Made by a program: the position numbers and the translations under genes
Notes under the pieces: generated by a model
The model's input: the letters and a program-made list of their open reading frames with translations, nothing else
The model's database searches: none
Told to the model about the DNA's origin: nothing
In this document: positions 1-64,000 of the stretch, piece after piece
Numbering within the stretch: the stretch's first letter is position 1
How the letters are laid out: each line of letters opens with the position of its first letter
Virus record (IMG/VR): IMGVR_UViG_3300028025_000093
Coordinates: 88,650 to 152,649 of that record
Direction: 5' to 3' (one strand)
DNA: 64,000 nt
From: a virus
Taxonomy: Duplodnaviria; Heunggongvirae; Uroviricota; Caudoviricetes

Positions 1-1
1 C

Positions 2-391
2 CTTACAACTATTGGTGAATTCACTACAGCATTAACTGCAACTGCTAATACATCATTAACATTACCAACAACTGGTACACTAGCAACTCTTGCTGGAACA
101 GAAACATTAACTAATAAGACTATCACTGGTGCAGTTATCAGTGGTGGTTCTATTGATAATACCCCAGTCGGTGCAACTACTAGATCTACTGGTGCCTTTA
201 CATCTCTAGCAGCCAATGGTGCCGTAACATTCACTAGCACTACTGACTCTTCTGCTGTTGGTAATGGAGCTTTGGTTCTTTCTGGTGGCTTATCTGTTGC
301 CAAAGCAATGTTTATTGGTACTAATATTACTGGTGCTGGTGCAGCAACTTCTACCCTTGATGGATTTAACATCGATGGCGGCACTTATTAA
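2..391 (+). CDS. tail fibre protein, C-terminal fragment (5' end lies outside the window)
   Basis: Open frame from the window edge to TAA at 389-391. The translation is Thr/Gly/Ala-rich and contains a 'TLTNKTI' fibre-repeat motif also present in the next two fibre-like ORFs. Confidence 0.55.
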   Translation, partial: LTTIGEFTTALTATANTSLTLPTTGTLATLAGTETLTNKTITGAVISGGSIDNTPVGATTRSTGAFTSLAANGAVTFTSTTDSSAVGNGALVLSGGLSVAKAMFIGTNITGAGAATSTLDGFNIDGGTY

Positions 392-397
392 TATTGA

Positions 398-404
398 CTA
401 AATA
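398..404 (+). promoter_or_regulatory. CTAAATA late-promoter-like motif upstream of 457..1101
   Basis: The CTAAATA heptamer is the cyanomyovirus variant of the T4 late promoter TATAAATA. The same heptamer recurs 19-21 nt upstream of three other structural-gene starts. Confidence 0.3.
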
Positions 405-413
405 GAATTAGTC

Positions 414-447
414 GGCTGGGGTTTTTACCCCAGCTTTAACCTTTTTA
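414..447 (+). terminator. rho-independent terminator-like hairpin
   Basis: GGCTGGGG-ttttta-CCCCAGC stem-loop followed by a T-rich stretch, immediately after the stop of the upstream fibre gene. Confidence 0.5.
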
Positions 448-456
448 GGAAGATGA

Positions 457-1101
457 ATGAGTAACAAAATTATACTCAAGAAATCATCGGTCGTAGCGAA
501 AGTTCCGCTTACCAGTGATTTAGAATACGGTGAATTGGCATTAAACTATGCTGACGGCAAACTGTATTTCAAGAATTCTTCCAATGTAGTAAACTCGTTC
601 GCTGCGAACGTTGACCTGTCTTCATATGTCAGCTTGACAGGCACACAAACCCTCACCAACAAAACCCTCAGCAGTCCTGTACTAACAGGAACATTGACTG
701 CTGGTGGCAGCACAGGTATAAATGGACAAGTTTTAGTTTCCACTGGTACTGGCGTACAGTGGCAATCACTAGCTTCAAATACTCTAGATGGACTTACTGA
801 TGTTGTTATAAGTTCACCTCAAGCTCAGCAAGTTCTTAAGTTTAACGGAACTCAGTGGATTAACGCAAACAACGATGTTGCGGTAGCTTCTGCAGTTTTT
901 GCACCACAAGCAATGAGTGACTTAGGTTCAGTTACTGATTTAGTTATTAGCATATCTGAAGATCTTGGGCTTATCACTGAACTTGCTTATTTCGTTTATG
1001 ACATGGGACAATTACGTTTAGATGGTATTGTATCATTGAATAACTTGGATCAATCTGTTAAATCAGATTATATTACTTACGCAATTATTTTTGGATTTTA
1101 A
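457..1101 (+). CDS. tail fibre-like structural protein
   Basis: ATG preceded by AGGAAG. It carries a 'TQTLTNKTL' motif shared with the neighbouring fibre ORFs and has a Gly/Thr/Ser/Val-rich composition. Confidence 0.5.
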   Translation: MSNKIILKKSSVVAKVPLTSDLEYGELALNYADGKLYFKNSSNVVNSFAANVDLSSYVSLTGTQTLTNKTLSSPVLTGTLTAGGSTGINGQVLVSTGTGVQWQSLASNTLDGLTDVVISSPQAQQVLKFNGTQWINANNDVAVASAVFAPQAMSDLGSVTDLVISISEDLGLITELAYFVYDMGQLRLDGIVSLNNLDQSVKSDYITYAIIFGF

Positions 1102-1111
1102 AGGTTAAACT

Positions 1112-3973
1112 ATGGCTCGTCAATTAGCAGAAAAATATATTTTCACTCCAGGTGGTACAAATGCAGGCACAATTAAAATTCCAGGTAAGATTGATTTAAA
1201 CCAATTACTGGTTATCACCAATAAAACTACTCAAGAAAATATCTATGCTCTAGGTGATCCTACCAGAAGTGCATCATGCTCATTTAACGCAGACGATATT
1301 GATACTTTTAATACTGCCTTTGATGGCGTAACAACTATCACTTTGACTAAAGACACATCAGAGATGTTGTCTACACATTCTTTGGCAATCTACAGTGATG
1401 CTCCAGCTTATCAAGGTACTGTTGTTAAACCATACTTTTTCGGCACAGATGCCATTGAACGTATACGTATTGCAAATCCACAGGCCATGATTGACGCTGA
1501 CTTTGAGTATGGTCTACAAACTACAAAGTGGCAGAACTATTCTTCTATTAGAAACATTCCAGGTATCTATGAGAAACCAGGTCTTGACTTGTTTATTACC
1601 AACGTAACTACTGACGGAGCAACTCCTTCTATTATTACTGTTACTTGTTCAGCACCTCACGGTCTTGCAGTTGCAGATCCAGTAATTTTACATGGTCTTT
1701 CTGTAGTATCTAATTTTGGTCGTGCAGAAGGTGCATTTATTATCGCCACTGTTCCAAGTGCCACTACGTTTACTTATTATGCTAAAGGTATTGTTGGACA
1801 AAACGGACAAACTATGTACGGTAGTGCAACATATGGTCGTCGTGGAGGTTTTTACGCTGGTGCACAATTACCAGTAGCTTCAATTACATCTAATGGAGCA
1901 AACCCATCAAATATTACTGTAACATTATCTGCGAACCATGGTTTAATCCCAGGTTCTCCAATTTCAGTTATTGCCACTTCTAGTGGAACAAACCACAACT
2001 TAGCTTCTGGAAACTGGTTTTTAGAAACTATTTCTAGCCCAACAACATTCACTTATACTTCTCGAGTAGGTGGAGCAGTAGCTGCTGCAGGATTAACTGC
2101 CAAAGTATTTGTTCGCTCAGATGCTATTTCTATTCACAGACCATTCGATGGTGGTATTATTCTTGGTCCATTCAGTCCATCCAATGGCGCATCTGCTATC
2201 CGACAAACTAAAAAATATATTCGTTATCAATCTGGTAAGGGTATTATGTTTACATCGGGTGTTTTATTTTGCCCAGTACATAACTTAGACCAAATTTCAG
2301 CCAATGGAACTGCTCCAGGATCTGTTGTTACCGTAGTGTGTGAAAGTAACCATGGTTGTCAAGTTGGAGCAACAGTAACAATTGCTGGTGTTATCACTGA
2401 AGGATATAATGGTACGTATGGTGTTACTTCTATTATTAATGAACAGACATTTACATTCTCAGCTTCTAATACACTAGAAGCTGCCAATACAGTATTAACT
2501 GATTTACCACGTGTGTCAGTTGTTGGCTGGCATGGCTCTACTGTTCGCTGCGGTCCATTCGATGATCAGAATGGTGTTTACTGGGAATTTGACGGTCAAG
2601 AGTTGGCTGTTGGTAAGCGTTCAGGTACTTATCAATTATCTGGATTTGTTTCTTGTACTCCAAATTCTCAAGCAGTGACAGGGACGAATAGTAGATTTAC
2701 TCAGCAATTGCGTGCTGGTAATAATATTATTATTCGCGGAATGACATACAAAGTTGCATCTATCAGTAGTGATACAGCATTAACAATTAACCCACCATAT
2801 CGTGGTATCAATCCATCTAAACCAGTTAAGTATACAGTAATTAGAGATACACGTGTTACCCAAGCTCAATTTAATATTGATAAAATAGATGGAACTGGGG
2901 AATCTGGTTATAAAATGAATATCGCCAAGATGCAGATGATCGGAATTCAATTCTCATGGTATGGTGCTGGTTTTATTGATTGGATGATTCGTGGATCTGA
3001 TGGTAATATGATTCCTGTCCATAGAATGAAACAGAACAACGTAAACGATGAAGCGTATATGCGTACTGGTAACTCAACTATTCGTTATCAGGTTATTAAT
3101 GAAATTGGTGCATCTACATTAACTGAAGATGTAGATGCAACACAAACAACTATTCCAGTTAAAGATGCATCTAGATATCCAGCCACTGGTGGAGTACTTA
3201 ATCTTGAAGGTGAGTTAATTCCATTCACTGGTAAAACAGGAAATACATTAACTGGATGTACTCGTGGTGGTAGTATTACTCAATTCGTTGGTGGTTTAAA
3301 TAGAACTTTCACAGGTAGAGCAGCGTTTGCGCATAGCAAAGGTGTTGGACAACAAGGTGTTGGATTAATGAGTGTAACATGTTCACCACTAATTAACCAC
3401 TGGGGTTCATCATATATTATGGACGGTAACTTTGACCAAGATCGTGGTTACTACTTTAACTATGCTTCTTTGAATAATACAATTGCGGCAGGTGCTTCAA
3501 AAACCGTATTCTTTATTAGATTGGCTCCTTCAGTTTCCAACTCTATTGCTGGAGACTTTGGTGATCGAGATCTAATCAATCGTTCACAATTGCTACTTGA
3601 AAAACTACAGATTACTTCTGACCAATCGGTTCAGGTTTATGGTATGTTAAATCCAGGTAATATTGACGCATCATCATTAAGTTGGGAAAACGTCAATACA
3701 GCAGAGTTAGGTTCTCAGCCATCTTTTGCGCAAATTGCATTTGGTGGTTCTACTGTTGCCAGTCCAGGAGAACAGATTTTCTCAACTCTGGGACAACCAG
3801 GAGGTTTCTCTGAGATTGACTTGGTAAAACTAAAAGAGTTATCGAATTCGGCAATTGGTGGTTATAGTAATTATCCAGATGGTCCAGACATGTTGGCCAT
3901 TGTTGTTAGAAATTTAGGAACAGCTTCATCTAAGGTAAACGTAAACTTATTCTGGACAGAAGCTCAAGCCTAA
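1112..3973 (+). CDS. large baseplate / tail-fibre structural protein (953 aa) with three tandem internal domain repeats
   Basis: Long ORF in the structural module. It contains three about 55-aa repeats of pattern 'P(S)xITVTxSAxHGLxxGxxVxIxG…TTFTY' at about 1625-2432. There is no enzymatic motif. Confidence 0.5.
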   Translation: MARQLAEKYIFTPGGTNAGTIKIPGKIDLNQLLVITNKTTQENIYALGDPTRSASCSFNADDIDTFNTAFDGVTTITLTKDTSEMLSTHSLAIYSDAPAYQGTVVKPYFFGTDAIERIRIANPQAMIDADFEYGLQTTKWQNYSSIRNIPGIYEKPGLDLFITNVTTDGATPSIITVTCSAPHGLAVADPVILHGLSVVSNFGRAEGAFIIATVPSATTFTYYAKGIVGQNGQTMYGSATYGRRGGFYAGAQLPVASITSNGANPSNITVTLSANHGLIPGSPISVIATSSGTNHNLASGNWFLETISSPTTFTYTSRVGGAVAAAGLTAKVFVRSDAISIHRPFDGGIILGPFSPSNGASAIRQTKKYIRYQSGKGIMFTSGVLFCPVHNLDQISANGTAPGSVVTVVCESNHGCQVGATVTIAGVITEGYNGTYGVTSIINEQTFTFSASNTLEAANTVLTDLPRVSVVGWHGSTVRCGPFDDQNGVYWEFDGQELAVGKRSGTYQLSGFVSCTPNSQAVTGTNSRFTQQLRAGNNIIIRGMTYKVASISSDTALTINPPYRGINPSKPVKYTVIRDTRVTQAQFNIDKIDGTGESGYKMNIAKMQMIGIQFSWYGAGFIDWMIRGSDGNMIPVHRMKQNNVNDEAYMRTGNSTIRYQVINEIGASTLTEDVDATQTTIPVKDASRYPATGGVLNLEGELIPFTGKTGNTLTGCTRGGSITQFVGGLNRTFTGRAAFAHSKGVGQQGVGLMSVTCSPLINHWGSSYIMDGNFDQDRGYYFNYASLNNTIAAGASKTVFFIRLAPSVSNSIAGDFGDRDLINRSQLLLEKLQITSDQSVQVYGMLNPGNIDASSLSWENVNTAELGSQPSFAQIAFGGSTVASPGEQIFSTLGQPGGFSEIDLVKLKELSNSAIGGYSNYPDGPDMLAIVVRNLGTASSKVNVNLFWTEAQA

Positions 3974-3976
3974 ATA
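3970..3976 (+). promoter_or_regulatory. CTAAATA late-promoter-like motif
   Basis: The heptamer lies 21 nt upstream of the ATG at 3998. Confidence 0.4.
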
Positions 3977-3997
3977 TAAAAAAATTAGAGGAAAACC

Positions 3998-5773
3998 ATG
4001 GCAACACAAGTACAGTTTAGACGAGGTACAACTACTCAGAATAATGCGTTTACTGGCGCAGTCGGAGAACTAACATACGACACTGAAGTTAAAACTCTTA
4101 GAATTCACGATGGCGCAACTGCTGGTGGTGGTTCCATTGCTTTAACAACAAATGCAACGCAAACAGTTCTAAATAAAACTTTTAGTACTGGTTCTGTTTG
4201 GAATGGTGGTCCAGTCTCGTTACAATACGGTGGAACTGGAACTCCAATCAATCCAGTGGCTGGTGCTGTTGCGTATGGTACAGCTAATGGTATCCAATTA
4301 TCTGCAGCTGGTACTTCTGGTCAGGTTTTAATTTCTGGTGGTACTGCTGGTCCTTCATGGATTAACTCTACTGGTCTACAAACTGGTACTGCTGTTAACG
4401 CAACATTTGCATCTAACGTTGCAGGTGGATCTGCTGGTCAGTTAGTTATTCAGCAAGATTCTTCTTTAACTACATTTATTACTGCTGGTGCTGTTGGAAC
4501 ATTCTTGAAGTCCAATGGTGCTGGTTATGCTCCAGGTTGGGCAACTGCTGACATTACTATTGGTAGCACTGTTATTGATCTTGGATCTAGCACTACTTCA
4601 TTAGCTGGTTTAAACATTTTAGCTGCAACTGGAACTAGCCACTGGACATTACCAGTTGGTACTACTGCCCAACGTCCAGCATCTCCAGCAGTTGGTCAAG
4701 TTCGTTATAACTCTTCTCAATCTACGTTTGAGGGTTACTCATCTGGTGCATGGTCTTCACTTGGTGGTGTTAAATCTGTTGATGGTTTAACATACATTAT
4801 TGCTGAAACTTCAGCTGGAGCATCAAATGATGAATTAGAATTTTATGCTGCAACTGGTTCTTCAACTACAACTAAGGTTGGTGGTTGGAATTCCACTCGT
4901 TTGCTAGTTTCCAATAGCACTCAGTCTTCAAGCACTAGTACTGGTGCACTACAAGTTGTTGGTGGTGCTGGTATTGGTGGACACTTATATGTTGGTGGTA
5001 CTGTTAATATTACAGGAAACCTTACTGTTACAGGTACTACAACTACTACAAACAGCCAATCACTAACTGTTACAACTCCTCAGTTGTTCTTGGCTTCTGA
5101 TAATACTGGTAACACAACTGATATTGGTATTATTGGTGGTTACGTTAGTAGTGGCAATAAGAGAACTGGTCTTGTTAAACAAGCATCTTCTAACGAATGG
5201 CGTTTGTTCTCTAATACTACAGCAAACCCAGGAACAGTATATGATTTCACTGACGCAGTTTATGACAACCTACGTCTTGGTGGAATTATCGGTACTGGTA
5301 ATTCAAGTATCGGTGGCACATTAGCTGTAACTGGTGTAACAACACTAAGTTCTACACTTAGCGTTTCTGGTTTAATTACTTCTACTAGTGGTATTTCTGG
5401 TGGTCCAGCGTCTCATACTACTGGAACATTTAGTGGTGATATAACAGCTACTAGTGGTTCATTTAGTGGTGGTGTAACAGCCTCAGGTGGTTTCCAAACT
5501 TCTTCAGATGCTAGATTAAAGTCTAACATTCAAGATTCTTTATATGGTCTTGATACAGTTCTTGCTTTGCGCTCAGTTACATATACCAAAGATGGTAAGT
5601 CTGATGTAGGTCTTATTGCTCAAGAAGTTGAAGCTATAATTCCAGAATTTGTTGGTGAAAATAATGATGGCATGAAGACTGTTAACTACTCACAAATGGT
5701 TTCAGTTCTAATTAAAGCTGTTCAAGAATTAAAAGCAGAGGTAGATACTCTAAAAGCCAGACTAGGAGAATAA
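3998..5773 (+). CDS. tail fibre / neck-whisker-like protein with C-terminal intramolecular chaperone (peptidase S74-type) domain
   Basis: Gly/Thr/Ser-rich fibre with a 'TQTVLNKTF' motif. The C-terminus '…SSDARLKSNIQD…GLIAQEVEAIIPEFV…' matches the signature of the auto-cleaving intramolecular chaperone found at the ends of phage fibres and endosialidases. It lies directly upstream of the neck genes, the position that wac holds in T4. Confidence 0.6.
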   Translation: MATQVQFRRGTTTQNNAFTGAVGELTYDTEVKTLRIHDGATAGGGSIALTTNATQTVLNKTFSTGSVWNGGPVSLQYGGTGTPINPVAGAVAYGTANGIQLSAAGTSGQVLISGGTAGPSWINSTGLQTGTAVNATFASNVAGGSAGQLVIQQDSSLTTFITAGAVGTFLKSNGAGYAPGWATADITIGSTVIDLGSSTTSLAGLNILAATGTSHWTLPVGTTAQRPASPAVGQVRYNSSQSTFEGYSSGAWSSLGGVKSVDGLTYIIAETSAGASNDELEFYAATGSSTTTKVGGWNSTRLLVSNSTQSSSTSTGALQVVGGAGIGGHLYVGGTVNITGNLTVTGTTTTTNSQSLTVTTPQLFLASDNTGNTTDIGIIGGYVSSGNKRTGLVKQASSNEWRLFSNTTANPGTVYDFTDAVYDNLRLGGIIGTGNSSIGGTLAVTGVTTLSSTLSVSGLITSTSGISGGPASHTTGTFSGDITATSGSFSGGVTASGGFQTSSDARLKSNIQDSLYGLDTVLALRSVTYTKDGKSDVGLIAQEVEAIIPEFVGENNDGMKTVNYSQMVSVLIKAVQELKAEVDTLKARLGE

Positions 5774-5774
5774 G

Positions 5775-6512
5775 ATGGCTGTAACATCAAGAGATGGTTT
5801 GAAACAATATGCGCTGCGAGCACTTGGCGCACCTGTGCTTGAAATTAACGTAGATGATGATCAATTAGAAGATCGCATTGATGAAGCACTAGATTACTGG
5901 CGTCAGTATCACTGGGATGGTATCGAAAAGGTATACCTAAAACATCGTGTTACTCAGCAAGATATCACTAATAGATATTTGCCACTATCAGATTTAGTTT
6001 GGGGTGTTACTCGTGTAATTCCACTAACTATGGCATCATCGTCACAACAAATTTTTGATTTACAATATCAGTTGCGTTTACACGATTTGTATGACCTAAC
6101 ATCGGTATCAATGATTTATTACAACCAAGTAATGAGTCACTTAGCCTTGTTAAACGATCAATTGAATGGACCACAAACATTCCGTTTCAATAAATTGCAG
6201 AGCAAATTGTTCATTGAACTTAATTGGGGCACAGAAGCCAAGGTTGATGATTGGATCGTAGTTGAATGTTATCGTGTGCTAGATCCTGAAGAATATACCA
6301 AAGTATGGGGTGAGGCTTGGTTAAAGCATTATACCACTGCATTGTTTAAGAAACAGTGGGCGACCAATATTAAGAAATTCTCTGGCATTCAACTTCCAGG
6401 TGGCGTTACTCTAGATGGTAATGCACTGTACGATGAAGCTGTTGGAGAAATAAAAGAACTAGAAGATGAGCTAATGAATAAATCAGCTCCATTAGATATG
6501 TTCTTAGGATAA
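5775..6512 (+). CDS. neck protein (gp13-like)
   Basis: Position immediately upstream of the gp14/gp15/gp17 homologues. The N-terminus 'LRALGAPVLEINVDDDQL…YHWDG' resembles the T4-like gp13 N-terminus as I recall it. Confidence 0.5.
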   Translation: MAVTSRDGLKQYALRALGAPVLEINVDDDQLEDRIDEALDYWRQYHWDGIEKVYLKHRVTQQDITNRYLPLSDLVWGVTRVIPLTMASSSQQIFDLQYQLRLHDLYDLTSVSMIYYNQVMSHLALLNDQLNGPQTFRFNKLQSKLFIELNWGTEAKVDDWIVVECYRVLDPEEYTKVWGEAWLKHYTTALFKKQWATNIKKFSGIQLPGGVTLDGNALYDEAVGEIKELEDELMNKSAPLDMFLG

Positions 6513-6514
6513 GC

Positions 6515-7432
6515 ATGACCACAACTAATGTCTACTTTTCTCACGGTACTAAAAACGAACAATACCTAGTTGAGGATTTGATCATTGAATCGTTACGTAT
6601 GTACGGTAACGAAGTCTATTACATTCCAAGAACATTAGTTTCAAAAGACGAGATCTTAGGTGAAGATCGTTTGTCTGAATTTAAAACTGCATTTCCCATT
6701 GAAATGTACTTTGAAAACATAGACAACTTTGCTGGGCAAGGTGCGTTTATTCAAAAGTTTGGTCTTATGGTAGAACAGTCTGCCACTCTAGTAGTTGCAC
6801 GTCGTCGCTGGGATCAGTTTGTTGGTAGATATGAAGTTAGTATACTACCACACAGACCAGCTGAAGGTGATCTAATTTATTTCCCACTATCTAAAGGATT
6901 GTTTGAAATTAAGTTTGTTCAGCATCAAGACCCTTTCTATCAACTAGGTAAGTTATACGTTTATAAATTACAAGTTGAATTGTTCCAGTATAGTTCTGAG
7001 CGTATTGATACTGGTATTGCAGCTGTAGATAACTTTGAATCATTAAAATCATTCACCACAAACTTAACTAGAAGCAACTTTGGTGAAGTTACTGAAATTA
7101 ATATGGTTAATCGAGGTAGTGGGTACACAGCAGTTCCAGATGTTACCATAACTGGTGGTTCTGGTCGTGGCGCAACAGCAGTGGCTGTTATTGGAAGTGG
7201 CTCAGATTTGGGTAAAATTGTTAGAATTGATATTACTAATGGTGGAACTAGCTACAATTCTATTCCAACAGTTACAATATCTCCTCCAACCAGTGGTGTT
7301 ACTGCAACTGCAACAGCAGTAGTTGAAGTTGACATTGATAAAGTTGAATCGTTTGGTGACAACAATAAATTTAAAGAAGAATCTTCTGGTATTGTTTTCA
7401 ACGAGAATAATCCGTTTGGAGATGTAATTTAA
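6515..7432 (+). CDS. neck protein (gp14-like) with C-terminal 'GSGYT…PTVTI' repeat domain
   Basis: Synteny between the gp13-like and gp15-like genes. Its C-terminal part carries the same repeat motif that is inserted in the tail sheath. Confidence 0.45.
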   Translation: MTTTNVYFSHGTKNEQYLVEDLIIESLRMYGNEVYYIPRTLVSKDEILGEDRLSEFKTAFPIEMYFENIDNFAGQGAFIQKFGLMVEQSATLVVARRRWDQFVGRYEVSILPHRPAEGDLIYFPLSKGLFEIKFVQHQDPFYQLGKLYVYKLQVELFQYSSERIDTGIAAVDNFESLKSFTTNLTRSNFGEVTEINMVNRGSGYTAVPDVTITGGSGRGATAVAVIGSGSDLGKIVRIDITNGGTSYNSIPTVTISPPTSGVTATATAVVEVDIDKVESFGDNNKFKEESSGIVFNENNPFGDVI

Positions 7433-8178
7433 TGTTAAACAATCAAGTGTTTTATCACGGGATTATCCGTAAGACTATTGTTAGTTTTGGTCGTATGTTT
7501 AGCAATATTTACATTGATCGTAAGCAAGGTGACTCTGTTACAGGCACAACTATTCAAAGATTACAAGTTCCACTGGCATATGCTCCAAAAGAAAAGTGGT
7601 TGGTTAGAATTGATTCTGATCCAAACTTGGATAACAATACTTACATATCGTTGCCACGCATGTCATTTGAAATAACTGGATACTCTTATGATCCAGCAAG
7701 AAAATCAAATAGACTACAAAAGATTACTTGTGGTGCTGGAACAAACTCAATGAAAGCTGTATTTGCTCCAGTTCCATACAATATAGATATTACACTTTAT
7801 ATACTAACTAAAACTCAAGAAGATGGCTTGCAAATTCTTGAACAAATTCTTCCTACCTTTACACCAGAATATACTCTTGCAATTAAAGCTGTGGATGAAA
7901 TGAATATTGTTCAAGATGTGCCTGTTATCTTAAATAGCGTATCAGTTCAAGATGATTACGATGGTGATTTTCAAACTCGTAGATTTGTAACCCACACATT
8001 AAACTTTACGCTGAAAACAAACTTATTTGGTTCTACCAATACCCAAGGTGTTATTGATCAAGTTAATGCAAACGTTGGAGAAAATGAAAACTTCTCTAAT
8101 CCAAATAGAGTTTATGTTGCGCAAGGAAATCCTGCCACAGGAATAGTGACGCAGGAAAATTGGGAAGACAACTTTTAA
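7432..8178 (+). CDS. tail sheath stabiliser / tail completion protein (gp15-like)
   Basis: Immediately upstream of the terminase large subunit. The N-terminal 'FGRMFSNIYIDRK…VPLAYAPKEKWLVRI' matches my recollection of T4 gp15 ('LFSNIQIKR…VPITYASKEHFMMKL'). Start overlaps the upstream stop (TAATG). Confidence 0.5.
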   Translation: MLNNQVFYHGIIRKTIVSFGRMFSNIYIDRKQGDSVTGTTIQRLQVPLAYAPKEKWLVRIDSDPNLDNNTYISLPRMSFEITGYSYDPARKSNRLQKITCGAGTNSMKAVFAPVPYNIDITLYILTKTQEDGLQILEQILPTFTPEYTLAIKAVDEMNIVQDVPVILNSVSVQDDYDGDFQTRRFVTHTLNFTLKTNLFGSTNTQGVIDQVNANVGENENFSNPNRVYVAQGNPATGIVTQENWEDNF

Positions 8179-8181
8179 AAT

Positions 8182-9762
8182 ATGGCTCAAGTTTATAATG
8201 CTAATGCGAATCTAAAGGCTGCTGGGGTTTCAGTTCAGTTTACTCCTGAACAAGTTCAAGAGATTATTAAATGTACTGCAGACCCAATATACTTTATAGA
8301 AACGTATTGTCAAATCGTTTCGCTTGATCGTGGTTTAATTCCATTTAAGCTGTACGATTGTCAAAAAGAAAAAGTTAATATAATCCATAACAATCGCCGT
8401 GTGATTCTTATGGAAGGTCGTCAGCAAGGTAAGACAACTACCTCTGCTGCTTATATTCTTTGGTATACTATATTCCAAGAAAATAAAACTGTAGCTATTC
8501 TTGCTAACAAAGCTACTGCTGCTCGAGAAGTATTATCTCGTTATCAGTTAATGTTTGAGCACTTACCTGTGTGGTTGCAACAAGGTGTTACTACTTGGAA
8601 TAAAGGTGACATTGAACTAGAAAATGGCTCAAAAGTTTTTACAGCTGCAACATCAACGTCAGGTATTCGTGGTAAGTCTGTTAACATGCTTTACGTTGAC
8701 GAAACTGCTATTATTCCAAACACTGTTGCTGAAGAATTCTTTACGTCAGTGTACCCAACTATTTCAGCTGGTGAAACTACAAAGATTTTGTTGTCCTCTA
8801 CGCCACTAGGTTACAATCACTTTTGGAAGTATTGGAATGATGCTGAAAATGGTCGTAATGGTTTCGTTCCACTATTCATTCCTTACTGGAAAATTCCAGG
8901 TCGTGATGAGAAATGGGCAGCTGAACAAAAGGCAATGCTTGGTGAACTAAAATACAACCAAGAAGTATTATGTAAGTTTTTAGGTTCCAGCTTAACATTA
9001 GTTGCAGCAGATACTATTGCAAAAATGTCAATTGCTCAAACAGTGTTTAGTAAAGATGGGTTAGATATATATGAACACGTTAAAGAAGGTAATGTATACG
9101 TATTAGTGGCCGACACAGCTAAAGGTGTTGGTGGTGACTATTCGGCATTTTCTGTCATTGATATATCCGAAGTACCATATAAACTTGTGGCTAAGTATAG
9201 AAAGAATGATATTAGTCCACTTTTATATCCAAACATTATACATCACGTAGCAACACAATTTAATGAAGCATTTGTACTAATTGAGATTAATTCAAGTGAG
9301 CAAGTGCCTTATATTATACATAATGAACTAGAGTATGAGAACTTGATGTTTGTTAGTAGATCTGGTGGTATGCAAACTATTACTGGCGGATTTGGTGGCG
9401 GTACTACTCAGCTGGGAGTAAATACCGACAAACGAGTAAAACGAACTGGATGTCATAACTTTAAATCATTAGTTGAAGAAAATAAGTTAATCATCCAAGA
9501 CGCTGATACGATTTCTGAAATTTCCACGTTTATTGAAACACGTGGTTCTTATGCAGCTGACGATGGTTATCACGATGACTTAGTTATGACTTTAGTACTG
9601 TTTAGCTGGTTAACAGCAACACCGTATTTTAAAGACCTAAATAATGTAAACCTGAGACAAGTTATGTATGAGAAAAGAATCAAGGCATTGGAGGATGAAT
9701 TAACTCCATTTGGCTTCTTAGATAATGGCGACACAAGAGAAAAACCACTTTTGAACTTCTGA
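8182..9762 (+). CDS. terminase large subunit (gp17-like)
   Basis: Walker A-like 'GRQQGKTT', an ATPase plus nuclease domain organisation, and the expected position before the tail sheath and portal genes. Confidence 0.9.
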   Translation: MAQVYNANANLKAAGVSVQFTPEQVQEIIKCTADPIYFIETYCQIVSLDRGLIPFKLYDCQKEKVNIIHNNRRVILMEGRQQGKTTTSAAYILWYTIFQENKTVAILANKATAAREVLSRYQLMFEHLPVWLQQGVTTWNKGDIELENGSKVFTAATSTSGIRGKSVNMLYVDETAIIPNTVAEEFFTSVYPTISAGETTKILLSSTPLGYNHFWKYWNDAENGRNGFVPLFIPYWKIPGRDEKWAAEQKAMLGELKYNQEVLCKFLGSSLTLVAADTIAKMSIAQTVFSKDGLDIYEHVKEGNVYVLVADTAKGVGGDYSAFSVIDISEVPYKLVAKYRKNDISPLLYPNIIHHVATQFNEAFVLIEINSSEQVPYIIHNELEYENLMFVSRSGGMQTITGGFGGGTTQLGVNTDKRVKRTGCHNFKSLVEENKLIIQDADTISEISTFIETRGSYAADDGYHDDLVMTLVLFSWLTATPYFKDLNNVNLRQVMYEKRIKALEDELTPFGFLDNGDTREKPLLNF

Positions 9763-9843
9763 AAATGGGTTTTAAATAAATAAATTAGTGCTTTCAGTGC
9801 TCCTCGAAGCAAAACAGAATAACATGTAATAAGGAGAATTACA

Positions 9844-12033
9844 ATGCCTTTTCAACTTAGTCCTGGCGTTGCAGTTGTAGAAAAAGACTTCACATCAATC
9901 GTTCCAGCAGTATCTACTGCAGCTGGAGGTTTTGCTGGTGCGTTCCAATGGGGTCCATGTCTACAACCAGTGACAATTAACTCAGAAAACGATTTAGTAC
10001 GACGTTTCGGTAAGCCATCCGATGTATTATTTCAATCATTTTTTACAGCTGCCAACTTTTTAAGTTATACAAATAACTTACTAGTAGTTCGTGCTGATAC
10101 ATTATCTCACAGAAATGCTGTTGCTAGCGTATCTGGTACTCTACAAAGCGTAACAATGACCAACGTTGGTTCTGGTTATACCAGTGTCCCAACTGTTGCA
10201 TTTAGCGCACCTCAAATTCCTGGTGGCGTAACTGCTACTGGTACTGCTGTTTTATCTGGTGGTGGCGTAACTGCTGCTACTATTGCTAACCAAGGTAGTG
10301 GTTATATTAGTGCCTTAGTTACTTTTAGTGCACCACAAAATTCAAGTGGCGTACTTGCTACTGGTACTGCTACTATTGTTGGTGGTGCAATTACAGGTAT
10401 CTCAATCACTAATGCTGGTTCTGGTTATACTATCGCTCCTACTGTAACAATTACATCAGCAAGTGGTGTTGGTGCTACAGTTGGTGTTGTTACTATTCAA
10501 GCATCTACTGTTGTTGGTATTACTACTAATAATGGTGGTACTGGTTATACTACTGCTCCTACTGTAACAATTACTGGTGGTGGTGGAACTGCAGCAGCTG
10601 CAACAGCTTCTATTCAAGTTGGTGGCGTTAAGATTCTAAACGAAAACGATTACTTAGCTAACTGGGCTGCTGGCTCTGGTGTTAATGGTGAGTGGGCTGC
10701 AAAATACCCAGGAACTCTAGGTAACTCTATTAAAGTTTCTATGTGCGGTAATACTGCTGCATTTACAACTTGGGAATATAAAGCAGAATTTGATTCTGCA
10801 CCTGGAACTTCTGATTACGCTGCTAGCGTATCTGGTTCTAATGACGAATTACACGTTATCGTTATTGATAATGATGGTCGTTGGACAGGTCAGCCTGGAG
10901 CAGTTCTAGAAAAGTTTGCTTATGTTTCTAAAGCATCTGATGCTAAAAAATCTGATGGTACAAACAACTACTATAAAGATGTAATCAATGGTCGTTCAGA
11001 GTATATCTGGTGGACTGATTTCCCATTAAATACTGGTAACACAGCTCCAGTAACTGATTGGGGTATCATTGCTACTAATAATGCGTTTGATGATTGCGGT
11101 AATAAGACTTATATTTTAGCTGGTGGTGTTGATACAACTGTTCCTACAGATGGTCAGTTGATGACAGCATGGGATATCTATCGTGACGACAGTCGTTATG
11201 ATGTATCTCTAATGCCAATTGGTAAAGCAAGCACTACTGTTGCTAACTTTGTTATTGCAATAGCAGAAGAGCGCAAAGATTGTATGGTCTTTATTTCCCC
11301 ACAAGACGTTTCTAGTGGTGAGATTATCCAGAACAGTCAGTATCAAACTGGCGCAATTGAAAAGATTATTGCTTACCGTAATGCTCTACCATCAACTTCT
11401 TATGCTGCGCTAGACTCTGGTTACAAATATCAGTATGATCGCTATAACGACAAATATCGTTTTATTGCTCTAAATGGTGACGTTGCTGGTCTATGTGCTC
11501 GCACTGATTACACTAATGATCCTTGGTTCTCTCCAGGTGGTCTAAATCGTGGTCAAATCAAGAACGTAGTTAAGTTAGCAGTTCATCTACACAAGACTGA
11601 TCGTGATAACCTTTACAAAGCTGGTATTAACCCTGTTGTTAATTTCCCAGGAGAAGGTACTGTTCTATTCGGTGACAAGACTTTATTATCTAAGCCAAGT
11701 GCTTTTGATCGTATTAACGTACGTCGTCTATTCATCGTTATGGAAAAAGCAATTGCTACTGCTGCTAAATTCCAGTTGTTTGAATTCAACGATGGATTTA
11801 CTCGTGCTCAGTTCCGTAACTTAGTAGAGCCATTCCTACGTGATGTTCAAGGTCGTCGTGGTATTACTGATTTCGTAGTTAAGTGCGATGATTCTAACAA
11901 CACTGGTGAAGTTATTGATCGTAACGAATTTGTTGCTGACATCTTTATCAAGCCAAATCGTTCTATCAACTTTATCACTCTTAACTTTGTTGCTGCTCGC
12001 TCTGGAATTAACTTTTCAGAGATCGGTGCGTAA
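9844..12033 (+). CDS. tail sheath protein (gp18-like) with inserted repeat domain
   Basis: 729 aa with a strong AAGGAGA RBS. Sheath-like N- and C-terminal regions flank an insertion (about 10160-10610) of five 'GSGYTxxPTVTIT'-type repeats. Confidence 0.85.
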   Translation: MPFQLSPGVAVVEKDFTSIVPAVSTAAGGFAGAFQWGPCLQPVTINSENDLVRRFGKPSDVLFQSFFTAANFLSYTNNLLVVRADTLSHRNAVASVSGTLQSVTMTNVGSGYTSVPTVAFSAPQIPGGVTATGTAVLSGGGVTAATIANQGSGYISALVTFSAPQNSSGVLATGTATIVGGAITGISITNAGSGYTIAPTVTITSASGVGATVGVVTIQASTVVGITTNNGGTGYTTAPTVTITGGGGTAAAATASIQVGGVKILNENDYLANWAAGSGVNGEWAAKYPGTLGNSIKVSMCGNTAAFTTWEYKAEFDSAPGTSDYAASVSGSNDELHVIVIDNDGRWTGQPGAVLEKFAYVSKASDAKKSDGTNNYYKDVINGRSEYIWWTDFPLNTGNTAPVTDWGIIATNNAFDDCGNKTYILAGGVDTTVPTDGQLMTAWDIYRDDSRYDVSLMPIGKASTTVANFVIAIAEERKDCMVFISPQDVSSGEIIQNSQYQTGAIEKIIAYRNALPSTSYAALDSGYKYQYDRYNDKYRFIALNGDVAGLCARTDYTNDPWFSPGGLNRGQIKNVVKLAVHLHKTDRDNLYKAGINPVVNFPGEGTVLFGDKTLLSKPSAFDRINVRRLFIVMEKAIATAAKFQLFEFNDGFTRAQFRNLVEPFLRDVQGRRGITDFVVKCDDSNNTGEVIDRNEFVADIFIKPNRSINFITLNFVAARSGINFSEIGA

Positions 12034-12036
12034 CGA

Positions 12037-12043
12037 CTAAATA
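12037..12043 (+). promoter_or_regulatory. CTAAATA late-promoter-like motif
   Basis: The heptamer lies 20 nt upstream of the tail tube ATG and is followed by an AAGGAGA RBS. Confidence 0.4.
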
Positions 12044-12063
12044 AAGAGAACAAGGAGAATTAA

Positions 12064-12657
12064 ATGGCAAATATTAGCGATTTCAAAGCGCAAATGATTG
12101 GTGGCGGTGCTCGTCCCAATCAATTCCGTGTTGAATTAGTATTCCCTAGCTACGTACCACTAGGTATCGTAGCTGGTCAGCGTGCTCAGTTCTTGTGTAA
12201 AGCTGCACAGTTACCTGCTTCCACTATTGAGAACATTCAAGTTCTTTATAAAGGTCGTCAGATTAACTTTGCAGGTGAACGTAACTTTACACCTTGGACT
12301 GTAACAATCTATAACGATACAACTTTTAACATCCGCAACGCCATGGAACAATGGCAAGCTGGTATTCAAAGTTACTCAAGCACAGACGGTAGAACTAATC
12401 CACGTGATTATCAAGTAGATTTACAAGTTCATCAATTAGATCGTAGTGGTGCAATCATCAAGAGCTATAAGTTCGTTGATGCTTTCCCTACTAACATTGG
12501 TCCGATTGCGTTGGATTTTGACCAACAAAATCAGATCGAACAGTTTGACGTAGAATTCCAGTTTAATTACTTTACTTCTAACGCAACTGAGGGTGGTGGA
12601 ATCAATGTTAATGTTTCAGTTGATACACCAATCGGTAGCTTCCCACTACCTATCTAA
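12064..12657 (+). CDS. tail tube protein (gp19-like)
   Basis: Directly follows the sheath gene, as in T4-like phages. Size and beta-rich composition are consistent with a tube protein. Confidence 0.7.
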   Translation: MANISDFKAQMIGGGARPNQFRVELVFPSYVPLGIVAGQRAQFLCKAAQLPASTIENIQVLYKGRQINFAGERNFTPWTVTIYNDTTFNIRNAMEQWQAGIQSYSSTDGRTNPRDYQVDLQVHQLDRSGAIIKSYKFVDAFPTNIGPIALDFDQQNQIEQFDVEFQFNYFTSNATEGGGINVNVSVDTPIGSFPLPI

Positions 12658-12676
12658 CTAGGTTGACAATTTAATT

Positions 12677-14242
12677 ATGCAATTATTTGGATTCGAGATA
12701 ACACGTAAAACTGAAAAAGAGGTCGGAGCTGTAGTAACTCCGATCTCTGATGACGGCTCAACAGTTGTATCTTCCAATGCCACTTCCTATTATGGAATGG
12801 TTATGGATTTGGATACCATTGTTAAGAATGAGAACGATTTAATTAGACGTTATCGTGATACAGCAATGTACGCTGATTGCGATGCAGCCATTGAAGACAT
12901 TGTAAATGAAGCAATCATTTCAGAGTCTGATGATCAAGCTGTAAAGATTAACTTAGATAAAGTTAAGTTGTCTGAGTCTATTAAAAATAAGATTCGTGCA
13001 GAGTTTGACGAAATCTTACGTTTATATAATTTCGATGATAAAGGTCACGAAATTTTCCGTCAGTGGTATATTGATGGGCGTAGTTATTACAATATTCTTT
13101 TGGATGTTGAGAATCCAAAAGCTGGAATTCAAGAATTGCGTTATGTGGATCCTAGAAAGATTCGCAAGATTAAAAATGTGGAAAAGAAACGCAACCCACA
13201 AGGTATTGATATCGCTGTAAAGACTGAAGAGTATTACATTTACAACGATAAAGGAATCACTGAGGCACAAGTTGGTGGTGTTAAACTGTCTGTTGATTCT
13301 ATTGTCTACTGTCCTTCTGGATATGTAGACCACAATTCAGGTTTAATGCTTTCGTATTTACACAAAGCTATTAAGCCAACCAATCAATTAAAGATGATTG
13401 AAGATGCGGTTGTTATTTACCGTATTAGTCGTGCTCCAGAACGTAGAGTGTTTTATGTTGATGTTGGTAACTTGCCTAAATTAAAGGCTGAGCAATACGT
13501 TAATGATATTATGAACAAGTTTAAAAATAAAATTGTTTATGATGCAACTACTGGTGAAACACGTGACGATCGTCGCCATCTATCAATGATGGAAGATTTC
13601 TGGATGCCACGTCGTGAAGGTGGTAAGGGTACTGAAATTACCACATTACCAGGTGGACAGAATTTGGGTGACATTCAAGACATTCAATACTTCCAACAGA
13701 AGTTATATCAAGCATTGAATGTTCCACTATCAAGATTACAACCATCAACTGGGTTTGCACTTGGTAGATCTACTGAAATTACACGTGATGAAATTAAGTT
13801 TAATAAATTTATCCAACGTGTACGTAAAAAGTTTAGTACCCTATTTGGTGCAGCATTACGTGTTCAGTTGATTGCAAAGAATATTATTAAGCCAGAAGAA
13901 TGGAAAGGCTTAGAGCAGTTAATACAGTATGATTATCAGCAAGACAATAACTTTGCTGAATTAAAAGACAATGAACTTTTAATACAACGTGTAACTGCCC
14001 TGACTCAAATGGAACCATTCATTGGTAGATTTTATTCTGCCAAGTGGATTCGTAAAAATGTATTACATCAAACTGACGATGAGATCGAACAGTTGGATAA
14101 AGAAATGCAAGAAGATCGTGATACAGCTTTTGATGATGCTGAACACAAAGGTGCACTTGCTGGTACTACTCAAGTAGCACAACAGAAAGAATTATCAGAT
14201 AATGGATTTGGTGGTGATGAACAATCACCTAATGCACAATAA
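12677..14242 (+). CDS. portal vertex protein (gp20-like)
   Basis: 521 aa (T4 gp20 is 524 aa), in the expected position between the tube and prohead core genes. Confidence 0.85.
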   Translation: MQLFGFEITRKTEKEVGAVVTPISDDGSTVVSSNATSYYGMVMDLDTIVKNENDLIRRYRDTAMYADCDAAIEDIVNEAIISESDDQAVKINLDKVKLSESIKNKIRAEFDEILRLYNFDDKGHEIFRQWYIDGRSYYNILLDVENPKAGIQELRYVDPRKIRKIKNVEKKRNPQGIDIAVKTEEYYIYNDKGITEAQVGGVKLSVDSIVYCPSGYVDHNSGLMLSYLHKAIKPTNQLKMIEDAVVIYRISRAPERRVFYVDVGNLPKLKAEQYVNDIMNKFKNKIVYDATTGETRDDRRHLSMMEDFWMPRREGGKGTEITTLPGGQNLGDIQDIQYFQQKLYQALNVPLSRLQPSTGFALGRSTEITRDEIKFNKFIQRVRKKFSTLFGAALRVQLIAKNIIKPEEWKGLEQLIQYDYQQDNNFAELKDNELLIQRVTALTQMEPFIGRFYSAKWIRKNVLHQTDDEIEQLDKEMQEDRDTAFDDAEHKGALAGTTQVAQQKELSDNGFGGDEQSPNAQ

Positions 14243-14252
14243 GGAGATGAAA

Positions 14253-14462
14253 ATGACAGAATCAGTAAAGAACTTAATTAACGCAATATCAGCAGGGGAT
14301 GCTGTTGAAACTGAAAATGCGTTTCAATTAGCAATCGCAGATAAGATTTCAGCCAGACTTGATGATATGAAGATTGAAGTTGCAAAGGGTATGTTTGCGC
14401 AACAAGATTCAGCTGAAGCTGAACAAGAAGTAGAACAAGAAACTCAAACTACAGAAGAATAA
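14253..14462 (+). CDS. prohead core protein (gp67-like), small with acidic C-terminus
   Basis: AAGGAGA RBS followed by ATG at 14253. A small protein ending in 'EQEVEQETQTTEE', at the position of T4 gene 67. Confidence 0.4.
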   Translation: MTESVKNLINAISAGDAVETENAFQLAIADKISARLDDMKIEVAKGMFAQQDSAEAEQEVEQETQTTEE

Positions 14463-14890
14463 TGCATTACTCTAAGTTTATCAAAAGTATTAATTCTTCT
14501 GCTGCTCCAGTAGTAGCCGAAGAAACTACACTTGATGAAATAATCAAAGAGTCGTACGAAGATATTGAAGATGGTCGAATCGCTACTATCATACGAGAAC
14601 ACCACGATATTAAAGTTACAAATACGTTAATAGAATCATACAGAGAATTAGCTGCTTCTAAAATATTTACCGTTGATCCAATCGTACAAGAAATTAGAAA
14701 ATTAAACAAATTAGATTCGATCGTTGAAAATAAGATTCACTACACTTTGAATGATAATTCTGTTGTTGCAATAAATGAAGGTACACAAGAAGTCCTAAAT
14801 AATTTATTGTCAAAAGATAAAGAAGTTATTGAGTACATGCGAGAAAGCAAGAGTAATTTCTTTTATGTGCTTAAGAAAATTAAGGAATAA
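14462..14890 (+). CDS. prohead core protein (gp68-like)
   Basis: 142 aa (T4 gp68 is 141 aa), between the gp67-like and gp21 genes. Start overlaps the upstream stop (TAATG). Confidence 0.4.
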   Translation: MHYSKFIKSINSSAAPVVAEETTLDEIIKESYEDIEDGRIATIIREHHDIKVTNTLIESYRELAASKIFTVDPIVQEIRKLNKLDSIVENKIHYTLNDNSVVAINEGTQEVLNNLLSKDKEVIEYMRESKSNFFYVLKKIKE

Positions 14891-14892
14891 AG

Positions 14893-15324
14893 ATGGCATT
14901 AACTAAAACCATATTAAAGATGACAGAGACAGAAACTGTCGTTAAGGTTGCTGGTGCTGCTGGATCAGCCACTATTGACTTGCAAACAGATTTAGTTGAC
15001 ACAAATCAAGCTACATCAGGTGCAACTCAAACAGTTACTATTACTGGTGTTCGCTGGAATGGTGAACTTAGTAATACCCTTAATATAACAAGAAATAGCA
15101 TAAGAGTACTTACTCTGCCAACTGAGTTGGGTGATTACATTGCGTTTGATGGTCAAGAAATGCCACCAGAAAATACTGAAGCTACTTCTGATATTGTAAT
15201 CAGTCAAACTGGCACTGGTCAAGTAGAATTGTATTTAAAACTACGTAAAGTTTCTGGTTATGCACCTAAGGTTGAAACCACACAATTCAGCGTCTATGAT
15301 GACGTTAATACAGTAGGAAGCTAA
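14893..15324 (+). CDS. conserved hypothetical protein; paralog of 62358..62843
   Basis: The N-terminus ('ILKMTETETVVKV…') and C-terminus ('…PKVETTQFSVYDDVNTVGS') align with the ORF at 62358 ('ILKNTETEAVVKV…PKVETAQFGSYDNTTVVGS'). Confidence 0.5.
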   Translation: MALTKTILKMTETETVVKVAGAAGSATIDLQTDLVDTNQATSGATQTVTITGVRWNGELSNTLNITRNSIRVLTLPTELGDYIAFDGQEMPPENTEATSDIVISQTGTGQVELYLKLRKVSGYAPKVETTQFSVYDDVNTVGS

Positions 15325-15325
15325 A

Positions 15326-15979
15326 ATGAGACTAATCAAAGAAGTTTTCGACACAACAAACGTAATCGTTGAATCGAAGCTAGGTAAACCAAAACAATAT
15401 TTTATTGAAGGTGTTTTCCTTCAATCTGAATTGCAAAACCGTAACGGACGTATGTATCCAGAGAAAATTATGGATAAAGAAGTTAGCCGTTATATGGAAA
15501 GTTATGTTGCCAAGAATCGTGCTTATGGAGAACTAGGTCATCCAGATTCACCTTCTATTAATTTAGATCGTGTTTCTCACTTGATCGTAGATCTACGTAA
15601 AGAAGGCACTAACTACATCGGTCGAGCAAAAATTTTAGATACTCCAATGGGTCAAATCGCCAAAGGTCTTTTAGATGGTGGTGCTAACCTTGGTGTTTCT
15701 AGTCGAGCACTTGGTTCTTTACAAATGAACAAAGAAGGTGTTCAAGTGGTACAAGACGACTTCATGCTGTCAACAGCAGCAGATATCGTTGCGGACCCAT
15801 CCGCTCCAGATGCTTTCGTTCAAGGTATTATGGAAAGCAAAGAGTGGGTATTTGTTGATGGAAAGTTTGTGGAGAAGCATATTGAAGAGGCACGTAAGAG
15901 TATTATGAAAGCCACTTCCAAGAATCTAGATGAAGCGAAAATACTCGCTTTTCAGAATTTTCTGAGAGAAATCAGATAA
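15326..15979 (+). CDS. prohead core protease (gp21-like)
   Basis: The N-terminus and the 'GELGHPDSP…DRVSH' region match the T4 gp21 family. It sits immediately upstream of the scaffold and major capsid genes. Confidence 0.85.
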   Translation: MRLIKEVFDTTNVIVESKLGKPKQYFIEGVFLQSELQNRNGRMYPEKIMDKEVSRYMESYVAKNRAYGELGHPDSPSINLDRVSHLIVDLRKEGTNYIGRAKILDTPMGQIAKGLLDGGANLGVSSRALGSLQMNKEGVQVVQDDFMLSTAADIVADPSAPDAFVQGIMESKEWVFVDGKFVEKHIEEARKSIMKATSKNLDEAKILAFQNFLREIR

Positions 15980-16023
15980 ATAATAAATAATTACATAGAA
16001 CTAATCCAGTTAGGAGAAAAACG

Positions 16024-16941
16024 ATGTCAATCGAACAAAAAATCGCTGAGCTTCTTGCAGAATCTAAAGCTGCTCAATTAGAAGAACAAATTACTGAAGA
16101 GACTACTGAAGAAGTAGTATCAGAAGAAGTTGTTGAAGAAATTGCACAAGAACTCGATGAAGCAAAAAAGAAAGAAGTTTGCGAAGACGAGGAACTTAAA
16201 GAAGAAGAACTTACTGTTGACGTGTCAGCTGATGTTGCTGCACTAATCAATGGCGAAGAACTTACTGAAGAATTTAAAACTAAAGCTGCTACTATTTTTG
16301 AAGCAGCAGTAGTTAATCGAGTAAAGCAAGAAGTTGCTAAACTTGAAGAAGAATACGCAGCTCTTTTAATCAAAGAGTCTGAAGAAATTGCAGAGGGTCT
16401 TATTGAAAAGGTTGATGGATATCTCGACTACGTTGTCGAGCAGTGGATTGCACAGAATGAACTAGCCCTTGAGCATGGTATGAAGTCCGAAATCCTAGAA
16501 GGATTTGTTGCTGGACTAAAAGGTCTTTTCGAAGAACATTATATCGATATTCCTGAAGAGAAATTCGACGTAGTGGGCGTAATGGAAAGTACTATTGAAG
16601 AACTAGAAACTAAGTTAAATGAGCAAGTTGCTGCTAATGTTGAGCTAAACAAAACTGTTGGCGAAATGAAGCGTAGCGAGATCGTTGAGACAGCCTGTGA
16701 AGGTTTATCTGATACTGAAGTTGAGAAGTTCAAAGGTCTAGCTGAAGAGTTAGCATATGAAGATGTTGAAACTTTTACTACTAAAGTTCAAACTATTCGT
16801 GAAAGCTACTTCACTACCAAAGCACAATCAGATGTTGCATCTGTAGTTACTGATTCCCCTGTAGAAATGCTTGCTGAAGAAAAGAAATTAGATCCAGCAA
16901 TGGCACAATACTTGGCAGCAATTAATCAGTTCAAAAAATAA
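16024..16941 (+). CDS. prohead scaffold protein (gp22-like)
   Basis: Highly acidic, Glu-rich, coiled-coil-type protein located between gp21 and gp23. Confidence 0.7.
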   Translation: MSIEQKIAELLAESKAAQLEEQITEETTEEVVSEEVVEEIAQELDEAKKKEVCEDEELKEEELTVDVSADVAALINGEELTEEFKTKAATIFEAAVVNRVKQEVAKLEEEYAALLIKESEEIAEGLIEKVDGYLDYVVEQWIAQNELALEHGMKSEILEGFVAGLKGLFEEHYIDIPEEKFDVVGVMESTIEELETKLNEQVAANVELNKTVGEMKRSEIVETACEGLSDTEVEKFKGLAEELAYEDVETFTTKVQTIRESYFTTKAQSDVASVVTDSPVEMLAEEKKLDPAMAQYLAAINQFKK

Positions 16942-16964
16942 AATCTTTTTAAAAGGAAACTAAA

Positions 16965-18233
16965 ATGACAACTCGTCAAGAATTAATGGAAAAATGGGCA
17001 CCAGTATTAAATGCTGAAGCTGCTCCACAAATTAAAGATCAGTACCGTAGAGAAGTTACTGCTGTTCTTTTAGAGAACCAAGAACGCGAAGCTGCTAAGC
17101 AGAACCAAGTGTTCACTGAAGCTACTCATGCAAACGCTGGTGGTACTGGTGTTGCTTTAGGTGGTGCAGGTACTAACGCAAACATGGCTGGTTACGATCC
17201 AGTTCTTATCAATCTAGTACGTCGTGCTGCTCCACAGATGATCGCTTATGACATCGCTGGTGTTCAGCCAATGACTCAGCCAACTGGCTTGATCTTTGCA
17301 ATGAAGAGCAAGTATACTAGCCAAGCTGGCGCAGAAGCATTGTTCAATGAAGCTGATACAGACTTTGCTGGTACAGGTACTCACGCTGGTGCAAACCCAG
17401 TTGACGGTACTTATACTACTGGTACTGGTATGTCTACTGATACTGCTGAAGGTCTTGGCGATAGCACTGCTTTCGGTCAAATGGCTTTCTCTATCGAGAA
17501 GACTACTGTAACTGCTAAGACACGTGCTTTGAAAGCAGAATACACTGTTGAATTGGCTCAAGACTTACAAGCTGTTCACGGTCTAAACGCTGAAGCTGAA
17601 CTAAGCAACATCCTTTCAACAGAAATCACTGCTGAATTGAACCGTGAAGTTGTACGTACTGTTTACACTGCTGCTAAAGTTGGTGCTGAAATCGGTACTG
17701 CTACTGCTGGTACTTTTGACCTTGACGTTGACGCAAATGGTCGTTGGTCTGTTGAGAAGTTCAAAGGTCTATTGTTCCAAATCGAACGTGAAGCAAACGC
17801 TATTGCCCAGACTACTCGTCGTGGCCGTGGTAACTTCATCATCTGTTCTTCTGACGTAGCTTCTGCTTTGGCAATGGCTGGCGTACTTGACTATGCTCCT
17901 GCATTGTCAACTGGTTTGAACGTAGATGAGGCTTCTACTACTTTCGCTGGTGTTCTAAATGGTAAGTACAAAGTATATGTTGACCCATATTCTGCTAACC
18001 AATCTGCTAGCCAGTTCTTTGTAGTTGGTTACAAAGGTACTTCTGCGTTTGACGCTGGTTTGTTCTATTGCCCATACGTTCCACTACAGAAAGTAAACGC
18101 AATTGATCCAAACACTTTCCAGCCAAAAATTGGCTTCAAGACTCGCTACGGTATGGTTGCAAACCCATTCACTAGCTTGTCTTCAGGTGCTAACATCTAT
18201 TACCGTAAAGTTAAAGTTACTAACATTATGTAA
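16965..18233 (+). CDS. major capsid protein (gp23-like)
   Basis: Position after the scaffold gene, and composition typical of a gp23-family protein. A strong terminator follows it. Confidence 0.85.
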   Translation: MTTRQELMEKWAPVLNAEAAPQIKDQYRREVTAVLLENQEREAAKQNQVFTEATHANAGGTGVALGGAGTNANMAGYDPVLINLVRRAAPQMIAYDIAGVQPMTQPTGLIFAMKSKYTSQAGAEALFNEADTDFAGTGTHAGANPVDGTYTTGTGMSTDTAEGLGDSTAFGQMAFSIEKTTVTAKTRALKAEYTVELAQDLQAVHGLNAEAELSNILSTEITAELNREVVRTVYTAAKVGAEIGTATAGTFDLDVDANGRWSVEKFKGLLFQIEREANAIAQTTRRGRGNFIICSSDVASALAMAGVLDYAPALSTGLNVDEASTTFAGVLNGKYKVYVDPYSANQSASQFFVVGYKGTSAFDAGLFYCPYVPLQKVNAIDPNTFQPKIGFKTRYGMVANPFTSLSSGANIYYRKVKVTNIM

Positions 18234-18280
18234 TTCATAATGTTGGTTTCATAGAAACTGACGATAAGAAGCAGTGTTTA

Positions 18281-18310
18281 AGGGGAACAGAAATGTTCCC
18301 CTTTTTTATT
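18281..18310 (+). terminator. rho-independent terminator after the major capsid gene
   Basis: AGGGGAACA-gaaa-TGTTCCCCT perfect hairpin followed by TTTTTTATT. Confidence 0.8.
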
Positions 18311-18314
18311 TGTC

Positions 18315-18321
18315 CTAAATA
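18315..18321 (+). promoter_or_regulatory. CTAAATA late-promoter-like motif
   Basis: The heptamer lies 19 nt upstream of the ATG at 18341. Confidence 0.4.
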
Positions 18322-18340
18322 AAAGAAACGAGAACTGACT

Positions 18341-18877
18341 ATGACCAACAGAACATTAAGTTGCCCGATTCCTGATAACATTTCACCATTGTCACCAAAT
18401 GGGTTTCAGTTTGGCATTCAAAAATTACCACAACTTAGCTTCTTTTGCCAACAGGTAAATCTTCCAGGAATTACATTGGGATCACCAGAGTTTGGTAACC
18501 CATTTAACGTTGCACCAATTCCAGGTGATACGCTAACGTATGATACTTTATCTGTTCAGTTTTTGGTTGATGAAAATATGTCCAATTATAAAGCAATATA
18601 TAATTGGGTAGTTGCACTGGGTTTCCCAGAAACATATGAGCAATACTTGACTTTAATAAGTGGTGCTGATATTAATAGTTTAAGTGAACTTGCAAAGAAT
18701 TATTCCGATGCATCTTTAACAATATTGGGTGCGTCAAATAATCCTGTGCAAACAATTGAATTCTACGATTTGTTTCCTGTAACTATTGACTCATTAATGT
18801 TTCAGTCAACAAACCAAGACGTGCAATACTTAGTTGGGAATGCAACTTTTAGATACGCTTATTATAAATTTTTGTAA
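18341..18877 (+). CDS. putative tail completion / sheath stabiliser (gp3-like)
   Basis: 178 aa (T4 gp3 is 176 aa). In cyanomyoviruses it sits right after gp23 and before uvsY. The assignment rests on synteny and size only. Confidence 0.35.
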   Translation: MTNRTLSCPIPDNISPLSPNGFQFGIQKLPQLSFFCQQVNLPGITLGSPEFGNPFNVAPIPGDTLTYDTLSVQFLVDENMSNYKAIYNWVVALGFPETYEQYLTLISGADINSLSELAKNYSDASLTILGASNNPVQTIEFYDLFPVTIDSLMFQSTNQDVQYLVGNATFRYAYYKFL

Positions 18878-18883
18878 AATACT

Positions 18884-18911
18884 TGCTTTAAATTGCAAGG
18901 TGTAGTATAAT
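18884..18911 (+). promoter_or_regulatory. sigma70-like early promoter (TTGCTT-N16-TATAAT) upstream of uvsY
   Basis: 'aCTTGCTTTAAATTgcaaggtgtagTATAAT' belongs to the conserved CTTTACTTTAATT promoter family seen at seven other intergenic sites. Confidence 0.55.
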
Positions 18912-18937
18912 GATAGTTATGTCCATGTGAGGAAATT

Positions 18938-19375
18938 ATGACTTTAAATGAATTGCAAGAAATGTGGGAAACTGATGCTGGGATAGATGATAACTATCTT
19001 GGTGAAAGTTCTGTCGCCACTCCAAAACTCCACGCCAAATATATCAAACTGCTTGTCGGTGCAAAACTCAAGCACACTAAACTTCAATCAGATTATTTGC
19101 TACTGCGCAAAAACAAATTTCGTTTATATCGTGGCGAGTTATCTCGTGATGAATTAACAAATCTTGGTTGGGCTCAGTGGCAAGGTGTTAAGCCATTGAA
19201 GAATGAGATGGATGAATTTTTACAAGGTGACTCTGAGTTAGTCACTATTAAAGTAAAGATTGATTATCTTGAAACAATGATTTATTTTTTAGAATCCGTT
19301 CTAGGTCAAATCAAAGCCAGAGACTGGCAGATTAAAACTGCCGTGGAATGGAAACGATTCTTAGCTGGTATGTAA
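18938..19375 (+). CDS. uvsY: recombination mediator UvsY
   Basis: 145 aa, collinear with T4 UvsY. The C-terminus 'IKARDWQIKTAVEWKRFLAGM' matches T4 'IKSRGFAIKHIQDMRAFEAGK', and the gene is adjacent to uvsW. Confidence 0.7.
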   Translation: MTLNELQEMWETDAGIDDNYLGESSVATPKLHAKYIKLLVGAKLKHTKLQSDYLLLRKNKFRLYRGELSRDELTNLGWAQWQGVKPLKNEMDEFLQGDSELVTIKVKIDYLETMIYFLESVLGQIKARDWQIKTAVEWKRFLAGM

Positions 19376-20856
19376 TGATAAAAATTGAAAAACTAGACGA
19401 AGTCTATGTAAGAGTTTTTAGTGAAGGTTCAATTGAACAAGAACTATCAGACTTCTTTACGTATGAATATCCAGGTGCTAAATTTACACCACAGTTCCGT
19501 GCTAGATTGTGGGATGGTAAAGTACGTTTATACGATCAAATACGTAAAACCCTTTATGTTGGTCTAGTATCATACGTTGAAGAGTTTGCCACCCGCAATG
19601 GGTATGGTATTCAGTACGTTTCCCCAATACACAAAACAAATAATATTACTGCAGATCAAGTGCAAGATTACGCTGCTGCATTAGAACCAATGGGTCACGG
19701 TAAACCTATTGAGATACGTGACTACCAAATTGAAGCAGTGCAAACTGCACTAGATCGTGAAAGAGTATTACTACTATCACCAACAGCGTCAGGTAAGTCA
19801 TTTATTATTTACACAACAATGCGTTGGCATGTTGAGCAAAACCGCAAGTGTATTATTATTGTTCCAACTACTTCTCTTGTTGAGCAGTTGTATACTGATT
19901 TTGAAGACTATTCCTCAGCAAATGGTTGGGAACCATCTATTCACTGTCAAAAATTATATTCTGGGTTTACAAAAGACTTTACCAAGGATGTACTAATTAC
20001 AACTTGGCAATCAGTTTATCTGCAACCAAAATCTTGGTTTAAACAATTTGATGTTATCTTTGGCGATGAAGCACATCAGTTCAAAGCAAAGTCCTTAACC
20101 ACAGTTATGGAAAAGATGGATAATGTTCGTTATCGTATTGGCACAACAGGTACGCTTGATAATAAAAAGATTCATCGTTTAGTTCTTGAGGGTATGTTTG
20201 GTCCAGTGCATCGTGTCACTACAACTAAAGCCCTAATGGAAACCCAGAAGTTAGCCAAGCTAAATATAATGTGCGTGGTTCTTAAGTATAATGAAGAGAT
20301 TCGTAAGGGACGTAAAAATAACACATACCAAGAAGAAATGGATTGGCTTGTTTCTTGTGAACCAAGAAATAAATTTATCCGAAACTTGGCAGTAAAGTCT
20401 AAAGGTAATACGCTGGTACTTTTTCAATACGTTGAAAAACACGGCAAAGTCCTGTACGATCTTATCAAAGAAAAAGTTCATTCTGAAAGAAAAGTATTTT
20501 TCGTTTACGGTGGAACTGAGACTTCAGATAGAGAAGCAATAAGACATATTACAGAAGGTGAACCAGATGCTATTATTATTGCATCGTATGGAACATTTTC
20601 TACTGGAATTAATATACCTTCGATTGAAAACGTAATCTTTGCTAGCCCTTCAAAAAGCAAAATACGTAATCTCCAATCAATAGGTCGTGGGTTACGTTTA
20701 AAAAATGGTAAGACTGAGTGCAACTTATTTGATTTAGCAGATGACTTGCATTGGAAGTCTTGGAAAAACCATACATTAAATCATGCAGCGGAGCGTTACA
20801 AAACATACGCTGAAGAACAATTTGATTTAAAACTAGTAGAGGTTAATTTATGTTGA
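19376..20856 (+). CDS. uvsW: UvsW DNA/RNA helicase (SF2)
   Basis: N-terminal '…FRARLWDGKVRLYD…' followed by 'RDYQIEAVQ…LSPTASGKS' and 'DEAH'. ATG at 19376 overlaps the uvsY stop (ATGTAATGA). Confidence 0.8.
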
Positions 20857-21323
20857 TGGGCGATGAGCATTACGTTATTGTTAAGTTTACTTCAGGTGAA
20901 CAAGTTATGGCTGTCTTGTTAGAAGAAACTATTGAGGATTTAACTATTGTATATCCAATGCAAATTCGTTTGACTCCTATTCTAGATGCTGATGGTGCAA
21001 GAGAACACGTTACAGCAACTCCTTGGAATAAATTTGCAGATGATCCACAAGTGACAATTAATAAAAGAAATGTTCTCTTTATTAAAAATCTCCACCACGT
21101 ACTGATCCCGCATTATACACGTTTAGTTTCTGAGAATGAAGAAACGCAATTAGTGAATAAAAAAGAAAACAGAGCAGAAGATCTTTCTTGGGGAGATGAA
21201 GAGACACAGGAAGAAGTCGATGCATTAAGCAATGAAGAACTTCTAAAGAGAATAAGAATGCTAGAATCTATTGCGGAGAAGGAAGAAACAGTATTCGTTG
21301 AAGGAAACGATACAATTCACTAA
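20850..21323 (+). CDS. hypothetical protein (acidic C-terminus)
   Basis: ORF in line with its neighbours; no recognisable motif. Confidence 0.4.
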   Translation: MLMGDEHYVIVKFTSGEQVMAVLLEETIEDLTIVYPMQIRLTPILDADGAREHVTATPWNKFADDPQVTINKRNVLFIKNLHHVLIPHYTRLVSENEETQLVNKKENRAEDLSWGDEETQEEVDALSNEELLKRIRMLESIAEKEETVFVEGNDTIH

Positions 21324-21413
21324 CAGTTCCGATCAACCCTAACACAGTGAGTTTACCTGTTTTCAAAATAAAAGTAAACTCTAATTATATTGCAGCAATG
21401 CAAAAACTTTTAC

Positions 21414-21442
21414 TTGCCTTTAACTCACTATCAAGGTAAACT
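21414..21442 (+). promoter_or_regulatory. sigma70-like promoter (TTGCCT-N17-TAAACT) upstream of gene 55
   Basis: 'CTTTTACTTGCCTTTAACT…TAAACT' is a member of the conserved promoter family. Confidence 0.35.
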
Positions 21443-21478
21443 TATATTTGTAGCTGGTTCAACCAGATAGGATATATT

Positions 21479-22039
21479 GTGGCAAATTACATTAACAACG
21501 CTGACTTTTTAGCAGCAATTAAATTATACAAACAGTCTGTATTAGATGCAGAAGCAGCTGGGTTACCGAAACCACAGATTCCACGATATTTGGGAGAGTG
21601 TATTTTAAAGATTGCAACGCATCTTTCTTATAAACCTAACTTTATCAATTATACCTACAAAGATGATATGATTCTTGATGGTATTGAAAACTGCATTAAT
21701 TACTTTGACAACTTTGATCCCAATAAGTCCAGCAATCCGTTTGCGTACTTTACACAAATTATATTTTATGCTTTCTTGCGAAGAATCTCCAAAGAAAAGA
21801 AACACTCTTACATCAAGAACAAACTAATTCAAGATATGCCGTTTGATGCATTTGAATTACAACAACAAGATGAAGACGGACACTTTCATAATGCGTATAT
21901 TGATTTTATGCAAAGCAACAATAACTTTGATAACTCGTTTATCGAAAAGAAAAAAGTAAAGAGTAAAAAACAAAAGTCCAATCTAGATGATTTTATAGGT
22001 GATAGTGATGCACAAATCGATTCGGGATCTGATACGTAA
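21479..22039 (+). CDS. late-transcription sigma factor gp55
   Basis: GTG start with an AGGA RBS. 'NPFAYFTQIIFYAFLRRISKEKK' matches T4 gp55 '[23 protein letters not shown]'. The gene is followed by the gp47/gp46 homologues, as in T4. Confidence 0.8.
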   Translation: MANYINNADFLAAIKLYKQSVLDAEAAGLPKPQIPRYLGECILKIATHLSYKPNFINYTYKDDMILDGIENCINYFDNFDPNKSSNPFAYFTQIIFYAFLRRISKEKKHSYIKNKLIQDMPFDAFELQQQDEDGHFHNAYIDFMQSNNNFDNSFIEKKKVKSKKQKSNLDDFIGDSDAQIDSGSDT

Positions 22040-23189
22040 TTTAGGTGATAATGGTGTTGATTTTCAGCCAGCAATAGCAAGATCGACAAGTAGAGCCAGA
22101 AAAAGAGCACGTGTTCGCAATGGTAAGTTACTACGTAAGTTTACTTGGGACGCAACAGATGATCAGTTTAATTTGAAAGAAATTATGAATAACAGTGATA
22201 ACAAAATTTTCTTAGGTGTTTCAGATGTTGAAGACCTAGTTACAGCAGAGATTGTAAAGCGTCGCATTGAAGATGGACATACAACTGTTCAACGTGAGAC
22301 CACTGTTCTTTGTAATCGTGAACGCTGGGCAACTTGGGCAGAAGCCCATTATAAAACTATGCTTTATGTTCAAAGCAATTCTTCTTCTGGCTTTATCATT
22401 GAAGAAGAAACTGAAAACTTTATCAAGTTTGATGTAAACTCCAACTCAACTACTGTGCGTGCATACGGAGATGCTGTATTTGCAGAATGCATCGTTGCTG
22501 AAGTTGAAGCTACCTTTGATGTTGTTACATCTTATATTGAGTGGATTTATGGTAGTGATGGTAACTCTGTCAACGTGCCACTAAATCGTGATCGTATGCC
22601 TGTTGAAGAAATGTATCCATTCCTTAAAGGCGAATCCCTTGGTGATTACTACGATCGCTACATGGAATCTTCTGCCAACATTCTCCTACTAATTGGACCT
22701 CCAGGAACTGGTAAAACTACATTCATTCGTGGTTTACTTGCACACCGTAACGCATCTGCAATCGTAACATACGATGCACAGATTCTTGAGAAAGATGGTT
22801 TCTTTGCTCGCTTTATCGAAGATGATACTCAAGTTATGGTGCTTGAAGATTCTGATGCATTCTTGAAATCTCGTAGCGACGGTAACACAATGATGCATCG
22901 TTTCCTAAACGTAGGTGATGGTCTTGTGACAACTAAAGGTAAGAAAATGATTTTCTCTACTAACCTTCCATCTATCCGTGACATTGATTCTGCATTGATT
23001 CGTCCAGGACGTTGCTTTGACATCGTCACATTCGATGCACTAAATTATGCTGATGCCAAGAAACTTGGTGATAAACTCGGTGTTCCTGTTGATGCTGGAG
23101 CTTCTTCTTATTCTATTGCTGAAGTGTTCAACAAACAATCAGAGTTCAGCCAAAAGACACAATCAAATAGAAAGGTAGGTTTCATTTGA
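22008..23189 (+). CDS. classic AAA-family ATPase (Walker A 'GPPGTGKTT', second region 'RPGRCFD')
   Basis: AGGTGA RBS followed by ATG at 22008. The AAA signature 'IRPGRCFD' is present. The gene occupies the slot that a-gt/47.1 hold in T4, between gene 55 and gene 47. Confidence 0.6.
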   Translation: MHKSIRDLIRNLGDNGVDFQPAIARSTSRARKRARVRNGKLLRKFTWDATDDQFNLKEIMNNSDNKIFLGVSDVEDLVTAEIVKRRIEDGHTTVQRETTVLCNRERWATWAEAHYKTMLYVQSNSSSGFIIEEETENFIKFDVNSNSTTVRAYGDAVFAECIVAEVEATFDVVTSYIEWIYGSDGNSVNVPLNRDRMPVEEMYPFLKGESLGDYYDRYMESSANILLLIGPPGTGKTTFIRGLLAHRNASAIVTYDAQILEKDGFFARFIEDDTQVMVLEDSDAFLKSRSDGNTMMHRFLNVGDGLVTTKGKKMIFSTNLPSIRDIDSALIRPGRCFDIVTFDALNYADAKKLGDKLGVPVDAGASSYSIAEVFNKQSEFSQKTQSNRKVGFI

Positions 23190-24241
23190 AGGTAGCCATT
23201 ATTACTGACCAACACTTTGGTGCTAGGAATGACAGCATCGCATTCTTAGACTTCTATGAGAAATTCTATGAAAATACTTTCTTTCCTGCTCTTGATTCTG
23301 CTGGCATTACTACCGTACTTGTTCTTGGCGACACATTTGATAGACGCAAGTATGTAAATTTCTATGCACTTGACAGAGCCAAAAAAATGTTCTTTAATGA
23401 ATTAGAAGAACGTGGTATACAAGTACATATGCTGGCAGGTAATCATGACACGTATTTTAAAAATACCAATGACGTGAATTCACCTGACTTATTGCTGCGT
23501 GAGTATAGCAACATTAATGTAATTGATCACCCAACTACAATTAATGTAGATGGTACAGACATCTGTATGATGCCTTGGATTTGTCCTGAGAATTATCAAT
23601 CATCTCTTGACGAAATGAAAACAACAAAAGCTGAAATCTGTATGGGTCACTTTGAGATCGCAGGTTTTGCAATGTATAGAGGAATGGAGTCACATGAAGG
23701 ACTTTCTAAAGAAGTGTTTGATAAGTTTGATCTTGTCTTTTCTGGTCATTATCATCATAGAAGTGATGATAAGCACATCTACTATCTCGGGAATCCGTAC
23801 GAACTTACTTGGCAAGACTATAACGATCCCAGAGGGTTTCACTTGTTCGACACAACTACAAGAGGACTCGAGTTCATTTGCAATCCTTATACAATGTTCG
23901 CAAGAATCGAGTACGACGATAAGGAAAGCGAGCCCATCGAGATCGATGCCGTTGATTTAAAAGAAAAGTACGTTAAACTAATTGTAACAAATAAAACTGA
24001 CTTTTATAAATTTGACCGATTTATACAAAAGCTGTATAATAAAGGTTGCCATGAAATTAAGATATTGGAAGATATGTCTGAGTTTGAAGATGGCGAAGTT
24101 GGTGAAGAAATTAACTTAGAAGATACAGTTAGTGTTCTCTCGCATTATATTGATAGTATTCAAACTGATGTTGACAAAGAACAAATTAAGAATTATATGA
24201 GAACACTTTATACGGAAGCCGTGAACCAAGAGGTAGTATAA
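23186..24241 (+). CDS. recombination endonuclease subunit gp47 (Mre11-like)
   Basis: TTG start overlapping the upstream stop, with an AAAGGTAGG RBS. Calcineurin-like phosphoesterase motifs 'DQHFG', 'GDTFD' and 'GNHD' are present. Confidence 0.8.
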   Translation: MKVAIITDQHFGARNDSIAFLDFYEKFYENTFFPALDSAGITTVLVLGDTFDRRKYVNFYALDRAKKMFFNELEERGIQVHMLAGNHDTYFKNTNDVNSPDLLLREYSNINVIDHPTTINVDGTDICMMPWICPENYQSSLDEMKTTKAEICMGHFEIAGFAMYRGMESHEGLSKEVFDKFDLVFSGHYHHRSDDKHIYYLGNPYELTWQDYNDPRGFHLFDTTTRGLEFICNPYTMFARIEYDDKESEPIEIDAVDLKEKYVKLIVTNKTDFYKFDRFIQKLYNKGCHEIKILEDMSEFEDGEVGEEINLEDTVSVLSHYIDSIQTDVDKEQIKNYMRTLYTEAVNQEVV

Positions 24242-24552
24242 TGCAACAACTTAACATAGAGTATTTCTTTCCACTTACGGAACAGATTCCACTTGACTTA
24301 GATTTTACGCTAACTGAAAAGTATATTTTAGATAAGCGAAATGAGCAGTTAAATAATTGTGTTACCTTGTCTGCAGGGCAGGCATTGTGGGCATTTAATG
24401 GTGGAACAGTTACTATGGGCAACAATTTGGGTAATCCATCGTTTACTATCAACGTGGATCAAACACCAATTACTATTGTATCTAAAAAGAAACCCAACTT
24501 TATAAAGCAGTTCATTTATAAGTCTTTGGGTATGAAATGGAAAAGTGAATGA
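24241..24552 (+). CDS. hypothetical protein
   Basis: ORF overlapping the stops and starts of its neighbours (ATGA junctions). Confidence 0.35.
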   Translation: MQQLNIEYFFPLTEQIPLDLDFTLTEKYILDKRNEQLNNCVTLSAGQALWAFNGGTVTMGNNLGNPSFTINVDQTPITIVSKKKPNFIKQFIYKSLGMKWKSE

Positions 24553-26261
24553 TTGTATTTAAAAGTGTAGAGTGGTCTAACTTTTTATCGACTGGTAATT
24601 CTCCAAATAAAGTTTTACTTGATAAAGCACCAACAACTCTTATCATTGGTAAGAATGGTGAAGGTAAAAGCACAATCTTGGATGCATTGTGCTTTTCATT
24701 GTTTGGTAAACCATTCCGTAACATCAATAAGAATCAGTTGATCAATAGCATCAATGGTAAAAAGTGTTTGGTTACTGTTGAGTTTTCTATTAGTGGTCAT
24801 GACTACAAAGTAGTGCGTGGAATCAAACCAAACTTGTTTGAGATCTATCAAGATGACGAATTACTTAATCAAGATGCGGCATCTCGTGACTACCAAAAGA
24901 TTCTTGAGCAACAAATCTTAAAATTAAATTACAAGACATTTACTCAAGTAGTTATTCTTGGTTCAGCATCGTTTGTTCCATTTATGCAGTTACCATCAAA
25001 CCAACGAAGAGAAGTTATTGAAGATATTCTTGATATCCGTATTTTCTCAACAATGAACCAACTGTTGAAAGCCAAGGCACTGGAGACTAAAGATGCAATT
25101 ACAAGAATCGAAAATGAGATATCAAATGCAAAGACAAAGGTTGAATCTCAAACGCAACTTATTAAAACCATTAACGAAGCCAAAACGCAAAGCATTAACG
25201 CAATCCAATCAAAAATTACTGCTAACCTGTCTGAGATTTCTAAGACAGAGGGCGAGATCAGTGGCATCGTGGCGGAGATCGAAAGTCTTAAAGTCAGCAT
25301 CGCAAATAAGGAAAAGGTATCTGAAGACATCGACAAAGCCAAAACTATCAAGTCCAAGTTACTCCAGAAAATCGAAACTTGTGAGCACAACACAGAGTTT
25401 TTTAGCGAACACGATGTATGTCCAAGCTGTAACCAAGATATCGCAGAGGAATACAAAGAGAGTATTGTCAAAGATCTTAATGAGAAAATGTTGGATAACA
25501 ACAACAAGATTAATGAACTCGAAACCATACTCACTAATCTCAATGCGAATCTATCGAAAATTAACGAAGTGGTTGGGCAAATTACCGATAAGAACATTGA
25601 GTTATCTACAAGGAACTCTACTATCACCTTACTCAATAAACAAGTCAAAGAACTTGAAGCTGAGACCAAAAGGGTTGAATCTGACACAACTAACATCGAT
25701 GAAGAGAAGAGCAAGTTAAAGGAACTTGCCACTGATGCTATCTGTAAACTCAATACGAAAACTTCTCTGCAAGAGCATCGTAATCTAGAAGAAGTTGCAT
25801 CAATCTTGTTAAAAGATACTGGTATTAAAACAGCCATTATCCGTGAGTACTTGCCCATTATGAACAAGTTGATCAACAAGTACCTTGCTGCAATGGATGC
25901 TTATATCCACTTTGAATTGGATGAAGCATTCAATGAGATTGTTAAATCTCGTTATCGTGATGAGTTTACTTATGCAAGTTTTAGTGAAGGTGAAAAGATG
26001 CGCATTGACTTGGCTATTCTTTTTACTTGGCGTCAAATTGCAAAGATGAAAAACTCTGTGAACACAAACTTGCTTATCTTGGATGAGATCTTTGACTCAT
26101 CTCTTGATACAGCTGGCACGGATTACTTCTTAAATTTGATGAATCAACTTGGTGACAAGAGCAACATTTTTGTGATTTCACACAAAGGTGATCAGCTGTT
26201 TGATAAGTTTAGATCCGTGATTCGGTTTGAAAAACGTAGTGATTTCTCTGTTATCGTATAA
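24549..26261 (+). CDS. recombination endonuclease subunit gp46 (Rad50/SbcC-like)
   Basis: Walker A 'GKNGEGKST', a long coiled-coil, a 'CPSC' zinc hook, and 'LLILDEIFDSSLD' Walker B / D-loop. Confidence 0.85.
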   Translation: MIVFKSVEWSNFLSTGNSPNKVLLDKAPTTLIIGKNGEGKSTILDALCFSLFGKPFRNINKNQLINSINGKKCLVTVEFSISGHDYKVVRGIKPNLFEIYQDDELLNQDAASRDYQKILEQQILKLNYKTFTQVVILGSASFVPFMQLPSNQRREVIEDILDIRIFSTMNQLLKAKALETKDAITRIENEISNAKTKVESQTQLIKTINEAKTQSINAIQSKITANLSEISKTEGEISGIVAEIESLKVSIANKEKVSEDIDKAKTIKSKLLQKIETCEHNTEFFSEHDVCPSCNQDIAEEYKESIVKDLNEKMLDNNNKINELETILTNLNANLSKINEVVGQITDKNIELSTRNSTITLLNKQVKELEAETKRVESDTTNIDEEKSKLKELATDAICKLNTKTSLQEHRNLEEVASILLKDTGIKTAIIREYLPIMNKLINKYLAAMDAYIHFELDEAFNEIVKSRYRDEFTYASFSEGEKMRIDLAILFTWRQIAKMKNSVNTNLLILDEIFDSSLDTAGTDYFLNLMNQLGDKSNIFVISHKGDQLFDKFRSVIRFEKRSDFSVIV

Positions 26262-26288
26262 CCCTCAGTTCTTGAGGGTTATTTTTCC
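26260..26288 (+). terminator. terminator hairpin (AACCCTCA…TGAGGGTT + T-run)
   Basis: Follows the gp46 stop. The same 'TAACCCTCA…TTGAGGG' hairpin recurs at 56622. Confidence 0.6.
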
Positions 26289-26317
26289 CCTTTAAAATCA
26301 ACAACTTACGCAGTCGC

Positions 26318-26346
26318 TTTACTTTAATTCAGATCTAAGGCATAAT
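26318..26346 (+). promoter_or_regulatory. sigma70-like early promoter (TTTACT-N17-CATAAT); first copy of a promoter/5'UTR cassette
   Basis: 'TCGCTTTACTTTAATTCAGATCTAAGGCATAATTCTACTATTGAATGGAGATTA' is near-identical to 28784-28838. Confidence 0.55.
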
Positions 26347-26371
26347 TCTACTATTGAATGGAGATTATACT

Positions 26372-26536
26372 ATGGAAATGTGGAAAGACTTTAGCGACTT
26401 TGAAATTGCATCTCTTGCTGGAAGTTATGGCTTGGAAGACTTAATTGTTTTCAATAGCGATCTAACTCTTGCAAACCGCACACAGCTTGAAACTTTGATT
26501 GCGGAATTTGAAATTGACATGGCATTTGGAGAATAA
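26372..26536 (+). CDS. small hypothetical protein (about 55 aa)
   Basis: First ATG after the conserved GGAGA RBS of the cassette. Confidence 0.35.
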   Translation: MEMWKDFSDFEIASLAGSYGLEDLIVFNSDLTLANRTQLETLIAEFEIDMAFGE

Positions 26537-28727
26537 TATGAACTCTAAAATAAATGCAGTTGACTTAACAGCAAAACTTCTTGCCACAGAAAACCTAAGC
26601 GTACGTCGTGCTCGATCACGTACTGCATCTTTTGATATTAAATCTCGGGTGCTAACTCTTCCAATGTGGAAAGACATGACACCAGAAGTTGAGGGTATGT
26701 TGGTTGGTCACGAAGTTGGTCATGCTCTATGGACTGGCGATGAGTACATGAAACCGATCCAAGAAAACCCAAAGATGCATTCTTACTTGAATGTGTTGGA
26801 AGACGTACGTATTGAGAAATTGCTCAAACGTAAATATCCAGGTATTCGTAAGACCATGAATGAGGGTTACAAACAACTCAACGAAAAGGACTTCTTTGGT
26901 GTTGGTAAAACTGATCTGACTTTAATCAATCTTATTGACAGAATTAACCTTTATTACAAAGCAGGTTTTACTTGTGGTGTTCAGTTTACACCTGAAGAAA
27001 AGTCATTCGTAGTTCGTGCTGAAAAGACAGAAACTATTGATGAGGTAGTTACCCTTGCCAAAGAAATTTATGAATACTCTCTGGAGCAAGCAAAAAAGAA
27101 TGCTGGTCAACGTATGCTCGAAGAACAACAAGAGCGAGAAGAAGACGATGAGGAATCGGGTGAGTATGATGACCTAGATGAAATTGATGAAGACTTCGAT
27201 AACATCGATGATTCAGATATGGACAAGACAGGTGAAACTCAAGACGAAGATGCTTTTGAGGGTGAAGAAAAGAAACAATCTTCTTTGGGCAAAACCAAAA
27301 CTGAAGAAGAAAAGAAACAAGAAATTGTTGACAAAGAAATGGAATCCGTGACGGATAAAACTCTGGAAGAGAAACTTGCTGAATTGGCAGATGAATCAAC
27401 TGAGTTCCACTACCATCAGCTGGACAGCGATTATGTCGTTGACCACGTTATTGGTTACAAAAAGATTTTGTCTGATGTTGCCGAGTCGTTTGTAAATATG
27501 GAACACAATGTTAAATCTATTGATGACTTTAAACCAGAATCTTCACGTATCGTGAATTATCTCATCAAAGAATTTGAGATGAAAAAGTCTGCAACAATGT
27601 ATAAACGTGCTCAGACTTCAAAGATGGGTTCTTTGGATATGAAGAAAGTTTGGTCTTACAAGTTGAATAGCGATTTGTTCAAACGTGTAACTACTTTCCC
27701 GCAAGGTAAAAATCACGGTATGATTTTCTTGCTTGACTGGTCAGGTTCGATGGATATGATGTTGGATGACACTATCAAACAAGTTGTTACCTTGGCAATG
27801 TTCTGTCAACGTGCTCAGATCCCGTATCAGGTATTTGCCTTTAGTAGTCAATACGACATCTTTACTCAGCACACTGATGCATATAGTAAAATGCGTGCCA
27901 AGCAGACTGCTATCTACGCAACTGAAGATACTAAGATTCTGAATAATGCTGTGAACAACTTTGCTTTACTTGAGTTGTTTAGCAACAAGATGAGTAATGT
28001 TGAGTTCAACACAATGTGTAAGTATGTGATGGATCGTTACTTCCGCTACGCCAGAAATGGTGAATACAATACTGGTGGTACTCCACTAAATGAAGCATTG
28101 GCATATATGGTTGATTATATTCCAAAATTCATCAAAGCCCACAACGTTGAGAAAATGTCATTCATTACTCTGACGGATGGTGAGGGTGCAGCTTTGTATC
28201 CTGTGTATCGTCAATCTCTCGATTCAGTACGCAATGAACGTGTCCTTGACGAAAAGACTGGTGAGTACAGATACAATCGTATTCAGATGAAACACTTCTT
28301 ACAAGATCCTATGACTAAAAAGTCTTATGAATTGCCTAAGCATGGTAGTGGTCAAAGCGAAGTATTGTTGCGTATGATTAAAGATCGTTACAATGTTAAT
28401 AGCGTTGGATTTTATATCGTGCCAAATACACGTCGTTACTTGTGTCAAGCAGTTCGTGCAAACTTGCCTGGATTTGCTGGTTCTGAATATAACCTTGTTG
28501 ACGTATGGCGTAAAGAGTTCCGTGACAATGGATTTGCATCTGTTAAAAACACTGGACGTGATGACTTGTTTATTATCCCTCAGAATAAACTTGCTGTTGA
28601 AAATGAACAACTTGAAATTCTTGCAAACCAAACGGCAAAGCAAATTTCAAATAAGTTCAGTAAAATGATGTCCTCCAAGAAGACTAGCCGAGTGCTGCTC
28701 AACAAGTTTATTGGTTACGTTGCGTAA
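26537..28727 (+). CDS. CobT-like von Willebrand factor A domain protein
   Basis: MIDAS motif 'LLDWSGSM' and an acidic central region. It is paired with a downstream CobS-like MoxR ATPase, as in marine T4-like phages. ATG at 26537 follows a GGAGAATAAT RBS. Confidence 0.7.
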
Positions 28728-28740
28728 GTCATTGATTTAT

Positions 28741-28767
28741 AAGGGGAAAATAATCCCCTTATTTTTG
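28741..28767 (+). terminator. rho-independent terminator (AAGGGGA-aaataa-TCCCCTT + TTTTT)
   Basis: Hairpin plus a T-run after the CobT-like stop. It is part of the repeated element 'CATTGATtTATAAGGGGAAAATAATCCCC', which is also found at 37891-37920. Confidence 0.7.
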
Positions 28768-28788
28768 GTAGGGAATGCAAGAAATCGC

Positions 28789-28817
28789 TTTACTTAAATT
28801 CAGATATCAGGCATAAT
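28789..28817 (+). promoter_or_regulatory. sigma70-like early promoter (TTTACT-N17-CATAAT); second copy of the cassette
   Basis: Near-identical to 26314-26366, including the GGAGATTA RBS. Confidence 0.55.
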
Positions 28818-28841
28818 TATACTATTGAATGGAGATTAATT

Positions 28842-29039
28842 ATGAATGAATTTACTACGTTTTCTGCTGGTGTTGCTGACGCTACTCTTGACTTGTTGGC
28901 TGGTCCTGTGTTCGCTGGTGGTCCTACTGAAAAACCTGAATTGGCGTCGCTTGACTTTATCGTGAATGAATTTCGTTTACGTTTAGGTTGTTCTGATGCT
29001 TATCTTGCTGGTTATTTGTCTGTGCTGTTCTCTGAATGA
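28842..29039 (+). CDS. small hypothetical protein (65 aa)
   Basis: ATG 6 nt after the cassette's GGAGA RBS. Confidence 0.35.
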   Translation: MNEFTTFSAGVADATLDLLAGPVFAGGPTEKPELASLDFIVNEFRLRLGCSDAYLAGYLSVLFSE

Positions 29040-29073
29040 TGTTGAGTTTTAATTTTATTATGAAAGTGAGTGA

Positions 29074-30210
29074 ATGATGTCAAACGAACAAACTGTTTTT
29101 GAAACCAAAATGTATGAGATGTTTCCCGATATTCAAACCAAAGGTACTGTTGAAAATTCTCAGCTACTTGCAGTAATGAAAGAATTGGGTACTAAGAAAT
29201 CACCACGTTGGTTGATGGTGGATAAAGTTGGTCGTGGTCTTTACGCAATTCCAGGTGGAAAGATTGTTGGTAATACTGCTTTGAAAGAAGAGCCTGTTAT
29301 GGAATCGTTTAATGTCGACTACTCCAATATTGAGTCTTTGATCCCCAAGAAAGATGCAAACTTTGTACCATTTGGTAACTATACTGATCTAGAGAATATT
29401 ATCAAGTCAGGTATCTTTTATCCTTCTTACATCTCAGGTCCAACTGGGAATGGTAAGTCAACGATGGTCGAGCAGATTTGTGCCAAACATAAAAAGCCAC
29501 TCATTCGTGTAAACTTAAACATGATGACTGACGAAGAGCAATTGATTGGTTCCAAGACCCTAGAGAATGGTAATGTGGAGATTGTAGAGGGTCCAGTTCT
29601 TATTGCAATGCGCAATGGTACTACTATGTTGCTTGACGAGATTGATGCTGGTTCAGCAAATACTCTGTTGTGCTTGCAACCAATTCTTGAGGGTAAGCCA
29701 TACTACTTTAAACTCAAGAATGAGATGATTGTTCCTGCCAAGGGATTCAACATCATCGCCACTGCAAATACAAAGGGTAAAGGTTCAGACGATGGTCGTT
29801 ACATTGGTACCAACGTATTGAACGAAGCATTCTTGGAGCGATTCGCTGTTACATTTGAACAGGAATATCCAGCTGCAAAAGTTGAGATCAAGATTATCAA
29901 GAATCTTATGGAATCATATGGATGTGTTGATGAAGAATTTGCCGATACATTAGTTAAATGGGCAGAGTCTATCCGTCGCACGTTTGATGATGGTGGAGTA
30001 GACGAAACTATTACAACTCGTCGTATGACACATATTGTTCGTGCCTTTGCAATCTTTAAGAATCGTAGCAAAGCAGTTGAACTTTGTTGCAATCGTTTTG
30101 ACTCTGCAACAAAACTTGCATTTATTGACTTGTACGATAAGGTATCAAACCCTGTTCCTGAAGTCGTTGCTCCAGTAATGCAAGAAACATCTAGTGAAGT
30201 GCCGTTTTAA
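29074..30210 (+). CDS. CobS-like MoxR-family AAA+ ATPase
   Basis: Walker A 'GPTGNGKST' and Walker B 'MLLDEID'. MoxR/CobS-like architecture, paired with the vWA protein upstream. Confidence 0.7.
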   Translation: MMSNEQTVFETKMYEMFPDIQTKGTVENSQLLAVMKELGTKKSPRWLMVDKVGRGLYAIPGGKIVGNTALKEEPVMESFNVDYSNIESLIPKKDANFVPFGNYTDLENIIKSGIFYPSYISGPTGNGKSTMVEQICAKHKKPLIRVNLNMMTDEEQLIGSKTLENGNVEIVEGPVLIAMRNGTTMLLDEIDAGSANTLLCLQPILEGKPYYFKLKNEMIVPAKGFNIIATANTKGKGSDDGRYIGTNVLNEAFLERFAVTFEQEYPAAKVEIKIIKNLMESYGCVDEEFADTLVKWAESIRRTFDDGGVDETITTRRMTHIVRAFAIFKNRSKAVELCCNRFDSATKLAFIDLYDKVSNPVPEVVAPVMQETSSEVPF

Positions 30211-30211
30211 C

Positions 30212-30240
30212 TTTACTTTAATTATGAATCGTAGTAAACT
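30212..30240 (+). promoter_or_regulatory. weak sigma70-like promoter (TTTACT-N17-TAAACT)
   Basis: 'AACTTTACTTTAATTAT…TAAACT' is a member of the conserved promoter family. Confidence 0.3.
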
Positions 30241-30278
30241 AATGGTTGTGAATTAAATACTTGAAAAGGAAATATATT

Positions 30279-30680
30279 ATGTTGAAATTTAATGATCTGT
30301 CTAAGTCTCAGAAGAAATGTATCATTGCTTTGATTGAAGCTAACCCTGCCCTGAAAACCACAGGAAAGATTAGTTTGAAAGAAGTTGTAGCTATTACCCA
30401 AGATCTTGCTGCCAAACGTACTGCTGGTGCACCAAAGATTGGTTACCCAAATTGGTTGTTTAAGCACAACAAGATTGAGCGTGGTATGTATGAACTTCCA
30501 CTTCCAACTGAGCAAGATCTTTCTGATTATGCGCAAGGTTCCGTAAAGCAACCTAAGGTGTCTAAATCTAAAGCTGCTGCTGCAACTCGCCTAGAGAAAA
30601 TCATTGAGTCATCCCCTGTTCATACTCAGGATGTTGAAGACTTCAATGCGATCTTACGTGAGAATGGTATCACAGTATAA
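30279..30680 (+). CDS. hypothetical protein
   Basis: ATG preceded by the repeated translation-initiation sequence TTGAAAAGGAAATATATTATG. Confidence 0.4.
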   Translation: MLKFNDLSKSQKKCIIALIEANPALKTTGKISLKEVVAITQDLAAKRTAGAPKIGYPNWLFKHNKIERGMYELPLPTEQDLSDYAQGSVKQPKVSKSKAAAATRLEKIIESSPVHTQDVEDFNAILRENGITV

Positions 30681-30698
30681 TTTAATTTTGTAGTATCG

Positions 30699-30734
30699 GG
30701 TTGGGGACTGCCATCTCCCAACTCGATTTTTTTC
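30699..30734 (+). terminator. rho-independent terminator
   Basis: GTTGGGGA…TCTCCCAAC hairpin followed by TCGATTTTTTT. Confidence 0.6.
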
Positions 30735-30763
30735 GATGGCGTTTTTTAACATGGAGATATTAT

Positions 30764-31033
30764 ATGTCTAAGCAAGCAAAGTTGTTGTCTCATCTGCAAG
30801 CTGGTAATGAGTTGACTGCAAAACAGATCAAAGGTTCTTTCGGTATTGCTCATCCTGCGTCAGCAGTTCGTAACTTGCGTGAAAAGGGTTACTGTGTTTA
30901 TTCAAACGCAGCTAAACTTGCAGACGGTACACCTACTGTAAAGTATCGTATCGGCATGCCAAGCAAGCGTATGGTTGCTATTGTAAATGCAGTTGTTGGC
31001 GCATCTGCCTTCACAGCACAGCGTACACGCTAA
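30764..31033 (+). CDS. hypothetical small protein
   Basis: First ATG downstream of the terminator. The ORF-track start at 30701 would lie inside the terminator hairpin. Confidence 0.4.
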   Translation: MSKQAKLLSHLQAGNELTAKQIKGSFGIAHPASAVRNLREKGYCVYSNAAKLADGTPTVKYRIGMPSKRMVAIVNAVVGASAFTAQRTR

Positions 31034-31089
31034 GCAGTAAGTGTATGGGCATTCTCTGAGTGCCTATACGCATTACTGTTGGAGAAAAT

Positions 31090-31431
31090 ATGGCAACTAA
31101 AGAAGATATTAAAAAGTCGCAGAATGCCACTACTGGTGGACGTAAGTTTGATGGTAACAAAATTCAATATGGATTGTTACCTCCACTTGCACTAAAAGCT
31201 ACTGCAGAAATTCTAACATTTGGGGCGGAGAAATACGAACCAGATAATTGGAAGTTTGTTCCTGACTCAAAACGTAGATACTTTGACGCAATGCAAAGAC
31301 ATCTCTGGGCATGGAAAGAGGGTGAGCAAAACGATCCCGAGACTGGTAAGAATCACCTAGCACACGCAATGTGTTGTCTAATGTTTCTTTATGAGCATGA
31401 TGTAAAGTATTCAAAGGATTCAAATGTTTAA
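31090..31431 (+). CDS. putative dATP/dGTP pyrophosphohydrolase-like protein
   Basis: 'KIQYGLLPPLALKATAEILTFGAEKYEPDNW' resembles the N-terminal domain of phage dATP/dGTP diphosphohydrolases as I recall it. An RBS precedes ATG 31090. Confidence 0.35.
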   Translation: MATKEDIKKSQNATTGGRKFDGNKIQYGLLPPLALKATAEILTFGAEKYEPDNWKFVPDSKRRYFDAMQRHLWAWKEGEQNDPETGKNHLAHAMCCLMFLYEHDVKYSKDSNV

Positions 31432-31600
31432 AATGTTAATTACATTTATATTTCTTTTCGTTATATTCTATACGGGAATTGAAATCTTCCGTAAGTTTAG
31501 TGGCAAAGAGAAATGGGAAGTTGCAAAGACTACCATTTATAGCGTGACGATCGCTCTTCTCGTTATTGTGTTTCTTACTATTGTCGTTGTTTTATTTTAA
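31424..31600 (+). CDS. small membrane protein (two predicted TM helices)
   Basis: Unlisted 58-codon ORF 'MFKMLITFIFLFVIFYTGIEIF…IALLVIVFLTIVVVLF'. It is strongly hydrophobic and overlaps the upstream stop. Confidence 0.35.
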   Translation: MFKMLITFIFLFVIFYTGIEIFRKFSGKEKWEVAKTTIYSVTIALLVIVFLTIVVVLF

Positions 31601-31609
31601 GGATTGATT

Positions 31610-32404
31610 ATGAAAAAAGTTTTTACCATCGGTGTTTTAGCTGCAGCAATTCTTGCTACAGGTTGTACTCGTATTGAGACTGGCGAGGTAGGTGTTCGTG
31701 TTGGTTTTGACAAGCAAGTTCAGCAAGGTGAGTTGCTTCCAGGTTCTTTCAATCAAGTGCTAATTGGTGATGTTCTTACATTCCCCATCAAAGACGTTAA
31801 TGTTAAACTTGATGATATGACTCCAGTTGCTCGAGATAACTCAACTATGAAAGACTTTGACGCAGTAGTTATCTACAACATCAATCAAGCACAAGTCGCT
31901 GAACTGTATAGCCAAAAGAGTCAAGCATTTCATGCTCGTCACAATGGCGATATCTACTTGATGTATAACTACATCGTTCAAGCTACACGAAATGCTATCT
32001 ACAAAGAAGCACGTAAGTATGAAGCGTTGGATATGGCAGACAATCGTACCTCAATGGAACAAGCAATCAAAGAACAGATTCAAAAATCTTTGGCTGACGA
32101 AAAACTGGACGGCAGTCTTGTTGTTGGACAGGTTCTTATTCGTAACATTGTACCAGCGGACTCAGTTGTTGCAAGTGCCAATGAATTGGTTCGTGCCAAG
32201 AATGAGTTGAAGCAGAAGGAAGTTGAAGTAAAGACTGCCAAGATGGAAGCTGAACGTATGCAAGCACTTTCCAATCAAGGTGCCCAAAGTATTGCTTATA
32301 TGCAAGCTCAAGCAATGATCAATATCTCTGAAGGTATTAAACAAGGTAAGGTTCAAACTATTGTTGTTCCTGCCAACTTTAATGCACTGATGATGCCAAA
32401 ATAA
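31610..32404 (+). CDS. SPFH/band-7 (prohibitin-like) domain lipoprotein
   Basis: Signal peptide with lipobox 'LATGC'. The remainder of the protein resembles HflC/QmcA-type SPFH domains. Confidence 0.55.
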   Translation: MKKVFTIGVLAAAILATGCTRIETGEVGVRVGFDKQVQQGELLPGSFNQVLIGDVLTFPIKDVNVKLDDMTPVARDNSTMKDFDAVVIYNINQAQVAELYSQKSQAFHARHNGDIYLMYNYIVQATRNAIYKEARKYEALDMADNRTSMEQAIKEQIQKSLADEKLDGSLVVGQVLIRNIVPADSVVASANELVRAKNELKQKEVEVKTAKMEAERMQALSNQGAQSIAYMQAQAMINISEGIKQGKVQTIVVPANFNALMMPK

Positions 32405-32470
32405 ATTTGACATATACCTCATTTTGGGGTATAATGTATTATACATAGTTAATATGAACAGGAGAAGTGA

Positions 32471-33130
32471 ATGAAATTATCTAAAGAAACCGTAGCCGTT
32501 ATTAAGAACTTTGCTGGTATCAACAGCAATCTTCTTTTGAAATCAGGCAGCAAAGTAGCAACAATCTCGTCACAAAAGAATGTGATGGCAGATACAACTG
32601 TAACTGAATCATTCCCAAGTGATTTTGGTATCTATGACCTCAACGAGTTCTTGGGTGCCATGTCTTTGTTTGAAGATCCAGAGTTGGAATTCAGCGAAAA
32701 GTTTGTTACTATCAAACAAGGTGGTATGAGCATTAAGTATTATGCTGCTGCCGCAGATGTCTTGGTTGCCCCAACTAAGAGTATCACTTTCCCAGATGCA
32801 GAAATCAATTTTAATATCACAGCTTCCCAGCTTGATATGATTCGCAAGACTGCTGGTGTATTGCGTAGTGAAGACGTTTCTATTGTTGGTGATGGTAGCA
32901 AAATTGCTGCTGTTGTTGGTGACAAGAAAAACTCTACGTCAAACTCTTTCAATCAAGCAGTTGGTACAACTGACAAGACATTTAAAGTTAATCTAAAGGT
33001 AGAAAACCTAAAGATGATTCCAGGTGATTATGCAGTTAGCATTTCGTCAAAGAAAATCTCTCGCTTTAAAGGTTCTGGGGATTTAGTTTATTACGTAGCT
33101 GTTGAGGCAGATTCTACATTCGAAGGATAA
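32471..33130 (+). CDS. sliding clamp gp45
   Basis: 'MKLSKETVAVIKNFAGINSNLLLKSG…' is collinear with T4 gp45 'MKLSKDTTALLKNFATINSGIMLKSG…'. The C-terminal 'YYVAVEADSTFEG' matches T4 'YVVALEADSTHDF'. Confidence 0.85.
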   Translation: MKLSKETVAVIKNFAGINSNLLLKSGSKVATISSQKNVMADTTVTESFPSDFGIYDLNEFLGAMSLFEDPELEFSEKFVTIKQGGMSIKYYAAAADVLVAPTKSITFPDAEINFNITASQLDMIRKTAGVLRSEDVSIVGDGSKIAAVVGDKKNSTSNSFNQAVGTTDKTFKVNLKVENLKMIPGDYAVSISSKKISRFKGSGDLVYYVAVEADSTFEG

Positions 33131-33139
33131 TTCCTTTTT

Positions 33140-33790
33140 ATGAAGCGTACAAATATATTCAGTTGCCCTATATGGGAATGGGATAATCTTCCAATAGATA
33201 ATTCCAAACTTGAACAACATGTGTATACTTTAATGGAACGTGATCCAGAGTTTAGAAACCCTGAAGGATATAGTGGACTTATATTAAAGTGGAAGAGTTA
33301 TAACCTAACATCAAAAGACTTTTTGGCTTTTCCTGAAACTGGTAAACTAATCGCTTTAATTAAAGAATTAGTAGTTCCTTGTATCGCTGAATTAAATCCA
33401 CGGGATTCTGCTACTTTTGTTTTACAAGAAGTGTGGTTCAATGTTTACCCACCACTTGCTTCATTGGAAAGTCACCCACACGTAGGTAATGTTTTGTCTG
33501 GAACATACTACATCAAAGCCAAACCAAACTGTGGTGACTTGGCATTTTTAACAGGTGATAATAGCACATACTATAACTTTGCTGCTAAGTACTTTCATAA
33601 CAGAAATGACATAACTGCAATTAAACATCTAGTGAAACCTGTGGAAAATTCTATGATAGTTGCACCCTCGCATTTAATGCATGCTGTAAAAGAGAATCGC
33701 TCAGAAGAGGATAGAATTTCTCTTTCCTTTAATTTTAAAGTTGTTAGTGATAACACATACACACCAAACGACAAGTATTTTAAAATTTAA
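33140..33790 (+). CDS. putative 2OG-Fe(II) oxygenase superfamily protein
   Basis: Candidate metal ligands 'SHPHVG' and 'SHLMH', plus 'RISLSF' (an RxS 2-oxoglutarate-binding motif). Such genes are common in marine T4-like phages. Confidence 0.45.
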   Translation: MKRTNIFSCPIWEWDNLPIDNSKLEQHVYTLMERDPEFRNPEGYSGLILKWKSYNLTSKDFLAFPETGKLIALIKELVVPCIAELNPRDSATFVLQEVWFNVYPPLASLESHPHVGNVLSGTYYIKAKPNCGDLAFLTGDNSTYYNFAAKYFHNRNDITAIKHLVKPVENSMIVAPSHLMHAVKENRSEEDRISLSFNFKVVSDNTYTPNDKYFKI

Positions 33791-33810
33791 CTATATTATG
33801 AAAGTTTATT

Positions 33811-34764
33811 ATGATTGAATCTCGTGACGAGTTGTTTCTGTGGGTTGAGAAGTATCGTCCACAAACTATTGATGAGTGTGTACTTCCAGAGTCATTGAAG
33901 AAAACTTTCAAGGACTACGTATCTAAAGGTCAACTACCTACATTCTTGTTATGTGGTACTGCTGGTGTTGGTAAAACTACCATTGCCAAAGCACTGTGTA
34001 ATGAGGTAGGTGCTGATTACATTATGATTAACGGATCTGACGAAGGTCGTTCCATTGATACCCTGCGCACAACCATCAAGAACTTTGCTTCAACAGTATC
34101 TCTAACTGATGCTAAAAAGGTAGTTATCGTTGATGAAGCAGACTATATGAACAGTGACTCTGTTCAACCTGCTCTGCGCAACTTTATCGAACAGTTCTCT
34201 GGTAATTGTTCCTTTATCTTTACTTGTAATTTTAAGAATCGTATTATTGAGCCACTTCACTCTCGTTGTGCAGTGATTGAATTTAAGATTGATAGTAAAG
34301 ACAAGCAAGAGATTGCTGCTACTTTCTTTAAGCGAGCAACCACTATCCTCAAGCAAGAGGGTATTGAATTTGATCCCAAAGTTGTTTCTGAACTTATAAT
34401 CAAACACTTTCCTGACTATCGTCGTATCTTAAATGAACTTCAACGATATTCTGTATCTGGTAAAATCGATACAGGCATCTTAGTTAATTTGGGTCAAGAA
34501 TCCTTTAAACAATTAGTCAAGGATATGAAGGAAAAGGATTTCCCAGAAGTTCGTAAATGGGTATCAAAGAATTCTGAACTTGGAACTGCCCAAATCTTCC
34601 GTGAATTATATGACAACGCATCTGTTGTAATGCAAGATATTAGTATCCCGCAACTTGTATTAATCTTGGCTGAATATCAGTATAAGTCTGCTTTTGTGGC
34701 AGATCAAGAGATAAATATAATGGCAGCATTAACAGAAGTAATGTCTCAATGTAAATTTAAGTAA
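33811..34764 (+). CDS. clamp loader large subunit gp44 (RFC-like AAA+)
   Basis: 'KYRP' box, Walker A 'GTAGVGKTT', Walker B 'VIVDEAD' and the SRC motif 'HSRCAV'. Confidence 0.85.
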   Translation: MIESRDELFLWVEKYRPQTIDECVLPESLKKTFKDYVSKGQLPTFLLCGTAGVGKTTIAKALCNEVGADYIMINGSDEGRSIDTLRTTIKNFASTVSLTDAKKVVIVDEADYMNSDSVQPALRNFIEQFSGNCSFIFTCNFKNRIIEPLHSRCAVIEFKIDSKDKQEIAATFFKRATTILKQEGIEFDPKVVSELIIKHFPDYRRILNELQRYSVSGKIDTGILVNLGQESFKQLVKDMKEKDFPEVRKWVSKNSELGTAQIFRELYDNASVVMQDISIPQLVLILAEYQYKSAFVADQEINIMAALTEVMSQCKFK

Positions 34765-34773
34765 GAGGTTTGT

Positions 34774-35103
34774 ATGGAAGGTCTCTATATTCTTGTAGGG
34801 TTTTTACTTTGGGTTTGGGGTATTATTATTGGATGGCGAGCACGTGAGGTTCACGCAAAGCAACAAGTAGAAAAGTTGCTGGCAGAAAATGTTGATGTCC
34901 CAGAAACAGATGAAGAAACACGAATTAAAATTAAAATCGAAAAAGATGAAAACGGATTTTTCGTTTATGATTGCATAACAAATGAGTTTATGGCACAGGG
35001 TACAACTCGTAACCAAGTGGAACTGGCTCTAGCGAAAAGATATCCTGGTAAGCAGTTTGCTGCCACCCCAACCAATCTACATGAAACAGGATTTACATTA
35101 TGA
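34774..35103 (+). CDS. hypothetical membrane-anchored protein
   Basis: N-terminal TM helix 'LYILVGFLLWVWGIIIGW' followed by a soluble domain. Confidence 0.4.
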   Translation: MEGLYILVGFLLWVWGIIIGWRAREVHAKQQVEKLLAENVDVPETDEETRIKIKIEKDENGFFVYDCITNEFMAQGTTRNQVELALAKRYPGKQFAATPTNLHETGFTL

Positions 35104-35285
35104 TGCCAATACTAAGTAACTATCAAGAAGGTACACGTAACGCCAAGGTATATAAAACTGCCACTGGTGAATATGGTGTTCTTGTATATGATGCTGATGA
35201 CGACTATAATGGGTTTGATTCTTTTAGTGATATAGACACAGCAGAAGATTTTGCTGAGGATTGGGTATTGAGAGCAGGGCGATGA
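35100..35285 (+). CDS. hypothetical small acidic protein
   Basis: ORF with an ATGA-overlapping start. Confidence 0.3.
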   Translation: MMPILSNYQEGTRNAKVYKTATGEYGVLVYDADDDYNGFDSFSDIDTAEDFAEDWVLRAGR

Positions 35286-35659
35286 CTCCTTTTGACTTTA
35301 TCAATGCTATCAATACTAGCAAAGAAAACTTGTTTCGCGACCCACAAGCAAACAAGGATTATAATGCGTGGATTGTAAATAAAGGGTTGTCTTATTTTCC
35401 AGACACCGTATTGTACGCCAATGAGATGAATTTTCACCGTAGTATACCCAAAGAATGGCAATTCCAGTTTCTACTAAATAGTATACCCAAGAAAAAGCGA
35501 TTTAGTAAGTGGTCTAAAAAAGACACTCGTACTGAAACCTTGTCCTTGGTTATGGAGTATTTTGGGTATTCTGAAGAGAAAGCTAAACAAGCATTAAGCA
35601 TTCTCAGTAGTGACCAATTGACTATGATACAAGAAAAATTATACAAAGGTGGAAAATAA
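35282..35659 (+). CDS. clamp loader small subunit gp62-like
   Basis: 'LLNSIPKKKRFSKWSK' matches T4 gp62 'MAAVPRGKRYGKWAK'. It sits between gp44 and regA, as in T4. Confidence 0.5.
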   Translation: MTPFDFINAINTSKENLFRDPQANKDYNAWIVNKGLSYFPDTVLYANEMNFHRSIPKEWQFQFLLNSIPKKKRFSKWSKKDTRTETLSLVMEYFGYSEEKAKQALSILSSDQLTMIQEKLYKGGK

Positions 35660-36078
35660 TGACTGTGGAAATGATTTACTACGACTGGACGGCAGAGTCC
35701 ATGCTTGAGGTGACACTCCCAGAACCAGACAATTTTTTAAAGGTTCGTGAGACTCTAACTCGCATTGGTATTGCATCCCGTAAAGAAAATACATTATATC
35801 AATCTTGCCATATTTTACATAAGCAAGGTAGATATTTCATTGTCCATTTCAAAGAACTATTTGCTTTGGATGGAAAAGAATCGAATATCACATCAGGTGA
35901 TATCGAGCGTAGAAATGCCATTGCTAGTTTGTTGCAGGATTGGGAATTGTTAAAGATTCTAGATCCTAAACGTGCCGAGCAAAAAGCATCTCTATCGCAA
36001 ATTAAGGTGGTCTCTTATAAAGAAAAAGACCAGTGGGAATTAGTTCCAAAATATAACATAGGAAAGAAACTGAAATGA
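35659..36078 (+). CDS. regA: translational repressor RegA
   Basis: 'FLKVRETLTRIGIASRKENTLYQSCHILHKQGRYFIVHFKE' matches T4 RegA 'FLKVKETLTRMGIANNKDKVLYQSCHILQKKGLYYIVHFKE'. Confidence 0.85.
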   Translation: MTVEMIYYDWTAESMLEVTLPEPDNFLKVRETLTRIGIASRKENTLYQSCHILHKQGRYFIVHFKELFALDGKESNITSGDIERRNAIASLLQDWELLKILDPKRAEQKASLSQIKVVSYKEKDQWELVPKYNIGKKLK

Positions 36079-36257
36079 TTAAACTTGAATTGACTATCGA
36101 TGAGTGCAATACTATTCTTCGTGTATTGGGCAAACACCCATTTGAGGAAGTTGTAACAATTATTCAAAAGATTAAATCACAAGGCGAGCCACAAGTGGTC
36201 GCACTTGAAGCAGAAGCAGCAAAGCAAGCAGAGTTGCCAGCTGCACCTGCTGCGTAA
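36075..36257 (+). CDS. hypothetical small protein
   Basis: ORF with an ATGA overlap to regA. Confidence 0.3.
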   Translation: MIKLELTIDECNTILRVLGKHPFEEVVTIIQKIKSQGEPQVVALEAEAAKQAELPAAPAA

Positions 36258-36340
36258 AGAATTCACCTTAGGACCGCTAAGTTACGAATCGTGGTAAAGC
36301 TGACAGTACGTTAAGCTGTCGCTGGAACTAGTAACCAGCA

Positions 36341-36385
36341 TTAATGATATGCCTTCGGGGTATCAATTTTATTTTAACTCGCTTA
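36341..36385 (+). terminator. terminator-like hairpin with UUCG tetraloop
   Basis: GATATGCC-TTCG-GGGTATC followed by AATTTTATTTT. It is preceded by two further hairpins (GACAG…CTGTC and GCTGG…CCAGC) in a 140-nt non-coding region. Confidence 0.45.
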
Positions 36386-36398
36386 ATAGGAGCACACA

Positions 36399-36617
36399 AT
36401 GCTACAACAATTAAACACGTTCATTGACACCGTACAGGATGCCAAGAAACAAATCGTCAAGACATTCGTTCAAGACAAAACCCTAGCAGAAACCATCAAC
36501 GACTTTGTAGAGTCACAACGCACTTTTAGCAAGCAAATTGCTAAGACTACATTTGAAGTTGCAACTGAGTCTGCTAAACAAGCAGCTAAGTTTGATCTGT
36601 CAAAGGTGAAACTATGA
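36399..36617 (+). CDS. hypothetical protein
   Basis: ORF; no recognisable motif. Confidence 0.35.
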   Translation: MLQQLNTFIDTVQDAKKQIVKTFVQDKTLAETINDFVESQRTFSKQIAKTTFEVATESAKQAAKFDLSKVKL

Positions 36618-37090
36618 CATCAAATTTTATCCCCACATTCTGGACTACCAAAGATCTAGATAAATTCTTTGTTGGCTTTGATGATCAGTTTAAAACTCTT
36701 CAAAAACTACATGATGATGTCACAAAGAACATCCCTAACTACCCTCCATATAACATCAAGAAAATTGATGATACTCACTATACCATTGAGTTGGCTGTAG
36801 CAGGTTTCGGTCAAAACGAAATCGACATTGAGATTGATGGAGCTAAGTTAGTTGTTAAAGGTAATGTAGCTACTCAAGAAGCTGAAGATAATTTCTTGTT
36901 TAGAGGAATTGCTGCACGTGCCTTTACTCGTACCTTTGCCCTTAACGATCAAGTAGAAGTTAAGGATGCAGAACTATTCAACGGTATGCTTAAGATTGCT
37001 CTGGAGCGTATGATTCCAGAAGAAAAGAAACCAAAGAAAGTTCTAGTAAAAGCAAAAGGCGAGAAGCAATTATTGAATGAGGGTAACTAA
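36614..37090 (+). CDS. small heat-shock protein (Hsp20 / alpha-crystallin family)
   Basis: Alpha-crystallin domain with the C-terminal signature 'AELFNGMLKIALERMIPEE'. Confidence 0.75.
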   Translation: MTSNFIPTFWTTKDLDKFFVGFDDQFKTLQKLHDDVTKNIPNYPPYNIKKIDDTHYTIELAVAGFGQNEIDIEIDGAKLVVKGNVATQEAEDNFLFRGIAARAFTRTFALNDQVEVKDAELFNGMLKIALERMIPEEKKPKKVLVKAKGEKQLLNEGN

Positions 37091-37270
37091 ATGAAACTCT
37101 TAAAAAAAGTTTTTAATTTTATTGTTACCATGTCAGATTCTTTGCATGAAGCAAAAGAAATGCAAAGAAAATCAAAAAGGATCCCATAATGAACTACTGG
37201 ATCCCAATGACTGAAGATGATGTTGATTGGGTAAACGGTAAAACCGTACCAACCAATAAGTGAAATAAGG

Positions 37271-37305
37271 GGAGGAAACTCCCCTTGCCAGTTTTATTGA
37301 TACCT
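37271..37305 (+). terminator. rho-independent terminator (AAGGGGAG-gaaa-CTCCCCTT + TTTTATT)
   Basis: Perfect hairpin plus a T-run. Confidence 0.65.
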
Positions 37306-37523
37306 AAATATAGGTATGATGAAAGCAAGAGTTTCCCCAAATTTAATCTCATTCGTTACGATACGTCGTGGGGATTGGATTATGAAAATATCTGTCTACA
37401 AGACAAAAGATATTTTACTCGTCGCACAACATTATTTTGAAAATGAAAAATTTCAGGTAGTACATTTTTCAAATCAAGATGATGCTGCGATCTACATTGA
37501 CAAATTAGCAGAAGAGGTTTAAC

Positions 37524-37826
37524 ATGAGCGTGAAAGTTTTTAAATTGATCAATGGTGAAGAATTGATTGCAACAGTATCAGCACAAAGTGATACAGAGTA
37601 TCATCTCACTGATCCAACAACCATTGTTATGCAGCAAACTGAACGTGGTGTTGGTGTTGCTCTAATGCCATATATGCCATACGCTGGCAAACAAGTTACA
37701 CTCAATAAGAGTGCCGTTGCTTCTGAGGGTTCTCCTCTAGTAGAAATGCAAAACGAATATAGTCGAGTCACTGGGTCAGGAATCCAGATTGTCTCGTCTT
37801 CAGCCCTTGCTGGGCTTAGTTCTTAA
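37524..37826 (+). CDS. hypothetical protein
   Basis: ORF with a GAGG RBS; no recognisable motif. Confidence 0.35.
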   Translation: MSVKVFKLINGEELIATVSAQSDTEYHLTDPTTIVMQQTERGVGVALMPYMPYAGKQVTLNKSAVASEGSPLVEMQNEYSRVTGSGIQIVSSSALAGLSS

Positions 37827-37843
37827 GCCAGTAAATCCCCCTA

Positions 37844-37870
37844 AGACCCTCTCTAGTAGAGGGTCTTTTT
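37844..37870 (+). terminator. rho-independent terminator (AGACCCTCT-ctagt-AGAGGGTCT + TTTTT); first of a tandem pair
   Basis: Perfect 9-bp stem plus a T-run. Confidence 0.7.
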
Positions 37871-37901
37871 CATTGTAGGACTGCCTAAGTCATTGATCTA
37901 T

Positions 37902-37925
37902 AAGGGGAAATAATCCCCCCATTTC
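37902..37925 (+). terminator. second terminator of the tandem pair (AAGGGGAAATAATCCCCCC + ATTT); copy of the 28741 module
   Basis: Shares 'CATTGATcTATAAGGGGAAATAATCCCC' with 28731-28760. Confidence 0.55.
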
Positions 37926-37949
37926 CTGAGGGTTACTTTGCAAAATACC

Positions 37950-37978
37950 TTGCCTTTAATTCATATCACTGGTATAAT
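37950..37978 (+). promoter_or_regulatory. sigma70-like early promoter (TTGCCT-N17-TATAAT)
   Basis: 'CTTGCCTTTAATTcatatcactggTATAAT' is a member of the conserved promoter family. Confidence 0.55.
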
Positions 37979-38008
37979 AGTCTTATGATGATTGAAAAGG
38001 AAATGAAA

Positions 38009-38263
38009 ATGATTGTAAAAACTGGTGATGTGATTCGTTCTTATGACTTTAAGCCAATGGTTGGTCGTGAAGATTGTTTCGTTGAAGGTGTTGTTGAGCG
38101 TGAGACAAATGAGCAAGGTTACGATGCTTACAAAATTACCGTGACCAAAGATTCTTGGTCTGATGCGACTGATAAAGGTCGTCTTGGTAAAATTGTTTAT
38201 GTACCTAAGCGTGTTTCGTTTATGGAATATTCTGGTCGCATTATCAACTTGTCACGTATCTAA
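38009..38263 (+). CDS. hypothetical protein
   Basis: ATG after 'TTGAAAAGGAAATG'. The ORF-track start at 37985 would fall at or before the predicted transcription start. Confidence 0.35.
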   Translation: MIVKTGDVIRSYDFKPMVGREDCFVEGVVERETNEQGYDAYKITVTKDSWSDATDKGRLGKIVYVPKRVSFMEYSGRIINLSRI

Positions 38264-38281
38264 TTGAAAAGGAAATATATT

Positions 38282-38518
38282 ATGAAAAACAAACAAATCG
38301 TTGCAACAATTTACAATCGCCCAGTTCAAACTAAATCTGAGGCACGTGCTGAATCTGAGAAAGCACTGAAGGCATTCTTGAAGTCTGGTGGAGTAATTCA
38401 AGAAAGTAAATCCCGTCGTAATCCAAAGAGCAAGATGTCTGGGAAAAGTTCCCGTGGGTTTATCTGTGGTACTTCTGGTTTCGCTACTGGTTTTCCTAGA
38501 CGTACGATGGGTGCTTGA
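38282..38518 (+). CDS. hypothetical small basic protein
   Basis: ATG preceded by the exact 21-mer TTGAAAAGGAAATATATTATG that is also found at 30259. Confidence 0.35.
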   Translation: MKNKQIVATIYNRPVQTKSEARAESEKALKAFLKSGGVIQESKSRRNPKSKMSGKSSRGFICGTSGFATGFPRRTMGA

Positions 38519-38553
38519 CTTTAATTCGCAAATAAAGTATAATTGTTTATATA

Positions 38554-38901
38554 ATGGAGAATGTGATGAACTACGAAAAAATGAGTACTGATGAATTGGG
38601 TGGGTTGTTTTCTGATTACTACAAAGACACGCACGGCAGTCGTCCTCGTTTCGTAGACTTCAACGATCGCGAAGAACTTATTCGTCAGTTAGATCTCCTG
38701 AACAATTACCACGACAAAATGCAGGAAACTTTTGAAAGTCGTGAGCAACTCCGTGAAGATGGTTGGATCATCCACGAAACTGATCCTGAGATGCAGAAGA
38801 TGGCTTACTTCCTCGCCAAAGAGCGTGACAAGTGGAAGTTGGATAACTGGGGTGAGGAATTCAACGAAGCACGTTACTATGAGCCAAAGGTGGCAGCATG
38901 A
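38554..38901 (+). CDS. hypothetical protein
   Basis: ORF; no recognisable motif. Confidence 0.35.
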   Translation: MENVMNYEKMSTDELGGLFSDYYKDTHGSRPRFVDFNDREELIRQLDLLNNYHDKMQETFESREQLREDGWIIHETDPEMQKMAYFLAKERDKWKLDNWGEEFNEARYYEPKVAA

Positions 38902-39107
38902 TTCTGGCGAAAGAGGTGACTGTCTGGGATTGTGAAGTTGGACAACCAAACCATACTTACTTAATGTCAGATACTAAAAGTAAGATCTATGGTTACTTTA
39001 AGTTTCACAACCCCAAAGAATTTACAATGTTTAAAAAGCCGATTCGTATTGATACACGATATCGCAAGTTTGATGTAATACAAAAGAATATTAAGGATAT
39101 AGAATGA
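38898..39107 (+). CDS. hypothetical protein
   Basis: ORF with an ATGA overlap. Confidence 0.3.
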   Translation: MILAKEVTVWDCEVGQPNHTYLMSDTKSKIYGYFKFHNPKEFTMFKKPIRIDTRYRKFDVIQKNIKDIE

Positions 39108-39403
39108 ATAAATTTGTGAGTAATAAAATTAAAAATGAGTCAGATCAAGAAATTCTTTTGATCACTCAAGAAGAATGTGCTGAAGTTACACAAGCAATAA
39201 GTAAAGTGTTTAGGTTCGGCATGGATGACGAACACAATGGTGTAACAAATAGAGAGCATCTTGAAGAAGAACTGGGTGACTTACTTTGTATGATTGAGTT
39301 GCTAATTGCAAGCGAAATGGTTGACGAGATGACTGTCTATCGTGCCAAGAATGCTAAAATGGCTAAACTTGCTAAGTGGTCAAATATTAAACAGGTAGCT
39401 TAA
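39104..39403 (+). CDS. MazG-like nucleotide pyrophosphohydrolase (small single-domain)
   Basis: 'EECAEVTQAI' and 'EEELGDLLCMIELL' match the EExxE…ExxD MazG signature. Confidence 0.6.
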   Translation: MNKFVSNKIKNESDQEILLITQEECAEVTQAISKVFRFGMDDEHNGVTNREHLEEELGDLLCMIELLIASEMVDEMTVYRAKNAKMAKLAKWSNIKQVA

Positions 39404-40717
39404 ATGAATATACATAAGTTTTTCGAGAGTCTTGCGGCAAACCCTTCACGGAATTTCAAAATCGAGCAACTAACTGCACATAGCGATAACGAAATGTTAC
39501 GTGAGGTAGTTCGCTTGGCTCTCGACCCATTCACTCAATTCTATCAGAGAAAGATTCCTGAGTATGAATTCGTAGGCGAAGAGTCTGAGCATCAAACATG
39601 TCTAGAGATGGCTATACAGAATCTTTCTTATCTGTCAAATAGACAAGTAACTGGTAATGCTGCCATTGCTCATCTGCGTGCTATTCTATCAGGACTATCT
39701 CCTGATGATGCTAAAGTGATTGAGCGTATCATTGATAAGAGTCTTGATTGTGGCGTTCAAGTGTCAAGTGCCAATGCAGTTTGGCCAGGATTGATTAAAG
39801 AATATCCTGTCATGCTTTGCTCACAATTCGAGCAGAAGCTGGTTGATAAAATTAAATTCCCAGCATATGCTCAGCTAAAGATGGATGGCATGCGATTCAA
39901 TGCAATCGTTAGGAATGGAGCAGTTGAATATCGTAGTCGTAATGGCAAAGAAATTAACCTGTTAGGAAATCTTGATGACCAATTTTTGGCAATGGCTGCT
40001 GGCGATGAGTACGTGTTTGATGGTGAGCTCATGGTTATGTTCGATGGAGACTCTCAGTTCGCAGATCGTCAAACTGGTAATGGGATCTTAAACAAAGCAA
40101 ACAAAGGTACTATCTCAGAGAAAGAAGCATCACAAGTGCACGCAACTGTCTGGGATGTTATTCCATACGCATTATTTTGTGATGCATATTGTGCAACTCC
40201 GTACAGTAGACGATTCAATGATCTGCGTAAGATGGTTGAAAATGTAAAGGTTCGTGGTAAACGTATCTGGTTGGTTACAAGTGATACTGTTGAAACCATG
40301 GAAGATGCCAACGCAAAGTTCGAAGAATATCTTGGACTTGGTCTTGAAGGTATTATTCTTAAAGATGGTTCTGGTGTTTGGGAAGATAAACGTGCAAAGC
40401 ATCAGATCAAGATGAAGGGTGAACTGGAATGCGATCTTAAGATTGTTGCAATCGAAGAAGGTACTGGTAAGTATGCAGGAATGCTTGGTGCAATTCTTTG
40501 TGAGTCTGCAGATGGTGTTGTAAAGGTAAGTGTTGGTTCTGGCTTTAAAGATGAGCATCGCAAGAACTATGGTCAAGAATTAGTTGACAAAATTGTGGCA
40601 GTAAAGTATAATATGAGAATACGAAATAAATCTGGTGAGGAAAGTTTGTTCCTACCAATCTTTATTGAGATTCGTGATGATAAAAATGTTGCAGATTCTA
40701 GTGAGGTTATAAAATGA
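39404..40717 (+). CDS. ATP-dependent DNA ligase (gp30-like)
   Basis: Adenylation motif I 'LKMDGMR', and a nucleotidyltransferase plus OB-fold domain organisation. Confidence 0.8.
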   Translation: MNIHKFFESLAANPSRNFKIEQLTAHSDNEMLREVVRLALDPFTQFYQRKIPEYEFVGEESEHQTCLEMAIQNLSYLSNRQVTGNAAIAHLRAILSGLSPDDAKVIERIIDKSLDCGVQVSSANAVWPGLIKEYPVMLCSQFEQKLVDKIKFPAYAQLKMDGMRFNAIVRNGAVEYRSRNGKEINLLGNLDDQFLAMAAGDEYVFDGELMVMFDGDSQFADRQTGNGILNKANKGTISEKEASQVHATVWDVIPYALFCDAYCATPYSRRFNDLRKMVENVKVRGKRIWLVTSDTVETMEDANAKFEEYLGLGLEGIILKDGSGVWEDKRAKHQIKMKGELECDLKIVAIEEGTGKYAGMLGAILCESADGVVKVSVGSGFKDEHRKNYGQELVDKIVAVKYNMRIRNKSGEESLFLPIFIEIRDDKNVADSSEVIK

Positions 40718-40920
40718 TTTTAGCTCTAAATGTCAAACAGAAACGAATCTTCAGTGTTAAATCTAAAGAAGATATGAGTATTGCCAAGAAATTTTTTCAG
40801 TCTTGGTCATGGGGTGGAAATGGTTGCCCATTTATTCTGGAACAACCTTATACGAATATTCCTGATATGATGCGTGAGAAAATTATTTACGGTATGTTTA
40901 AAATCACTATTGGAGAATAA
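40714..40920 (+). CDS. hypothetical protein
   Basis: ORF with an ATGA overlap. Confidence 0.3.
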   Translation: MILALNVKQKRIFSVKSKEDMSIAKKFFQSWSWGGNGCPFILEQPYTNIPDMMREKIIYGMFKITIGE

Positions 40921-40921
40921 C

Positions 40922-41347
40922 GTGAAAGTAGTAATCAATAAATGTTATGGTGGTTTTAGTTTGAGTCACCAAGCAGTAATGCGTTACTTTGAAATCAAAG
41001 GTATCACTGTATACCCAGAACAAGGTAAGGACTACTGGCAGTTCTGGACATACTGGACAGTCAAGCCAGAAGATCGTATTGAATCTAAAGAAGGTAAAGA
41101 CTTCTACAATATGCCGATTGAAGAACGTCGAGTATACAACAAAGCATATTCTGAGCAAACTATCTACGAAAGAGATATTGCACGTGATGACCCAGCTTTG
41201 GTCCAAGCAGTTGAAGAACTTGGTGCTGCAGCTTGTGGTGCTCATGCTGAACTGTCAGTTGTAGAAATTCCAGATGGTGTTGAATATACAATCGAAGAAT
41301 ATGACGGAAAAGAACATATCGCAGAAAAACATAGGACTTGGGGTTAA
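40922..41347 (+). CDS. hypothetical protein
   Basis: Probable GTG start after a GGAGAATAA RBS; no recognisable motif. Confidence 0.3.
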   Translation: MKVVINKCYGGFSLSHQAVMRYFEIKGITVYPEQGKDYWQFWTYWTVKPEDRIESKEGKDFYNMPIEERRVYNKAYSEQTIYERDIARDDPALVQAVEELGAAACGAHAELSVVEIPDGVEYTIEEYDGKEHIAEKHRTWG

Positions 41348-41349
41348 TT

Positions 41350-41904
41350 ATGAATGAACTTGACGCACACGATAACTTTGCCAAGAAAATGGCAGAAAAA
41401 TACCCTCGTTACTTTGGTGAAGATAAACGATATGGTGGGTTTGCCATTGGTGAAGGTTGGTATCCTATTATCGAATCATTGGTTGGACAGATTGATCACT
41501 ACACCAAATGGCGACGCAATATGCGTGCCAATGACTTGCGCAAACAACGTGCCAAAGATAAAGGTATGGAAGCACTGATCCAGTTTATGGTTGGTAAGAG
41601 AGGTAGAGAACCATCTGACTGGGATATTGAACGAGCCGAAGAAGCCATGGAGAATGACATCGCTATTACTCCAAAGGTTAATTGGATTGAGATTCAGCAG
41701 ATCAAAGAGAAGTTTGGTGGGCTACGATTCTATTACGATGGTGGTGATGAACGCATCTCTGGTATGGAAACTATGGCTGAAATCTGGGCAGGTCGTACTT
41801 GTGAGACTTGCGGTAACGTAGGTAAGCAACGAGGTGGTGGTTGGATCCGCACATTGTGTGATGAACACGAAGCTCAATATCAAGCAAGGAAAAATAATGA
41901 GTAA
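41350..41904 (+). CDS. hypothetical protein with C-terminal CxxC…CxxH zinc-binding-like motif
   Basis: 'CETCGNVGKQRGGGWIRTLCDEH'. Confidence 0.35.
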   Translation: MNELDAHDNFAKKMAEKYPRYFGEDKRYGGFAIGEGWYPIIESLVGQIDHYTKWRRNMRANDLRKQRAKDKGMEALIQFMVGKRGREPSDWDIERAEEAMENDIAITPKVNWIEIQQIKEKFGGLRFYYDGGDERISGMETMAEIWAGRTCETCGNVGKQRGGGWIRTLCDEHEAQYQARKNNE

Positions 41905-42232
41905 TTATACACCAGATAAATGGGTAGTAGTAAAGATTACTGGTAATGGGAATCCACCCATCCATAAAGTCTTTGCTTGTTGGTATGGTGGATACGCTGG
42001 ATCAGATTCTTGGAAGCTAAACAGTGGCATTACCAAAGTTACCTATGAAGGATATGTTTATTCCTTTGAAGGTTCTTCTGGTTCTGTCTATGAATGTCAC
42101 GCAGATTGTTATGGCACAAACTTTTACGGTATGAGTGTGCTGTCTAATATGATTGACATCGCAAAAGAAAATGGTATCACTATTGAGATACTACCAGAAG
42201 AAACTATTTTCACGGAGATTGAATATGAGTAA
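41897..42232 (+). CDS. hypothetical protein
   Basis: ATG after 'AGGAAAAATA'. Confidence 0.35.
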   Translation: MSNYTPDKWVVVKITGNGNPPIHKVFACWYGGYAGSDSWKLNSGITKVTYEGYVYSFEGSSGSVYECHADCYGTNFYGMSVLSNMIDIAKENGITIEILPEETIFTEIEYE

Positions 42233-42533
42233 GTTTGTATTGGTAGAAACTATTCTTCAATATCGTATGCGTTATGTTATTGAAGTTCCAGATACACATA
42301 ACGATGGTGAGTATCCTTGTACTGCTGAACAGTGGGCAGCAGACACAGTTACTTCTGAAGAGATGGTAGAGTTTTCTCAATTGTATCTTGGAGAAAATAT
42401 TCTTAGCACTCGTGAGATTGCCAAGGAAGAAATTATTCCAATGTGTGATGCAGACAATGGATACCTGCAAGGTTGGACTGAAGAACAGAAAATGAAATTG
42501 GTAACCCCAATTGGTTATAAGAGGGATTGGTAA
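42225..42533 (+). CDS. hypothetical protein
   Basis: ATG overlaps the upstream stop. Confidence 0.35.
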   Translation: MSKFVLVETILQYRMRYVIEVPDTHNDGEYPCTAEQWAADTVTSEEMVEFSQLYLGENILSTREIAKEEIIPMCDADNGYLQGWTEEQKMKLVTPIGYKRDW

Positions 42534-43099
42534 TGTTTGTATTTGACGTAGAAACTCTTGGAGTAGAATCAACTTGTGTTGTTCTTTCTGCAGCTATGGT
42601 GCACTTTGATCCAGAGTTGCGACCAACATATCAAGACTTGCTAGATAATGCTTGCTTTGTAAAGTTTGATGTCAAAGAACAGATGAGTGTTGGTCGAAGT
42701 GCATCAAAGTCTACTCTGGAGTGGTGGAAATCTCAGCATGAGTACGTTCGCAAAGTATCTCTAGATCCATCTCGTGAAGACATGACTGTGGAAAATGGAA
42801 TGCAAAAGTTCTATGACTATATGGCTAAGTTTCCAAATGCAAAAAAACAAACAATGTGGGCACGTGGTTCTCTTGATCAAATGGCAATAGATTCTCTGGC
42901 AGTTAAATTTGACTTAGAAGAACTTACAGGGTATAATGTATGGAGGGATGTTAGAACAGCAGTCGATATCCTATACGGAACTACTAATGGATACGTTGAA
43001 GTAGTGCACCCACTATTTTCTAGACACGAAGTTATTAAGCATCATCCCGTACACGACTGTGCCCTTGACGCAATGCAATTAATGTATGGAAAACAATAA
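42533..43099 (+). CDS. DEDDh 3'-5' exonuclease (DexA-like), separate from and immediately upstream of the DNA polymerase
   Basis: Exo I 'FDVETLG' and Exo III 'HPVHDCALDAMQL'. TAATG start overlap. Confidence 0.65.
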   Translation: MFVFDVETLGVESTCVVLSAAMVHFDPELRPTYQDLLDNACFVKFDVKEQMSVGRSASKSTLEWWKSQHEYVRKVSLDPSREDMTVENGMQKFYDYMAKFPNAKKQTMWARGSLDQMAIDSLAVKFDLEELTGYNVWRDVRTAVDILYGTTNGYVEVVHPLFSRHEVIKHHPVHDCALDAMQLMYGKQ

Positions 43100-45588
43100 T
43101 GATTTTTTATTCGCACGTATTCCCATTCGGCAACAAAATGTGTGTCCGTGGGTACGAGAATGGTAAACCCTTTCAACGCAAGATTGACTTTTATCCAACT
43201 CTGTATGTAAACGCAAAAACTCCAAACACTGAATGGAGTACTCTCACAGGACAAGCTGTTGAAGAAATCAAACCTGGAACAGTAAAAGAAACACGAGAGT
43301 TTGTTAAGAACTATGAAGATGTCAGTGGCTTTGACATCTATGGTAACACCAACTACGTTTGTCAATATCTTAGCGACACTTATGAAAGTGATATTCGTTG
43401 GGACATGGAACAGATCAAAGTGTTTACCATCGACATTGAGACGGCAACAGAAAATGGATTCCCAGATATTAAATCTGCCAATGAAGAGATCCTATTAATT
43501 ACCATCAAAGATCTGCAGTCCAAGCGTATTATTACGTTTGGATCACGTGCATTCGTTCATGGTCGCGATGACGTAATCTACATTCACTGTAAAGATGAAC
43601 TTCACTTACTCAAAGAGTTTATGATTTGGTGGCAGCAAAACTATCCAGATGTTTTGACTGGTTGGAATATTAACTTCTTTGACGTGCCGTATTTGATCAA
43701 GCGTGTTTCTCGTGAACTTGGCGAAACGATCGCCAATAAGTTTTCACCATGGGGTTATATCAATGAGCGTAAGATCTTTGTTAAAGGTAACGAAGAAATC
43801 ACATACGATATCCATGGTGTATCTCAGCTAGACTATCTTGACTTGTATAAAAAGTTTACGTATCAAAAGCAAGAATCGTATCGTCTAGATTATATTGCAG
43901 GTGAAGAACTTGGTGATGCCAAGAAAGAAAATCCAGGTGATACCTTCAAAGACTTTTATACCAATCACTGGCAAGAATTTGTTGAGTATAATATTCACGA
44001 CGTAGAGTTGGTTGATAAACTTGAAGACAAGATGCGATTGATTGAGTTATGCCTAACTATGGCATACAACGCAAAGATTAACTATGAAGATGTATTTTCT
44101 CAAGTGCGTATGTGGGATGCCATTATCTACAATCACTTGCGTAAGAGAAAAATTGCGATTCCAACAAAGACTGGTTCAAGTAAAAATGAACAGTTTGAGG
44201 GTGCGTATGTAAAAGATGTTTTGGTTGGTGCTCACAAATGGGTAGCTTCCTTTGACTTGAACTCACTATACCCGCATTTGATTATGCAGTATAATATCTC
44301 GCCAGAAACTCTTACATCAGAAAAGATCAGCGTAACTGTTGATAAATTGCTCAACAAAGAAGTTGATACATCATACGCCAAACGTAGAGATCTGGCTCTA
44401 ACTGCCAATGGTTGGACTTATCGCAGAGACATCAAAGGGTTTATGCCTGAGTTGATGGAAAAGATGTATGCGGATCGTTCAAAGTTTAAAAAGCAGATGT
44501 TGAAGATTGAACAAGAATATCAAAACGACAAAACGCAAAAACACTTGTTAAAAGATATTTCTCGTTTGAATAATCTGCAGATGGCTATGAAGATTGCCCT
44601 AAACTCTGCTTATGGTGCCATGGGTAATCAGTACTTCCGATACTTTGATATTCGTATGGCTGAGGGTATTACTACCAGTGGTCAACTATCAATTCGTTGG
44701 ATGGCGAACAAGTTGAATGCATTCTTGAATAAAACTCTCAAGACTGAAGGTAAAGACTTTGTTATTGCAATTGACACTGACTCAATCTATCTTACACTTG
44801 AGCACTTGGTCGAGAAAGTCTGCGAAGGTAAAGATACTGCGGCAAAGATAAAGTTTATGGACAAGATCTGTGAAGATGTTTTCCAACCATTCATTGATCA
44901 AGGTTATCAAGAACTAGCCGAGTATATGAATGCACATAGTCAAAAGATGATTATGAAGCGTGAGGTTCTGGCTGACAAAGGTATCTGGACTGCCAAGAAA
45001 CGATATATCCTTAACGTGCATAACTCTGAGGGTGTTCAATACGCAAAGCCCAAGCTAAAGGTAATGGGTCTTGAGATGGTTAAGTCAAGTACTCCTGCAG
45101 CAATTCGTGATAAGCTACGAGAATCTATTGATGTAATTCTTAAAGGTAATGAAGCTGACTTGCACGCATACATTGAAACATTCCGTGCTGAGTTTAACCA
45201 AATGCCAGTTGAAGCCATTGCATTCCCTCGTGGTGTTAATGGTTTGCGTCAGTATTCTGGTTCTCCGATCTATTCAAAGGGCACACCGATTCACGTGCGT
45301 GGTTCTTTGCTGTATAATCACTACGTTAAAAAGTTTGGACTAGATAGAAAGTACCAGCTAATTAAAGAAGGTGACAAGATTAGGTTTATCTACGTCAAGA
45401 AACCAAATCCATTTAATGAGGATGTCATTGCATTCCCGCAATCTATTCCTAAAGAGTTTGGACTTGAAGAGTTTATTGATTATGAACTTCAATTTAAAAA
45501 GACTTTCCTTGACGCAATGCAAACTGTAATTGAACCACTTGGTTGGAAAGTTGAACATCAATCATCATTGGAAGACTTCTTTGGATAA
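43099..45588 (+). CDS. family B DNA polymerase gp43 (with its own N-terminal 3'-5' exonuclease domain)
   Basis: Exo I 'FTIDIETAT', pol motif A 'DLNSLYPH' and motif C 'IAIDTDSIY'. 829 aa. Confidence 0.9.
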   Translation: MIFYSHVFPFGNKMCVRGYENGKPFQRKIDFYPTLYVNAKTPNTEWSTLTGQAVEEIKPGTVKETREFVKNYEDVSGFDIYGNTNYVCQYLSDTYESDIRWDMEQIKVFTIDIETATENGFPDIKSANEEILLITIKDLQSKRIITFGSRAFVHGRDDVIYIHCKDELHLLKEFMIWWQQNYPDVLTGWNINFFDVPYLIKRVSRELGETIANKFSPWGYINERKIFVKGNEEITYDIHGVSQLDYLDLYKKFTYQKQESYRLDYIAGEELGDAKKENPGDTFKDFYTNHWQEFVEYNIHDVELVDKLEDKMRLIELCLTMAYNAKINYEDVFSQVRMWDAIIYNHLRKRKIAIPTKTGSSKNEQFEGAYVKDVLVGAHKWVASFDLNSLYPHLIMQYNISPETLTSEKISVTVDKLLNKEVDTSYAKRRDLALTANGWTYRRDIKGFMPELMEKMYADRSKFKKQMLKIEQEYQNDKTQKHLLKDISRLNNLQMAMKIALNSAYGAMGNQYFRYFDIRMAEGITTSGQLSIRWMANKLNAFLNKTLKTEGKDFVIAIDTDSIYLTLEHLVEKVCEGKDTAAKIKFMDKICEDVFQPFIDQGYQELAEYMNAHSQKMIMKREVLADKGIWTAKKRYILNVHNSEGVQYAKPKLKVMGLEMVKSSTPAAIRDKLRESIDVILKGNEADLHAYIETFRAEFNQMPVEAIAFPRGVNGLRQYSGSPIYSKGTPIHVRGSLLYNHYVKKFGLDRKYQLIKEGDKIRFIYVKKPNPFNEDVIAFPQSIPKEFGLEEFIDYELQFKKTFLDAMQTVIEPLGWKVEHQSSLEDFFG

Positions 45589-45628
45589 TATTCGTATCAT
45601 CAAAACAGGAATCAATGTTTCAAAGATT

Positions 45629-46132
45629 ATGAAACAATTGCAAGAGAATCCACAGGATTGGGGTTCTCAGAAAAACATTGAAGGTGTTAAAGACTTAGTC
45701 ACAGATTATGATGCTTTAAAGTTTTTGCAAATGGATGTTGGTGCTTTGCAATTAGTTATGGGTGTGGTTTCCAGCAAAGAAGAATTTGTTGGAGACAGTG
45801 AAATATCCAGACCAACGCCAGCATATGACAGACACACAGAAGTCGTTAGATTCTTAAAACGCAATTTTAAGAAATTTGACAGATGTGGATTTTTATCATT
45901 ACCGATAGGTGGTATTGTTGGTCAGCATATTGATATGGGTAGTTACTATCAGACCAGAGATAGATACCATCTTGCAATTCAAGGCACATACATATACACA
46001 GTTGGTGGTGAATCTGTTACAGTTGAACCTGGAACTCTACTTTGGTTCAACAATAAACTACCTCACGGGACACAAAATATTGGAGATTGCGTTCGCATAA
46101 CATTTGTGTTTGATGTACCTCACAAGAAATAA
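45629..46132 (+). CDS. cupin-fold protein, possibly an Asp/Asn beta-hydroxylase-like 2OG oxygenase
   Basis: 'GQHIDMG' followed by 'LPHGTQNIG' gives an HxD…H pattern. The start is ambiguous: the frame is open from 45530, overlapping the polymerase gene. Confidence 0.35.
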   Translation: MKQLQENPQDWGSQKNIEGVKDLVTDYDALKFLQMDVGALQLVMGVVSSKEEFVGDSEISRPTPAYDRHTEVVRFLKRNFKKFDRCGFLSLPIGGIVGQHIDMGSYYQTRDRYHLAIQGTYIYTVGGESVTVEPGTLLWFNNKLPHGTQNIGDCVRITFVFDVPHKK

Positions 46133-46135
46133 AAC

Positions 46136-46164
46136 TTTACTTATATACATATATCACGTATAAT
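46136..46164 (+). promoter_or_regulatory. sigma70-like promoter (TTTACT-N17-TATAAT) upstream of uvsX
   Basis: 'AACTTTACTTATATAC…TATAAT' is a member of the conserved promoter family. Confidence 0.45.
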
Positions 46165-46192
46165 AATTATTGAAACTCAACGAAAGGCTAAA

Positions 46193-47263
46193 ATGAGCAT
46201 TCTAGATAAAATTAAAAAGAACAGTACGATTAAAGAATCTGCTATTCTATCACAATCAAAGTTCTTTCAAAAGAAAGATATGATTCCTACTTCAGTCCCA
46301 ATGATCAATGTGGCTCTTTCTGGTCGTCTTGATGGTGGTCTAACTCCTGGACTGACAATGTGGGCTGGTCCAAGTAAACACTTTAAGACAGCATTCTCTT
46401 TGTTAATGGCAAAAGCATATATGGAAAAGTATGAAGATGCTGTCTTGCTATTTTATGATTCAGAGTTTGGTACTCCTCAGTCTTACTTTGATTCATTTGG
46501 TATTGATACTGAGCGTGTTATTCATACTCCAATCACTGACGTTGAGCAATTGAAGTTTGACATTATGAATCAGCTTGGTGGTATTGAACGTGGTGATCAC
46601 GTAATTATCGTTGTAGATTCTATTGGTAATCTAGCTTCGAAGAAAGAAGTTGATGATGCACTTGATCAAAAGTCTGTTGGTGATATGACTCGTGCAAAAC
46701 AAATGAAGTCGTTGTGGCGTATGGTTACTCCCCATCTAAACCTTAAAGACATTCCTTGTGTGGTTGTGAACCATACTTATATGGAAATTGGTTTATATCC
46801 AAAAGCAATCGTTGGTGGTGGTACTGGTTCTTACTACTCTGCTGACAATATTTTTATTCTTGGTCGTCAGCAAGAAAAAGAAGGAACTGAGATTGTTGGT
46901 TACAATTTTATTATTAACGTAGAGAAGTCAAGATATGTGCGAGAAAAATCTAAGATCCCTGTTAGCGTATCTTTCGATGGTGGTATTAGCCGTTGGTCTG
47001 GCTTACTCGATGTTGCTCTTGAATCTGGACATGTCATCAAACCTAGCAATGGTTGGTATCAAAAGGTAGATAAAGAAACTGGTGAGATGGATGATAAAAA
47101 GTATCGCATCAAAGAAACTGATACTAAAGAGTTTTGGATGCCAGTTCTAAAGCAGAAATCTTTTATTGACTTTGTCAAAGGTAAGTATACCGTTGCATCT
47201 ACTGATATCTTAAAAGATGAAGACATCGATGCAGAACTTGCATTAATTGATGATGAAGAATAA
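46193..47263 (+). CDS. uvsX: RecA-like recombinase UvsX
   Basis: Collinear with T4 UvsX. RecA-fold Walker A 'GPSKHFKT'. Confidence 0.85.
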   Translation: MSILDKIKKNSTIKESAILSQSKFFQKKDMIPTSVPMINVALSGRLDGGLTPGLTMWAGPSKHFKTAFSLLMAKAYMEKYEDAVLLFYDSEFGTPQSYFDSFGIDTERVIHTPITDVEQLKFDIMNQLGGIERGDHVIIVVDSIGNLASKKEVDDALDQKSVGDMTRAKQMKSLWRMVTPHLNLKDIPCVVVNHTYMEIGLYPKAIVGGGTGSYYSADNIFILGRQQEKEGTEIVGYNFIINVEKSRYVREKSKIPVSVSFDGGISRWSGLLDVALESGHVIKPSNGWYQKVDKETGEMDDKKYRIKETDTKEFWMPVLKQKSFIDFVKGKYTVASTDILKDEDIDAELALIDDEE

Positions 47264-47582
47264 ACCTTACGTTGTCGTTGAAAACAAGCAAGGGTTTGAT
47301 GCGATAAAGTTGACCGAAAATCCATTTGAGGGTATAATTTATACTTATGGTAGAGTTTCCTTTGATGAAGATGACGCAACTGGGTACATCAAGCTGAAGT
47401 TTGATTACGAGATTTTAGATTATGCGGATAAGGTAATTACTAATAAACAACCATTTGAAAAATACATTGGTGATATATTACAAGAACTTATTCACGAAGG
47501 TATTGAAAATAACAATTTAACATACGCAGGTGGTATTGATGAGAATAGAACAGGCGATCCTATCGAACCTGATTCACAATGA
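47247..47582 (+). CDS. hypothetical protein
   Basis: ORF between uvsX and the gene 41 homologue. Confidence 0.35.
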   Translation: MMMKNKPYVVVENKQGFDAIKLTENPFEGIIYTYGRVSFDEDDATGYIKLKFDYEILDYADKVITNKQPFEKYIGDILQELIHEGIENNNLTYAGGIDENRTGDPIEPDSQ

Positions 47583-48936
47583 AGAATATTGCCGTAAGGT
47601 AGTTCCTCATTTAAAGAAAGAGTATTTCTCCGATAGAAAAGAAGCAGCAATCGTTATGATTCTGCTTAATTTCTTTGAGCAATACAATAAGCCAGCAAGT
47701 CCTGAAGTTGTTCAGATTGAATTGTCTAATCTTAACGGATTCACGGATAAAGAGATTCCTGAGATGCAGGAATACGCCAAGACTTTACAAGCTGATGCTG
47801 CTACCAATCAAGATTGGTTGATTGAAAATAGTGAGAAGTTTTGTAAAGATCGTGCTGTGTATAATGCCATTCTGGATTCAATTAAGATTATTGAAGGTAG
47901 AGATAAGGTACATACTCAAGATGCCATCCCAACAATTCTTTCTGAAGCACTTGGTGTGTGTTTTGATAATCACGTTGGTCATGATTACCTACAAGATGCG
48001 CAATCTCGATTTGACTTTTATCATAGGGTTGAAGAAAAGGTTGCCTTTGACCTAGAGATGTTTAACAAGATTACCAAAGGTGGTTTGTCAAAGAAAACTC
48101 TAAACATTGCGTTGGCTGGTACTGGTGTTGGTAAGTCGTTGTTTATGTGTCACGTTGCTGCTGGTGTTCTTATGCAAGGTAAGAATGTTCTATACATTAC
48201 TATGGAAATGGCTGAAGAACGTATCGCTGAACGTATTGACGCAAACTTGTTGAACCTTACTATGGATGAGTTAAAGGTAGTTGACAAAGATATCTTTGAC
48301 TCACGTCTAGCAAAGATTGCCAATAAAACCAAAGGTACGTTGATTGTAAAAGAATATCCAACTGCAAGTGCTCACGCTGGTCACTTCCGTGGCTTGCTTG
48401 AAGAACTTAAATTAAAGCGTGAGTTTGCCCCAGATATTATTATGATTGACTATCTTAATATTTGCGCATCTTCTAGAATGAAGCAAGGTGCAAATGTAAA
48501 CTCTTATACATATGTAAAGAGTATTGCTGAAGAGTTACGTGGTCTTGCCGTTGAGTATAATGTACCCATTCTTAGTGCAACTCAAACTACTCGTTCTGGA
48601 TTTACTAATTCAGATCCAGGACTTGAAGATACGTCAGAGTCGTTTGGTTTGCCAGCCACAGCTGACTTGATGTTTGCTCTAGTGAGTAATGAAGAACTTG
48701 AGCAGTTGAATCAGATTATTGTAAAGCAGTTAAAGAATCGTTACAATGATCCAGGTTTTTATAAACGATTTGTTATTGGTATTGATCGTAGTAAAATGAA
48801 ACTGTATGACGTTGAGATCTCTGCACAAAGCGGATTATCTGATGCAGGTACTAAAGATGATAAGCCTATGTTCGATAAAAGTGAATTTGGTAAACGTATA
48901 CATAATGAAGATAACTTTAGTGGGTTTAAGTTTTAA
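47530..48936 (+). CDS. replicative DnaB-like helicase gp41
   Basis: N-terminal 'ILSNLIHNEEYCRKVVPHLKKEYF' matches T4 gp41 'ILSHLIFDQAYFSKVWPYMDSEYF'. Walker A 'GTGVGKS'. The start could instead be the ATG at 47539. Confidence 0.85.
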   Translation: MVLMRIEQAILSNLIHNEEYCRKVVPHLKKEYFSDRKEAAIVMILLNFFEQYNKPASPEVVQIELSNLNGFTDKEIPEMQEYAKTLQADAATNQDWLIENSEKFCKDRAVYNAILDSIKIIEGRDKVHTQDAIPTILSEALGVCFDNHVGHDYLQDAQSRFDFYHRVEEKVAFDLEMFNKITKGGLSKKTLNIALAGTGVGKSLFMCHVAAGVLMQGKNVLYITMEMAEERIAERIDANLLNLTMDELKVVDKDIFDSRLAKIANKTKGTLIVKEYPTASAHAGHFRGLLEELKLKREFAPDIIMIDYLNICASSRMKQGANVNSYTYVKSIAEELRGLAVEYNVPILSATQTTRSGFTNSDPGLEDTSESFGLPATADLMFALVSNEELEQLNQIIVKQLKNRYNDPGFYKRFVIGIDRSKMKLYDVEISAQSGLSDAGTKDDKPMFDKSEFGKRIHNEDNFSGFKF

Positions 48937-48945
48937 GGAGCCGAA

Positions 48946-50253
48946 ATGGTAAAAATTGTTGTAGCAGAAAACAAGTATGATGCCAAACATATGTTGGGAC
49001 AATTTCCAACTGAAGCAGATTACGATCTTTTAATTGAAGAAGATATGGACGTTTATATGCCTGAAGTTCCAGGACATCCTGAACTGACATATACCGAAGA
49101 ACGTATTGTTCTGAAGTTTCGCAAGAACTACTTTACAAAAGAACAACAAGAGCAAGCATACGTTGGTTTGAGAGAAGCTGCGGTTGAATCTCAGAATCGT
49201 GGTATTGCTGCTGGTCCACGTCAAGGTTCATTGGGTAATCGCCAGTGGGTAACAGATTACGAATACGATATGCTTGACGTATTCCTAAAGCCAACTGAAA
49301 ACTTGTTTGGTGACGATCCTGTTGAGGTTGTTCGTAACAAACATAAGAACATTACTGCCAGTGCTTCTAATCGTGCACGTGTTTGGTCAGTAGATGGTGT
49401 CAAGAAAGAGAACTTTGTATTTGACACTTGGGTTGATACTATTCGTAAGATGACACCTGATGCTGCCAAACAAGAAGCAGAACGTGTAGCTGAAGATCTT
49501 ATCTGTGCCACAACTTACGCAAACTCAGTTCACTCTGGCATTGCTGGTTGGTTCGATCGTTATCCACGCATTCCGTATGGTCGTGCCACAAGTTATACTC
49601 GTGATAATTTTGACAAGTTTAAGATGGCGTTTCCTTTCTTACAAACTCTATCGCAAGGTTTCAAAGAATTGTTACCTTGGAGATACGGCAATCAAATGGC
49701 TGCAGCCAATAAACTAGATCCAAACTATTTGGTTCCAGGTACACCATTTACCACAATTACCGTAAACAAAACTTTCCGTACTGCTTGCCATTATGATGCT
49801 GGTGATTTAACCACAGGTTTGTCTAATCTACTAACCTTGTCAAATACTGGTAACTATTCTGGTTGTTATCTGGTTGCACCTGAGTATCGTGTGGCAGTTA
49901 ATGTACGTCCAGGAGATTTGTTGTTGATTAACAATCACGAAGTTATGCACGGCAATACTGAAATTAAAGTGCACGATGAAATCTCAGAACGCATTAGCTT
50001 GGTTTGCTACTTCCGTGAAAAGATGCTTGAGCTAGGTTCCAAAGAATACGAAGATACCAGATATCAATTCGTTGAAGATCGTCGCAAGAATAAAGAACAT
50101 CCTGAACACAGAGCATTGTGGAATGGTGTATCTCCAGGTATGTGGGAGTCTGACGAGTGGTACGATTACCTACGTCATAAACTTGGTGAAGACCAACTGG
50201 TGAAGTATCACCCAGAATCACAAAAGGCTAACTCACTAGAAAGTTTCTTTTAA
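48946..50253 (+). CDS. 2OG-Fe(II) dioxygenase (DSBH fold); candidate DNA-base (thymine) hydroxylase
   Basis: 'ACHYDAGD' (His-282, Asp-284), a distal 'NHEVMHGNTE' (His-331/335) and 'ERISLVCY' (RxS). It is the first gene of a cluster with a kinase, a transferase and an amidoligase. Confidence 0.5.
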   Translation: MVKIVVAENKYDAKHMLGQFPTEADYDLLIEEDMDVYMPEVPGHPELTYTEERIVLKFRKNYFTKEQQEQAYVGLREAAVESQNRGIAAGPRQGSLGNRQWVTDYEYDMLDVFLKPTENLFGDDPVEVVRNKHKNITASASNRARVWSVDGVKKENFVFDTWVDTIRKMTPDAAKQEAERVAEDLICATTYANSVHSGIAGWFDRYPRIPYGRATSYTRDNFDKFKMAFPFLQTLSQGFKELLPWRYGNQMAAANKLDPNYLVPGTPFTTITVNKTFRTACHYDAGDLTTGLSNLLTLSNTGNYSGCYLVAPEYRVAVNVRPGDLLLINNHEVMHGNTEIKVHDEISERISLVCYFREKMLELGSKEYEDTRYQFVEDRRKNKEHPEHRALWNGVSPGMWESDEWYDYLRHKLGEDQLVKYHPESQKANSLESFF

Positions 50254-50930
50254 TGTGCGCAGTCATTGGAGCCATCCTGCAGAAACCAACTCTGCAGGAT
50301 TTTACTATGTTGCATCGTGTATTCCTAGAGTCCAAGATTCGAGGTATGCACGCCACTGGAATATCCTATGTCAAGAATGACCGAGTTGTTACTGAGAAGC
50401 ACCCTGTTCCTGCCAATGAGTTTCCTTTTAATTTTGCAGAGTATGTTAATGAAGATGGGAATCTCTACCTTATTGGTCACTGTCGTTACAGCACTAGCGA
50501 TCTTGAGTTTAATCAGCCAATTGGTAATGATAAACACTCAATAGTTCACAATGGAGTTATCACTCAAGAACTACCAGAACGCTGGAAAGAATTATATAAT
50601 TATGAGTGCACGACCAAGAATGATAGTGAGTTAGTCTTACACTCTGATTCGCCACTTGAAGAGTTTCCTGATATGTCTATGGGTGTTTGTGAATTAACCA
50701 GTGACAAGAAACTACTTGCTTATCGTAATGGCAAACGTCCATTATACTTGACTAGTATTTCAAATGGGTGTATAATTACTTCTACTGCTGATATTATTAA
50801 ACGTGCAGAAGTGGAAGGGTTTCCTATTAACCTTTTATCAAATCATTACACTACATTTGATAGTGACCTAACTATGATTGTTGAAAAGGTTAATATTGAT
50901 GCTGTTGATTACCAACTAATAGGTGACTGA
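50253..50930 (+). CDS. class-II (Ntn) glutamine amidotransferase domain protein
   Basis: N-terminal catalytic 'MCAVIG', plus 'IRGMHATG', 'GHCRYSTSD' and 'VHNGVITQ', which match the PurF/GlmS/AsnB GATase-II signatures. Confidence 0.75.
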   Translation: MCAVIGAILQKPTLQDFTMLHRVFLESKIRGMHATGISYVKNDRVVTEKHPVPANEFPFNFAEYVNEDGNLYLIGHCRYSTSDLEFNQPIGNDKHSIVHNGVITQELPERWKELYNYECTTKNDSELVLHSDSPLEEFPDMSMGVCELTSDKKLLAYRNGKRPLYLTSISNGCIITSTADIIKRAEVEGFPINLLSNHYTTFDSDLTMIVEKVNIDAVDYQLIGD

Positions 50931-51805
50931 TGAATTATCCAAAAGAAAAATTTACATACGGTATGGAAATAGAGTGGGGTGATGTTCCTCGCTCTTTTTC
51001 AATTCCAGAACATCTTGGTACTTGGGAATACTCCGAGCGAGATATTATTAACCTACGAGATCCATACAAGAACGTATGTGCAGATCCGTTGGGTGAAGAT
51101 CCGCCATTTGGTGGAGAGATTAATACCAAGCCAACTCGTACTTGGGCTGGTCAAGTAGAACGATACTTTGAACTACAGAAACTGTTTGAAGATGCTGGTC
51201 ATCCACCAACAGTAGGTGTTACTGCACATACACACATACACTGTCGCATTCCTGGATTGCGTGATGATATCGATGCACTAAAACGATTGACCAAATACAT
51301 CAAAGAAAACCAAGCAACAACAGTTGATCGTGTTTATGGTTTCTATGACCACAATCAAATGAAAGGTGCCAAAGGTGCCAAGATGTATCTAAAGTTTGAT
51401 GGTGGTCGTACAATGCCAGATTATATGAGCGATAATATTATCAATCTAGCCACTGACTTCAACTCTTTCATTAAGATGCACGCTGCAGGTAAAGATGGTG
51501 TTTCAATGGGTCGCCCATTCCGATATGCCATTAATATGTACGCACTCAAACACATTGATACTGTGGAGTTTCGTTTATTCCGTGGTACACTGGATAAAGT
51601 AGAATTGGAATCTTGCTTCCGTTTCGTTGAAGACTTCCTTGATGCTGCGCTAAATGATGGACCAAGTGTTGACGATCTGATCAATACCAATGGTTATAAG
51701 TTTCCACCGATGCAGTGGGATCTTGCTCAATTCATTGGATGGGAAAAGACAAAGCACCCAGAAGATCGTGGTGAGAAAGTGAGAACTCTTGTTGAGGTTG
51801 AGTAA
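50930..51805 (+). CDS. glutamine-synthetase-like amidoligase family protein
   Basis: 'FTYGMEIEW' N-terminal region and overall size typical of phage and bacterial amidoligases. Assigned from my recollection of family signatures. Confidence 0.5.
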   Translation: MNYPKEKFTYGMEIEWGDVPRSFSIPEHLGTWEYSERDIINLRDPYKNVCADPLGEDPPFGGEINTKPTRTWAGQVERYFELQKLFEDAGHPPTVGVTAHTHIHCRIPGLRDDIDALKRLTKYIKENQATTVDRVYGFYDHNQMKGAKGAKMYLKFDGGRTMPDYMSDNIINLATDFNSFIKMHAAGKDGVSMGRPFRYAINMYALKHIDTVEFRLFRGTLDKVELESCFRFVEDFLDAALNDGPSVDDLINTNGYKFPPMQWDLAQFIGWEKTKHPEDRGEKVRTLVEVE

Positions 51806-51887
51806 ATGTTCAAGATGTGATTTTGTAAATAGTATATCTACCGATAAGGGAGATAACTTTGCAAAGACATTTATTGCCAAAGCAGAT

Positions 51888-52340
51888 ATGCAAGACCAAT
51901 GGGAGTATTGCATAGGTGCTTGGGATGGTAGCGAATTAACAGCTGCCATTATAACTACCATATCCAAGAATAAACCCCACGTGGCTAACCTACAACTCTT
52001 GCATACCTTTGTAAAACACCGAGGAAAGGGAGCTGCCAGGATCCTCTGCGAGGACTCTTTAAAGCGTGCTAGAGCGTCTGGAGCGACTTACTTTAGGGTA
52101 TCCTCAGAGAAGTCTGCCGTAGGCTTCTACGAGCGTCTAGGGTTCCGATTCTGGGGTTCCCAAAAGAGTGGTTGCCAGCTATCCATCTTTAGGATAGGGG
52201 GAGATACCTTCCTACAGGGCGACTACGACCTTTCTGACACCACCATCAATAAAGCGGTCAACCGAAAGGGTAAGGGAGGTTGTACGACCCTCTACGACCT
52301 TGCAAAGAGCCAAAATGGGGTCAAAATAGACGATTTTTGA
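51888..52340 (+). CDS. GNAT-family N-acetyltransferase with anomalous GC-rich composition
   Basis: 'FVKHRGKGAARIL' acetyl-CoA-binding motif followed by 'GFYERLGF'. About 50% GC with rare AGG/CGA/GGG codons, against about 37% GC for the rest of the window. The ORF track uses TTG at 51789; the first ATG is at 51888. Confidence 0.55.
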   Translation: MQDQWEYCIGAWDGSELTAAIITTISKNKPHVANLQLLHTFVKHRGKGAARILCEDSLKRARASGATYFRVSSEKSAVGFYERLGFRFWGSQKSGCQLSIFRIGGDTFLQGDYDLSDTTINKAVNRKGKGGCTTLYDLAKSQNGVKIDDF

Positions 52341-52354
52341 GTCAAATTTAGCTT

Positions 52355-52382
52355 TACTTTAATTGCAAAATAAGGTATAATA
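52355..52382 (+). promoter_or_regulatory. sigma70-like promoter (TTTACT-N16-TATAAT) driving the HNH gene
   Basis: 'AGCTTTACTTTAATTgcaaaataaggTATAAT' is a member of the conserved promoter family. Confidence 0.5.
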
Positions 52383-52408
52383 AAGGTTGGATAATTGAGG
52401 AATTTATT

Positions 52409-52945
52409 ATGAGAAATTTAAACCTTGAAGAACTAATAGAATTTAATTTTAATTCTGACTTGGTGAACCAAGAAGAATCAAGACGTGAGTACATATCTGA
52501 AAAAAATCAAGAAAATCATAAGACTTGGGGTGATACTAAAGAGCGTTGGATAAAGCGACATCTTTATAAAGGGACACAAAGTAATGCTAGAGAAAAGAAA
52601 GTAGCCAATACTTTATCTCCAGTAGCCTTAAGTAAAATGTGGGATTTACAAAAAGGTAAATGTGCTATTAGTGGAGTGGAGTTAGTTTGGGGTGAAACTG
52701 ATAACATCCGAAGAGCATCAGTTGATCAAATATATCCATCAGGTGGCTATACATTAGAAAATACATGGCTAGTTTGTTCAGGAATAAATTTTTTGAAAAA
52801 TAAATTTTCACTGACAGATCTTCTTGAGATATACCCACAAGCAATAAAATCTTCTTTATTTAACGAGGTATATGAAGCTACTTTAAATGATAAAGTACCT
52901 ACACACAATAGTCCTATTATAAACGACCTTCAATTACTCACTTAA
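52409..52945 (+). CDS. putative HNH-family homing endonuclease
   Basis: 'GKCAISGVEL…SVDQIYPSGGYTLENTWLVCSGINFLKNK' resembles the HNH_3-type core. AT-rich, with its own promoter, inserted inside a functional gene cluster. Confidence 0.4.
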   Translation: MRNLNLEELIEFNFNSDLVNQEESRREYISEKNQENHKTWGDTKERWIKRHLYKGTQSNAREKKVANTLSPVALSKMWDLQKGKCAISGVELVWGETDNIRRASVDQIYPSGGYTLENTWLVCSGINFLKNKFSLTDLLEIYPQAIKSSLFNEVYEATLNDKVPTHNSPIINDLQLLT

Positions 52946-53964
52946 TGGACTATAGACTATCACAAAATCGTAGAGAAGCATTCATACGCTGGTATGCGTG
53001 GTCGTTGAAGTATGACGACTGCGACCCAGCAGTATGGGCGACTAACTATATAAACGATCGTTACGAGCATAATGACGAGCAGAAACTTTGGTTGTGCTGG
53101 CTATACGGTAATACATACTATCTTCCAACTGCTTGGGTATTGATGAACGAGTTTCCCGACTATGAACTGGCAACTGTTGATCGTATGACTCAGTGGAATA
53201 CTACCAACTACAAGCGACTGCGTTATCAAACTGACACAAAGTGGAACAAGGGACATTTGCCAACCATGTTCGAATCTTATCAAAAGTATATTGGCAATCA
53301 AACTCAACGAGAAAAGATAGAGTCATTATATGGAAACAATGAGAAGGCAAACTTTGATAACTTGTGGGAGAGCGTTAAGTCTAGCTTGCATAAGTTTGGT
53401 CGTTACAGTACTTGGTTTTATCTTCAGCATCTTAAGCATACCGCTGGTGTTCGGATCGATCCTACTTCTCTCATGCTGGACGATTATGATGGCTCTCGCT
53501 CTCATCGTAATGGATTACTTTATGCCCTCGGACAAGAAGACAGTGTGGATAGAAAACTCACTGCAATGGAGTATGCAAATCTTGAGTCACAAGCCCAAGA
53601 GATTCTTGCAGAGACGAAAGCAAGATTTCCAGAACTCATATCGTCAATAGATTATTTCACTATGGAAACGTGTCTGTGTTCTTATAAGAAAATCTTTAGA
53701 GAACACCACGGAAGATACCTTGGGTATTACCTAGATCGTCAAGCTGAAGAGATTATCAAAGTTGAAGGCGATGGATGGTATGGAATTGATTGGGATGTGC
53801 TTTGGCAATCCCGAGAAGAAACTATTGATTTACGTCTAGATCACAAACGTGGTATAGACAAAGAAAAGTTTAAGTATTTTATCAATACAGGTAAACTTGA
53901 TAATCTCGAGTGGATGTTTGATGATGAACAGCGACAACTTATTGGACTAGAGGAATTTTTATGA
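52945..53964 (+). CDS. hypothetical protein; candidate aGPT-pyrophosphorylase-like transferase of the base-modification cluster
   Basis: Assigned from gene context only: it is translationally coupled (ATGA) to the downstream small P-loop kinase and sits in a cluster with a dioxygenase, a GATase and an amidoligase. I recognise no sequence motif with confidence. Confidence 0.3.
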   Translation: MDYRLSQNRREAFIRWYAWSLKYDDCDPAVWATNYINDRYEHNDEQKLWLCWLYGNTYYLPTAWVLMNEFPDYELATVDRMTQWNTTNYKRLRYQTDTKWNKGHLPTMFESYQKYIGNQTQREKIESLYGNNEKANFDNLWESVKSSLHKFGRYSTWFYLQHLKHTAGVRIDPTSLMLDDYDGSRSHRNGLLYALGQEDSVDRKLTAMEYANLESQAQEILAETKARFPELISSIDYFTMETCLCSYKKIFREHHGRYLGYYLDRQAEEIIKVEGDGWYGIDWDVLWQSREETIDLRLDHKRGIDKEKFKYFINTGKLDNLEWMFDDEQRQLIGLEEFL

Positions 53965-54500
53965 GAAAATTGATTGCAGTTGGTGGTTCTCCAGGAACAG
54001 GTAAAACTACCTTATTCCGTAAGTTTATGGAAGGTAAAACTTGGGAGCGAGTTGAGCCCAAGAAAATGTTACCTGCACTCTACTGTGCAGAATTGGATTT
54101 GTATATCCTAGGTAAGTACGAAGATGGCGAAACATTCGCTGGCACAGATCGTTTAAGTATGGCTGTTCAACCAGTGGCTCAGGAATTCGTCAAGGAAACT
54201 ACTTCAAACATCTTATTTGAAGGCGACCGAATCTTTAACCAGTCTTTCCTAGAGTTTGCCATGGGATTGCCCGATACTGATCTACAAGTGATTTTCCTAA
54301 AGGTTCCCAAGGAAATGCTTGAGCAAAGGTATAAGGATCGTGGATCCGACCAATCGGAGATATTCCTAAAGGGTCGCAATACTAAATATAATAACCTATT
54401 GTCTAATTTTGAGTTGATGCCATATATTACTGAGTTTGTGAATACTAACTTAGAGGAGCAGGGGAAAGTTCTAACCTTTTTAGAAGGTCAATTAGGATAA
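53961..54500 (+). CDS. small P-loop kinase; candidate 5-hydroxymethyluracil DNA kinase (5-HMUDK-like)
   Basis: Walker A 'GGSPGTGKTT', about 180 aa. The assignment as a DNA-base kinase is from context. Confidence 0.45.
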   Translation: MRKLIAVGGSPGTGKTTLFRKFMEGKTWERVEPKKMLPALYCAELDLYILGKYEDGETFAGTDRLSMAVQPVAQEFVKETTSNILFEGDRIFNQSFLEFAMGLPDTDLQVIFLKVPKEMLEQRYKDRGSDQSEIFLKGRNTKYNNLLSNFELMPYITEFVNTNLEEQGKVLTFLEGQLG

Positions 54501-54502
54501 GG

Positions 54503-55228
54503 ATGGAACTTTCTAGGGATATGAATTACCTAGAAACCGCAGACTTCAATTGGATGGAAATGCTCAATTTCTATGAGCAGCCATTTAGAGCTAAACTCAT
54601 TCCATCAAAAGTGTGGCGAGATCTCGACAAGTATAAAAATGATAGCGTAGGTCTAGCCAACTATACTAAAAAGTGGCGTACCAAAATAGAGTTTAGAAAA
54701 GCACCATCTAAGGCAAAGATCTGGAAAACCTACACATCAATTGGTGGTGAATATTCCCCAGATGAACGTCAGTGTACCCTACAAATCTACACGCTAGAAT
54801 TTGATAAATTCCCTTTCACTAAAGTATCTTGGGATAGATTTAAGTATCGCTTTATTCAAACTCTGATGCACGAGTTGATTCACTTTATGCAGTACGATCG
54901 TCGTGGTGATGAGTGGAGCAATTACGTACTACCACATAAGAAAGTTGGTCAAGCCAAGAAAGACGCTGAGCGTAAATACCTTTCTGAGTTTGATGAGATA
55001 CAAGCATACGCTCATTGTGTTTATCTGGACTTTAAAATGTTCCGTCCAAGATTAGAAGTAGAAACACTAATGAACCGAGCAGGACAATATACAGATTCAA
55101 AGACTCTACATTACTTTCTAAAGACATTCAACTACGACTACAAGAATAACGCTGCAATTCCAAAGATAATGCAGCAGATTATTAAGTGGGACAACAAGTA
55201 TCAACGATACGTCAATAAGCCTAAATAG
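54503..55228 (+). CDS. HExxH motif protein (putative zincin-like metallohydrolase)
   Basis: 'TLMHELIHFMQYD' followed by 'SEFDEIQAY'. Confidence 0.35.
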   Translation: MELSRDMNYLETADFNWMEMLNFYEQPFRAKLIPSKVWRDLDKYKNDSVGLANYTKKWRTKIEFRKAPSKAKIWKTYTSIGGEYSPDERQCTLQIYTLEFDKFPFTKVSWDRFKYRFIQTLMHELIHFMQYDRRGDEWSNYVLPHKKVGQAKKDAERKYLSEFDEIQAYAHCVYLDFKMFRPRLEVETLMNRAGQYTDSKTLHYFLKTFNYDYKNNAAIPKIMQQIIKWDNKYQRYVNKPK

Positions 55229-55246
55229 TAGTCTAATGGGATTACT

Positions 55247-56623
55247 ATGGCAACAGATTACTCAAAACTAGCAGCATCCGCCAAAAAGATGGTAGATTAT
55301 CTTTCCACCAAAGGTGTTAAGGTAACTTTAAAATCTTCAAGGTATCAAGCTCAAATTAAAGCAGTTGAGATTGCATTCTCAGGCACACTTGACGCATTCT
55401 TAAAAAGTGTTGGTATAACTGCAACAGTTACTGATCTTAGTGTCACTGAAGAAAAAGCAATTTCTGGTAAGTACAAAGCCAAGCTAATGACTCTTACCAA
55501 AGTACTCGGCACTATTGCCAAGGGCGAAACCTTTTACATTGTAAATACCTATACTGAAAAGGGTACGCTAAAAACAAAAGATTTAGCACCAGAAAAGTTT
55601 AATCTCACTACTAGCAAATATACAACGCTAGAATCTCTAGACAAAGCTGTGTTGAATGGTATCAAAGAAAACGCTACCCTAGCAGCAGACATTAAAGTTG
55701 TTCTAACAGAATTATATAAAACAGTTAGCACAAACAAAAACCCCAAAGATATTATTCCAATGACTGCGCCAGCAAAGAAATCATTTGCTGGAGTTAAGCC
55801 ACAAGACAAACAAGCTATTGGTAAAGACTTTGGTGAAGTTCTTTCTATGCGTTGGTACTTGACTCAACCATTTGCTTCTACTTGGCAACAAGCATTCTTT
55901 TCAGATATTAGTAATGAAGCATTGGTAGACTTTGTTGTTATGAAGAAATCTGGCAAAGAAACTATTCGTACTGATATATCAGCAAAGTTTGAAGAAGGTG
56001 CTGCACCATCCATTGGTGCCATTGTTGATAATATTGATAAAGTTTACAAAGCTCCAAATAAAGAAGAAGCTGTTGTAATTAACGTACTAAAAGCATTGGC
56101 TGGCAAAAACGATAATACATCAACTAAGATTTTAGCTGCCATGAAATCTCTTAATCTGCCAGCGTATACCACATTAAAGAAAACTATTGGTGCTAAAGGC
56201 AACTTTACTATTCAAGATATTTCTGCGCATATTCAACAGATTGCCAAAGTAGGTAAAACTGATAAAGCAAGAATTAAATTATTTAAATCTACATATGAAG
56301 AGTTTTATAATGTGCTTGGTAAAAACGCAAGTGATGATTCTGTTAATATTGTAATGACACCAACTACATATAAAAAGTATTATTCATTGGTAATGGCACC
56401 TATGGGTTATGCGTTAGTTGATTATATGAATAAACAACCACAATATCAAGAAGTGTTAAATAAGATTAGTCAGCATATGAAAACTGAACAAGTATATCTA
56501 TACTTCTCTGGTGATAATCTAGAGTTTAAGAAAAAGTTATTTTCAAAAGCTGAGTTTAAATTTGCTTACGGAGCCAACGCCAAAGACTCTGATAATACAG
56601 GCATCAAGTTCTTTATGAAATAA
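55247..56623 (+). CDS. hypothetical Lys-rich protein (458 aa)
   Basis: Long ORF; no recognisable motif. Confidence 0.4.
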   Translation: MATDYSKLAASAKKMVDYLSTKGVKVTLKSSRYQAQIKAVEIAFSGTLDAFLKSVGITATVTDLSVTEEKAISGKYKAKLMTLTKVLGTIAKGETFYIVNTYTEKGTLKTKDLAPEKFNLTTSKYTTLESLDKAVLNGIKENATLAADIKVVLTELYKTVSTNKNPKDIIPMTAPAKKSFAGVKPQDKQAIGKDFGEVLSMRWYLTQPFASTWQQAFFSDISNEALVDFVVMKKSGKETIRTDISAKFEEGAAPSIGAIVDNIDKVYKAPNKEEAVVINVLKALAGKNDNTSTKILAAMKSLNLPAYTTLKKTIGAKGNFTIQDISAHIQQIAKVGKTDKARIKLFKSTYEEFYNVLGKNASDDSVNIVMTPTTYKKYYSLVMAPMGYALVDYMNKQPQYQEVLNKISQHMKTEQVYLYFSGDNLEFKKKLFSKAEFKFAYGANAKDSDNTGIKFFMK

Positions 56624-56645
56624 CCCTCACTATTTGAGGGGAATA
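56622..56645 (+). terminator. terminator-like hairpin (CCCTCA-ctattt-TGAGGG), related to the 26260 module
   Basis: Shares 'TAACCCTCA…TTGAGGG' with the hairpin at 26260. The T-run is weak. Confidence 0.4.
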
Positions 56646-56655
56646 CATAAATCGC

Positions 56656-56684
56656 TTGACTTTAATTGCAAGATAGGGTATAAT
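56656..56684 (+). promoter_or_regulatory. consensus sigma70 promoter (TTGACT-N17-TATAAT)
   Basis: 'CGCTTGACTTTAATTgcaagatagggTATAAT' is the best match to the consensus within the promoter family. Confidence 0.65.
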
Positions 56685-56690
56685 AAAGGT

Positions 56691-57920
56691 ATGAAGTTGA
56701 AAAGTTTAAAGGGTTTTATAGTCGAAGAAAAGAATACCCATATGGAACATCTAGAAGATCTAGTGTTCAATGAAGGTACAGTCGGCACTCAAAAAGCCAT
56801 CAACTTTATCAAAGACCTCCGTGATATGTTGGCAGGTCACAGCAAAACAAAAATCTCAGCCACGGTAAAGTGGGATGGTGCACCAGCTATCTTTGCTGGT
56901 ATCGATCCAAGAGATGGTAAGTTCTTTATCGCCAAAAAAGGTGTCTTCAATAAAGAACCAAAGATTTATAAAACTGCTGCAGAGATCGATGCTGATACTG
57001 ATGGCGATCTAGCCGCAAAATTTAAAGTTGCTCTTACCGAGTTCAAGAAACTTGGTATCAAGTCTGGTGTTTACCAAGGCGATCTAATGTTTACCAAAAA
57101 TGATTTAAAGAAACAAGTCATTGATGGTGAATCATACATTACCTTCCATCCAAACACTATCGTTTATGCTGTTCCAGAAAACAGCGATCTAGCCACAAAA
57201 GTCAAGAAAGCAAAGATTGGTGTTGTTTGGCATACGACTTATACTGGAACTTCATTTGAAACAATGAAAGCATCTTTTGGTAAAGGTATCGTTGAGCACT
57301 TAGTTGCTTCACCAAGTATCTGGATGGATGACGCCACATACAAAGATTATTCTGGCACTGCTTCTTTTACTGCCGATGAAACAGTGAAACTAAATTCTAT
57401 TATTACGTCAGCTCAAGCCAAGTTAAATAGTATTACGCCAGCAGCTTTAAATTCTATTAGTCAAAACGAAGAACTATTACTTCAGATTAAAACATACAAC
57501 AATACAAAGATTCGTTCTGGTGAAGGATTCTCAAATACCCGAGAACATGTTAAAGGATTGTTTGATTATATCCACGCTAAATTAGAACCAAAGCAAAAGA
57601 CCGAAAAGGGTAAAGCTACTGGTGAAGCCAAGCGTAAAGAAGTATTAAAATACTTTGCTGAAAATAAACCAAGTGACGTTCAAGCAATCTTTGATCTAGT
57701 TAATATTCTTACTGATGCCAAAGAAATGGTTGTCAACAAGATGAATCAAGCTGGTCATATTTCTACGTTTCTTAAAACTGCAAGTGGATTTAAAACAACT
57801 AGCGTTGAGGGATTTGTTGCTATTGATAGACTAAAGGGTGGTGCTGTTAAGGTTATCAATCGTATGGAATTCAGTCGTTCAAATTTCTCTGCTGATATTA
57901 TCAAAGGATGGCAACGATGA
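56691..57920 (+). CDS. putative ATP-dependent polynucleotide ligase (RNA ligase-like) of the nucleotidyltransferase superfamily
   Basis: The ATG at 56691 follows the promoter and RBS. Candidate motif I 'TVKWDGAP' (KxDG). The ORF-track start at 56634 lies upstream of the promoter. Confidence 0.4.
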   Translation: MKLKSLKGFIVEEKNTHMEHLEDLVFNEGTVGTQKAINFIKDLRDMLAGHSKTKISATVKWDGAPAIFAGIDPRDGKFFIAKKGVFNKEPKIYKTAAEIDADTDGDLAAKFKVALTEFKKLGIKSGVYQGDLMFTKNDLKKQVIDGESYITFHPNTIVYAVPENSDLATKVKKAKIGVVWHTTYTGTSFETMKASFGKGIVEHLVASPSIWMDDATYKDYSGTASFTADETVKLNSIITSAQAKLNSITPAALNSISQNEELLLQIKTYNNTKIRSGEGFSNTREHVKGLFDYIHAKLEPKQKTEKGKATGEAKRKEVLKYFAENKPSDVQAIFDLVNILTDAKEMVVNKMNQAGHISTFLKTASGFKTTSVEGFVAIDRLKGGAVKVINRMEFSRSNFSADIIKGWQR

Positions 57921-58255
57921 AATATACTTTATTGGCTGCACTATTTTTAAGTGGGTGTTCAGTAATACTACCAATTAAACACGACCCAGCAATGTTCGAT
58001 AATCTGGTTCAAGTTAAGGTTGCTGTAGATAAACTAAAATGTGATAACAAAGACTGGACAGATGCACAAAATAAGATTACGCATCTAAAGGTTTATACTG
58101 AAATGAGAAAAGACCCACAAGCTAATTCTGTGAGTCAACTTGGTGAAGCAATCGAGAAAGCAAAACAATCTAATAACAAGACGTTTTGCGAGTCACTTCT
58201 AAGAATCAACAAGACTCGTATTGACGTTATCACTGACGCATGGAGAGGCAGATGA
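57917..58255 (+). CDS. lipoprotein (signal peptide with lipobox LSGC)
   Basis: 'MKYTLLAALFLSGCSV…'. The ATG at 57917 overlaps the upstream stop. Confidence 0.55.
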   Translation: MKYTLLAALFLSGCSVILPIKHDPAMFDNLVQVKVAVDKLKCDNKDWTDAQNKITHLKVYTEMRKDPQANSVSQLGEAIEKAKQSNNKTFCESLLRINKTRIDVITDAWRGR

Positions 58256-58485
58256 TTCTAGAACAATTAAGAGAAGTGGCTGGAGTAGGTGGACCAGCTG
58301 CACAATTAGCCAACGAACTATTAGTATTAACAGATAAAAAAGCCATTGGTGAATTAAACCAAGAAGAGTTTGAATATCTAGTTAGAGAAATCGCTGATGT
58401 TCGTGCTCAACAAGATTTATCCAATGATGAGATCGCTTGTCGTTGGATCGTTGCTGCGGCACAGGCTGTTCTTGCAGTAGTGTAG
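58252..58485 (+). CDS. hypothetical small protein
   Basis: ATGA overlap with the lipoprotein stop. Confidence 0.3.
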   Translation: MILEQLREVAGVGGPAAQLANELLVLTDKKAIGELNQEEFEYLVREIADVRAQQDLSNDEIACRWIVAAAQAVLAVV

Positions 58486-58540
58486 GAGATAAAGAAACGC
58501 TAAATAATAGGTTGAAACTACAATTTTATAGATGGATTAA

Positions 58541-61500
58541 ATGAAGAAATACAGACAATTAATAAAAGAACTTCCTACAAAGAAAGTAGTATTTGCCTTT
58601 GGTCGATTCAATCCACCAACGACAGGTCACGAATTGCTTGTAAAGACAGTCAAAAAGCTGGCTAGCACTGGTAGTGCTGACCACGCCATCTATGCTTCAA
58701 AAACTCAAGATGCTAAAAAGAATCCACTCTCAGTGGATAAAAAAGTTCAATACCTTGGCAAAATGTTCCCAAGCACAAAGTTTGTGGCTGCCAACCAAAA
58801 CGTAAGAACTTACATCGAAGCAGTTAAAGAACTCAATAAAAAATACAAAAACCTTGTTATGGTCGCAGGTAGTGATCGTGTTCAAGCGTATCAAGAATTA
58901 CTAAACAAATACAACGGCAAAGAATTTCACTTTGATACTATTGAAGTAGTATCTGCAGGTGAGCGTGATCCAGACGCAGATGATGCTTCTGGTATGTCTG
59001 GAACAAAGATGCGTAGTCTAGCTGCAAAAGGTGACTACGCTACATTCAAGAAAGGTCTTCCTTCTACTCTACGTGACATTGACGGTAAGCGTTTGATGAA
59101 TGACGTGCGTCTAGGTATGGGTATTGAAGCATTGAAAGAACAAGTTCGTTTTGACATTGATGCTCTACGTGACGAATTCTTTAAGGGTAAGATCTACACA
59201 GTTGGTCAATTTGTTGAGTCAGACAATCAACGTTACGAAATCATTGATCGTGGTAGTAACTATCTTGTACTAGTTAATAGCACAGGAGAAACTTGTAAGA
59301 AGTGGATTCAAGATGTTACATTATCTGAAGACCAATTACAAGAAGATGTTACAGGTGGAACTGCACCAGAACAAATTACATTCAAAGGTTACACAACCAA
59401 AAACTTTGCTCGCACTGCTGATGCAGCAAAAGCATTCCAAGATACAATCTCTCGTGCTTCAGAAAAAGATCCAGTGGCAGTTTTGAATGCTCTAAAGGCA
59501 ACTGATACTTATATGGGTATCAATGATCGTCACATTGCTGGCGAAGAATTAACTGATGCTGAGATTACTCAGTGGAAAGAAGCCAGAGTTAAAGCACAAG
59601 AATCATTGGCTCGTGTTGGAGAATTTATGCATCATATGGATTACTTCCATACGCATGAACACGAACTAGAAGGTCTATTAACAAATTTCAAAGATAGTGG
59701 TAAAGGCGAATTCATGGAAGCGTTATCAGATAAAACATTACGTCCAACAGACAAGATTAAAGTGGCACGTATTATTGCTACTATGTTGGGAGTTGATAAA
59801 GTTGAAGCAACTTCAAATCCAGAGTTGTTGGTTAATACTGCATTGCGTAGAATTAAAACCAAGACGCTAAATCCTGAAGCACTTAACATTGTAAATAAGA
59901 TGTTGGCTTTGGCTAATGAAATGGGTATTGATTACGATACAAACCTTATCCCACAGAAATTACAAGTTACAGAAGATGCTGTGGTTAAGTTTGATCCAAA
60001 GAAAACAAATAATATCGCTCAAGGTATTATGACGTTTGACGATTATCAAAAGTTAAAGAACATGACCAATAAAGCTGGTCATAGTCTTGGGCATACCGAT
60101 AATGACAACTTGCGTAAGATGAAAGTCAAGCACATGACTGAAGCCAGTGCATTGGAAAGATTCCGTGCCGCAGCTGCTGAGCGTGAAAAGAAACACGATG
60201 AGATTGAGCGTAAGCGTAAAGAAGCTGCTGCCCAAGGCAAAGAAAACATGTCTGGTGCCATTGATCGTTTAGAAAAGCATCTAAACAAAGAAGGTCTAGA
60301 TGAAATTGCAATGTACGATTTGCCAAACAATGATCGTATGGATAAAAAAGGTATTGCGGTAAATCCATTCCGCAAAGAAAAAACTGCTTCAGATTTGGCT
60401 AGAATTGCTAAAGCAAAGGCAGCAGAAAAGAATCAAAAGGGCATATACAAACCACAATCTGCAGGGCAAAGAAAAGCTACTGTCAACGACTTAATGAAAT
60501 TGGTTAAGCACATTGGGGAAAGTGCCCATGTAGAATTTCGCATCGACAATCGTGATAAAGTAAGTGGTGACCATAAGTCTACGTTTGCAGATCACGAAGC
60601 AAAAGTATCAGATACAACTGATAAAGCAACTTACGTAAAAGTACCATCTCATAAAGCAGATTCATTTAAATCTGCCATGAAATCTAAGCATGGGGTTCGT
60701 GTAGAGTTGGCTGAATCACGTGGACTTGCCGATAAGTATTACAGCATGGCTCAGGATCGTAAAGAAACTGCGCATGAAAACAAAGGCAATCACGAAGTAT
60801 ATCATACACATATGGCAGATCATCATGACGCCATGAGTCGTTACCATGAAGAACTTGGTCAGCATTCTCTTGCTCAAGCCCATGCTGATAAAGCAGAAAT
60901 TCACCATGAAAAGTCTATGGAGAAACCTAAAAAAGGTTTAGCTGAATCTGCTTGGGGTAAGGATAAAATGACTAACCTACGTCAAGCCCACGATCGTCAT
61001 ATGGAAAAGGCACTGGCTGCAAATAAAGCTGGTGATGATGAAGCAGTTAAAACTCACCAAAGAAAAATGCAGACGATCCAGACTCAGATGCAGAAACTTA
61101 AACAGAACGAAGAAGTAGATAATATTCAAGAAGATGAAATAGATACTACGGATTATAAGTTATCCCCAAGTGGTCGTAAAGTTCGTGCTCATCGTATCAA
61201 AGTTGGTGACAATAAAAAAGATGACGATGTGGAAGATATGAAAGAAGCTACCATGTCTGATGCAGATATGAAAGAGCGTGAGCGTATCGTTAAGGGTATG
61301 AAAAAGAATATCGCTGGTTTTAAAGCACGTTATGGTAAAGATGCTGAATCAGTAATGTACGCCACTGCCACTAAAGCAGCAATGAAAGAAGAAACAGAGC
61401 AGTTCGAAGAAGTTGATATGTCTCATATTGAAGACCATAAAGATCAGCAAGAACAAAACATAGAAGACCAGTTAATGGCTGAGTTAGATTTAACTGATGA

Positions 61501-61987
61501 ACAAATCGATCACATTGTTGATTCCGCTCAAGAAGATGACTTTATCGAACAGTATGATGATGAAGAATTGGCAATTGTTGATGAAGAAAGTGGCGAAGAA
61601 ATTGAAGAAGAACAAGTTAATGAACAAACATTAATGGAAGTTCTATCCAAAGTAGAACGTATCCGTGCTCGTTTACGTTTTGCTAAAACCAAAGGTAAGC
61701 GTGAGCGCAAAGCACAAATTGCCCTAAAGACACGTTCAACAAATGCCGTTGCAAATAAACGTGCACGTCGTCTGGCAATTAAGTTAATGAAGAATCGTTT
61801 ACTGCGTGGTCGTGATGCAAACAAAATCTCTATCGGTGAGAAAGAACGCATTGAACGCATAATCCAAAAACGTAAAGTAATCGTTGGACGTATCGCCATG
61901 AAGTTGGTACCACGCATCCGTCAGATTGAGAAGTCACGTTTATCACATACTAAATTTACAAAGGGTGCTCCAAATGTTGCGTTTTAA
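58541..61987 (+). CDS. 1148-aa protein with an N-terminal (H/T)xGH nucleotidyltransferase (NMNAT/cytidylyltransferase-like) domain fused to a very long charged, His-rich low-complexity region
   Basis: 'FGRFNPPTTGHELLV' (HxGH-type motif) and 'SGMSGTKMR' (ISST-type motif) within the first 170 aa. The remaining 950 aa are K/E/D/A/M-rich, with His-rich stretches such as 'HTHMADHHDAMSRYHEELGQH'. Confidence 0.6.
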   Translation: MKKYRQLIKELPTKKVVFAFGRFNPPTTGHELLVKTVKKLASTGSADHAIYASKTQDAKKNPLSVDKKVQYLGKMFPSTKFVAANQNVRTYIEAVKELNKKYKNLVMVAGSDRVQAYQELLNKYNGKEFHFDTIEVVSAGERDPDADDASGMSGTKMRSLAAKGDYATFKKGLPSTLRDIDGKRLMNDVRLGMGIEALKEQVRFDIDALRDEFFKGKIYTVGQFVESDNQRYEIIDRGSNYLVLVNSTGETCKKWIQDVTLSEDQLQEDVTGGTAPEQITFKGYTTKNFARTADAAKAFQDTISRASEKDPVAVLNALKATDTYMGINDRHIAGEELTDAEITQWKEARVKAQESLARVGEFMHHMDYFHTHEHELEGLLTNFKDSGKGEFMEALSDKTLRPTDKIKVARIIATMLGVDKVEATSNPELLVNTALRRIKTKTLNPEALNIVNKMLALANEMGIDYDTNLIPQKLQVTEDAVVKFDPKKTNNIAQGIMTFDDYQKLKNMTNKAGHSLGHTDNDNLRKMKVKHMTEASALERFRAAAAEREKKHDEIERKRKEAAAQGKENMSGAIDRLEKHLNKEGLDEIAMYDLPNNDRMDKKGIAVNPFRKEKTASDLARIAKAKAAEKNQKGIYKPQSAGQRKATVNDLMKLVKHIGESAHVEFRIDNRDKVSGDHKSTFADHEAKVSDTTDKATYVKVPSHKADSFKSAMKSKHGVRVELAESRGLADKYYSMAQDRKETAHENKGNHEVYHTHMADHHDAMSRYHEELGQHSLAQAHADKAEIHHEKSMEKPKKGLAESAWGKDKMTNLRQAHDRHMEKALAANKAGDDEAVKTHQRKMQTIQTQMQKLKQNEEVDNIQEDEIDTTDYKLSPSGRKVRAHRIKVGDNKKDDDVEDMKEATMSDADMKERERIVKGMKKNIAGFKARYGKDAESVMYATATKAAMKEETEQFEEVDMSHIEDHKDQQEQNIEDQLMAELDLTDEQIDHIVDSAQEDDFIEQYDDEELAIVDEESGEEIEEEQVNEQTLMEVLSKVERIRARLRFAKTKGKRERKAQIALKTRSTNAVANKRARRLAIKLMKNRLLRGRDANKISIGEKERIERIIQKRKVIVGRIAMKLVPRIRQIEKSRLSHTKFTKGAPNVAF

Positions 61988-62354
61988 AGAATACATCCAA
62001 GAATCAAAGACATGTAACTGTTGGAATGGTTACAAACGTGTTCCAGGTACTAAGCCATGTGAACCAGGTTCTTGTGTAAAAGAAGAAGTTATGGATGAAG
62101 CTGCAGTTGACGCCAAAGGACACAAAAGTTCTACTGGTGGTTTAACTCAAAAGGGTCGTGATGCTTATAATGCCAAAGGTGCCAATCTACAAGCACCAGT
62201 TACTACCCCACCATCAAAGTTAAAGGCTGGTAGCAAAGCATATAATCGTCGTAAGTCTTTCTGTGCTCGTATGAGTGGCGTAGATGGTCCAATGAAAGAC
62301 GAAAAGGGTCGCCCAACTCGCAAAGCGTTGGCACTACGTAAGTGGAATTGCTAA
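61974..62354 (+). CDS. hypothetical Cys-containing small protein
   Basis: 'CNCWNGYKRVPGTKPCEPGSC'. The ATG at 61974 overlaps the upstream gene. Confidence 0.35.
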   Translation: MLRFKEYIQESKTCNCWNGYKRVPGTKPCEPGSCVKEEVMDEAAVDAKGHKSSTGGLTQKGRDAYNAKGANLQAPVTTPPSKLKAGSKAYNRRKSFCARMSGVDGPMKDEKGRPTRKALALRKWNC

Positions 62355-62357
62355 TAA

Positions 62358-62843
62358 ATGTCTAAAATTCACATACTTAAAAATACAGAAACTGAAGCAG
62401 TTGTAAAAGTTTACACAACTGAACCTTCTGGTGAGTCTATTGATATTGATTTAGAAACATGGTTGACTACATCTAAACAAGTTTATGTTGCTGGTGCAAA
62501 TGATTCTGCAGAAACAGATGGTCACTTTGCTCAATATACTGGTTCTCATGTATTCATCACTGGTATCTGGTGGGGTCTTAAGAAAGACAAACAGTTAGAT
62601 ATTACACGTATTATCAATCCAGTTGGACCAGTACTTCATAGCCATTATTATCTAATTAATGGCGGACAATATGAGTTTGACCACCATGGTTTTGCCGATA
62701 GAATTTATGCGCATATGGATTTGAGATTAACATTTGATGGTCCAGGACATTGCATTTTGAAGTTACGTAAAATAGGTTGGCTACCAAAAGTTGAGACTGC
62801 TCAATTTGGTTCTTATGATAACACTACTGTGGTTGGAAGTTAA
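62358..62843 (+). CDS. conserved hypothetical protein; paralog of 14893..15324
   Basis: Shared N- and C-terminal segments with the ORF at 14893. Confidence 0.5.
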   Translation: MSKIHILKNTETEAVVKVYTTEPSGESIDIDLETWLTTSKQVYVAGANDSAETDGHFAQYTGSHVFITGIWWGLKKDKQLDITRIINPVGPVLHSHYYLINGGQYEFDHHGFADRIYAHMDLRLTFDGPGHCILKLRKIGWLPKVETAQFGSYDNTTVVGS

Positions 62844-62845
62844 TA

Positions 62846-63295
62846 ATGGAAGAATTAAAATTATCCCTCAAAATAACATTGGCAAATACATTCTTAATGT
62901 ATTTCAAAACACAATCCTATCACTGGAATGTTGAAGGTATGTTGTTTCCAATGTTCCACGATTTCTTTGGTGAGATCTACCAAGAAGTTTACGGAGCAGT
63001 TGATCATCTCGCAGAAGAAATTCGTAAACTTGATGATTACGCTCCGATGTCTCTTGATGAGTTGCACAGTACTGCAACTGTTAAAGAAGATGTAGTAAGA
63101 CCAGTACTATTGAGAGATATGCTGGAGAACTTGCAACAAGCCAACCAAGAAGTCTTGGATAGCCTAAATAAAGTGTTCGATCTAGCCACAGCAGAAAAAG
63201 AGCAAGGACTTGCTGATTTTGCTGGCAGCAGAATAGATGCTCATAAGAAACATGCTTGGATGATTCGTTCAAGTCTTAAAAAGATAGAGGAATAA
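62846..63295 (+). CDS. Dps-like ferritin-superfamily protein
   Basis: 'QSYHWNVEGMLFPMFHDFFGE…DHLAEEIRKL' matches the Dps signature 'AHWN(V/M)(K/R)G.NF..(L/V)HE…D.(I/L)AER'. Confidence 0.6.
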   Translation: MEELKLSLKITLANTFLMYFKTQSYHWNVEGMLFPMFHDFFGEIYQEVYGAVDHLAEEIRKLDDYAPMSLDELHSTATVKEDVVRPVLLRDMLENLQQANQEVLDSLNKVFDLATAEKEQGLADFAGSRIDAHKKHAWMIRSSLKKIEE

Positions 63296-63296
63296 A

Positions 63297-64000
63297 ATGA
63301 AGTTTAAAACATTTTTAGAGATGGTTAATAAGTCTGACATCCCAGCGTACTTACGCAAGAATGACAAGATGACCACTAAGGATCTAGAAAAAGAACGTAC
63401 AAAGAATCGTTCCCATCCAGAAACTATTAAAAAGATTAACGGCACTGTTCAAGAAGAAGTTCTTGACGAAGCCAACCATCGCGAGTTTGCTTCTCAAGGT
63501 AAGATGCACCCAGACATGGCTAAGCACATGAAGACTGGTGAGCATATGGATTACTATGAGCCAAAGACTGGTGACAAAGTACATGGTAAAGTAATGAAGA
63601 ACGATGGTAAAGAAGTTCACGTTAAACAAACCCATGACTCTTACGATCCAAAAAAAGTTGGAACTGTTCATAAGTTCACTATTGCTTCTAAGTTAGAAGA
63701 AGGTTACTACGAAAAGCCAGCTTCTGCTTATCGTCGTAAGGGTGATGAAATCGGTGGTGGTTCTTCTAAGAATGATGTTCCATTCGATGGACCATACACA
63801 AAGACTCCAGCAACTACAAAAGACAAGTCTGGTGCAGTTCACACAGCAATGAGTCGTGCAAAGCACCTAGCTAAACAAGCTATGAAGAACGTCAAAGAAG
63901 AAGCAGAACAAATTGATGAGATCTCAAAGAAAACAGTTGACGATTATAAAACAATGGTTGCTATCCGCACATTATCTGCAATTCAAAAAGGTGAAACTGA
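63297..64000 (+). CDS. hypothetical Lys-rich protein, N-terminal fragment (3' end lies outside the window)
   Basis: Open frame from ATG 63297 to the window edge, preceded by a GAGGAATAAA RBS. Confidence 0.4.
   Translation, partial: MKFKTFLEMVNKSDIPAYLRKNDKMTTKDLEKERTKNRSHPETIKKINGTVQEEVLDEANHREFASQGKMHPDMAKHMKTGEHMDYYEPKTGDKVHGKVMKNDGKEVHVKQTHDSYDPKKVGTVHKFTIASKLEEGYYEKPASAYRRKGDEIGGGSSKNDVPFDGPYTKTPATTKDKSGAVHTAMSRAKHLAKQAMKNVKEEAEQIDEISKKTVDDYKTMVAIRTLSAIQKGET

Follow-up and report, generated by a model that had tools for sequence, protein, structure and literature searches.

The tail sheath gene of an uncultured T4-like phage carries a series of repeats between its conserved regions, which raises the question of what these repeats are, how old they are and what they could do on the virion. 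The window, that is, the whole stretch of 64,000 nt that was analysed, is a structural block of a T4-like myophage with 38% G+C, and the genes around the sheath are the following:

5775–6512: gp13
6515–7432, plus strand: gp14-type neck protein gene, 305 aa
7432–8178: gp15
8182–9762: large terminase (TerL)
9844–12033, plus strand: gp18-type contractile tail sheath gene, 729 aa
12064–12657: tail tube gp19
12677–14242: portal gp20

The ORF at 9844–12033 is confirmed by its Pfam domains, its PDB sequence matches and its gene order as encoding a T4 gp18-type contractile tail sheath protein. It harbors PF22671 (Gp18_domIII_N, aa 31–83), PF04984 (Phage_sheath_1, aa 462–614) and PF17482 (Phage_sheath_1C, aa 616–716), all three above the curated cut-offs, and matches phrog_23 (1e-124), the T4 gp18 chains of 9mkb and 3j2m (E about 1e-94, best 2.5e-94) and the KP1 sheath 9ev2 (3e-92). 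The order gp13–gp14–gp15–TerL–sheath–tube–portal is kept, by Pfam labels, in relatives L001–L006. The neck protein is recognised by PF11649 (aa 6–200, E 4.8e-36) and by phrog_460, 'head closure Hc2' (3.6e-86). Megablast of the sheath gene against 50,697 GenBank phage records returned no match, and the phage is therefore considered uncultured; the identical sheath sequence is present in metagenomes at JGI and ENA, in contigs that reach 162 kb. The nearest cultured sheaths, with about 50% protein identity, are those of Stenotrophomonas phage DLP_6, the Methylophilales Melnitz phages, the Pelagibacter phages HTVC008M and Mosig, and the Xanthomonas phages X1 and BUDD, and all of them align in at least two pieces that skip the repeat region. 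Rfam, promoter and terminator scans of the sheath region gave nothing above chance, and the window contains no tRNAs.

The surroundings of the sheath gene have features of their own. TerL starts four bases after the end of gp15, which leaves no space for a gp16 small-terminase gene, unlike in T4. Directly upstream of gp13, in the place of wac in T4, the plus strand (3998–5773) encodes a 591-aa fibre-like protein with Mtd_N at its N-terminus and a Peptidase_S74 intramolecular chaperone domain at its C-terminus. Three further large plus-strand ORFs (1112–3973, 26499–28727 and 58541–61987; 953, 742 and 1148 aa) gave no hit to Pfam at E ≤ 1e-3 and lack the repeat module. The neck region is plastic among relatives: the closest one, L001, has an additional 236-aa ORF between gp14 and gp15 (2879–3589) and a longer gp14 (339 aa), in L006 the same two genes are separated by a 435-aa ORF and a Peptidase_S8 protein (717–3568), and in L004, a relative with 10 repeats, an ORF longer than 1450 aa immediately precedes gp15 (1–3601).

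The preliminary description counted five repeats in the sheath, inserted between conserved sheath regions. The location is upheld, but the number has to be lowered to four, according to a repeat HMM and to the four G-x-G-Y anchors at nt 10168, 10294, 10417 and 10537. The repeat elements of the window are:

10144–10632, plus strand: array of four half-repeats of about 41 aa, found with the repeat HMM, at the site of T4 domain I (sheath aa 101–263)
10144–10272, plus strand: half-repeat R1, aa 101–143 (QSVTMTNVGSGYTSVPTVAFSAPQIPGGVTATGTAVLSGGG)
10270–10395, plus strand: half-repeat R2, aa 143–184
10393–10515, plus strand: half-repeat R3, aa 184–224
10513–10632, plus strand: half-repeat R4, aa 224–263
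10421–10454, plus strand: 34-nt stretch of R3 coding for (S)GYTIAPTVTIT, identical at 32 of 34 nt to 10541–10574 (repeat family D3, 59 nt at 83%)
10541–10574, plus strand: 34-nt stretch of R4 coding for (T)GYTTAPTVTIT, identical in L001
7091–7333, plus strand: gp14 unit of two half-repeats near the C-terminus, aa 193–273 (repeat HMM, 40 and 43 bits)

The half-repeats have a period of 40–42 aa and the consensus V-x-I-T-I-T-N-x-G-S-G-Y-T-x-A-P-T-V-T-I-x(3-6)-G-x-G-A-T-A-T-A, in which the G, Y and P of the G-x-G-Y...P motif are invariant. The related two-repeat module proposed earlier at the end of the gp14-like neck protein does exist, at very nearly the same place; it is 38–47% identical to the sheath units, matches within the phrog_460 profile (positions 215–296), and is found in gp14 of all five relatives in which this gene was captured. 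No other ORF of the 64-kb window contains a further copy. A DGR-type variable region, a candidate prompted by the Mtd_N domain of the upstream fibre protein, was rejected for the sheath repeats.

The number of repeats differs between relatives, as the preliminary description had anticipated, and copy number is a real polymorphism. Among the best 120 metagenomic homologues, which fall into length classes of about 725, 806, 888 and 968 aa, four repeats are present in 86, six in 17, eight in 14 and ten in two; the HMM count of nine in one protein is treated as eight, since it belongs to the 888-aa class. When the copy-number classes are placed on a tree built from the conserved C-terminal part (310 aa), at least 11 changes are needed, versus 32 for shuffled labels. 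Such changes can separate very similar proteins: the cores of P0102 (eight repeats) and P0106 (six) are about 99% identical, and the difference between the two is one block of about 86 aa. When six- and eight-repeat proteins are paired (P0085/P0102, P0077/P0052 and P0064/P0079), the extra half-repeats are the central R4 and R5 in all three cases, the repeats that flank the indel are the most diverged ones, and the central-pair indel is out of phase with simple tandem units. Copy number on the sheath would shift by in-register gain or loss of two half-repeats, usually the central pair. As an idea rather than a result, this pair could be the tip of a stack, if outbound and inbound half-repeats paired as a hairpin that grows at its tip. 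The array is also the least conserved part of the sheath, with a mean identity to the window protein of 61%, versus 77% for aa 1–100 and 80% for aa 421–729.

The near-identity of the two 34-nt stretches had been taken to indicate a recent intragenic duplication, with R4 derived from R3 shortly ago and the match as its remnant. The 32 identical positions of 34 are exactly as claimed, and they are more than the peptides demand: back-translation of both peptides with local codon usage gives an expected 27 of 34 (P(≥32) = 0.0025), so that the match goes somewhat beyond a conserved peptide and codon bias, and the same codon is used at 12 of 14 shared residues where 6.9 are expected (P 0.006), therefore with a modest excess of synonymous identity. 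These values speak for a duplication, but the rest of the repeat does not follow. In register, R3 and R4 are identical at just 67 of 120 nt (56%), with 10–12 matches of 12 in three successive 12-nt blocks, near-random values outside them and a collapse of identity beyond about 38 nt; the 34-nt stretch itself codes for (S/T)GYT(I/T)APTVTIT, the part of the repeat peptide that is best conserved. Tandem Repeats Finder reports no array with a period of about 120 nt, only four short low-period rows. The proteins point in the same direction, as R3 and R4 are 50% identical, which equals the family-wide R3–R4 average (0.51), and both have an orthologous counterpart in each of the 86 relatives with four repeats, the most distant of which are about 66% identical. 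Across these relatives, which are 66–93% identical overall, repeats at the same position are more alike (0.59–0.62) than different repeats within one protein (0.40–0.51), and all four repeats are therefore older than the family. Locally, R3 and R4 agree at 35 of 39 positions in the window; the corresponding values are 33/39 in L001 (93% aa identity), 30/39 in L003 (79%) and 26/39 in L006 (71%), and motif conservation alone takes non-orthologous repeat pairs of other relatives to 32/39. Among 121 sampled proteins, no recent unit duplication is seen: units of one protein are at most 59% identical to each other, and the highest value per protein has a median of 42%. With neither high DNA identity across the unit nor a copy missing in close relatives, a recent duplication is already largely refuted and must be regarded as highly improbable.

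It could also be argued that both repeats are old and that about 38 nt of them were made alike by short-tract gene conversion between R3 and R4, in an ancestor that this phage and L001 shared not long ago. The excess of synonymous identity is confined to a window of that size, and the local identity given above peaks in this phage and its closest relative and falls with distance. However, a P of 0.0025 is modest once the best of six pairs has been chosen, codon choices that are inherited and then drift predict an equal decay, and the 38 nt show no flanking conversion signature, so that conversion as the full account is a tentative possibility. The best reading is that the 34-nt identity corresponds to a conserved motif with shared codons in an old repeat pair, perhaps sharpened by a short conversion tract in a recent ancestor.

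The preliminary description proposed checking by structure prediction whether the repeats form projecting Ig-like or β-sandwich domains, and the predicted structure agrees with this only in part: the model is confidently all-beta, and the tests run give no indication of an Ig-like fold. The insert alone (aa 94–270) is modelled by AF2 with a pLDDT of 94.3 and a pTM of 0.78. In the full-length model (mean pLDDT 74) the repeats reach 82–92 per block of 10 residues, and the N- and C-terminal arms have low confidence, as expected for a sheath monomer outside its assembly. DSSP assigns 12 strands to the insert model, three per half-repeat and six per pair, and neither model has an α-helix within the repeats. 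No Ig-superfamily profile or fold match is obtained; Foldseek finds nothing significant in the PDB (3fo8 at E 5), and phmmer of the insert against PDB sequences gives only non-significant matches (a molybdopterin-binding protein at E 0.13). Two half-repeats are predicted to form together a closed barrel of six strands and about 81 aa, and the sheath protein would therefore hold two units. The even copy numbers, the two half-repeats of gp14, the presence of three strands in each repeat and the six strands of the T4 domain together argue for the same unit of two half-repeats (about 81 aa).

The position of the array helps to place these units on the tail. By phmmer, sheath aa 5–114 align with T4 gp18 residues 4–112 and aa 422–727 with residues 337–654, and the first block enters the start of T4 domain I, pairing 'IAGNIEYTISTPGSNYAV' of the window with 'VSGTLQSVTMTNVGSGYTS'. 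Downstream of the array, alignment by eye relates 'AKYPGTLGNSIKVSM' of the window to 'ALYPGELGDKIEIEI' of T4, and 'KYPGTLGNSIKVSM' to 'LYPGELGDKIEIEI', as would be the case for an insert at the domain I site (T4 98–188, within domain II). As the matches flank the array on both sides, it occupies the position of T4 domain I, and the chain would enter and leave it as in that domain. A review of T4 describes domain I as a part of gp18 that protrudes from the tail, has no role in gp18–gp18 contacts and serves as a binding site for the baseplate and for long tail fibres in their retracted state. It is the outermost domain of the T4 sheath and is likewise not involved in contraction. The gp18 mutations G106S, S175F and A178V prevent fibre retraction, and, with the T4 sequence indexed after removal of Met, they appear to map to the PGSNY turn and the SSSSSGLAA loop, the likely counterparts of the two hallmark loops of the module. 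By analogy of site, the array would project outward from the sheath.

T4 domain I (residues 98–188; PDB 3FOA, 3FO8) consists of one unit plus an α-helix, in contrast to the two helix-free units of this sheath and up to five in relatives. Its sequence similarity to the module is not statistically significant, and the resemblance may reflect homology or the convergent use of one loop. The repeat HMM has no significant match in T4 gp18, T4 gp14 or six cultured relatives (T4 about 0 bits), the hhalign comparison of the unit profile with a domain I profile of 11 phages, assembled from 10 phage records, is not significant (P 0.017, probability 2.7%), and a homologue search with the T4 domain I fragment gave no returns. 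The unit thus resembles T4 domain I in its predicted role, and it may be kin to it. In the sheaths of HTVC008M, Melnitz, DLP_6 and P-HM1 the domain I site is empty, with '...SSGLQ' directly followed by 'VKNTTDY...'. An unrelated insert of about 90 aa follows the 'KVSMC' strand in HTVC008M, Melnitz-3, DLP_6 and P-HM1, and in the S-WAM1 sheath another long insert, of a different kind, fills the domain I site. The differing insert sites in sheaths L008–L012 imply that at least three different loops hold outer domains in T4-like sheaths.

The module itself is widespread. No Pfam or NCBIfam model matches the insert, and a search of the literature for a phage 'GSGY' repeat found nothing relevant. 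Among its PHROG matches are tail fibres (phrog_5342, 17885), baseplate wedge (2885, 708, 438, 32294), virion structural proteins (701, 19630, 4406), baseplate hub/lysozyme (1922) and the cyanophage gp14 family (460). With tblastn it is found in genes for cyanophage tail fibres and structural proteins, with weak matches in many gp14 genes, and the structure matches in BFVD include P22 gp10-like, baseplate, fibre and structural proteins, with no sheath among them. A three-sequence profile of the window's units matched 12,663 cluster representatives (50% identity) at E ≤ 1e-3 and 4,216 at 1e-10; many of these proteins have 1,000–7,000 aa and as many as 35 matched stretches, and Pfam finds no domain in most of the ones that were scanned. 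In cultured T4-like cyanophages (e.g. Syn9, S-RIM8, S-RSM4), gp14 of PHROG 460 has the same architecture as in the window, a T4_neck-protein domain followed by a two-repeat unit; the module is not found on their sheaths, unlike in the window, and T4 gp14 lacks the unit that the window gp14 possesses.

Two other sheaths carry the module. The Xanthomonas X1/BUDD sheath (WEM34268.1) is, like that of the window, T4-type, and the two are about 50% identical; it has a single unit, which sits in another loop (near window aa 400) rather than at the domain I site. In X1 (OQ427096.1) this unit spans aa 244–318 of the sheath CDS 286–2262, with HMM scores of 44 and 38 bits, and it is not annotated as such in the record. 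P0262, a metagenomic sheath-like protein of 1868 aa without a Pfam domain, has at least 17 half-repeats at aa 491–1261 and is 30% identical over 165 aa to the C-terminal region of the window sheath. The presence of the module in these two proteins indicates a mobile cassette that sheath proteins have acquired on more than one occasion.

The proposed model is that the sheath bears an old, peripheral decoration array, whose unit is a promiscuous virion-surface module with one copy on gp14 of the same phage and kin in cyanophage fibre, baseplate and structural proteins. Its anatomy and evolution, i.e. an old, peripheral array of two-repeat units at the domain I site, can be considered probable. 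The units would stand out from each sheath subunit as well as from the neck ring, without a role in contraction, and form a multivalent surface module along tail and neck that would most likely serve for weak binding. The candidate partners are the phage's own folded-back or retracted fibres, by analogy with T4 domain I, and polysaccharides of the cell surface or of particles, and either one is doubtful when taken as the specific ligand. Binding to host or particle surface polysaccharides has been proposed generally for extra sheath domains (PMC9230969).

It could be thought that the array is an expanded ancestral domain I of the T4 type, by true homology, that serves as a docking surface for retracted long tail fibres and is extended to the neck by the gp14 copy. 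This is rather unlikely: neither sequence similarity nor Foldseek is significant, the nearest cultured relatives have no domain in that position, the module has demonstrably moved between loops of the sheath, and the analysis gave no evidence of fibre retraction by this phage. Still less likely is the broader form in which the G-x-G-Y unit is the ancestral form of T4 domain I, and a mobile barrel cassette shared by sheath, neck, baseplate and fibres for their mutual recognition (e.g. fibre stowage), stacked on the sheath as a nested hairpin that grows and shrinks at its tip. If true, the nested stack would explain the strictly even counts and the central indels, and it would give the tail a 'pile' of adjustable height. 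A role as carbohydrate or cell-surface adhesins, analogous to the Ig-like domains on Hoc and other sheaths and conferring weak multivalent adherence to the envelope or to particles, is about as doubtful as homology to domain I, as the invariant G, Y and P look structural rather than ligand-binding, no similarity to known binding domains is significant, and no Pfam lectin, CBM or Ig model matches. Stabilisation by cementing of adjacent sheath subunits, instead of free projection, has been proposed for extra sheath domains of other phages such as phage 812 (PMC9230969). Here it is quite improbable, because a contact surface would hardly tolerate two to five units between near-identical cores; moreover, T4 domain I makes no gp18–gp18 contacts at that site, and the unit also occurs in fibres and towards the C-terminus of gp14, in a free part of that protein. 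An old, peripheral array at the domain I site is thus the reading retained.

Extra outer domains on sheaths are known, and their roles are largely guesswork. The multi-domain 'type 3' sheaths (Evseev et al. 2022, PMC9230969) likewise have extra all-beta domains away from the tube-contacting core, which are thought to be dispensable for contraction and for which adhesion or stability has been proposed (PMC9230969). Those domains are Ig-like or β-sandwiches, in contrast to the array described here, which is not Ig-like by the tests run and is made of tandem copies of one module whose number varies between close relatives, an arrangement not mentioned in that survey, whose text does not contain the word 'repeat' (PMC9230969). 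T4 Hoc and other Ig-like surface strings share the concept of small, variable beta domains in variable copy number; Hoc differs in its fold, in its carrier, the capsid rather than the sheath, and in having no sequence relation to the module. The array is therefore a variation on a known theme, that of extra outer sheath domains, built from an abundant undescribed module, and no new kind of system; it has no bearing on the mechanism of contraction. It does offer a natural experiment, in which one confidently modelled module is present in two to five units on near-identical sheaths, at the site of the domain that has been linked to fibre stowage in T4, and also on the neck protein of the same phage. 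The module is abundant and yet is without a Pfam or NCBIfam model or a solved structure, and a family definition would help to annotate many giant 'hypothetical' structural proteins of aquatic phages.

Follow-up and report, generated by a model that had tools for sequence, protein, structure and literature searches.

A predicted clade-specific promoter class with a conserved spacer element in the replication module of an uncultured T4-like phage

Introduction

The early promoters of phage T4 carry GTTTAC at −36 to −31 together with further consensus regions (PMC1524935; PMC2988021), and its middle promoters are without a −35 hexamer (PMC2988021). In a PeSL, a stem-loop leads into an AT-rich region and a sigma70 promoter, and the unit ends with a Shine-Dalgarno sequence and its ATG; in T4/PST the promoter reads TTTACW-N17-TAYWAT (PMC4122927). 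Among Escherichia coli promoters, those dependent on sigma70 prefer TGG 5′ of the −10 element and those dependent on sigmaS prefer C at −13 (PMC3141248).

Here we describe a family of promoter-like sites in a 64,000-nt stretch of viral DNA (the window) belonging to an uncultured T4-like myovirus syntenic with cyanomyoviruses. An earlier note had listed nine sigma70-like sites with conservation beyond their hexamers and had compared this conservation with the MotA boxes of T4 middle promoters. We find that the motif is real and is predicted to mark strong bacterial-type promoters before replication, recombination and late-sigma genes.

Results

All nine listed sites are found in the window with coordinates off by at most 2 nt: seven −35 starts are exact, and 18884 and 52355 are corrected to 18883 and 52353. 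The −35 variants (TTTACT, TTGACT and TTGCYT) and −10 variants (TATAAT, CATAAT and TAAACT) had been quoted correctly, and the spacer, given as 16 to 17 nt, is 17 nt in 9/9 sites. To these we add a full-motif site at 38515, a minus-strand copy at 21378 and six canonical TTGAC(A/T/C)-N17-TATAAT sites (24012, 32407, 40584, 42909, 47310 and 50748; Table 1). The plus-strand sites are all co-directional with the genes, all have 17-nt spacers, and within the window they are confined to the replication module at 18.8 to 56.7 kb.

A hexamer-only regular expression returns 16 matches on the plus strand and 2 on the minus strand, compared with 0.39 ± 0.65 per strand (maximum 3) in dinucleotide shuffles (n = 300), while CTTTACTTTAATT with up to two mismatches gives 15 matches versus 6.0 ± 2.4 in shuffles, 15 being reached in 0/100. 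CTTTAATT is the most intergenic-enriched 8-mer of the window, with 6 of its 8 plus-strand copies falling in intergenic DNA, which makes up 5.5% of the window (P = 5e-7), and in an unbiased repeat search of 18 to 58 kb the three largest direct-repeat families are these promoter sites. A loose generic sigma70 scan shows no enrichment (76 versus 64 ± 8.6 and 53 versus 62 ± 8.2 in shuffles); the enrichment is limited to a stringent, co-oriented promoter class.

TABLE 1 Predicted promoters of the window and their surroundings
Position	Strand	Class	Sequence	Context
18882..18911	+	extended	C TTGCTT TAAATT ..G TATAAT	26 nt ahead of uvsY ATG (18938), then uvsW (UvsY, UvsW Pfam matches)
21350..21379	−	minus-strand member	TTTACT TTTATT ttgaaaacag G TAAACT	back to back with gp55 promoter; antisense into ORF 20850-21323 and uvsW
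21413..21442	+	extended	C TTGCCT TTAACT ..G TAAACT	ahead of late sigma factor gp55 (21479-22039, GTG start), then AAA ATPase, gp47, gp46
24011..24040	+	canonical-class candidate	TTGACC-N17-G TATAAT	within 3′ part of gp47-like ORF, ahead of ORF 24241 and gp46
26317..26346	+	extended	C TTTACT TTAATT C..G CATAAT	stem-loop CCCTCAGTTCTTGAGGG (26262-26278) on 5′ side; then conserved 5′UTR and ribosome-binding site (ATTGAATGGAGATTA), ORF 26372, 729-aa ORF
28788..28817	+	extended	C TTTACT TAAATT C..G CATAAT	after terminator 28739-28762; ahead of ORFan (28842-29039) and cobS (29074-30210)
30211..30240	+	extended	C TTTACT TTAATT ..G TAAACT	begins directly past cobS stop codon; ahead of ORF 30279; further 3′, winged-helix ORF 30764-31033, dATP/dGTP diphosphohydrolase-like ORF, SPFH protein
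32406..32435	+	canonical	TTGACA-N17-G TATAAT (12/12 matches)	ahead of gp45 (32471), 2OG oxygenase, gp44; further 3′, clamp-loader small-subunit-like ORF (Phage_clamp_A), regA
37949..37978	+	extended	C TTGCCT TTAATT C..G TATAAT	two stem-loops on 5′ side: 37843-37867; ATAAGGGGA..CCCC hairpin within 37882-37919
38514..38543	+	extended	C TTGACT TTAATT C..G TATAAT	overlaps end of ORF 38282-38518; ahead of small ORFs, MazG, DNA ligase
40583..40612	+	canonical-class candidate	TTGACA-N17-G TATAAT (12/12 matches)	in ligase gene 3′ end
42908..42937	+	canonical-class candidate	TTGACT-N17-G TATAAT	within exoribonuclease-like ORF, 190 nt ahead of DNA polymerase gp43 (43099)
46135..46164	+	intermediate	C TTTACT TATATA ..G TATAAT	ahead of uvsX (46193)
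47309..47338	+	canonical-class candidate	TTGACC-N17-G TATAAT	within ORF 47250-47582, ahead of gp41-like helicase (47539)
50747..50776	+	canonical-class candidate	TTGACT-N17-G TATAAT	within glutamine amidotransferase-like ORF
52352..52381	+	extended	C TTTACT TTAATT G..G TATAAT AAAGGT	ahead of endonuclease VII-like ORF, amino acid:DNA transferase, P-loop kinase
56655..56684	+	extended	C TTGACT TTAATT G..G TATAAT AAAGGT	stem-loop CCCTCACTATTTGAGGG (56624-56640) on 5′ side; DUF6267 ORF ATG starts 7 nt past −10 hexamer

Outside the hexamers, conservation falls on C at −36 (11/14 window sites), on TT(A/T)ATT at −29 to −24 (T−29 in 12/14, A−26 in 13/14 and T−25 in 11/14) and on G at −13 (14/14), and T(−1)A(+1) is conserved at the predicted start. 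The sites come in two forms, a plain one (A-rich tract, TTGACA, 17 nt, G-TATAAT) and a stereotyped extended one, in which an A-rich tract at −44 to −37, C or G at −36 and TT(G/T)ACT are followed by the TT(A/T)ATT block, C−23, T−17, G−13, TATAAT and T(−1)A(+1). The extension had been thought possibly UP-like, but it sits 3′ of the −35 hexamer, within the spacer; a separate A-rich, UP-like tract lies at −44 to −37. Stem-loop terminators lie directly 5′ of sites 26318, 28789, 37950 and 56656, so that 4 of the 10 extended window sites have one close by; on the 3′ side these sites run into a short leader in which the Shine-Dalgarno sequence is conserved. This arrangement at the heads of transcription units suggests cassettes like the PeSLs of T4, each joining a terminator to a promoter.

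With respect to relatives, we observe the same pattern in 160 IMG/VR contigs (1.96 Mb; cobS and uvsX at 79 to 95% amino acid identity), where the hexamer pair gives 451 coding-strand versus 21 other-strand matches (204 unique) and G−13 is present in 90% of sites. TTWATT with at most one mismatch occurs in 88 of the 204 unique sites versus 4.1 expected, and in 0 to 10 sites in the other registers of the same spacers, the block thus being confined to one register. The distribution of sites by mismatch number has two peaks, one of 62 exact matches and the other at four mismatches, positions −30/−29 covary (TT 111, AA 46, TA 4), and a hairpin of −10 kcal/mol or below lies upstream of 33% of unique sites versus 10% of shuffles. 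The extension goes with −35 hexamers that fall short of consensus, being found in 31/37 sites with TTTACT, 13/20 with TTGCCT and 29/64 with TTGACT, and in 9/63 with TTGACA.

In the specific case of the promoter upstream of cobS, 46 unique orthologous sequences show a mean pairwise identity of 0.84 at −29 to −24 and 0.85 in the −35 hexamer, versus 0.42 at −22 to −14 and 0.31 at −60 to −46. TTWATT is kept in all 46, A−26 and T−25 are found in 46/46 and G−13 in 45/46 (three positions that lie outside the search pattern by which these orthologues were gathered), and T−35, T−34 and C−31 are invariant, although the pattern permitted T at −31. We also observe that the conservation at −29 to −24 is base-specific and exceeds what a general AT-rich or DNA-shape effect predicts.

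Other positions are likewise occupied in relatives. Four of them (L074, L038, L014 and L004) keep TTAATTC at the 37949 promoter, the other spacer bases varying; three (L033, L051 and L004) carry TTTACT or TTGACT followed by TTAATT or TTATTT where the window has its candidate at 50747; L069 has a near-identical promoter ahead of its DUF6267 ORF homologue; and the uvsX promoter position is occupied in those having the same upstream gene. In the repeat search, site 32406 matches those at 42904 and 47305 over 38 nt (74% identity). The window gp55 is 62% identical to that of Syn9 (E = 9e-59), and a sigma70-type site likewise precedes gp55 in Syn9 and in phage C48C1. Upstream of the same gene, at 89 to 105 nt, lie 10/19 of the minus-strand matches in relatives, and the stretch 3′ of the minus-strand member, GGTGTTAGGGTTGATCG, is conserved.

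Discussion

The earlier reading of the sites as sigma70-like promoters, conserved beyond their hexamers, has thus held up: the conservation is genuine and keeps to one register, and in relatives purifying selection acts on it, which argues for a phage-lineage-specific promoter class. We propose that these are prereplicative (early or middle) promoters, probably read by the host primary sigma70-type RNA polymerase; the timing is suggested by the genes that they would drive, i.e., gp55, uvsY/W/X, gp46/47, gp45/44, gp43 and gp41. The polymerase itself may read the extension, by way of DNA shape or of contacts made by sigma region 4 and neighbouring parts, and the extension would offset a weaker −35 hexamer, as is supposed for the additional consensus bases in the early promoters of T4. 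G−13 may tilt recognition toward the housekeeping sigma factor.

That the motif is a chance output of AT-rich intergenic DNA has practically no probability left, although the loose scan stays at shuffle level and the pattern turns up here and there in numerous bacterial genomes, most of them AT-rich; the site counts in the window and in relatives, together with promoter positions kept ahead of orthologous genes, already refute it. We consider it very unlikely that the similarity beyond the hexamers is functionless, a product of descent and recombinational homogenization of duplicated mobile terminator-promoter cassettes. Exchange by way of PeSLs is on record for T4-like phages (PMC4122927), and the window holds entire cassettes in duplicate: 26314-26367 and 28785-28838 (a 54-nt cassette) agree at 93% of positions up to and including the ribosome-binding site, 52351-52387 agrees with 56654-56690 (37 nt) at 92%, and the terminator cassette at 28721-28758 agrees with that at 37882-37919 at 84%. 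In addition, an ORFan present in only 2/160 relatives sits exactly between the 28789 promoter and cobS, and the promoter-to-cobS distance among relatives ranges from 56 to 359 nt. Homogenization would, however, preserve the whole spacer, whereas the orthologues have diverged at −22 to −14 and not at −29 to −24, and TTWATT is restricted to one register and tracks −35 hexamer quality. Shuffling therefore probably accounts for the spread of the cassettes, but not for which positions stay fixed.

It also seems unlikely to us, if less remote, that the extended class is factor-dependent, with a phage DNA-binding protein reading the −30-centered block (CTTTAATT) and activating or timing the promoters. 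A sequence-specific protein is possible because no sigma70 contact is established at −29 to −24, where the invariant A−26 and T−25 resemble base-specific readout, and the bimodal site population suggests two recognition modes; yet the motif has no dyad symmetry, and sigma region 4 apparently still reads the −35 hexamer at its 17-bp spacing, given the invariant T−35, T−34 and C−31. The block spans −36 to −24 and, like the MotA box, is centered at −30, the extended sites have an ACTT center as in T4 P46 (PMC2988021), and site 18883 holds an exact TGCTTTA, but the register differs: at the permitted 11 to 13 bp spacing, wwwTGCTTtA is matched at best at 1 to 6 of 10 positions, and 7 to 9 of 10 are reached only at 14 to 15 bp from the −10 element (7 to 8 of 10 at 14 bp for the extended sites), versus 12 ± 1 bp for MotA boxes. 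The TTTACTTTA word is equally present in T4's own MotA-independent early promoters. As for the reader, one candidate is a MotA analogue and another the winged-helix protein (30764-31033), which is conserved in the clade. No MotA or AsiA match was obtained by tblastn in the window and 80 uvsX-set loci (relatives' pieces of 5 to 21 kb), nor by Pfam among 50 window ORFs, and the available sequence holds nothing pointing to a MotA-like activator system. The small winged-helix ORF (Pfam HTH_39, 7e-6) is present in 79/80 cobS-set relatives and was not found in the Syn9 and C48C1 pieces examined, both of which are also without the extension; this co-occurrence nevertheless rests on a single clade, and the protein has no annotated function or solved-structure relative. 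The MotA-box analogy and the activator dependence of the earlier note are accordingly not sustained. A factor of this kind, if real, would be the counterpart, in function, of sigma appropriation by T4, but in a clade without motA and asiA.

Among known systems, the closest analogue is the T4 early and not the T4 middle promoter. The MotA/AsiA-dependent middle promoters of T4 stand ahead of similar genes (uvsX, uvsY, 46/47, 45, 43 and 41) and have a conserved block near −30, and the word CTTTA occurs both in the window sites and in the MotA box TGCTTtA; here, in contrast, the −35 hexamer is kept, the box-like words lie farther from the −10 element and neither motA nor asiA was found in the sequence covered. 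Doron et al. are said to have concluded in 2016 that host-like promoters drive the middle genes of Syn9. Syn9 and C48C1, the nearest isolates examined, share the syntenic gene order and a canonical TTGACA-N17-TATAAT before gp55, in C48C1 also before gp47, gp45 and gp43. Unlike the window, neither has the TTWATT extension and in neither is G−13 fixed, indicating that the extension is dispensable for sigma70 recognition in the wider group; the extended class is specific to the clade holding the window.

Like PeSLs, the cassettes described here follow the same composite order from stem-loop to start codon, are repeated at high identity around the genome and have an ORFan inserted beside one of them. 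They differ in that a clear upstream hairpin is limited to 4/10 extended window sites and, in relatives, to roughly one site in three, and in that cassettes occur in the core replication module as well as beside small ORFs; recombination at the window cassettes is itself inferred.

For T4 early promoters, picked here by nothing but their hexamers (16 sites on the early strand and 2 on the opposite one), the 16 early sites show G−36 in 16/16, TTTAC, AA or TT at −30/−29, an A-rich tract at −44 to −39 and TGG at −15 to −13. The sites of the window resemble this "uber" UP/−35/TGn/−10 type in their sigma70 −35/−10 pair set 17 nt apart, a −35 hexamer of the form TTTAC(T/A), a conserved −36 base, AA or TT at −30/−29, an UP-like A-rich tract at about −44 to −38, G-richness just 5′ of −10, extra consensus positions and a place at the heads of prereplicative units. 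They differ in having C more often than G at −36 (always G in T4), a common G−33 and a fixed G−13 in place of TGn, and the available sequence yielded no homologue of Alt, ModA or ModB. The TT(A/T)ATT block and C−23 are missing from the 16 T4 sites examined, and this conserved six-base element just past −35 makes the class a lineage-specific variant of the T4 early promoter type.

The promoter family proposed in an earlier note on this DNA is real, and it is best described, on sequence grounds, as a lineage-specific variant of the T4-type early (PeSL-type) sigma70 promoters that would head prereplicative transcription units.

Promoter sites and gene content of the window

Nearly all long ORFs of the window lie on the + strand. 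The 18.9-57 kb region is a T4-type replication and recombination module with uvsY, uvsW, gp55, gp47-like and gp46-like nuclease genes, a 729-aa ORF, cobS, gp45, gp44, a clamp-loader small-subunit-like ORF (Phage_clamp_A), regA, Hsp20, MazG, DNA ligase, gp43, uvsX and a gp41-like helicase. Gene order is the same as in the cyanomyovirus Syn9, and the large ORFs at 1-18 kb are probably structural genes, judged by position and synteny with Syn9. There is no close isolate (the highest identities are 56% for gp43, with cyanophage polymerases, and 63% for UvsX, with phage C48C1 and phages of Stenotrophomonas and Xanthomonas); the close relatives are several hundred IMG/VR contigs with 79 to 95% amino acid identity in UvsX and CobS. 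We also observe a hypermodification gene set within the replication module (see the table); hypermodification of the phage DNA is probable and may influence the reading of phage promoters.

All nine sites listed in the earlier note are found in the window sequence, seven of them at the coordinates listed there and two with -35 hexamers that begin 1 to 2 nt earlier (18883 and 52353). Spacers of 16 to 17 nt had been claimed, of which only the latter length holds, with every site having exactly 17 nt. Using a hexamer-only pattern chosen to avoid circularity (TT[GT][AC]C[ACT]-N17-[TC]ATAAT, TAAACT or TATACT), we found 16 matches on the + strand and 2 on the - strand, with 0.39 ± 0.65 expected per strand (300 dinucleotide-preserving shuffles), an enrichment that speaks against a chance product of AT-rich intergenic DNA, as the earlier note had considered. 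Sites absent from that note are one with the full motif, six canonical ones and one on the minus strand; no promoter site was found in the 1-18 kb block or in the region past 57 kb of the window. With up to two mismatches, CTTTACTTTAATT has 15 matches in the window versus 6.0 ± 2.4 in shuffles, the top-ranked k-mers in an intergenic-versus-total comparison are TTTAATT (P = 7e-7) and CTTTAATT (P = 5e-7), and the three largest families of an unbiased repeat search (18-58 kb) are the promoters themselves.

Among 14 aligned window sites (positions relative to the predicted transcription start), the sigma70 hexamers show TT at -35/-34 as well as A-11, A-9 and T-7 in 14/14 and C-31 in 13/14, while C-36 (11/14), T-29 (12/14), A-26 (13/14), T-25 (11/14) and G-13 (14/14) are significantly fixed outside the hexamers. 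The family is of sigma70 type in its hexamers, in its 17-nt spacer (17 ± 1 bp being usual for the type) and in an orientation and placement upstream of genes above chance, and short leaders with a Shine-Dalgarno sequence and an ATG come after the promoters. A literature search for the exact 12-mers returned unrelated barcode papers only. When 185,579 bacterial genomes were scanned for TTKACTTTWATT-N10-GTATAAT, the matches listed were scattered single ones, mostly in Firmicutes and Patescibacteria, giving neither a host clue nor usable enrichment.

Coordinates of promoter sites and other features in the window
Feature	Position	Strand	Remark
Promoter sites of the earlier note (start of -35 hexamer)	18883, 21414, 26318, 28789, 30212, 37950, 46136, 52353, 56656		
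Further site, full motif	38515		
Further sites, canonical	24012, 32407, 40584, 42909, 47310, 50748		
Further site	21378	-	
The same minus-strand site (extended class, near gp55)	21350-21379	-	TTTACT TTTATT..G TAAACT
G-rich stretch	21325-21345		
ORF beyond the G-rich stretch	20850-21323		
Duplicated promoter unit	26314-26367 / 28785-28838		93% identical through ribosome-binding site
Duplicated promoter unit	52351-52387 / 56654-56690		92% identical
Terminator parts	28721-28758 / 37882-37919		84% identical
Repeated leader cassettes	30246-30281 / 38249-38284; 26347-26367 / 28818-28838		
Stem-loop terminators	18280-18303, 28739-28762, 37266-37287, 37895-37915; also 26262-26278, 56624-56640		
ORFan before cobS	28842-29039		in 2/160 relatives
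Winged-helix ORF	30764-31033		HTH_39 (Pfam), 7e-6; 89 aa
CTAAATA(A/T) copies	3970, 4169, 9637, 12037, 14795, 18315, 20260, 37304, 54382, 58500, 63164	+	
Gene starts 12-41 nt after a CTAAATA(A/T) copy	3998, 12064, 18341, 37316, 58541		
Leaderless-like layout	56685-56693, 37979-37987		
Intergenic region after regA-adjacent ORFs	36258-36398		141 nt
Hypermodification gene set	48946-54500		
Tet/JBP dioxygenase	48946-50253		7e-26
Glutamine amidotransferase-like ORF	50253-50930		
GNAT acetyltransferase	51888-52340		
Amino acid:DNA transferase	52945-53964		1e-22
P-loop nucleotide kinase 3	53961-54500		

Two promoter forms and their conservation among relatives

Across 1.96 Mb (160 related loci, 80 each around cobS and uvsX, plus the window), the hexamer-only pattern has 451 matches on the coding strand and 21 on the opposite one. 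Removal of near-duplicates left 204 sites, which are conserved at positions that had not been searched for (G-13 90%, C/G at -36 73%, T-29 66%, A-26 71%, T-17 67%) and carry an A-rich tract at -44 to -37, with A at 45 to 58% over -44 to -39 (cobS set: A-44 in 38/46, A-42 in 41/46, A-40 in 35/46). The word TT(A/T)ATT (TTWATT), allowing one mismatch, occurs at -29 to -24 in 88 of the 204 sites versus 4.1 expected from composition, and in 0 to 10 sites when ten other registers of the same spacers are tested. Its mismatch distribution is bimodal, so there are two promoter forms. In the extended one (n = 88), a stretch of about 45 nt is stereotyped (C-36 61%, T-30 83%, C-23 65%, T-17 80%, G-13 98%, T-1 80%, A+1 62%), with T(-1)A(+1) at the distance expected for the predicted start; the plain form (n = 95) consists of the A-rich tract, TTGACA, N17 and (G)TATAAT, with little other conservation.

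The promoter upstream of cobS (window site 28789) is traceable in 46 distinct sequences, with a mean pairwise identity of 0.84 at -29 to -24, 0.85 in the -35 hexamer and 0.93 in the -10 hexamer, and of 0.42 at -22 to -14 and 0.31 at -60 to -46. Since all positions lie on one phylogeny, the contrast within the spacer cannot stem from relatedness. A-26 and T-25 are present in 46/46 of these promoters and G-13 in 45/46. Orthologues of site 37950 retain TTAATTC, with other spacer positions varying, and at uvsX the promoter stands at the same place before the gene wherever relatives share the upstream gene. Orthologue-anchored footprints worked for the cobS set and mostly failed at the uvsX loci for the small ORFs behind 37950, 38515 and 52353, because these ORFs are poorly conserved or synteny is broken. 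Purifying selection on the -29 to -24 element and G-13 is well supported.

Reading by polymerase and possible phage factors

The extension goes with sub-consensus -35 hexamers, being present at 31/37 sites with TTTACT, 13/20 with TTGCCT, 29/64 with TTGACT and 9/63 with TTGACA, and a trade-off between extension and -35 quality is well supported. Covariation is seen at -30/-29 (TT 111, AA 46, TA 4). At weaker -35 hexamers the extension would compensate, through extra binding energy or a favourable geometry of the DNA. In Escherichia coli, TGG upstream of the -10 is favoured by sigma70-dependent promoters and C at -13 occurs in sigmaS-dependent ones (PMC3141248); G-13 plausibly biases the promoters described here toward the housekeeping sigma factor. 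Host polymerase probably reads these promoters without a phage factor, and their timing, we infer, is prereplicative.

The earlier note had likened the family to the MotA boxes of T4 middle promoters and suggested an activator-dependent class. The likeness has some basis in the wording and centre of the block: it is centred at -30, TTTACTTTA is one base away from the MotA box TTTGCTTTA and produces the ACTT centre known from T4 P46 (PMC2988021), and TGCTTTA is present in site 18883. The defining features fail, and the same MotA-box-like word occurs in T4's own MotA-independent early promoters. In a T4 MotA-dependent middle promoter, the box (a/t)(a/t)(a/t)TGCTTtA lies 12 ± 1 bp upstream of the -10 and replaces the sigma70 -35 element (PMC2988021). 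Here, the permitted 11 to 13 bp give 1-6/10 matches, with 7-9/10 reached only at 14 to 15 bp, and the -35 hexamer is retained with its key positions invariant. The MotA-box reading was rejected for this wrong register and retained hexamer. Within the 64 kb of genome covered and the 80 uvsX-set loci, tblastn gave no match to MotA, AsiA, Alt or Mod, and Pfam searches with 50 ORFs of the window gave none to the MotA or AsiA domains.

It is improbable that the -36 to -24 block (C-TTKACT-TTWATT) is instead bound by an early phage protein specific to the clade that works with host sigma70 and separates phage from host promoters or times phage promoters; if true, a T4-like clade apparently without motA and asiA would have arrived independently at a MotA-like solution. 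We saw only one DNA-binding candidate, a winged-helix ORF in the operon behind predicted promoter 30212, which is present in 79/80 cobS-set relatives (median identity 64%) and possibly a candidate for such a protein; the pieces of Syn9 and C48C1 that we examined lack it, and a PDB sequence search gave no match. The conserved GC at -37/-36 might also be a target of the phage's Tet/JBP-based hypermodification, placing a modified base in the promoter signal. Among other readings of the block, a hidden second -10 inside TTWATT was rejected, as none of TTTAAT, TTAATT and TAATTC combines A at position 2 with T at position 6, as a -10 must, and Pho-box, NtcA-site and H-NS-site readings were rejected on a single half-site-like word with neither repeat nor dyad structure. 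Reading by unaided host polymerase is our preferred account.

Other elements of the window

The minus-strand extended-class site stands back to back with the gp55 promoter and is one of two minus-strand pattern matches in the window, the only one that is position-conserved among relatives. In 1.9 Mb of relatives, 10/19 minus-strand matches lie 89 to 105 nt upstream of gp55; at those ten sites a conserved G-rich stretch (GGTGTTAGGGTTGATCG) comes next, and the direction is then antisense into the neighbouring ORF and uvsW. No minus-strand ORF and no Rfam match were found in this promoter region; its product could be an antisense RNA, a small RNA or a transcript that primes an origin, as at T4 oriF/oriG. 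Scanning the window and the antisense promoter region against Rfam and for tRNAs gave no match. The intergenic region after the regA-adjacent ORFs, which is GC-richer, possibly structured and ends in a hairpin and T-run, has no promoter-like site and no tRNA or Rfam match.

All 11 window copies of CTAAATA(A/T) are on the + strand, several of them shortly before gene starts, and the T4 late consensus TATAAATA has no copy anywhere in the window; CTAAATA(A/T) probably serves as this clade's gp55-dependent late promoter. In the DUF6267 ORF (56691) and in ORF 37985 the ATG coincides with the predicted start, beginning exactly 7 nt past the -10 hexamer, a leaderless-like layout kept in three related loci (L069, L074 and L038). 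At 37985, leaderless translation is unnecessary because of a Shine-Dalgarno sequence and in-frame ATG at 38009, and is probably an artefact of the conserved T-A-T start motif; for the DUF6267 ORF, no alternative start was seen. The intergenic stem-loop terminators fall into two families, ATAAGGGGA..TCCCCTTAT and CCCTCA..TGAGGG, and all four + strand copies of AAGGGG are intergenic, as are all four of CCCCTT.

Comparison with known promoter systems

With respect to annotation, C-TTKACT-TTWATT-N10-G-TATAAT can serve as a sequence rule to mark transcription units in a widespread uncultured T4-like clade. As a regulatory system the family is not of a new kind. Strong phage promoters of stereotyped sequence are already familiar; spacer positions as tightly constrained as hexamers are unusual. 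Six spacer positions beside the -35 hexamer, plus -13, can be constrained like the hexamers themselves and appear to trade off against -35 quality, a natural experiment relevant to how sigma70 holoenzyme reads spacer DNA.

A hexamer-only search of 79 kb of T4 gave 16 early-strand sites and 2 on the opposite strand. The 16 sites have G-36 and T-33 throughout (16/16 each), TTTAC, AA or TT at -30/-29, an A-rich tract at -44 to -39, and T-15, G-14 and G/A-13. Published T4-like early promoters show GTTTAC at -36 to -31, an A-rich tract at -40 to -44 and a GT-rich stretch 5' of -12 (PMC1524935), with "additional regions of consensus" besides UP, -35, TGn and -10 (PMC2988021). Given these sites and published features, the present family has T4 early-promoter architecture, sharing the A-rich, UP-like tract upstream of the -35 hexamer. 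It differs from T4 in having C (61% in the extended class) or G at -36, where T4 always has G, and G or T at -33, where T4 has T; in a fixed G-13 (90 to 98%) in place of TGn, with T-15 at 23% and G-14 at 46% in relatives; and in the TTWATT/C-23 block, which is absent from the T4 sites examined.

PeSLs consist of a stem-loop, an AT-rich region, a sigma70 promoter, a Shine-Dalgarno sequence and an ATG, with TTTACW-N17-TAYWAT in T4/PST (PMC4122927), and the promoter cassettes here have the same composite order. Sites 26318, 28789, 37950 and 56656 show the complete layout and lie directly 3' of stem-loop terminators, and an upstream hairpin of -10 kcal/mol or lower is found at 33% of the relatives' sites versus 10% of shuffles. 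Promoter units and terminator parts are duplicated in the window (see the table). Leader/ribosome-binding-site cassettes recur before unrelated genes (GAAAAGGAAATATATTATG and ACTATTGAATGGAGATTA), and therefore the repeated units span terminator to start codon. The distance from promoter to cobS varies among relatives, and an ORFan sits exactly between the promoter cassette and cobS, which fits PeSL-type shuffling without being proof of it.

In Syn9, which shares the window's gene order, middle genes are reportedly driven by host-like promoters. Direct examination of Syn9 DNA turned up a few canonical sites of the form TTGACA-N17-TATAAT, including one before gp55; they have neither the extension nor a fixed G-13. 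In C48C1, canonical sites are numerous and stand at syntenic positions, upstream of gp55, gp47, gp45 and gp43, again without the extension. The window's clade is therefore characterised by the extended class. The T4 early-promoter and PeSL organisation reaches into the cyanophage-related branch of the T4 superfamily.

Follow-up and report, generated by a model that had tools for sequence, protein, structure and literature searches.

A vWA-protein gene and a CobS-like ATPase gene of an uncultured phage are each preceded by almost the same 54-nt block, which raises the question whether the two genes share a conserved device for joint control, or whether a regulatory cassette was copied from one site to the other. 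The window, i.e., the whole 64,000-nt stretch of DNA that was analyzed, encodes a T4-like gene set (sheath, major capsid protein, gp46/47, gp45/44/62, RegA, gp43, UvsX, and gp41), and its source is an uncultured freshwater T4-like phage related to the Kyanoviridae and the pelagimyophages. The nearest cultured relatives are about 50% identical at the protein level, and no near-identical match to positions 26000-31000 was found among GenBank phages. The following features bear on the question:

26258..26286, + strand: stem-loop part of cassette A, a hairpin that overlaps the stop codon of SbcC (stem 26258-26267/26273-26282, then a T-run)
26314..26367, + strand: repeat copy 1 (cassette A), with -35 TTTACT at 26318-26323, N17, -10 CATAAT at 26341-26346, and GGAG at 26360-26363
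26372..26536, + strand: sORF1, 54 aa, its stop 1 nt before the vWA ATG
26538..28727, + strand: vWA/HExxH protein, 729 aa (phrog_459, 'peptidase', E = 8e-183)
28739..28767, + strand: intrinsic-terminator-like hairpin after the vWA gene, stem-loop part of cassette B (terminator scan, folding)
28785..28838, + strand: repeat copy 2 (cassette B), with -35 TTTACT at 28789-28794, N17, -10 CATAAT at 28812-28817, and GGAG at 28831-28834
28842..29039, + strand: sORF2, 65 aa, a small accessory gene whose position varies among related phages
29040..29073, + strand: CobS-proximal leader (TTTTATTATG...TGATG)
29074..30210, + strand: CobS-like/MoxR-class AAA+ ATPase (Pfam AAA_5, E = 6e-18, and CbbQ_C; phrog_249, E = 9e-104)
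35659..36078: RegA (PF01818, E = 7.5e-49)

Extent and anatomy of the repeated block

The alignment of the two regions that the initial annotation had called for yields a similarity that spans 54 nt, with 50 bases (93%) identical and no gaps. The block of about 55 nt that it had placed at 26314-26366 and 28784-28838 is recovered with coordinates shifted by at most one base, and the four variable positions are exactly those that it listed. When up to three mismatches are allowed, a 29-nt core occurs at two sites in the window, both of them the repeat copies, and at none in 100 dinucleotide-preserving shuffles. The search for further copies, which had also been proposed, returned about 13 related promoters on the same strand of the window, but the core itself at these two sites only. 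Exact-pattern scans for the leader in IMG/VR and JGI metagenome contigs found the same pair alone and no further copies.

The window is AT-rich (38% GC) and σ70-like matches are frequent in such DNA by chance, so that fortuitous similarity between intergenic regions has to be considered, together with an artefact of assembly. The shuffles, which gave no match, speak against the former, while the latter is excluded because the pair, its copy-specific differences included, recurs in at least seven independent assemblies from other samples (ENA, JGI, NCBI, and Logan). This explanation is already refuted and carries next to no weight.

Both copies read TTTACT, N17, CATAAT, a σ70-type promoter pattern that agrees with the E. 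coli consensus at 9 of 12 positions. Since shuffled sequence contains about as many matches this good (62 ± 7, vs. 75 found), the case for promoters is built on family membership and on conservation among relatives. The promoter, leader, and ribosome-site anatomy initially assigned to the block is confirmed in that -35, N17, -10, leader, and GGAG are present in both copies, each of which probably constitutes an active promoter with a short leader and a ribosome site. Transcription is predicted to start near 26353 in copy 1 and near 28824 in copy 2. The GGAG lies 8 nt before the ATG at 26372 and 7 nt before that at 28842. By folding, the leaders of both copies are unstructured (z = +0.4 and +1.9), and no Rfam covariance model matched positions 26000-29300 at E ≤ 1. 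In T4 middle promoters, the MotA box TGCTT is found about 12 nt upstream of the -10, in place of a -35 (Comeau et al., 2014; PMC4122927). A middle-promoter reading of TCGCTTTA was abandoned for its wrong spacing: GCTTTA is present and ends 19 nt before the -10, and an ordinary -35 at 17-nt spacing is also present.

A terminator had been proposed ahead of each copy, and a hairpin does precede both. That of cassette B (stem-loop 28739-28762, with a 9-bp stem including 4 GC pairs, a 6-nt loop, a TTTTT tail, and -12.6 kcal/mol) qualifies as an intrinsic (rho-independent) terminator. The one at 26258-26286 (10-bp stem followed by TTTT, -13.5 kcal/mol, z = -5.1) was not called by the terminator scan rule, because part of its T-run sits inside the stem and only 4 T come after the full stem. 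The distance from the end of the stem to the -35 is 35 nt in cassette A and 26 nt in cassette B. The two stem-loops are mutually unrelated, and a paralogous copy of that of cassette B is found at 37882-37919 (repeat family D19).

Genes behind the two copies

As initially annotated, a small ORF and then a large gene come after each copy. The ribosome site of the block does not serve the large genes as had been supposed, but instead two unrelated small ORFs. A paralogous origin of sORF1 and sORF2, which might have explained the shared upstream block, was dropped, no similarity having been detected between them. sORF1 belongs to no Pfam, PHROG, or NCBIfam family, and tblastn places it directly upstream of the vWA gene in most relatives, with 39-63% amino-acid identity. 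Translation of the vWA gene is coupled to that of sORF1, whereas the CobS-like gene has its own leader, conserved by alignment in relatives whether or not they carry a cargo ORF; a 5-codon upstream ORF is found in this leader region, at 29060-29077.

The vWA protein harbors an HEVGH motif, as read from its sequence, near its N-terminus and a C-terminal vWA-like region; Pfam VWA_CoxE and VWA_2 match it below cut-off, and neither a CobT match nor a PDB relative was found. The ATPase is related to the CobS structure 9ujv (E = 1.6e-23), and it scores 79.7 bits with TIGR01650, against a cut-off of 558.55 for the CobS equivalog. No CobN was seen in the window. Part of the claim that the two form a CobS/CobT-like pair stands, in that the ATPase is CobS-like, but its score is far below the equivalog cut-off and 'CobT-like' is an analogy of domain architecture only. 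MoxR-class ATPases commonly act with vWA partners, and the locus resembles the aerobic cobaltochelatase CobS/CobT and the MoxR/vWA systems in that an AAA_5/CbbQ_C ATPase related to CobS structures adjoins a vWA-like gene; it differs from them by that low score and by a partner with HExxH that is a 'peptidase' in PHROGs.

Promoters of the window and of related phages

The cassette is not specific to the vWA/CobS-like pair, as had been assumed. Between 24 and 57 kb of the window, the + strand carries about 13 related N17 promoters, and related phages each carry an equivalent family in their own "house" version. The + strand has 15 sites that match at least 10 of 12 positions and the - strand has 6, compared with 5.6 ± 2.3 expected per strand, counts that leave out both repeat copies (9/12 each). 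Within the family, the repeat pair is 88% alike and every other pair at most 71%. Four members, at 26318, 28789, 37950, and 56656, have stem-loops upstream. Beyond the two cassettes, the members include:

30212..30240, + strand: third, weaker member right after the CobS stop (TTTACTTTAATT, N17, TAAACT), upstream of the ATG at 30279; repeat family D5
37950..37978, + strand: promoter with a stem-loop upstream (37904-37918), its stem-loop flank paralogous to that of cassette B; repeat families D4 and D19
38515..38543, + strand: promoter GCTTGACTTTAATT...TATAAT (repeat search, promoter scan)
52353..52381, + strand: promoter GCTTTACTTTAATT...TATAAT (repeat search, family scan)
56656..56684, + strand: promoter TCGCTTGACTTTAATT...TATAAT, preceded by a stem-loop (56624-56640); repeat family D7, third copy, 61%

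The layout SbcC, promoter A, sORF1, vWA, hairpin, promoter B, CobS is kept in about 80 related contigs. The view that the vWA and CobS-like genes have separate promoters is borne out by this conservation of the putative promoters, which extends to the Pelagibacter phage HTVC008M. The A-site orthologues of 36 unique relatives retain -35, N17, -10, about 14 nt, GGAG, 7-9 nt, and ATG, and the sequence of the spacer varies. Selection might have kept the two cassettes identical so that separate transcripts yield the vWA protein and the CobS-like ATPase, as parts of one complex, simultaneously and at equal rates. The presence of an own promoter for both genes in nearly all relatives would agree with this, as would the frequency of vWA partners among MoxR-class ATPases and a mean A-B identity that is slightly higher within genomes (59%) than between them (51%). 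A-B also ranks first in similarity among the promoter pairs of 21 of 31 loci, a weak result in that chance sites in the comparison set inflate the rank.

However, the promoters of sites A and B are only 33-72% identical within the genomes of 31 non-redundant relatives (median 56%) and their leaders about 43%, while the window, with 84% over the same 61 nt, gives the extreme value. Near-identity of A and B is confined to the lineage of the window and L001, outside of which the two promoters are 33-70% alike, and the idea of identical control as a conserved design did not hold up. HTVC008M (KC465899) has the same gene order (gp46 ... peptidase/vWA, CobS ... gp45, gp44, gp62, regA), and its vWA and CobS genes each have their own TTGACT, N17, TAGGAT promoter followed by TATATTATG; no match to sORF1 or sORF2 was found in it. 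Its two promoters do not form a near-identical pair but are ordinary members of its house family, two of about 15 and two of the five of TAGGAT type, and a special similarity between them was rejected. The ribosome site shared by two unrelated small ORFs and the different translation starts of the large genes also argue against selected co-regulation, which we regard as unlikely. Co-regulation of the two gene units is best read as a consequence and not as a conserved design.

Both window copies have a leader of the A type, which relatives carry before sORF1: the mean score is 7.0-7.2 against A-site leaders and 4.3-4.8 against B-site leaders; the A site of L054 reads TCTACTATAGAATGGAGA. The promoter half of the block does not separate the A type from the B type, and CATAAT is also found at the B site of some relatives.

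The short leader (ACTATTGAATGGAGATTA) might serve a translational regulator such as RegA, or an RNase, as its operator, and have been copied because both sites benefit from that control. In T4, early mRNAs are bound by RegA at their AU-rich translation-initiation regions, RegA is encoded in the window, and the A-site leader is conserved in phages whose vWA proteins are only about 50% identical (L054, L010, L009, L014, L061, and L065). On the other hand, the leader has neither predicted structure nor Rfam match, and a leader of about 20 nt that holds a start and a ribosome site would be conserved with no need of an extra factor. Nor is there enrichment of its motif among leaders of the wider promoter family: k-mer enrichment across 226 non-redundant sites returned GGAG and ATTATG-type words only, and gave no support to ATTGA(A/T)T as a general motif after the -10. 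A TTATG start context, considered as a RegA-like signature of replication-region genes, was unconvincing, as it is not clearly commoner there (12 of 51) than in the structural region (3 of 26). It is quite improbable that ACTATTGAATGGAGA is an operator for RegA or a nuclease, copied by cassette recombination, that would place both units under one post-transcriptional switch; if this were true, a mobile promoter-operator cassette would have rewired the regulation of core genes.

Likeness to PeSL cassettes and origin of the second copy

The flanks of each copy are native to its own site, and the repeat starts exactly where the similarity of orthologous flanks stops. The hairpin and flank of cassette A (GGGTTATTTTCCC.TTTAAAATCAA..ACTTAC) are kept in L002, L004, L006, and L007. 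The sequence from the hairpin of cassette B through 28784 aligns with the B-site flanks of L009, L010, and L021, and that hairpin is native to the B site. Among relatives, the A and B intergenic slots range from 38 to 999 nt, with differing cargo ORFs.

sORF2 is a mobile gene. It has 13 homologous clusters and is found in three contexts, always directly behind a family promoter: at the B site (the window, L001, L083-88, and L091/92), at the A site upstream of sORF1 (L002-L004), and in L089 ahead of SbcD, where it lies among small ORFs and is flanked by promoters on both sides. A clean sORF2 indel between two TTATG repeats distinguishes L004 from L006. In L078/L076, an independent duplication of 85 nt, 99% identical and comprising promoter, leader, and ATG, brackets a small ORF, likewise at the B site. 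In the L001 haplotype, GAAT is changed to GATT in both copies, which might suggest that gene conversion between them is ongoing, although a single shared change could be coincidence.

Promoter-early stem-loop (PeSL) cassettes have been described in T4-type phages (Arbiol et al., 2010, PMC2839356; Comeau et al., 2014, PMC4122927). Their crossovers were mapped between the -10 and the SD/ATG, small homologous patches being sufficient (PMC2839356; PMC4122927), and recombination between neighboring cassettes forms mini-circles (PMC2839356). The cassettes of the window share with them a stem-loop shortly before a σ70-like promoter whose -35 and -10 are 17 nt apart, a 3' end that carries a Shine-Dalgarno sequence and a start codon, several copies per genome (about 13 family promoters in 64 kb) in a version particular to each phage, the proximity of indels and displaced small ORFs (sORF2 at three positions and the 85-nt duplication of L078), and a -35, TTTACT, that fits the T4/PST PeSL consensus TTTACW (PMC4122927). 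They differ in that the host genome is that of an uncultured freshwater T4-like phage and not of a Tevenvirinae coliphage or a vibriophage, that the stem-loops of A and B are unrelated, and that the -10 is CATAAT. Published PeSLs mostly flank ORFans in hyperplastic regions (PMC2839356; PMC4122927), whereas both copies here flank conserved core genes (vWA and CobS); other family promoters, at 37.9-38.5 kb, do sit among small ORFs, and sORF2 of L089 lies in a run of small ORFs.

Short conserved repeats immediately upstream of several start codons also characterize other phages. The start-associated sequences of Cluster K mycobacteriophages are 13-nt motifs found upstream of many start codons with no adjoining promoter, while here a whole promoter-leader unit is present twice.

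The reading that we favor, with a probability of about 0.7, is that both blocks are PeSL-like terminator/early-promoter cassettes in the genome of a T4-like phage, that copy 2 arose by recombination which copied the upstream promoter and leader, and that no conserved co-regulation device is involved. Each cassette would consist, in order, of a stem-loop or terminator, a σ70-type promoter, presumably an early one, a short leader without structure (about 19 nt, of which about 7 nt precede the ribosome site), GGAG, and the start codon, ATG, of a small ORF. Initiation by host RNA polymerase would take place about 7 nt past the -10; the first transcript would comprise sORF1 and the vWA gene and end at the hairpin at 28739-28767, and the second would comprise sORF2, the CobS-like gene, and probably further genes. 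In the lineage of the window, homologous recombination between cassettes would have copied the A-type block of promoter, leader, and ribosome site to the site before CobS, together with or next to sORF2, leaving the 93% identity. The native B promoter would thereby have been replaced, and the native terminator and CobS-proximal leader retained. Only part of a PeSL would have been copied, because the stem-loops of A and B are unrelated. The mechanism is suggested by the likeness to PeSLs, and it is solely the 21-nt leader that points to a transfer from A to B.

The finding is real but fairly ordinary, a shuffling regulatory cassette of a known kind. It reveals no new mechanism and says little on the role of the vWA/CobS-like pair. 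It does indicate that PeSL-type cassettes exist in uncultured freshwater T4-like phages, distant from the coliphages and vibriophages where PeSLs were described, and that they appear to be recombinationally active there. With two haplotypes, native flanks, and a small gene at three positions, the locus offers a clean, datable case for the spread of phage regulatory modules, and it suggests that such cassettes can replace the promoter of a conserved core gene, and not only shift ORFans in hyperplastic regions.

The 54-nt repeat and the genes behind it

A whole-window repeat search (family D7) and a reading of 26100-29100 revealed an ungapped direct repeat of 54 nt, with 50/54 bases identical between copy 1 and copy 2. 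This bears out the duplicated block described in the initial annotation, including its four variable positions. Chance or artefact would be a negligible explanation, since the repeat pair, with its copy-specific differences, is present in at least seven independent assemblies (ENA, JGI, NCBI, Logan), and 0/100 dinucleotide-preserving shuffles contained a match to its 29-nt core, which occurs at two sites only in the window at ≤3 mismatches. All genes of the window lie on the plus strand, and the region is organized as follows.

26258-26282: hairpin before copy 1; 10-bp stem spanning the SbcC stop codon (-13.5 kcal/mol, z = -5.1), 35 nt from copy 1
26314-26367, plus strand: copy 1; TCGC, TTTACT (-35), 17 nt, CATAAT (-10), ~13 nt, GGAG, 7-8 nt, ATG
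26372-26536, plus strand: sORF1, 54 aa; stop codon one base ahead of the ATG of the 729-aa protein
26538-28727, plus strand: vWA protein, 729 aa; HEVGH motif, sub-threshold vWA hits, strong match to PHROG 459 'peptidase'
28739-28762: hairpin before copy 2; followed by TTTTT, 26 nt before copy 2
28785-28838, plus strand: copy 2; same layout as copy 1
28842-29039, plus strand: sORF2, 65 aa; followed by a 34-nt leader
29074-30210, plus strand: CobS-like ATPase, AAA_5/CbbQ_C
30212, plus strand: weaker promoter of the same family, directly after the CobS stop

As had been proposed, each copy precedes a small ORF and then a large gene, and the repeat stops before both small-ORF start codons. Of the terminators claimed before each copy, the second passes a simple terminator scan, while the first is a hairpin that the scan did not call because just four T follow its full stem. 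The leaders of both copies are predicted to be unstructured (folding z = +0.4 and +1.9), and an Rfam search of 26000-29300 gave no match.

The 'CobS/CobT' label holds in part. The ATPase is CobS-like (PDB 9ujv, E = 1.6e-23), but its score of 79.7 bits falls far short of the CobS equivalog cut-off of 558 bits, and neither a CobT relative nor a PDB relative was found for the vWA protein. The latter carries a HExxH metallopeptidase-like motif near its N-terminus (26700-26730) and an extended acidic, low-complexity region (EEQQEREEDDEESGEYDDLDEIDEDFDNIDDSD; 27110-27260), and judging from these sequence features it is therefore not plainly CobT-like. No relationship was detected between sORF1 and sORF2. 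sORF1 (W.DF.DFELA...AFGE) belongs to no known family; the gene is kept directly upstream of the vWA gene, with translational coupling in most relatives, and the vWA/CobS-like system may include its product as a third component.

A promoter family resembling PeSL cassettes

The window encodes T4-type core proteins, including tail sheath, major capsid protein, UvsW-like helicase, gp47/gp46 (SbcD/SbcC), gp45, gp44, gp62, RegA, gp43, UvsX, gp41 and ligase. Its closest cultured relatives, Pelagibacter phage HTVC008M and cyanomyoviruses, share just ~50% protein identity, a nucleotide search against GenBank phages gave no match, and one related contig bears a freshwater metagenome label. The gene for the translational repressor RegA (35659-36078; PF01818, E = 7.5e-49) follows gp62, an order also seen in T4 and HTVC008M. 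Two accessory genes that are unusual in a T4-like replication module encode an SPFH/Band-7 protein just upstream of gp45 (31604-32404) and a 1148-aa protein with an N-terminal cytidyltransferase-like domain (58541-61987). The tail-sheath-like gene (9844-12033) contains three copies of a 59-nt coding repeat (10147-10574) with a GSGYT..PTV motif, and related Gly/Thr-rich repeats are scattered in other structural genes. Neither strand of the 64-kb window contains TATAAATA, the late-promoter word of T4 (~6 per strand expected, by a hand estimate from base composition). Several structural genes (457, 3998, 12064, 18341 and 58541) are preceded at a distance of 30-60 nt by CTAAATA (at, e.g., 398, 3970, 12037, 18315 and 58500), which suggests a variant late-promoter motif.

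A simple pattern search of the plus strand gave ~13 predicted promoters with 17-nt spacing, located from 24 to 57 kb of the window, many of them with the common motif GCTT(T/G)ACTTTAATT...(T/C)ATAAT. Sites matching the consensus at ≥10/12 positions number 15 on the plus and 6 on the minus strand, for 5.6 +/- 2.3 expected per strand; these counts leave out copies 1 and 2, each at 9/12. An upstream stem-loop is found in four family promoters (26318, 28789, 37950 and 56656), and the stem-loop flank of copy 2 has a paralogue at 37882-37919 (repeat family D19). The 54-nt cassette is thus a family member and not a private device of the vWA/CobS pair, although its two promoters are 88% identical over 58 nt and every other family pair is at most 71% identical. 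The stem-loop parts have their own conserved 5' flank, TAAGT(C/T)(A/G)TTGAT(T/C)T(A/T)(T/C)A(A/G)GGG (28721-28758 and 37882-37919), which recurs inside single genomes as well as among relatives, at both sites (related loci L009, L010, L014 and L021), and overlaps the vWA stop codon at the B site, between the vWA and CobS-like genes.

A 9/12 consensus match alone is no rarer than in shuffles, and hence the main argument for real promoters is conservation. Among 36 unique orthologues of the A site, between SbcC and sORF1, the -35, -10, GGAG and ATG are conserved at fixed spacing, with a variable spacer. In 80 IMG/VR loci encoding relatives of the vWA protein, tblastn showed the same order in essentially every case (SbcD, (o103), SbcC, A slot, sORF1, vWA, B slot, CobS, then o139, HTH, dGTP-diphosphohydrolase-like, ..., gp45), which is also the HTVC008M backbone. 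In nearly all relatives both slots hold a promoter of their own, in the house style of the phage concerned; the clade consensus over 226 non-redundant sites is A-rich, TTGACATTaATT, ..., GTATAAT. Similarly, the peptidase and cobS promoters of the complete HTVC008M genome are two ordinary members of a family of ~15 sites, gcTTGAC(T/A), N17, TATAAT/TAGGAT. The predicted promoter/5'UTR/RBS cassette behind a terminator is well supported by this comparative evidence, with the reservation regarding the first hairpin.

In T4-type phages, PeSLs (promoter-early stem-loop cassettes) consist of a sigma-70-like early promoter (N17) closely preceded by a stem-loop, with an SD and a start codon at the end; the T4/PST consensus is TTTACW, N17, TAYWAT. 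They are numerous, vary a little from one phage group to the next and adjoin indels, replacements and displaced ORFs, and PeSL-PeSL recombination, whose crossovers were located in the interval from the -10 element to the SD/ATG, yields mini-circles (PMC2839356, PMC4122927). The window cassettes share five defining features of PeSLs. As for the siting of PeSLs among ORFans, copies 1 and 2 adjoin the conserved vWA and CobS-like genes, and other family promoters are found amid small ORFs (37.9-38.5 kb). A MotA-box reading of the promoter was rejected for its wrong spacing.

Proposed origin and movement of the cassette

The favored reading, with a probability of about 70%, is that the cassettes belong to a PeSL-like family and that the slot before CobS would have received its A-type promoter-leader by recombination, an event associated with the mobile gene sORF2. 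At their A site, L002, L004, L006 and L007 likewise carry the hairpin of copy 1 and the sequence GGGTTATTTT(T)CCC.TTTAAAATCAA..ACTTAC. For the hairpin of copy 2 and GGTAGGGAATGCAAGAAA, the alignment to the B sites of L009, L010 and L021 extends as far as base 28784, and the sequence 3' of sORF2 can be aligned to the leader proximal to CobS in relatives. Each copy is thus set in flanks native to its own site, and the repeat begins precisely at the end of the native-flank similarity. The 21-nt leader of both copies has mean scores of 7.0-7.2 against the A-site leaders of relatives and 4.3-4.8 against their B-site leaders (best A-site match, L054, TCTACTATAGAATGGAGA), which suggests that A was the source and B the recipient; the promoter half is uninformative in this respect.

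The sORF2 family (13 clusters) is found in three genomic contexts. The B slot holds the gene in the window, in L001 and L083-88, and also in L091/92, which are more distant; L002-L004 have it in the A slot, ahead of sORF1; and in L089 it is one of several consecutive small ORFs 5' of SbcD, where it lies between two family promoters with a hairpin downstream. L004 and L006 have their A promoter and leader in common and differ by a clean sORF2 indel with TTATG at both ends. Both slots span 38-999 nt with various cargo; L005 has a ~600-nt insert between vWA and CobS (8208-8806), with its own ORF and then a family promoter. In L078/L076, an 85-nt, 99% identical promoter-leader-ATG duplication, with copies 244 nt apart, flanks a small ORF in the B slot and is independent of that in the window. 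The L078 copies (8019-8103 and 8263-8347) include the first three CobS codons, and the vWA protein of this distant relative is 47% identical. The duplication is present in both known haplotypes of the repeat pair, the window and L001 types; GAAT has become GATT in both copies of the latter, a single-site hint of gene conversion between copies.

Control of the two large genes

The initial annotation had placed both partners under identical control. Selected co-regulation is an unlikely explanation, as such control is not supported as a conserved design: in 31 non-redundant genomes with both promoters, A and B are 33 to 84% identical over 61 ungapped nt (median 56%), and leader parts are on average 43% identical within a genome. 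The window represents the maximum; its close relative L001 scores just 72% because of a 1-nt indel. Mean A-B identity is 59% within and 51% between genomes, a modest excess that fits house style or occasional homogenization and not a tight requirement. Less probable still is that the leader serves as an operator for RegA or another factor.

The ribosome site common to the two copies is that of sORF1 and sORF2; translation of vWA is coupled to that of sORF1, and CobS uses its own proximal leader (TTTTATTATG...TGATG), kept in relatives whether or not a cargo ORF is present. This proximal leader is nearly invariant (29040-29077; B sites of L002, L007, L010, L009 and L012). In the window it holds a 5-codon upstream ORF, MKVSE* (29060-29077), ending in a stop codon that overlaps the start of CobS; comparable mini-ORFs are MKESE* (L002), MKKVSL* (L007) and MKVSI* (L010), and other relatives have the upstream ATG in the CobS reading frame. 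As promoter and leader sequences are equal, the first cistrons are probably expressed similarly, and both this equality and its effect on expression are probably a by-product in the lineage of the window.
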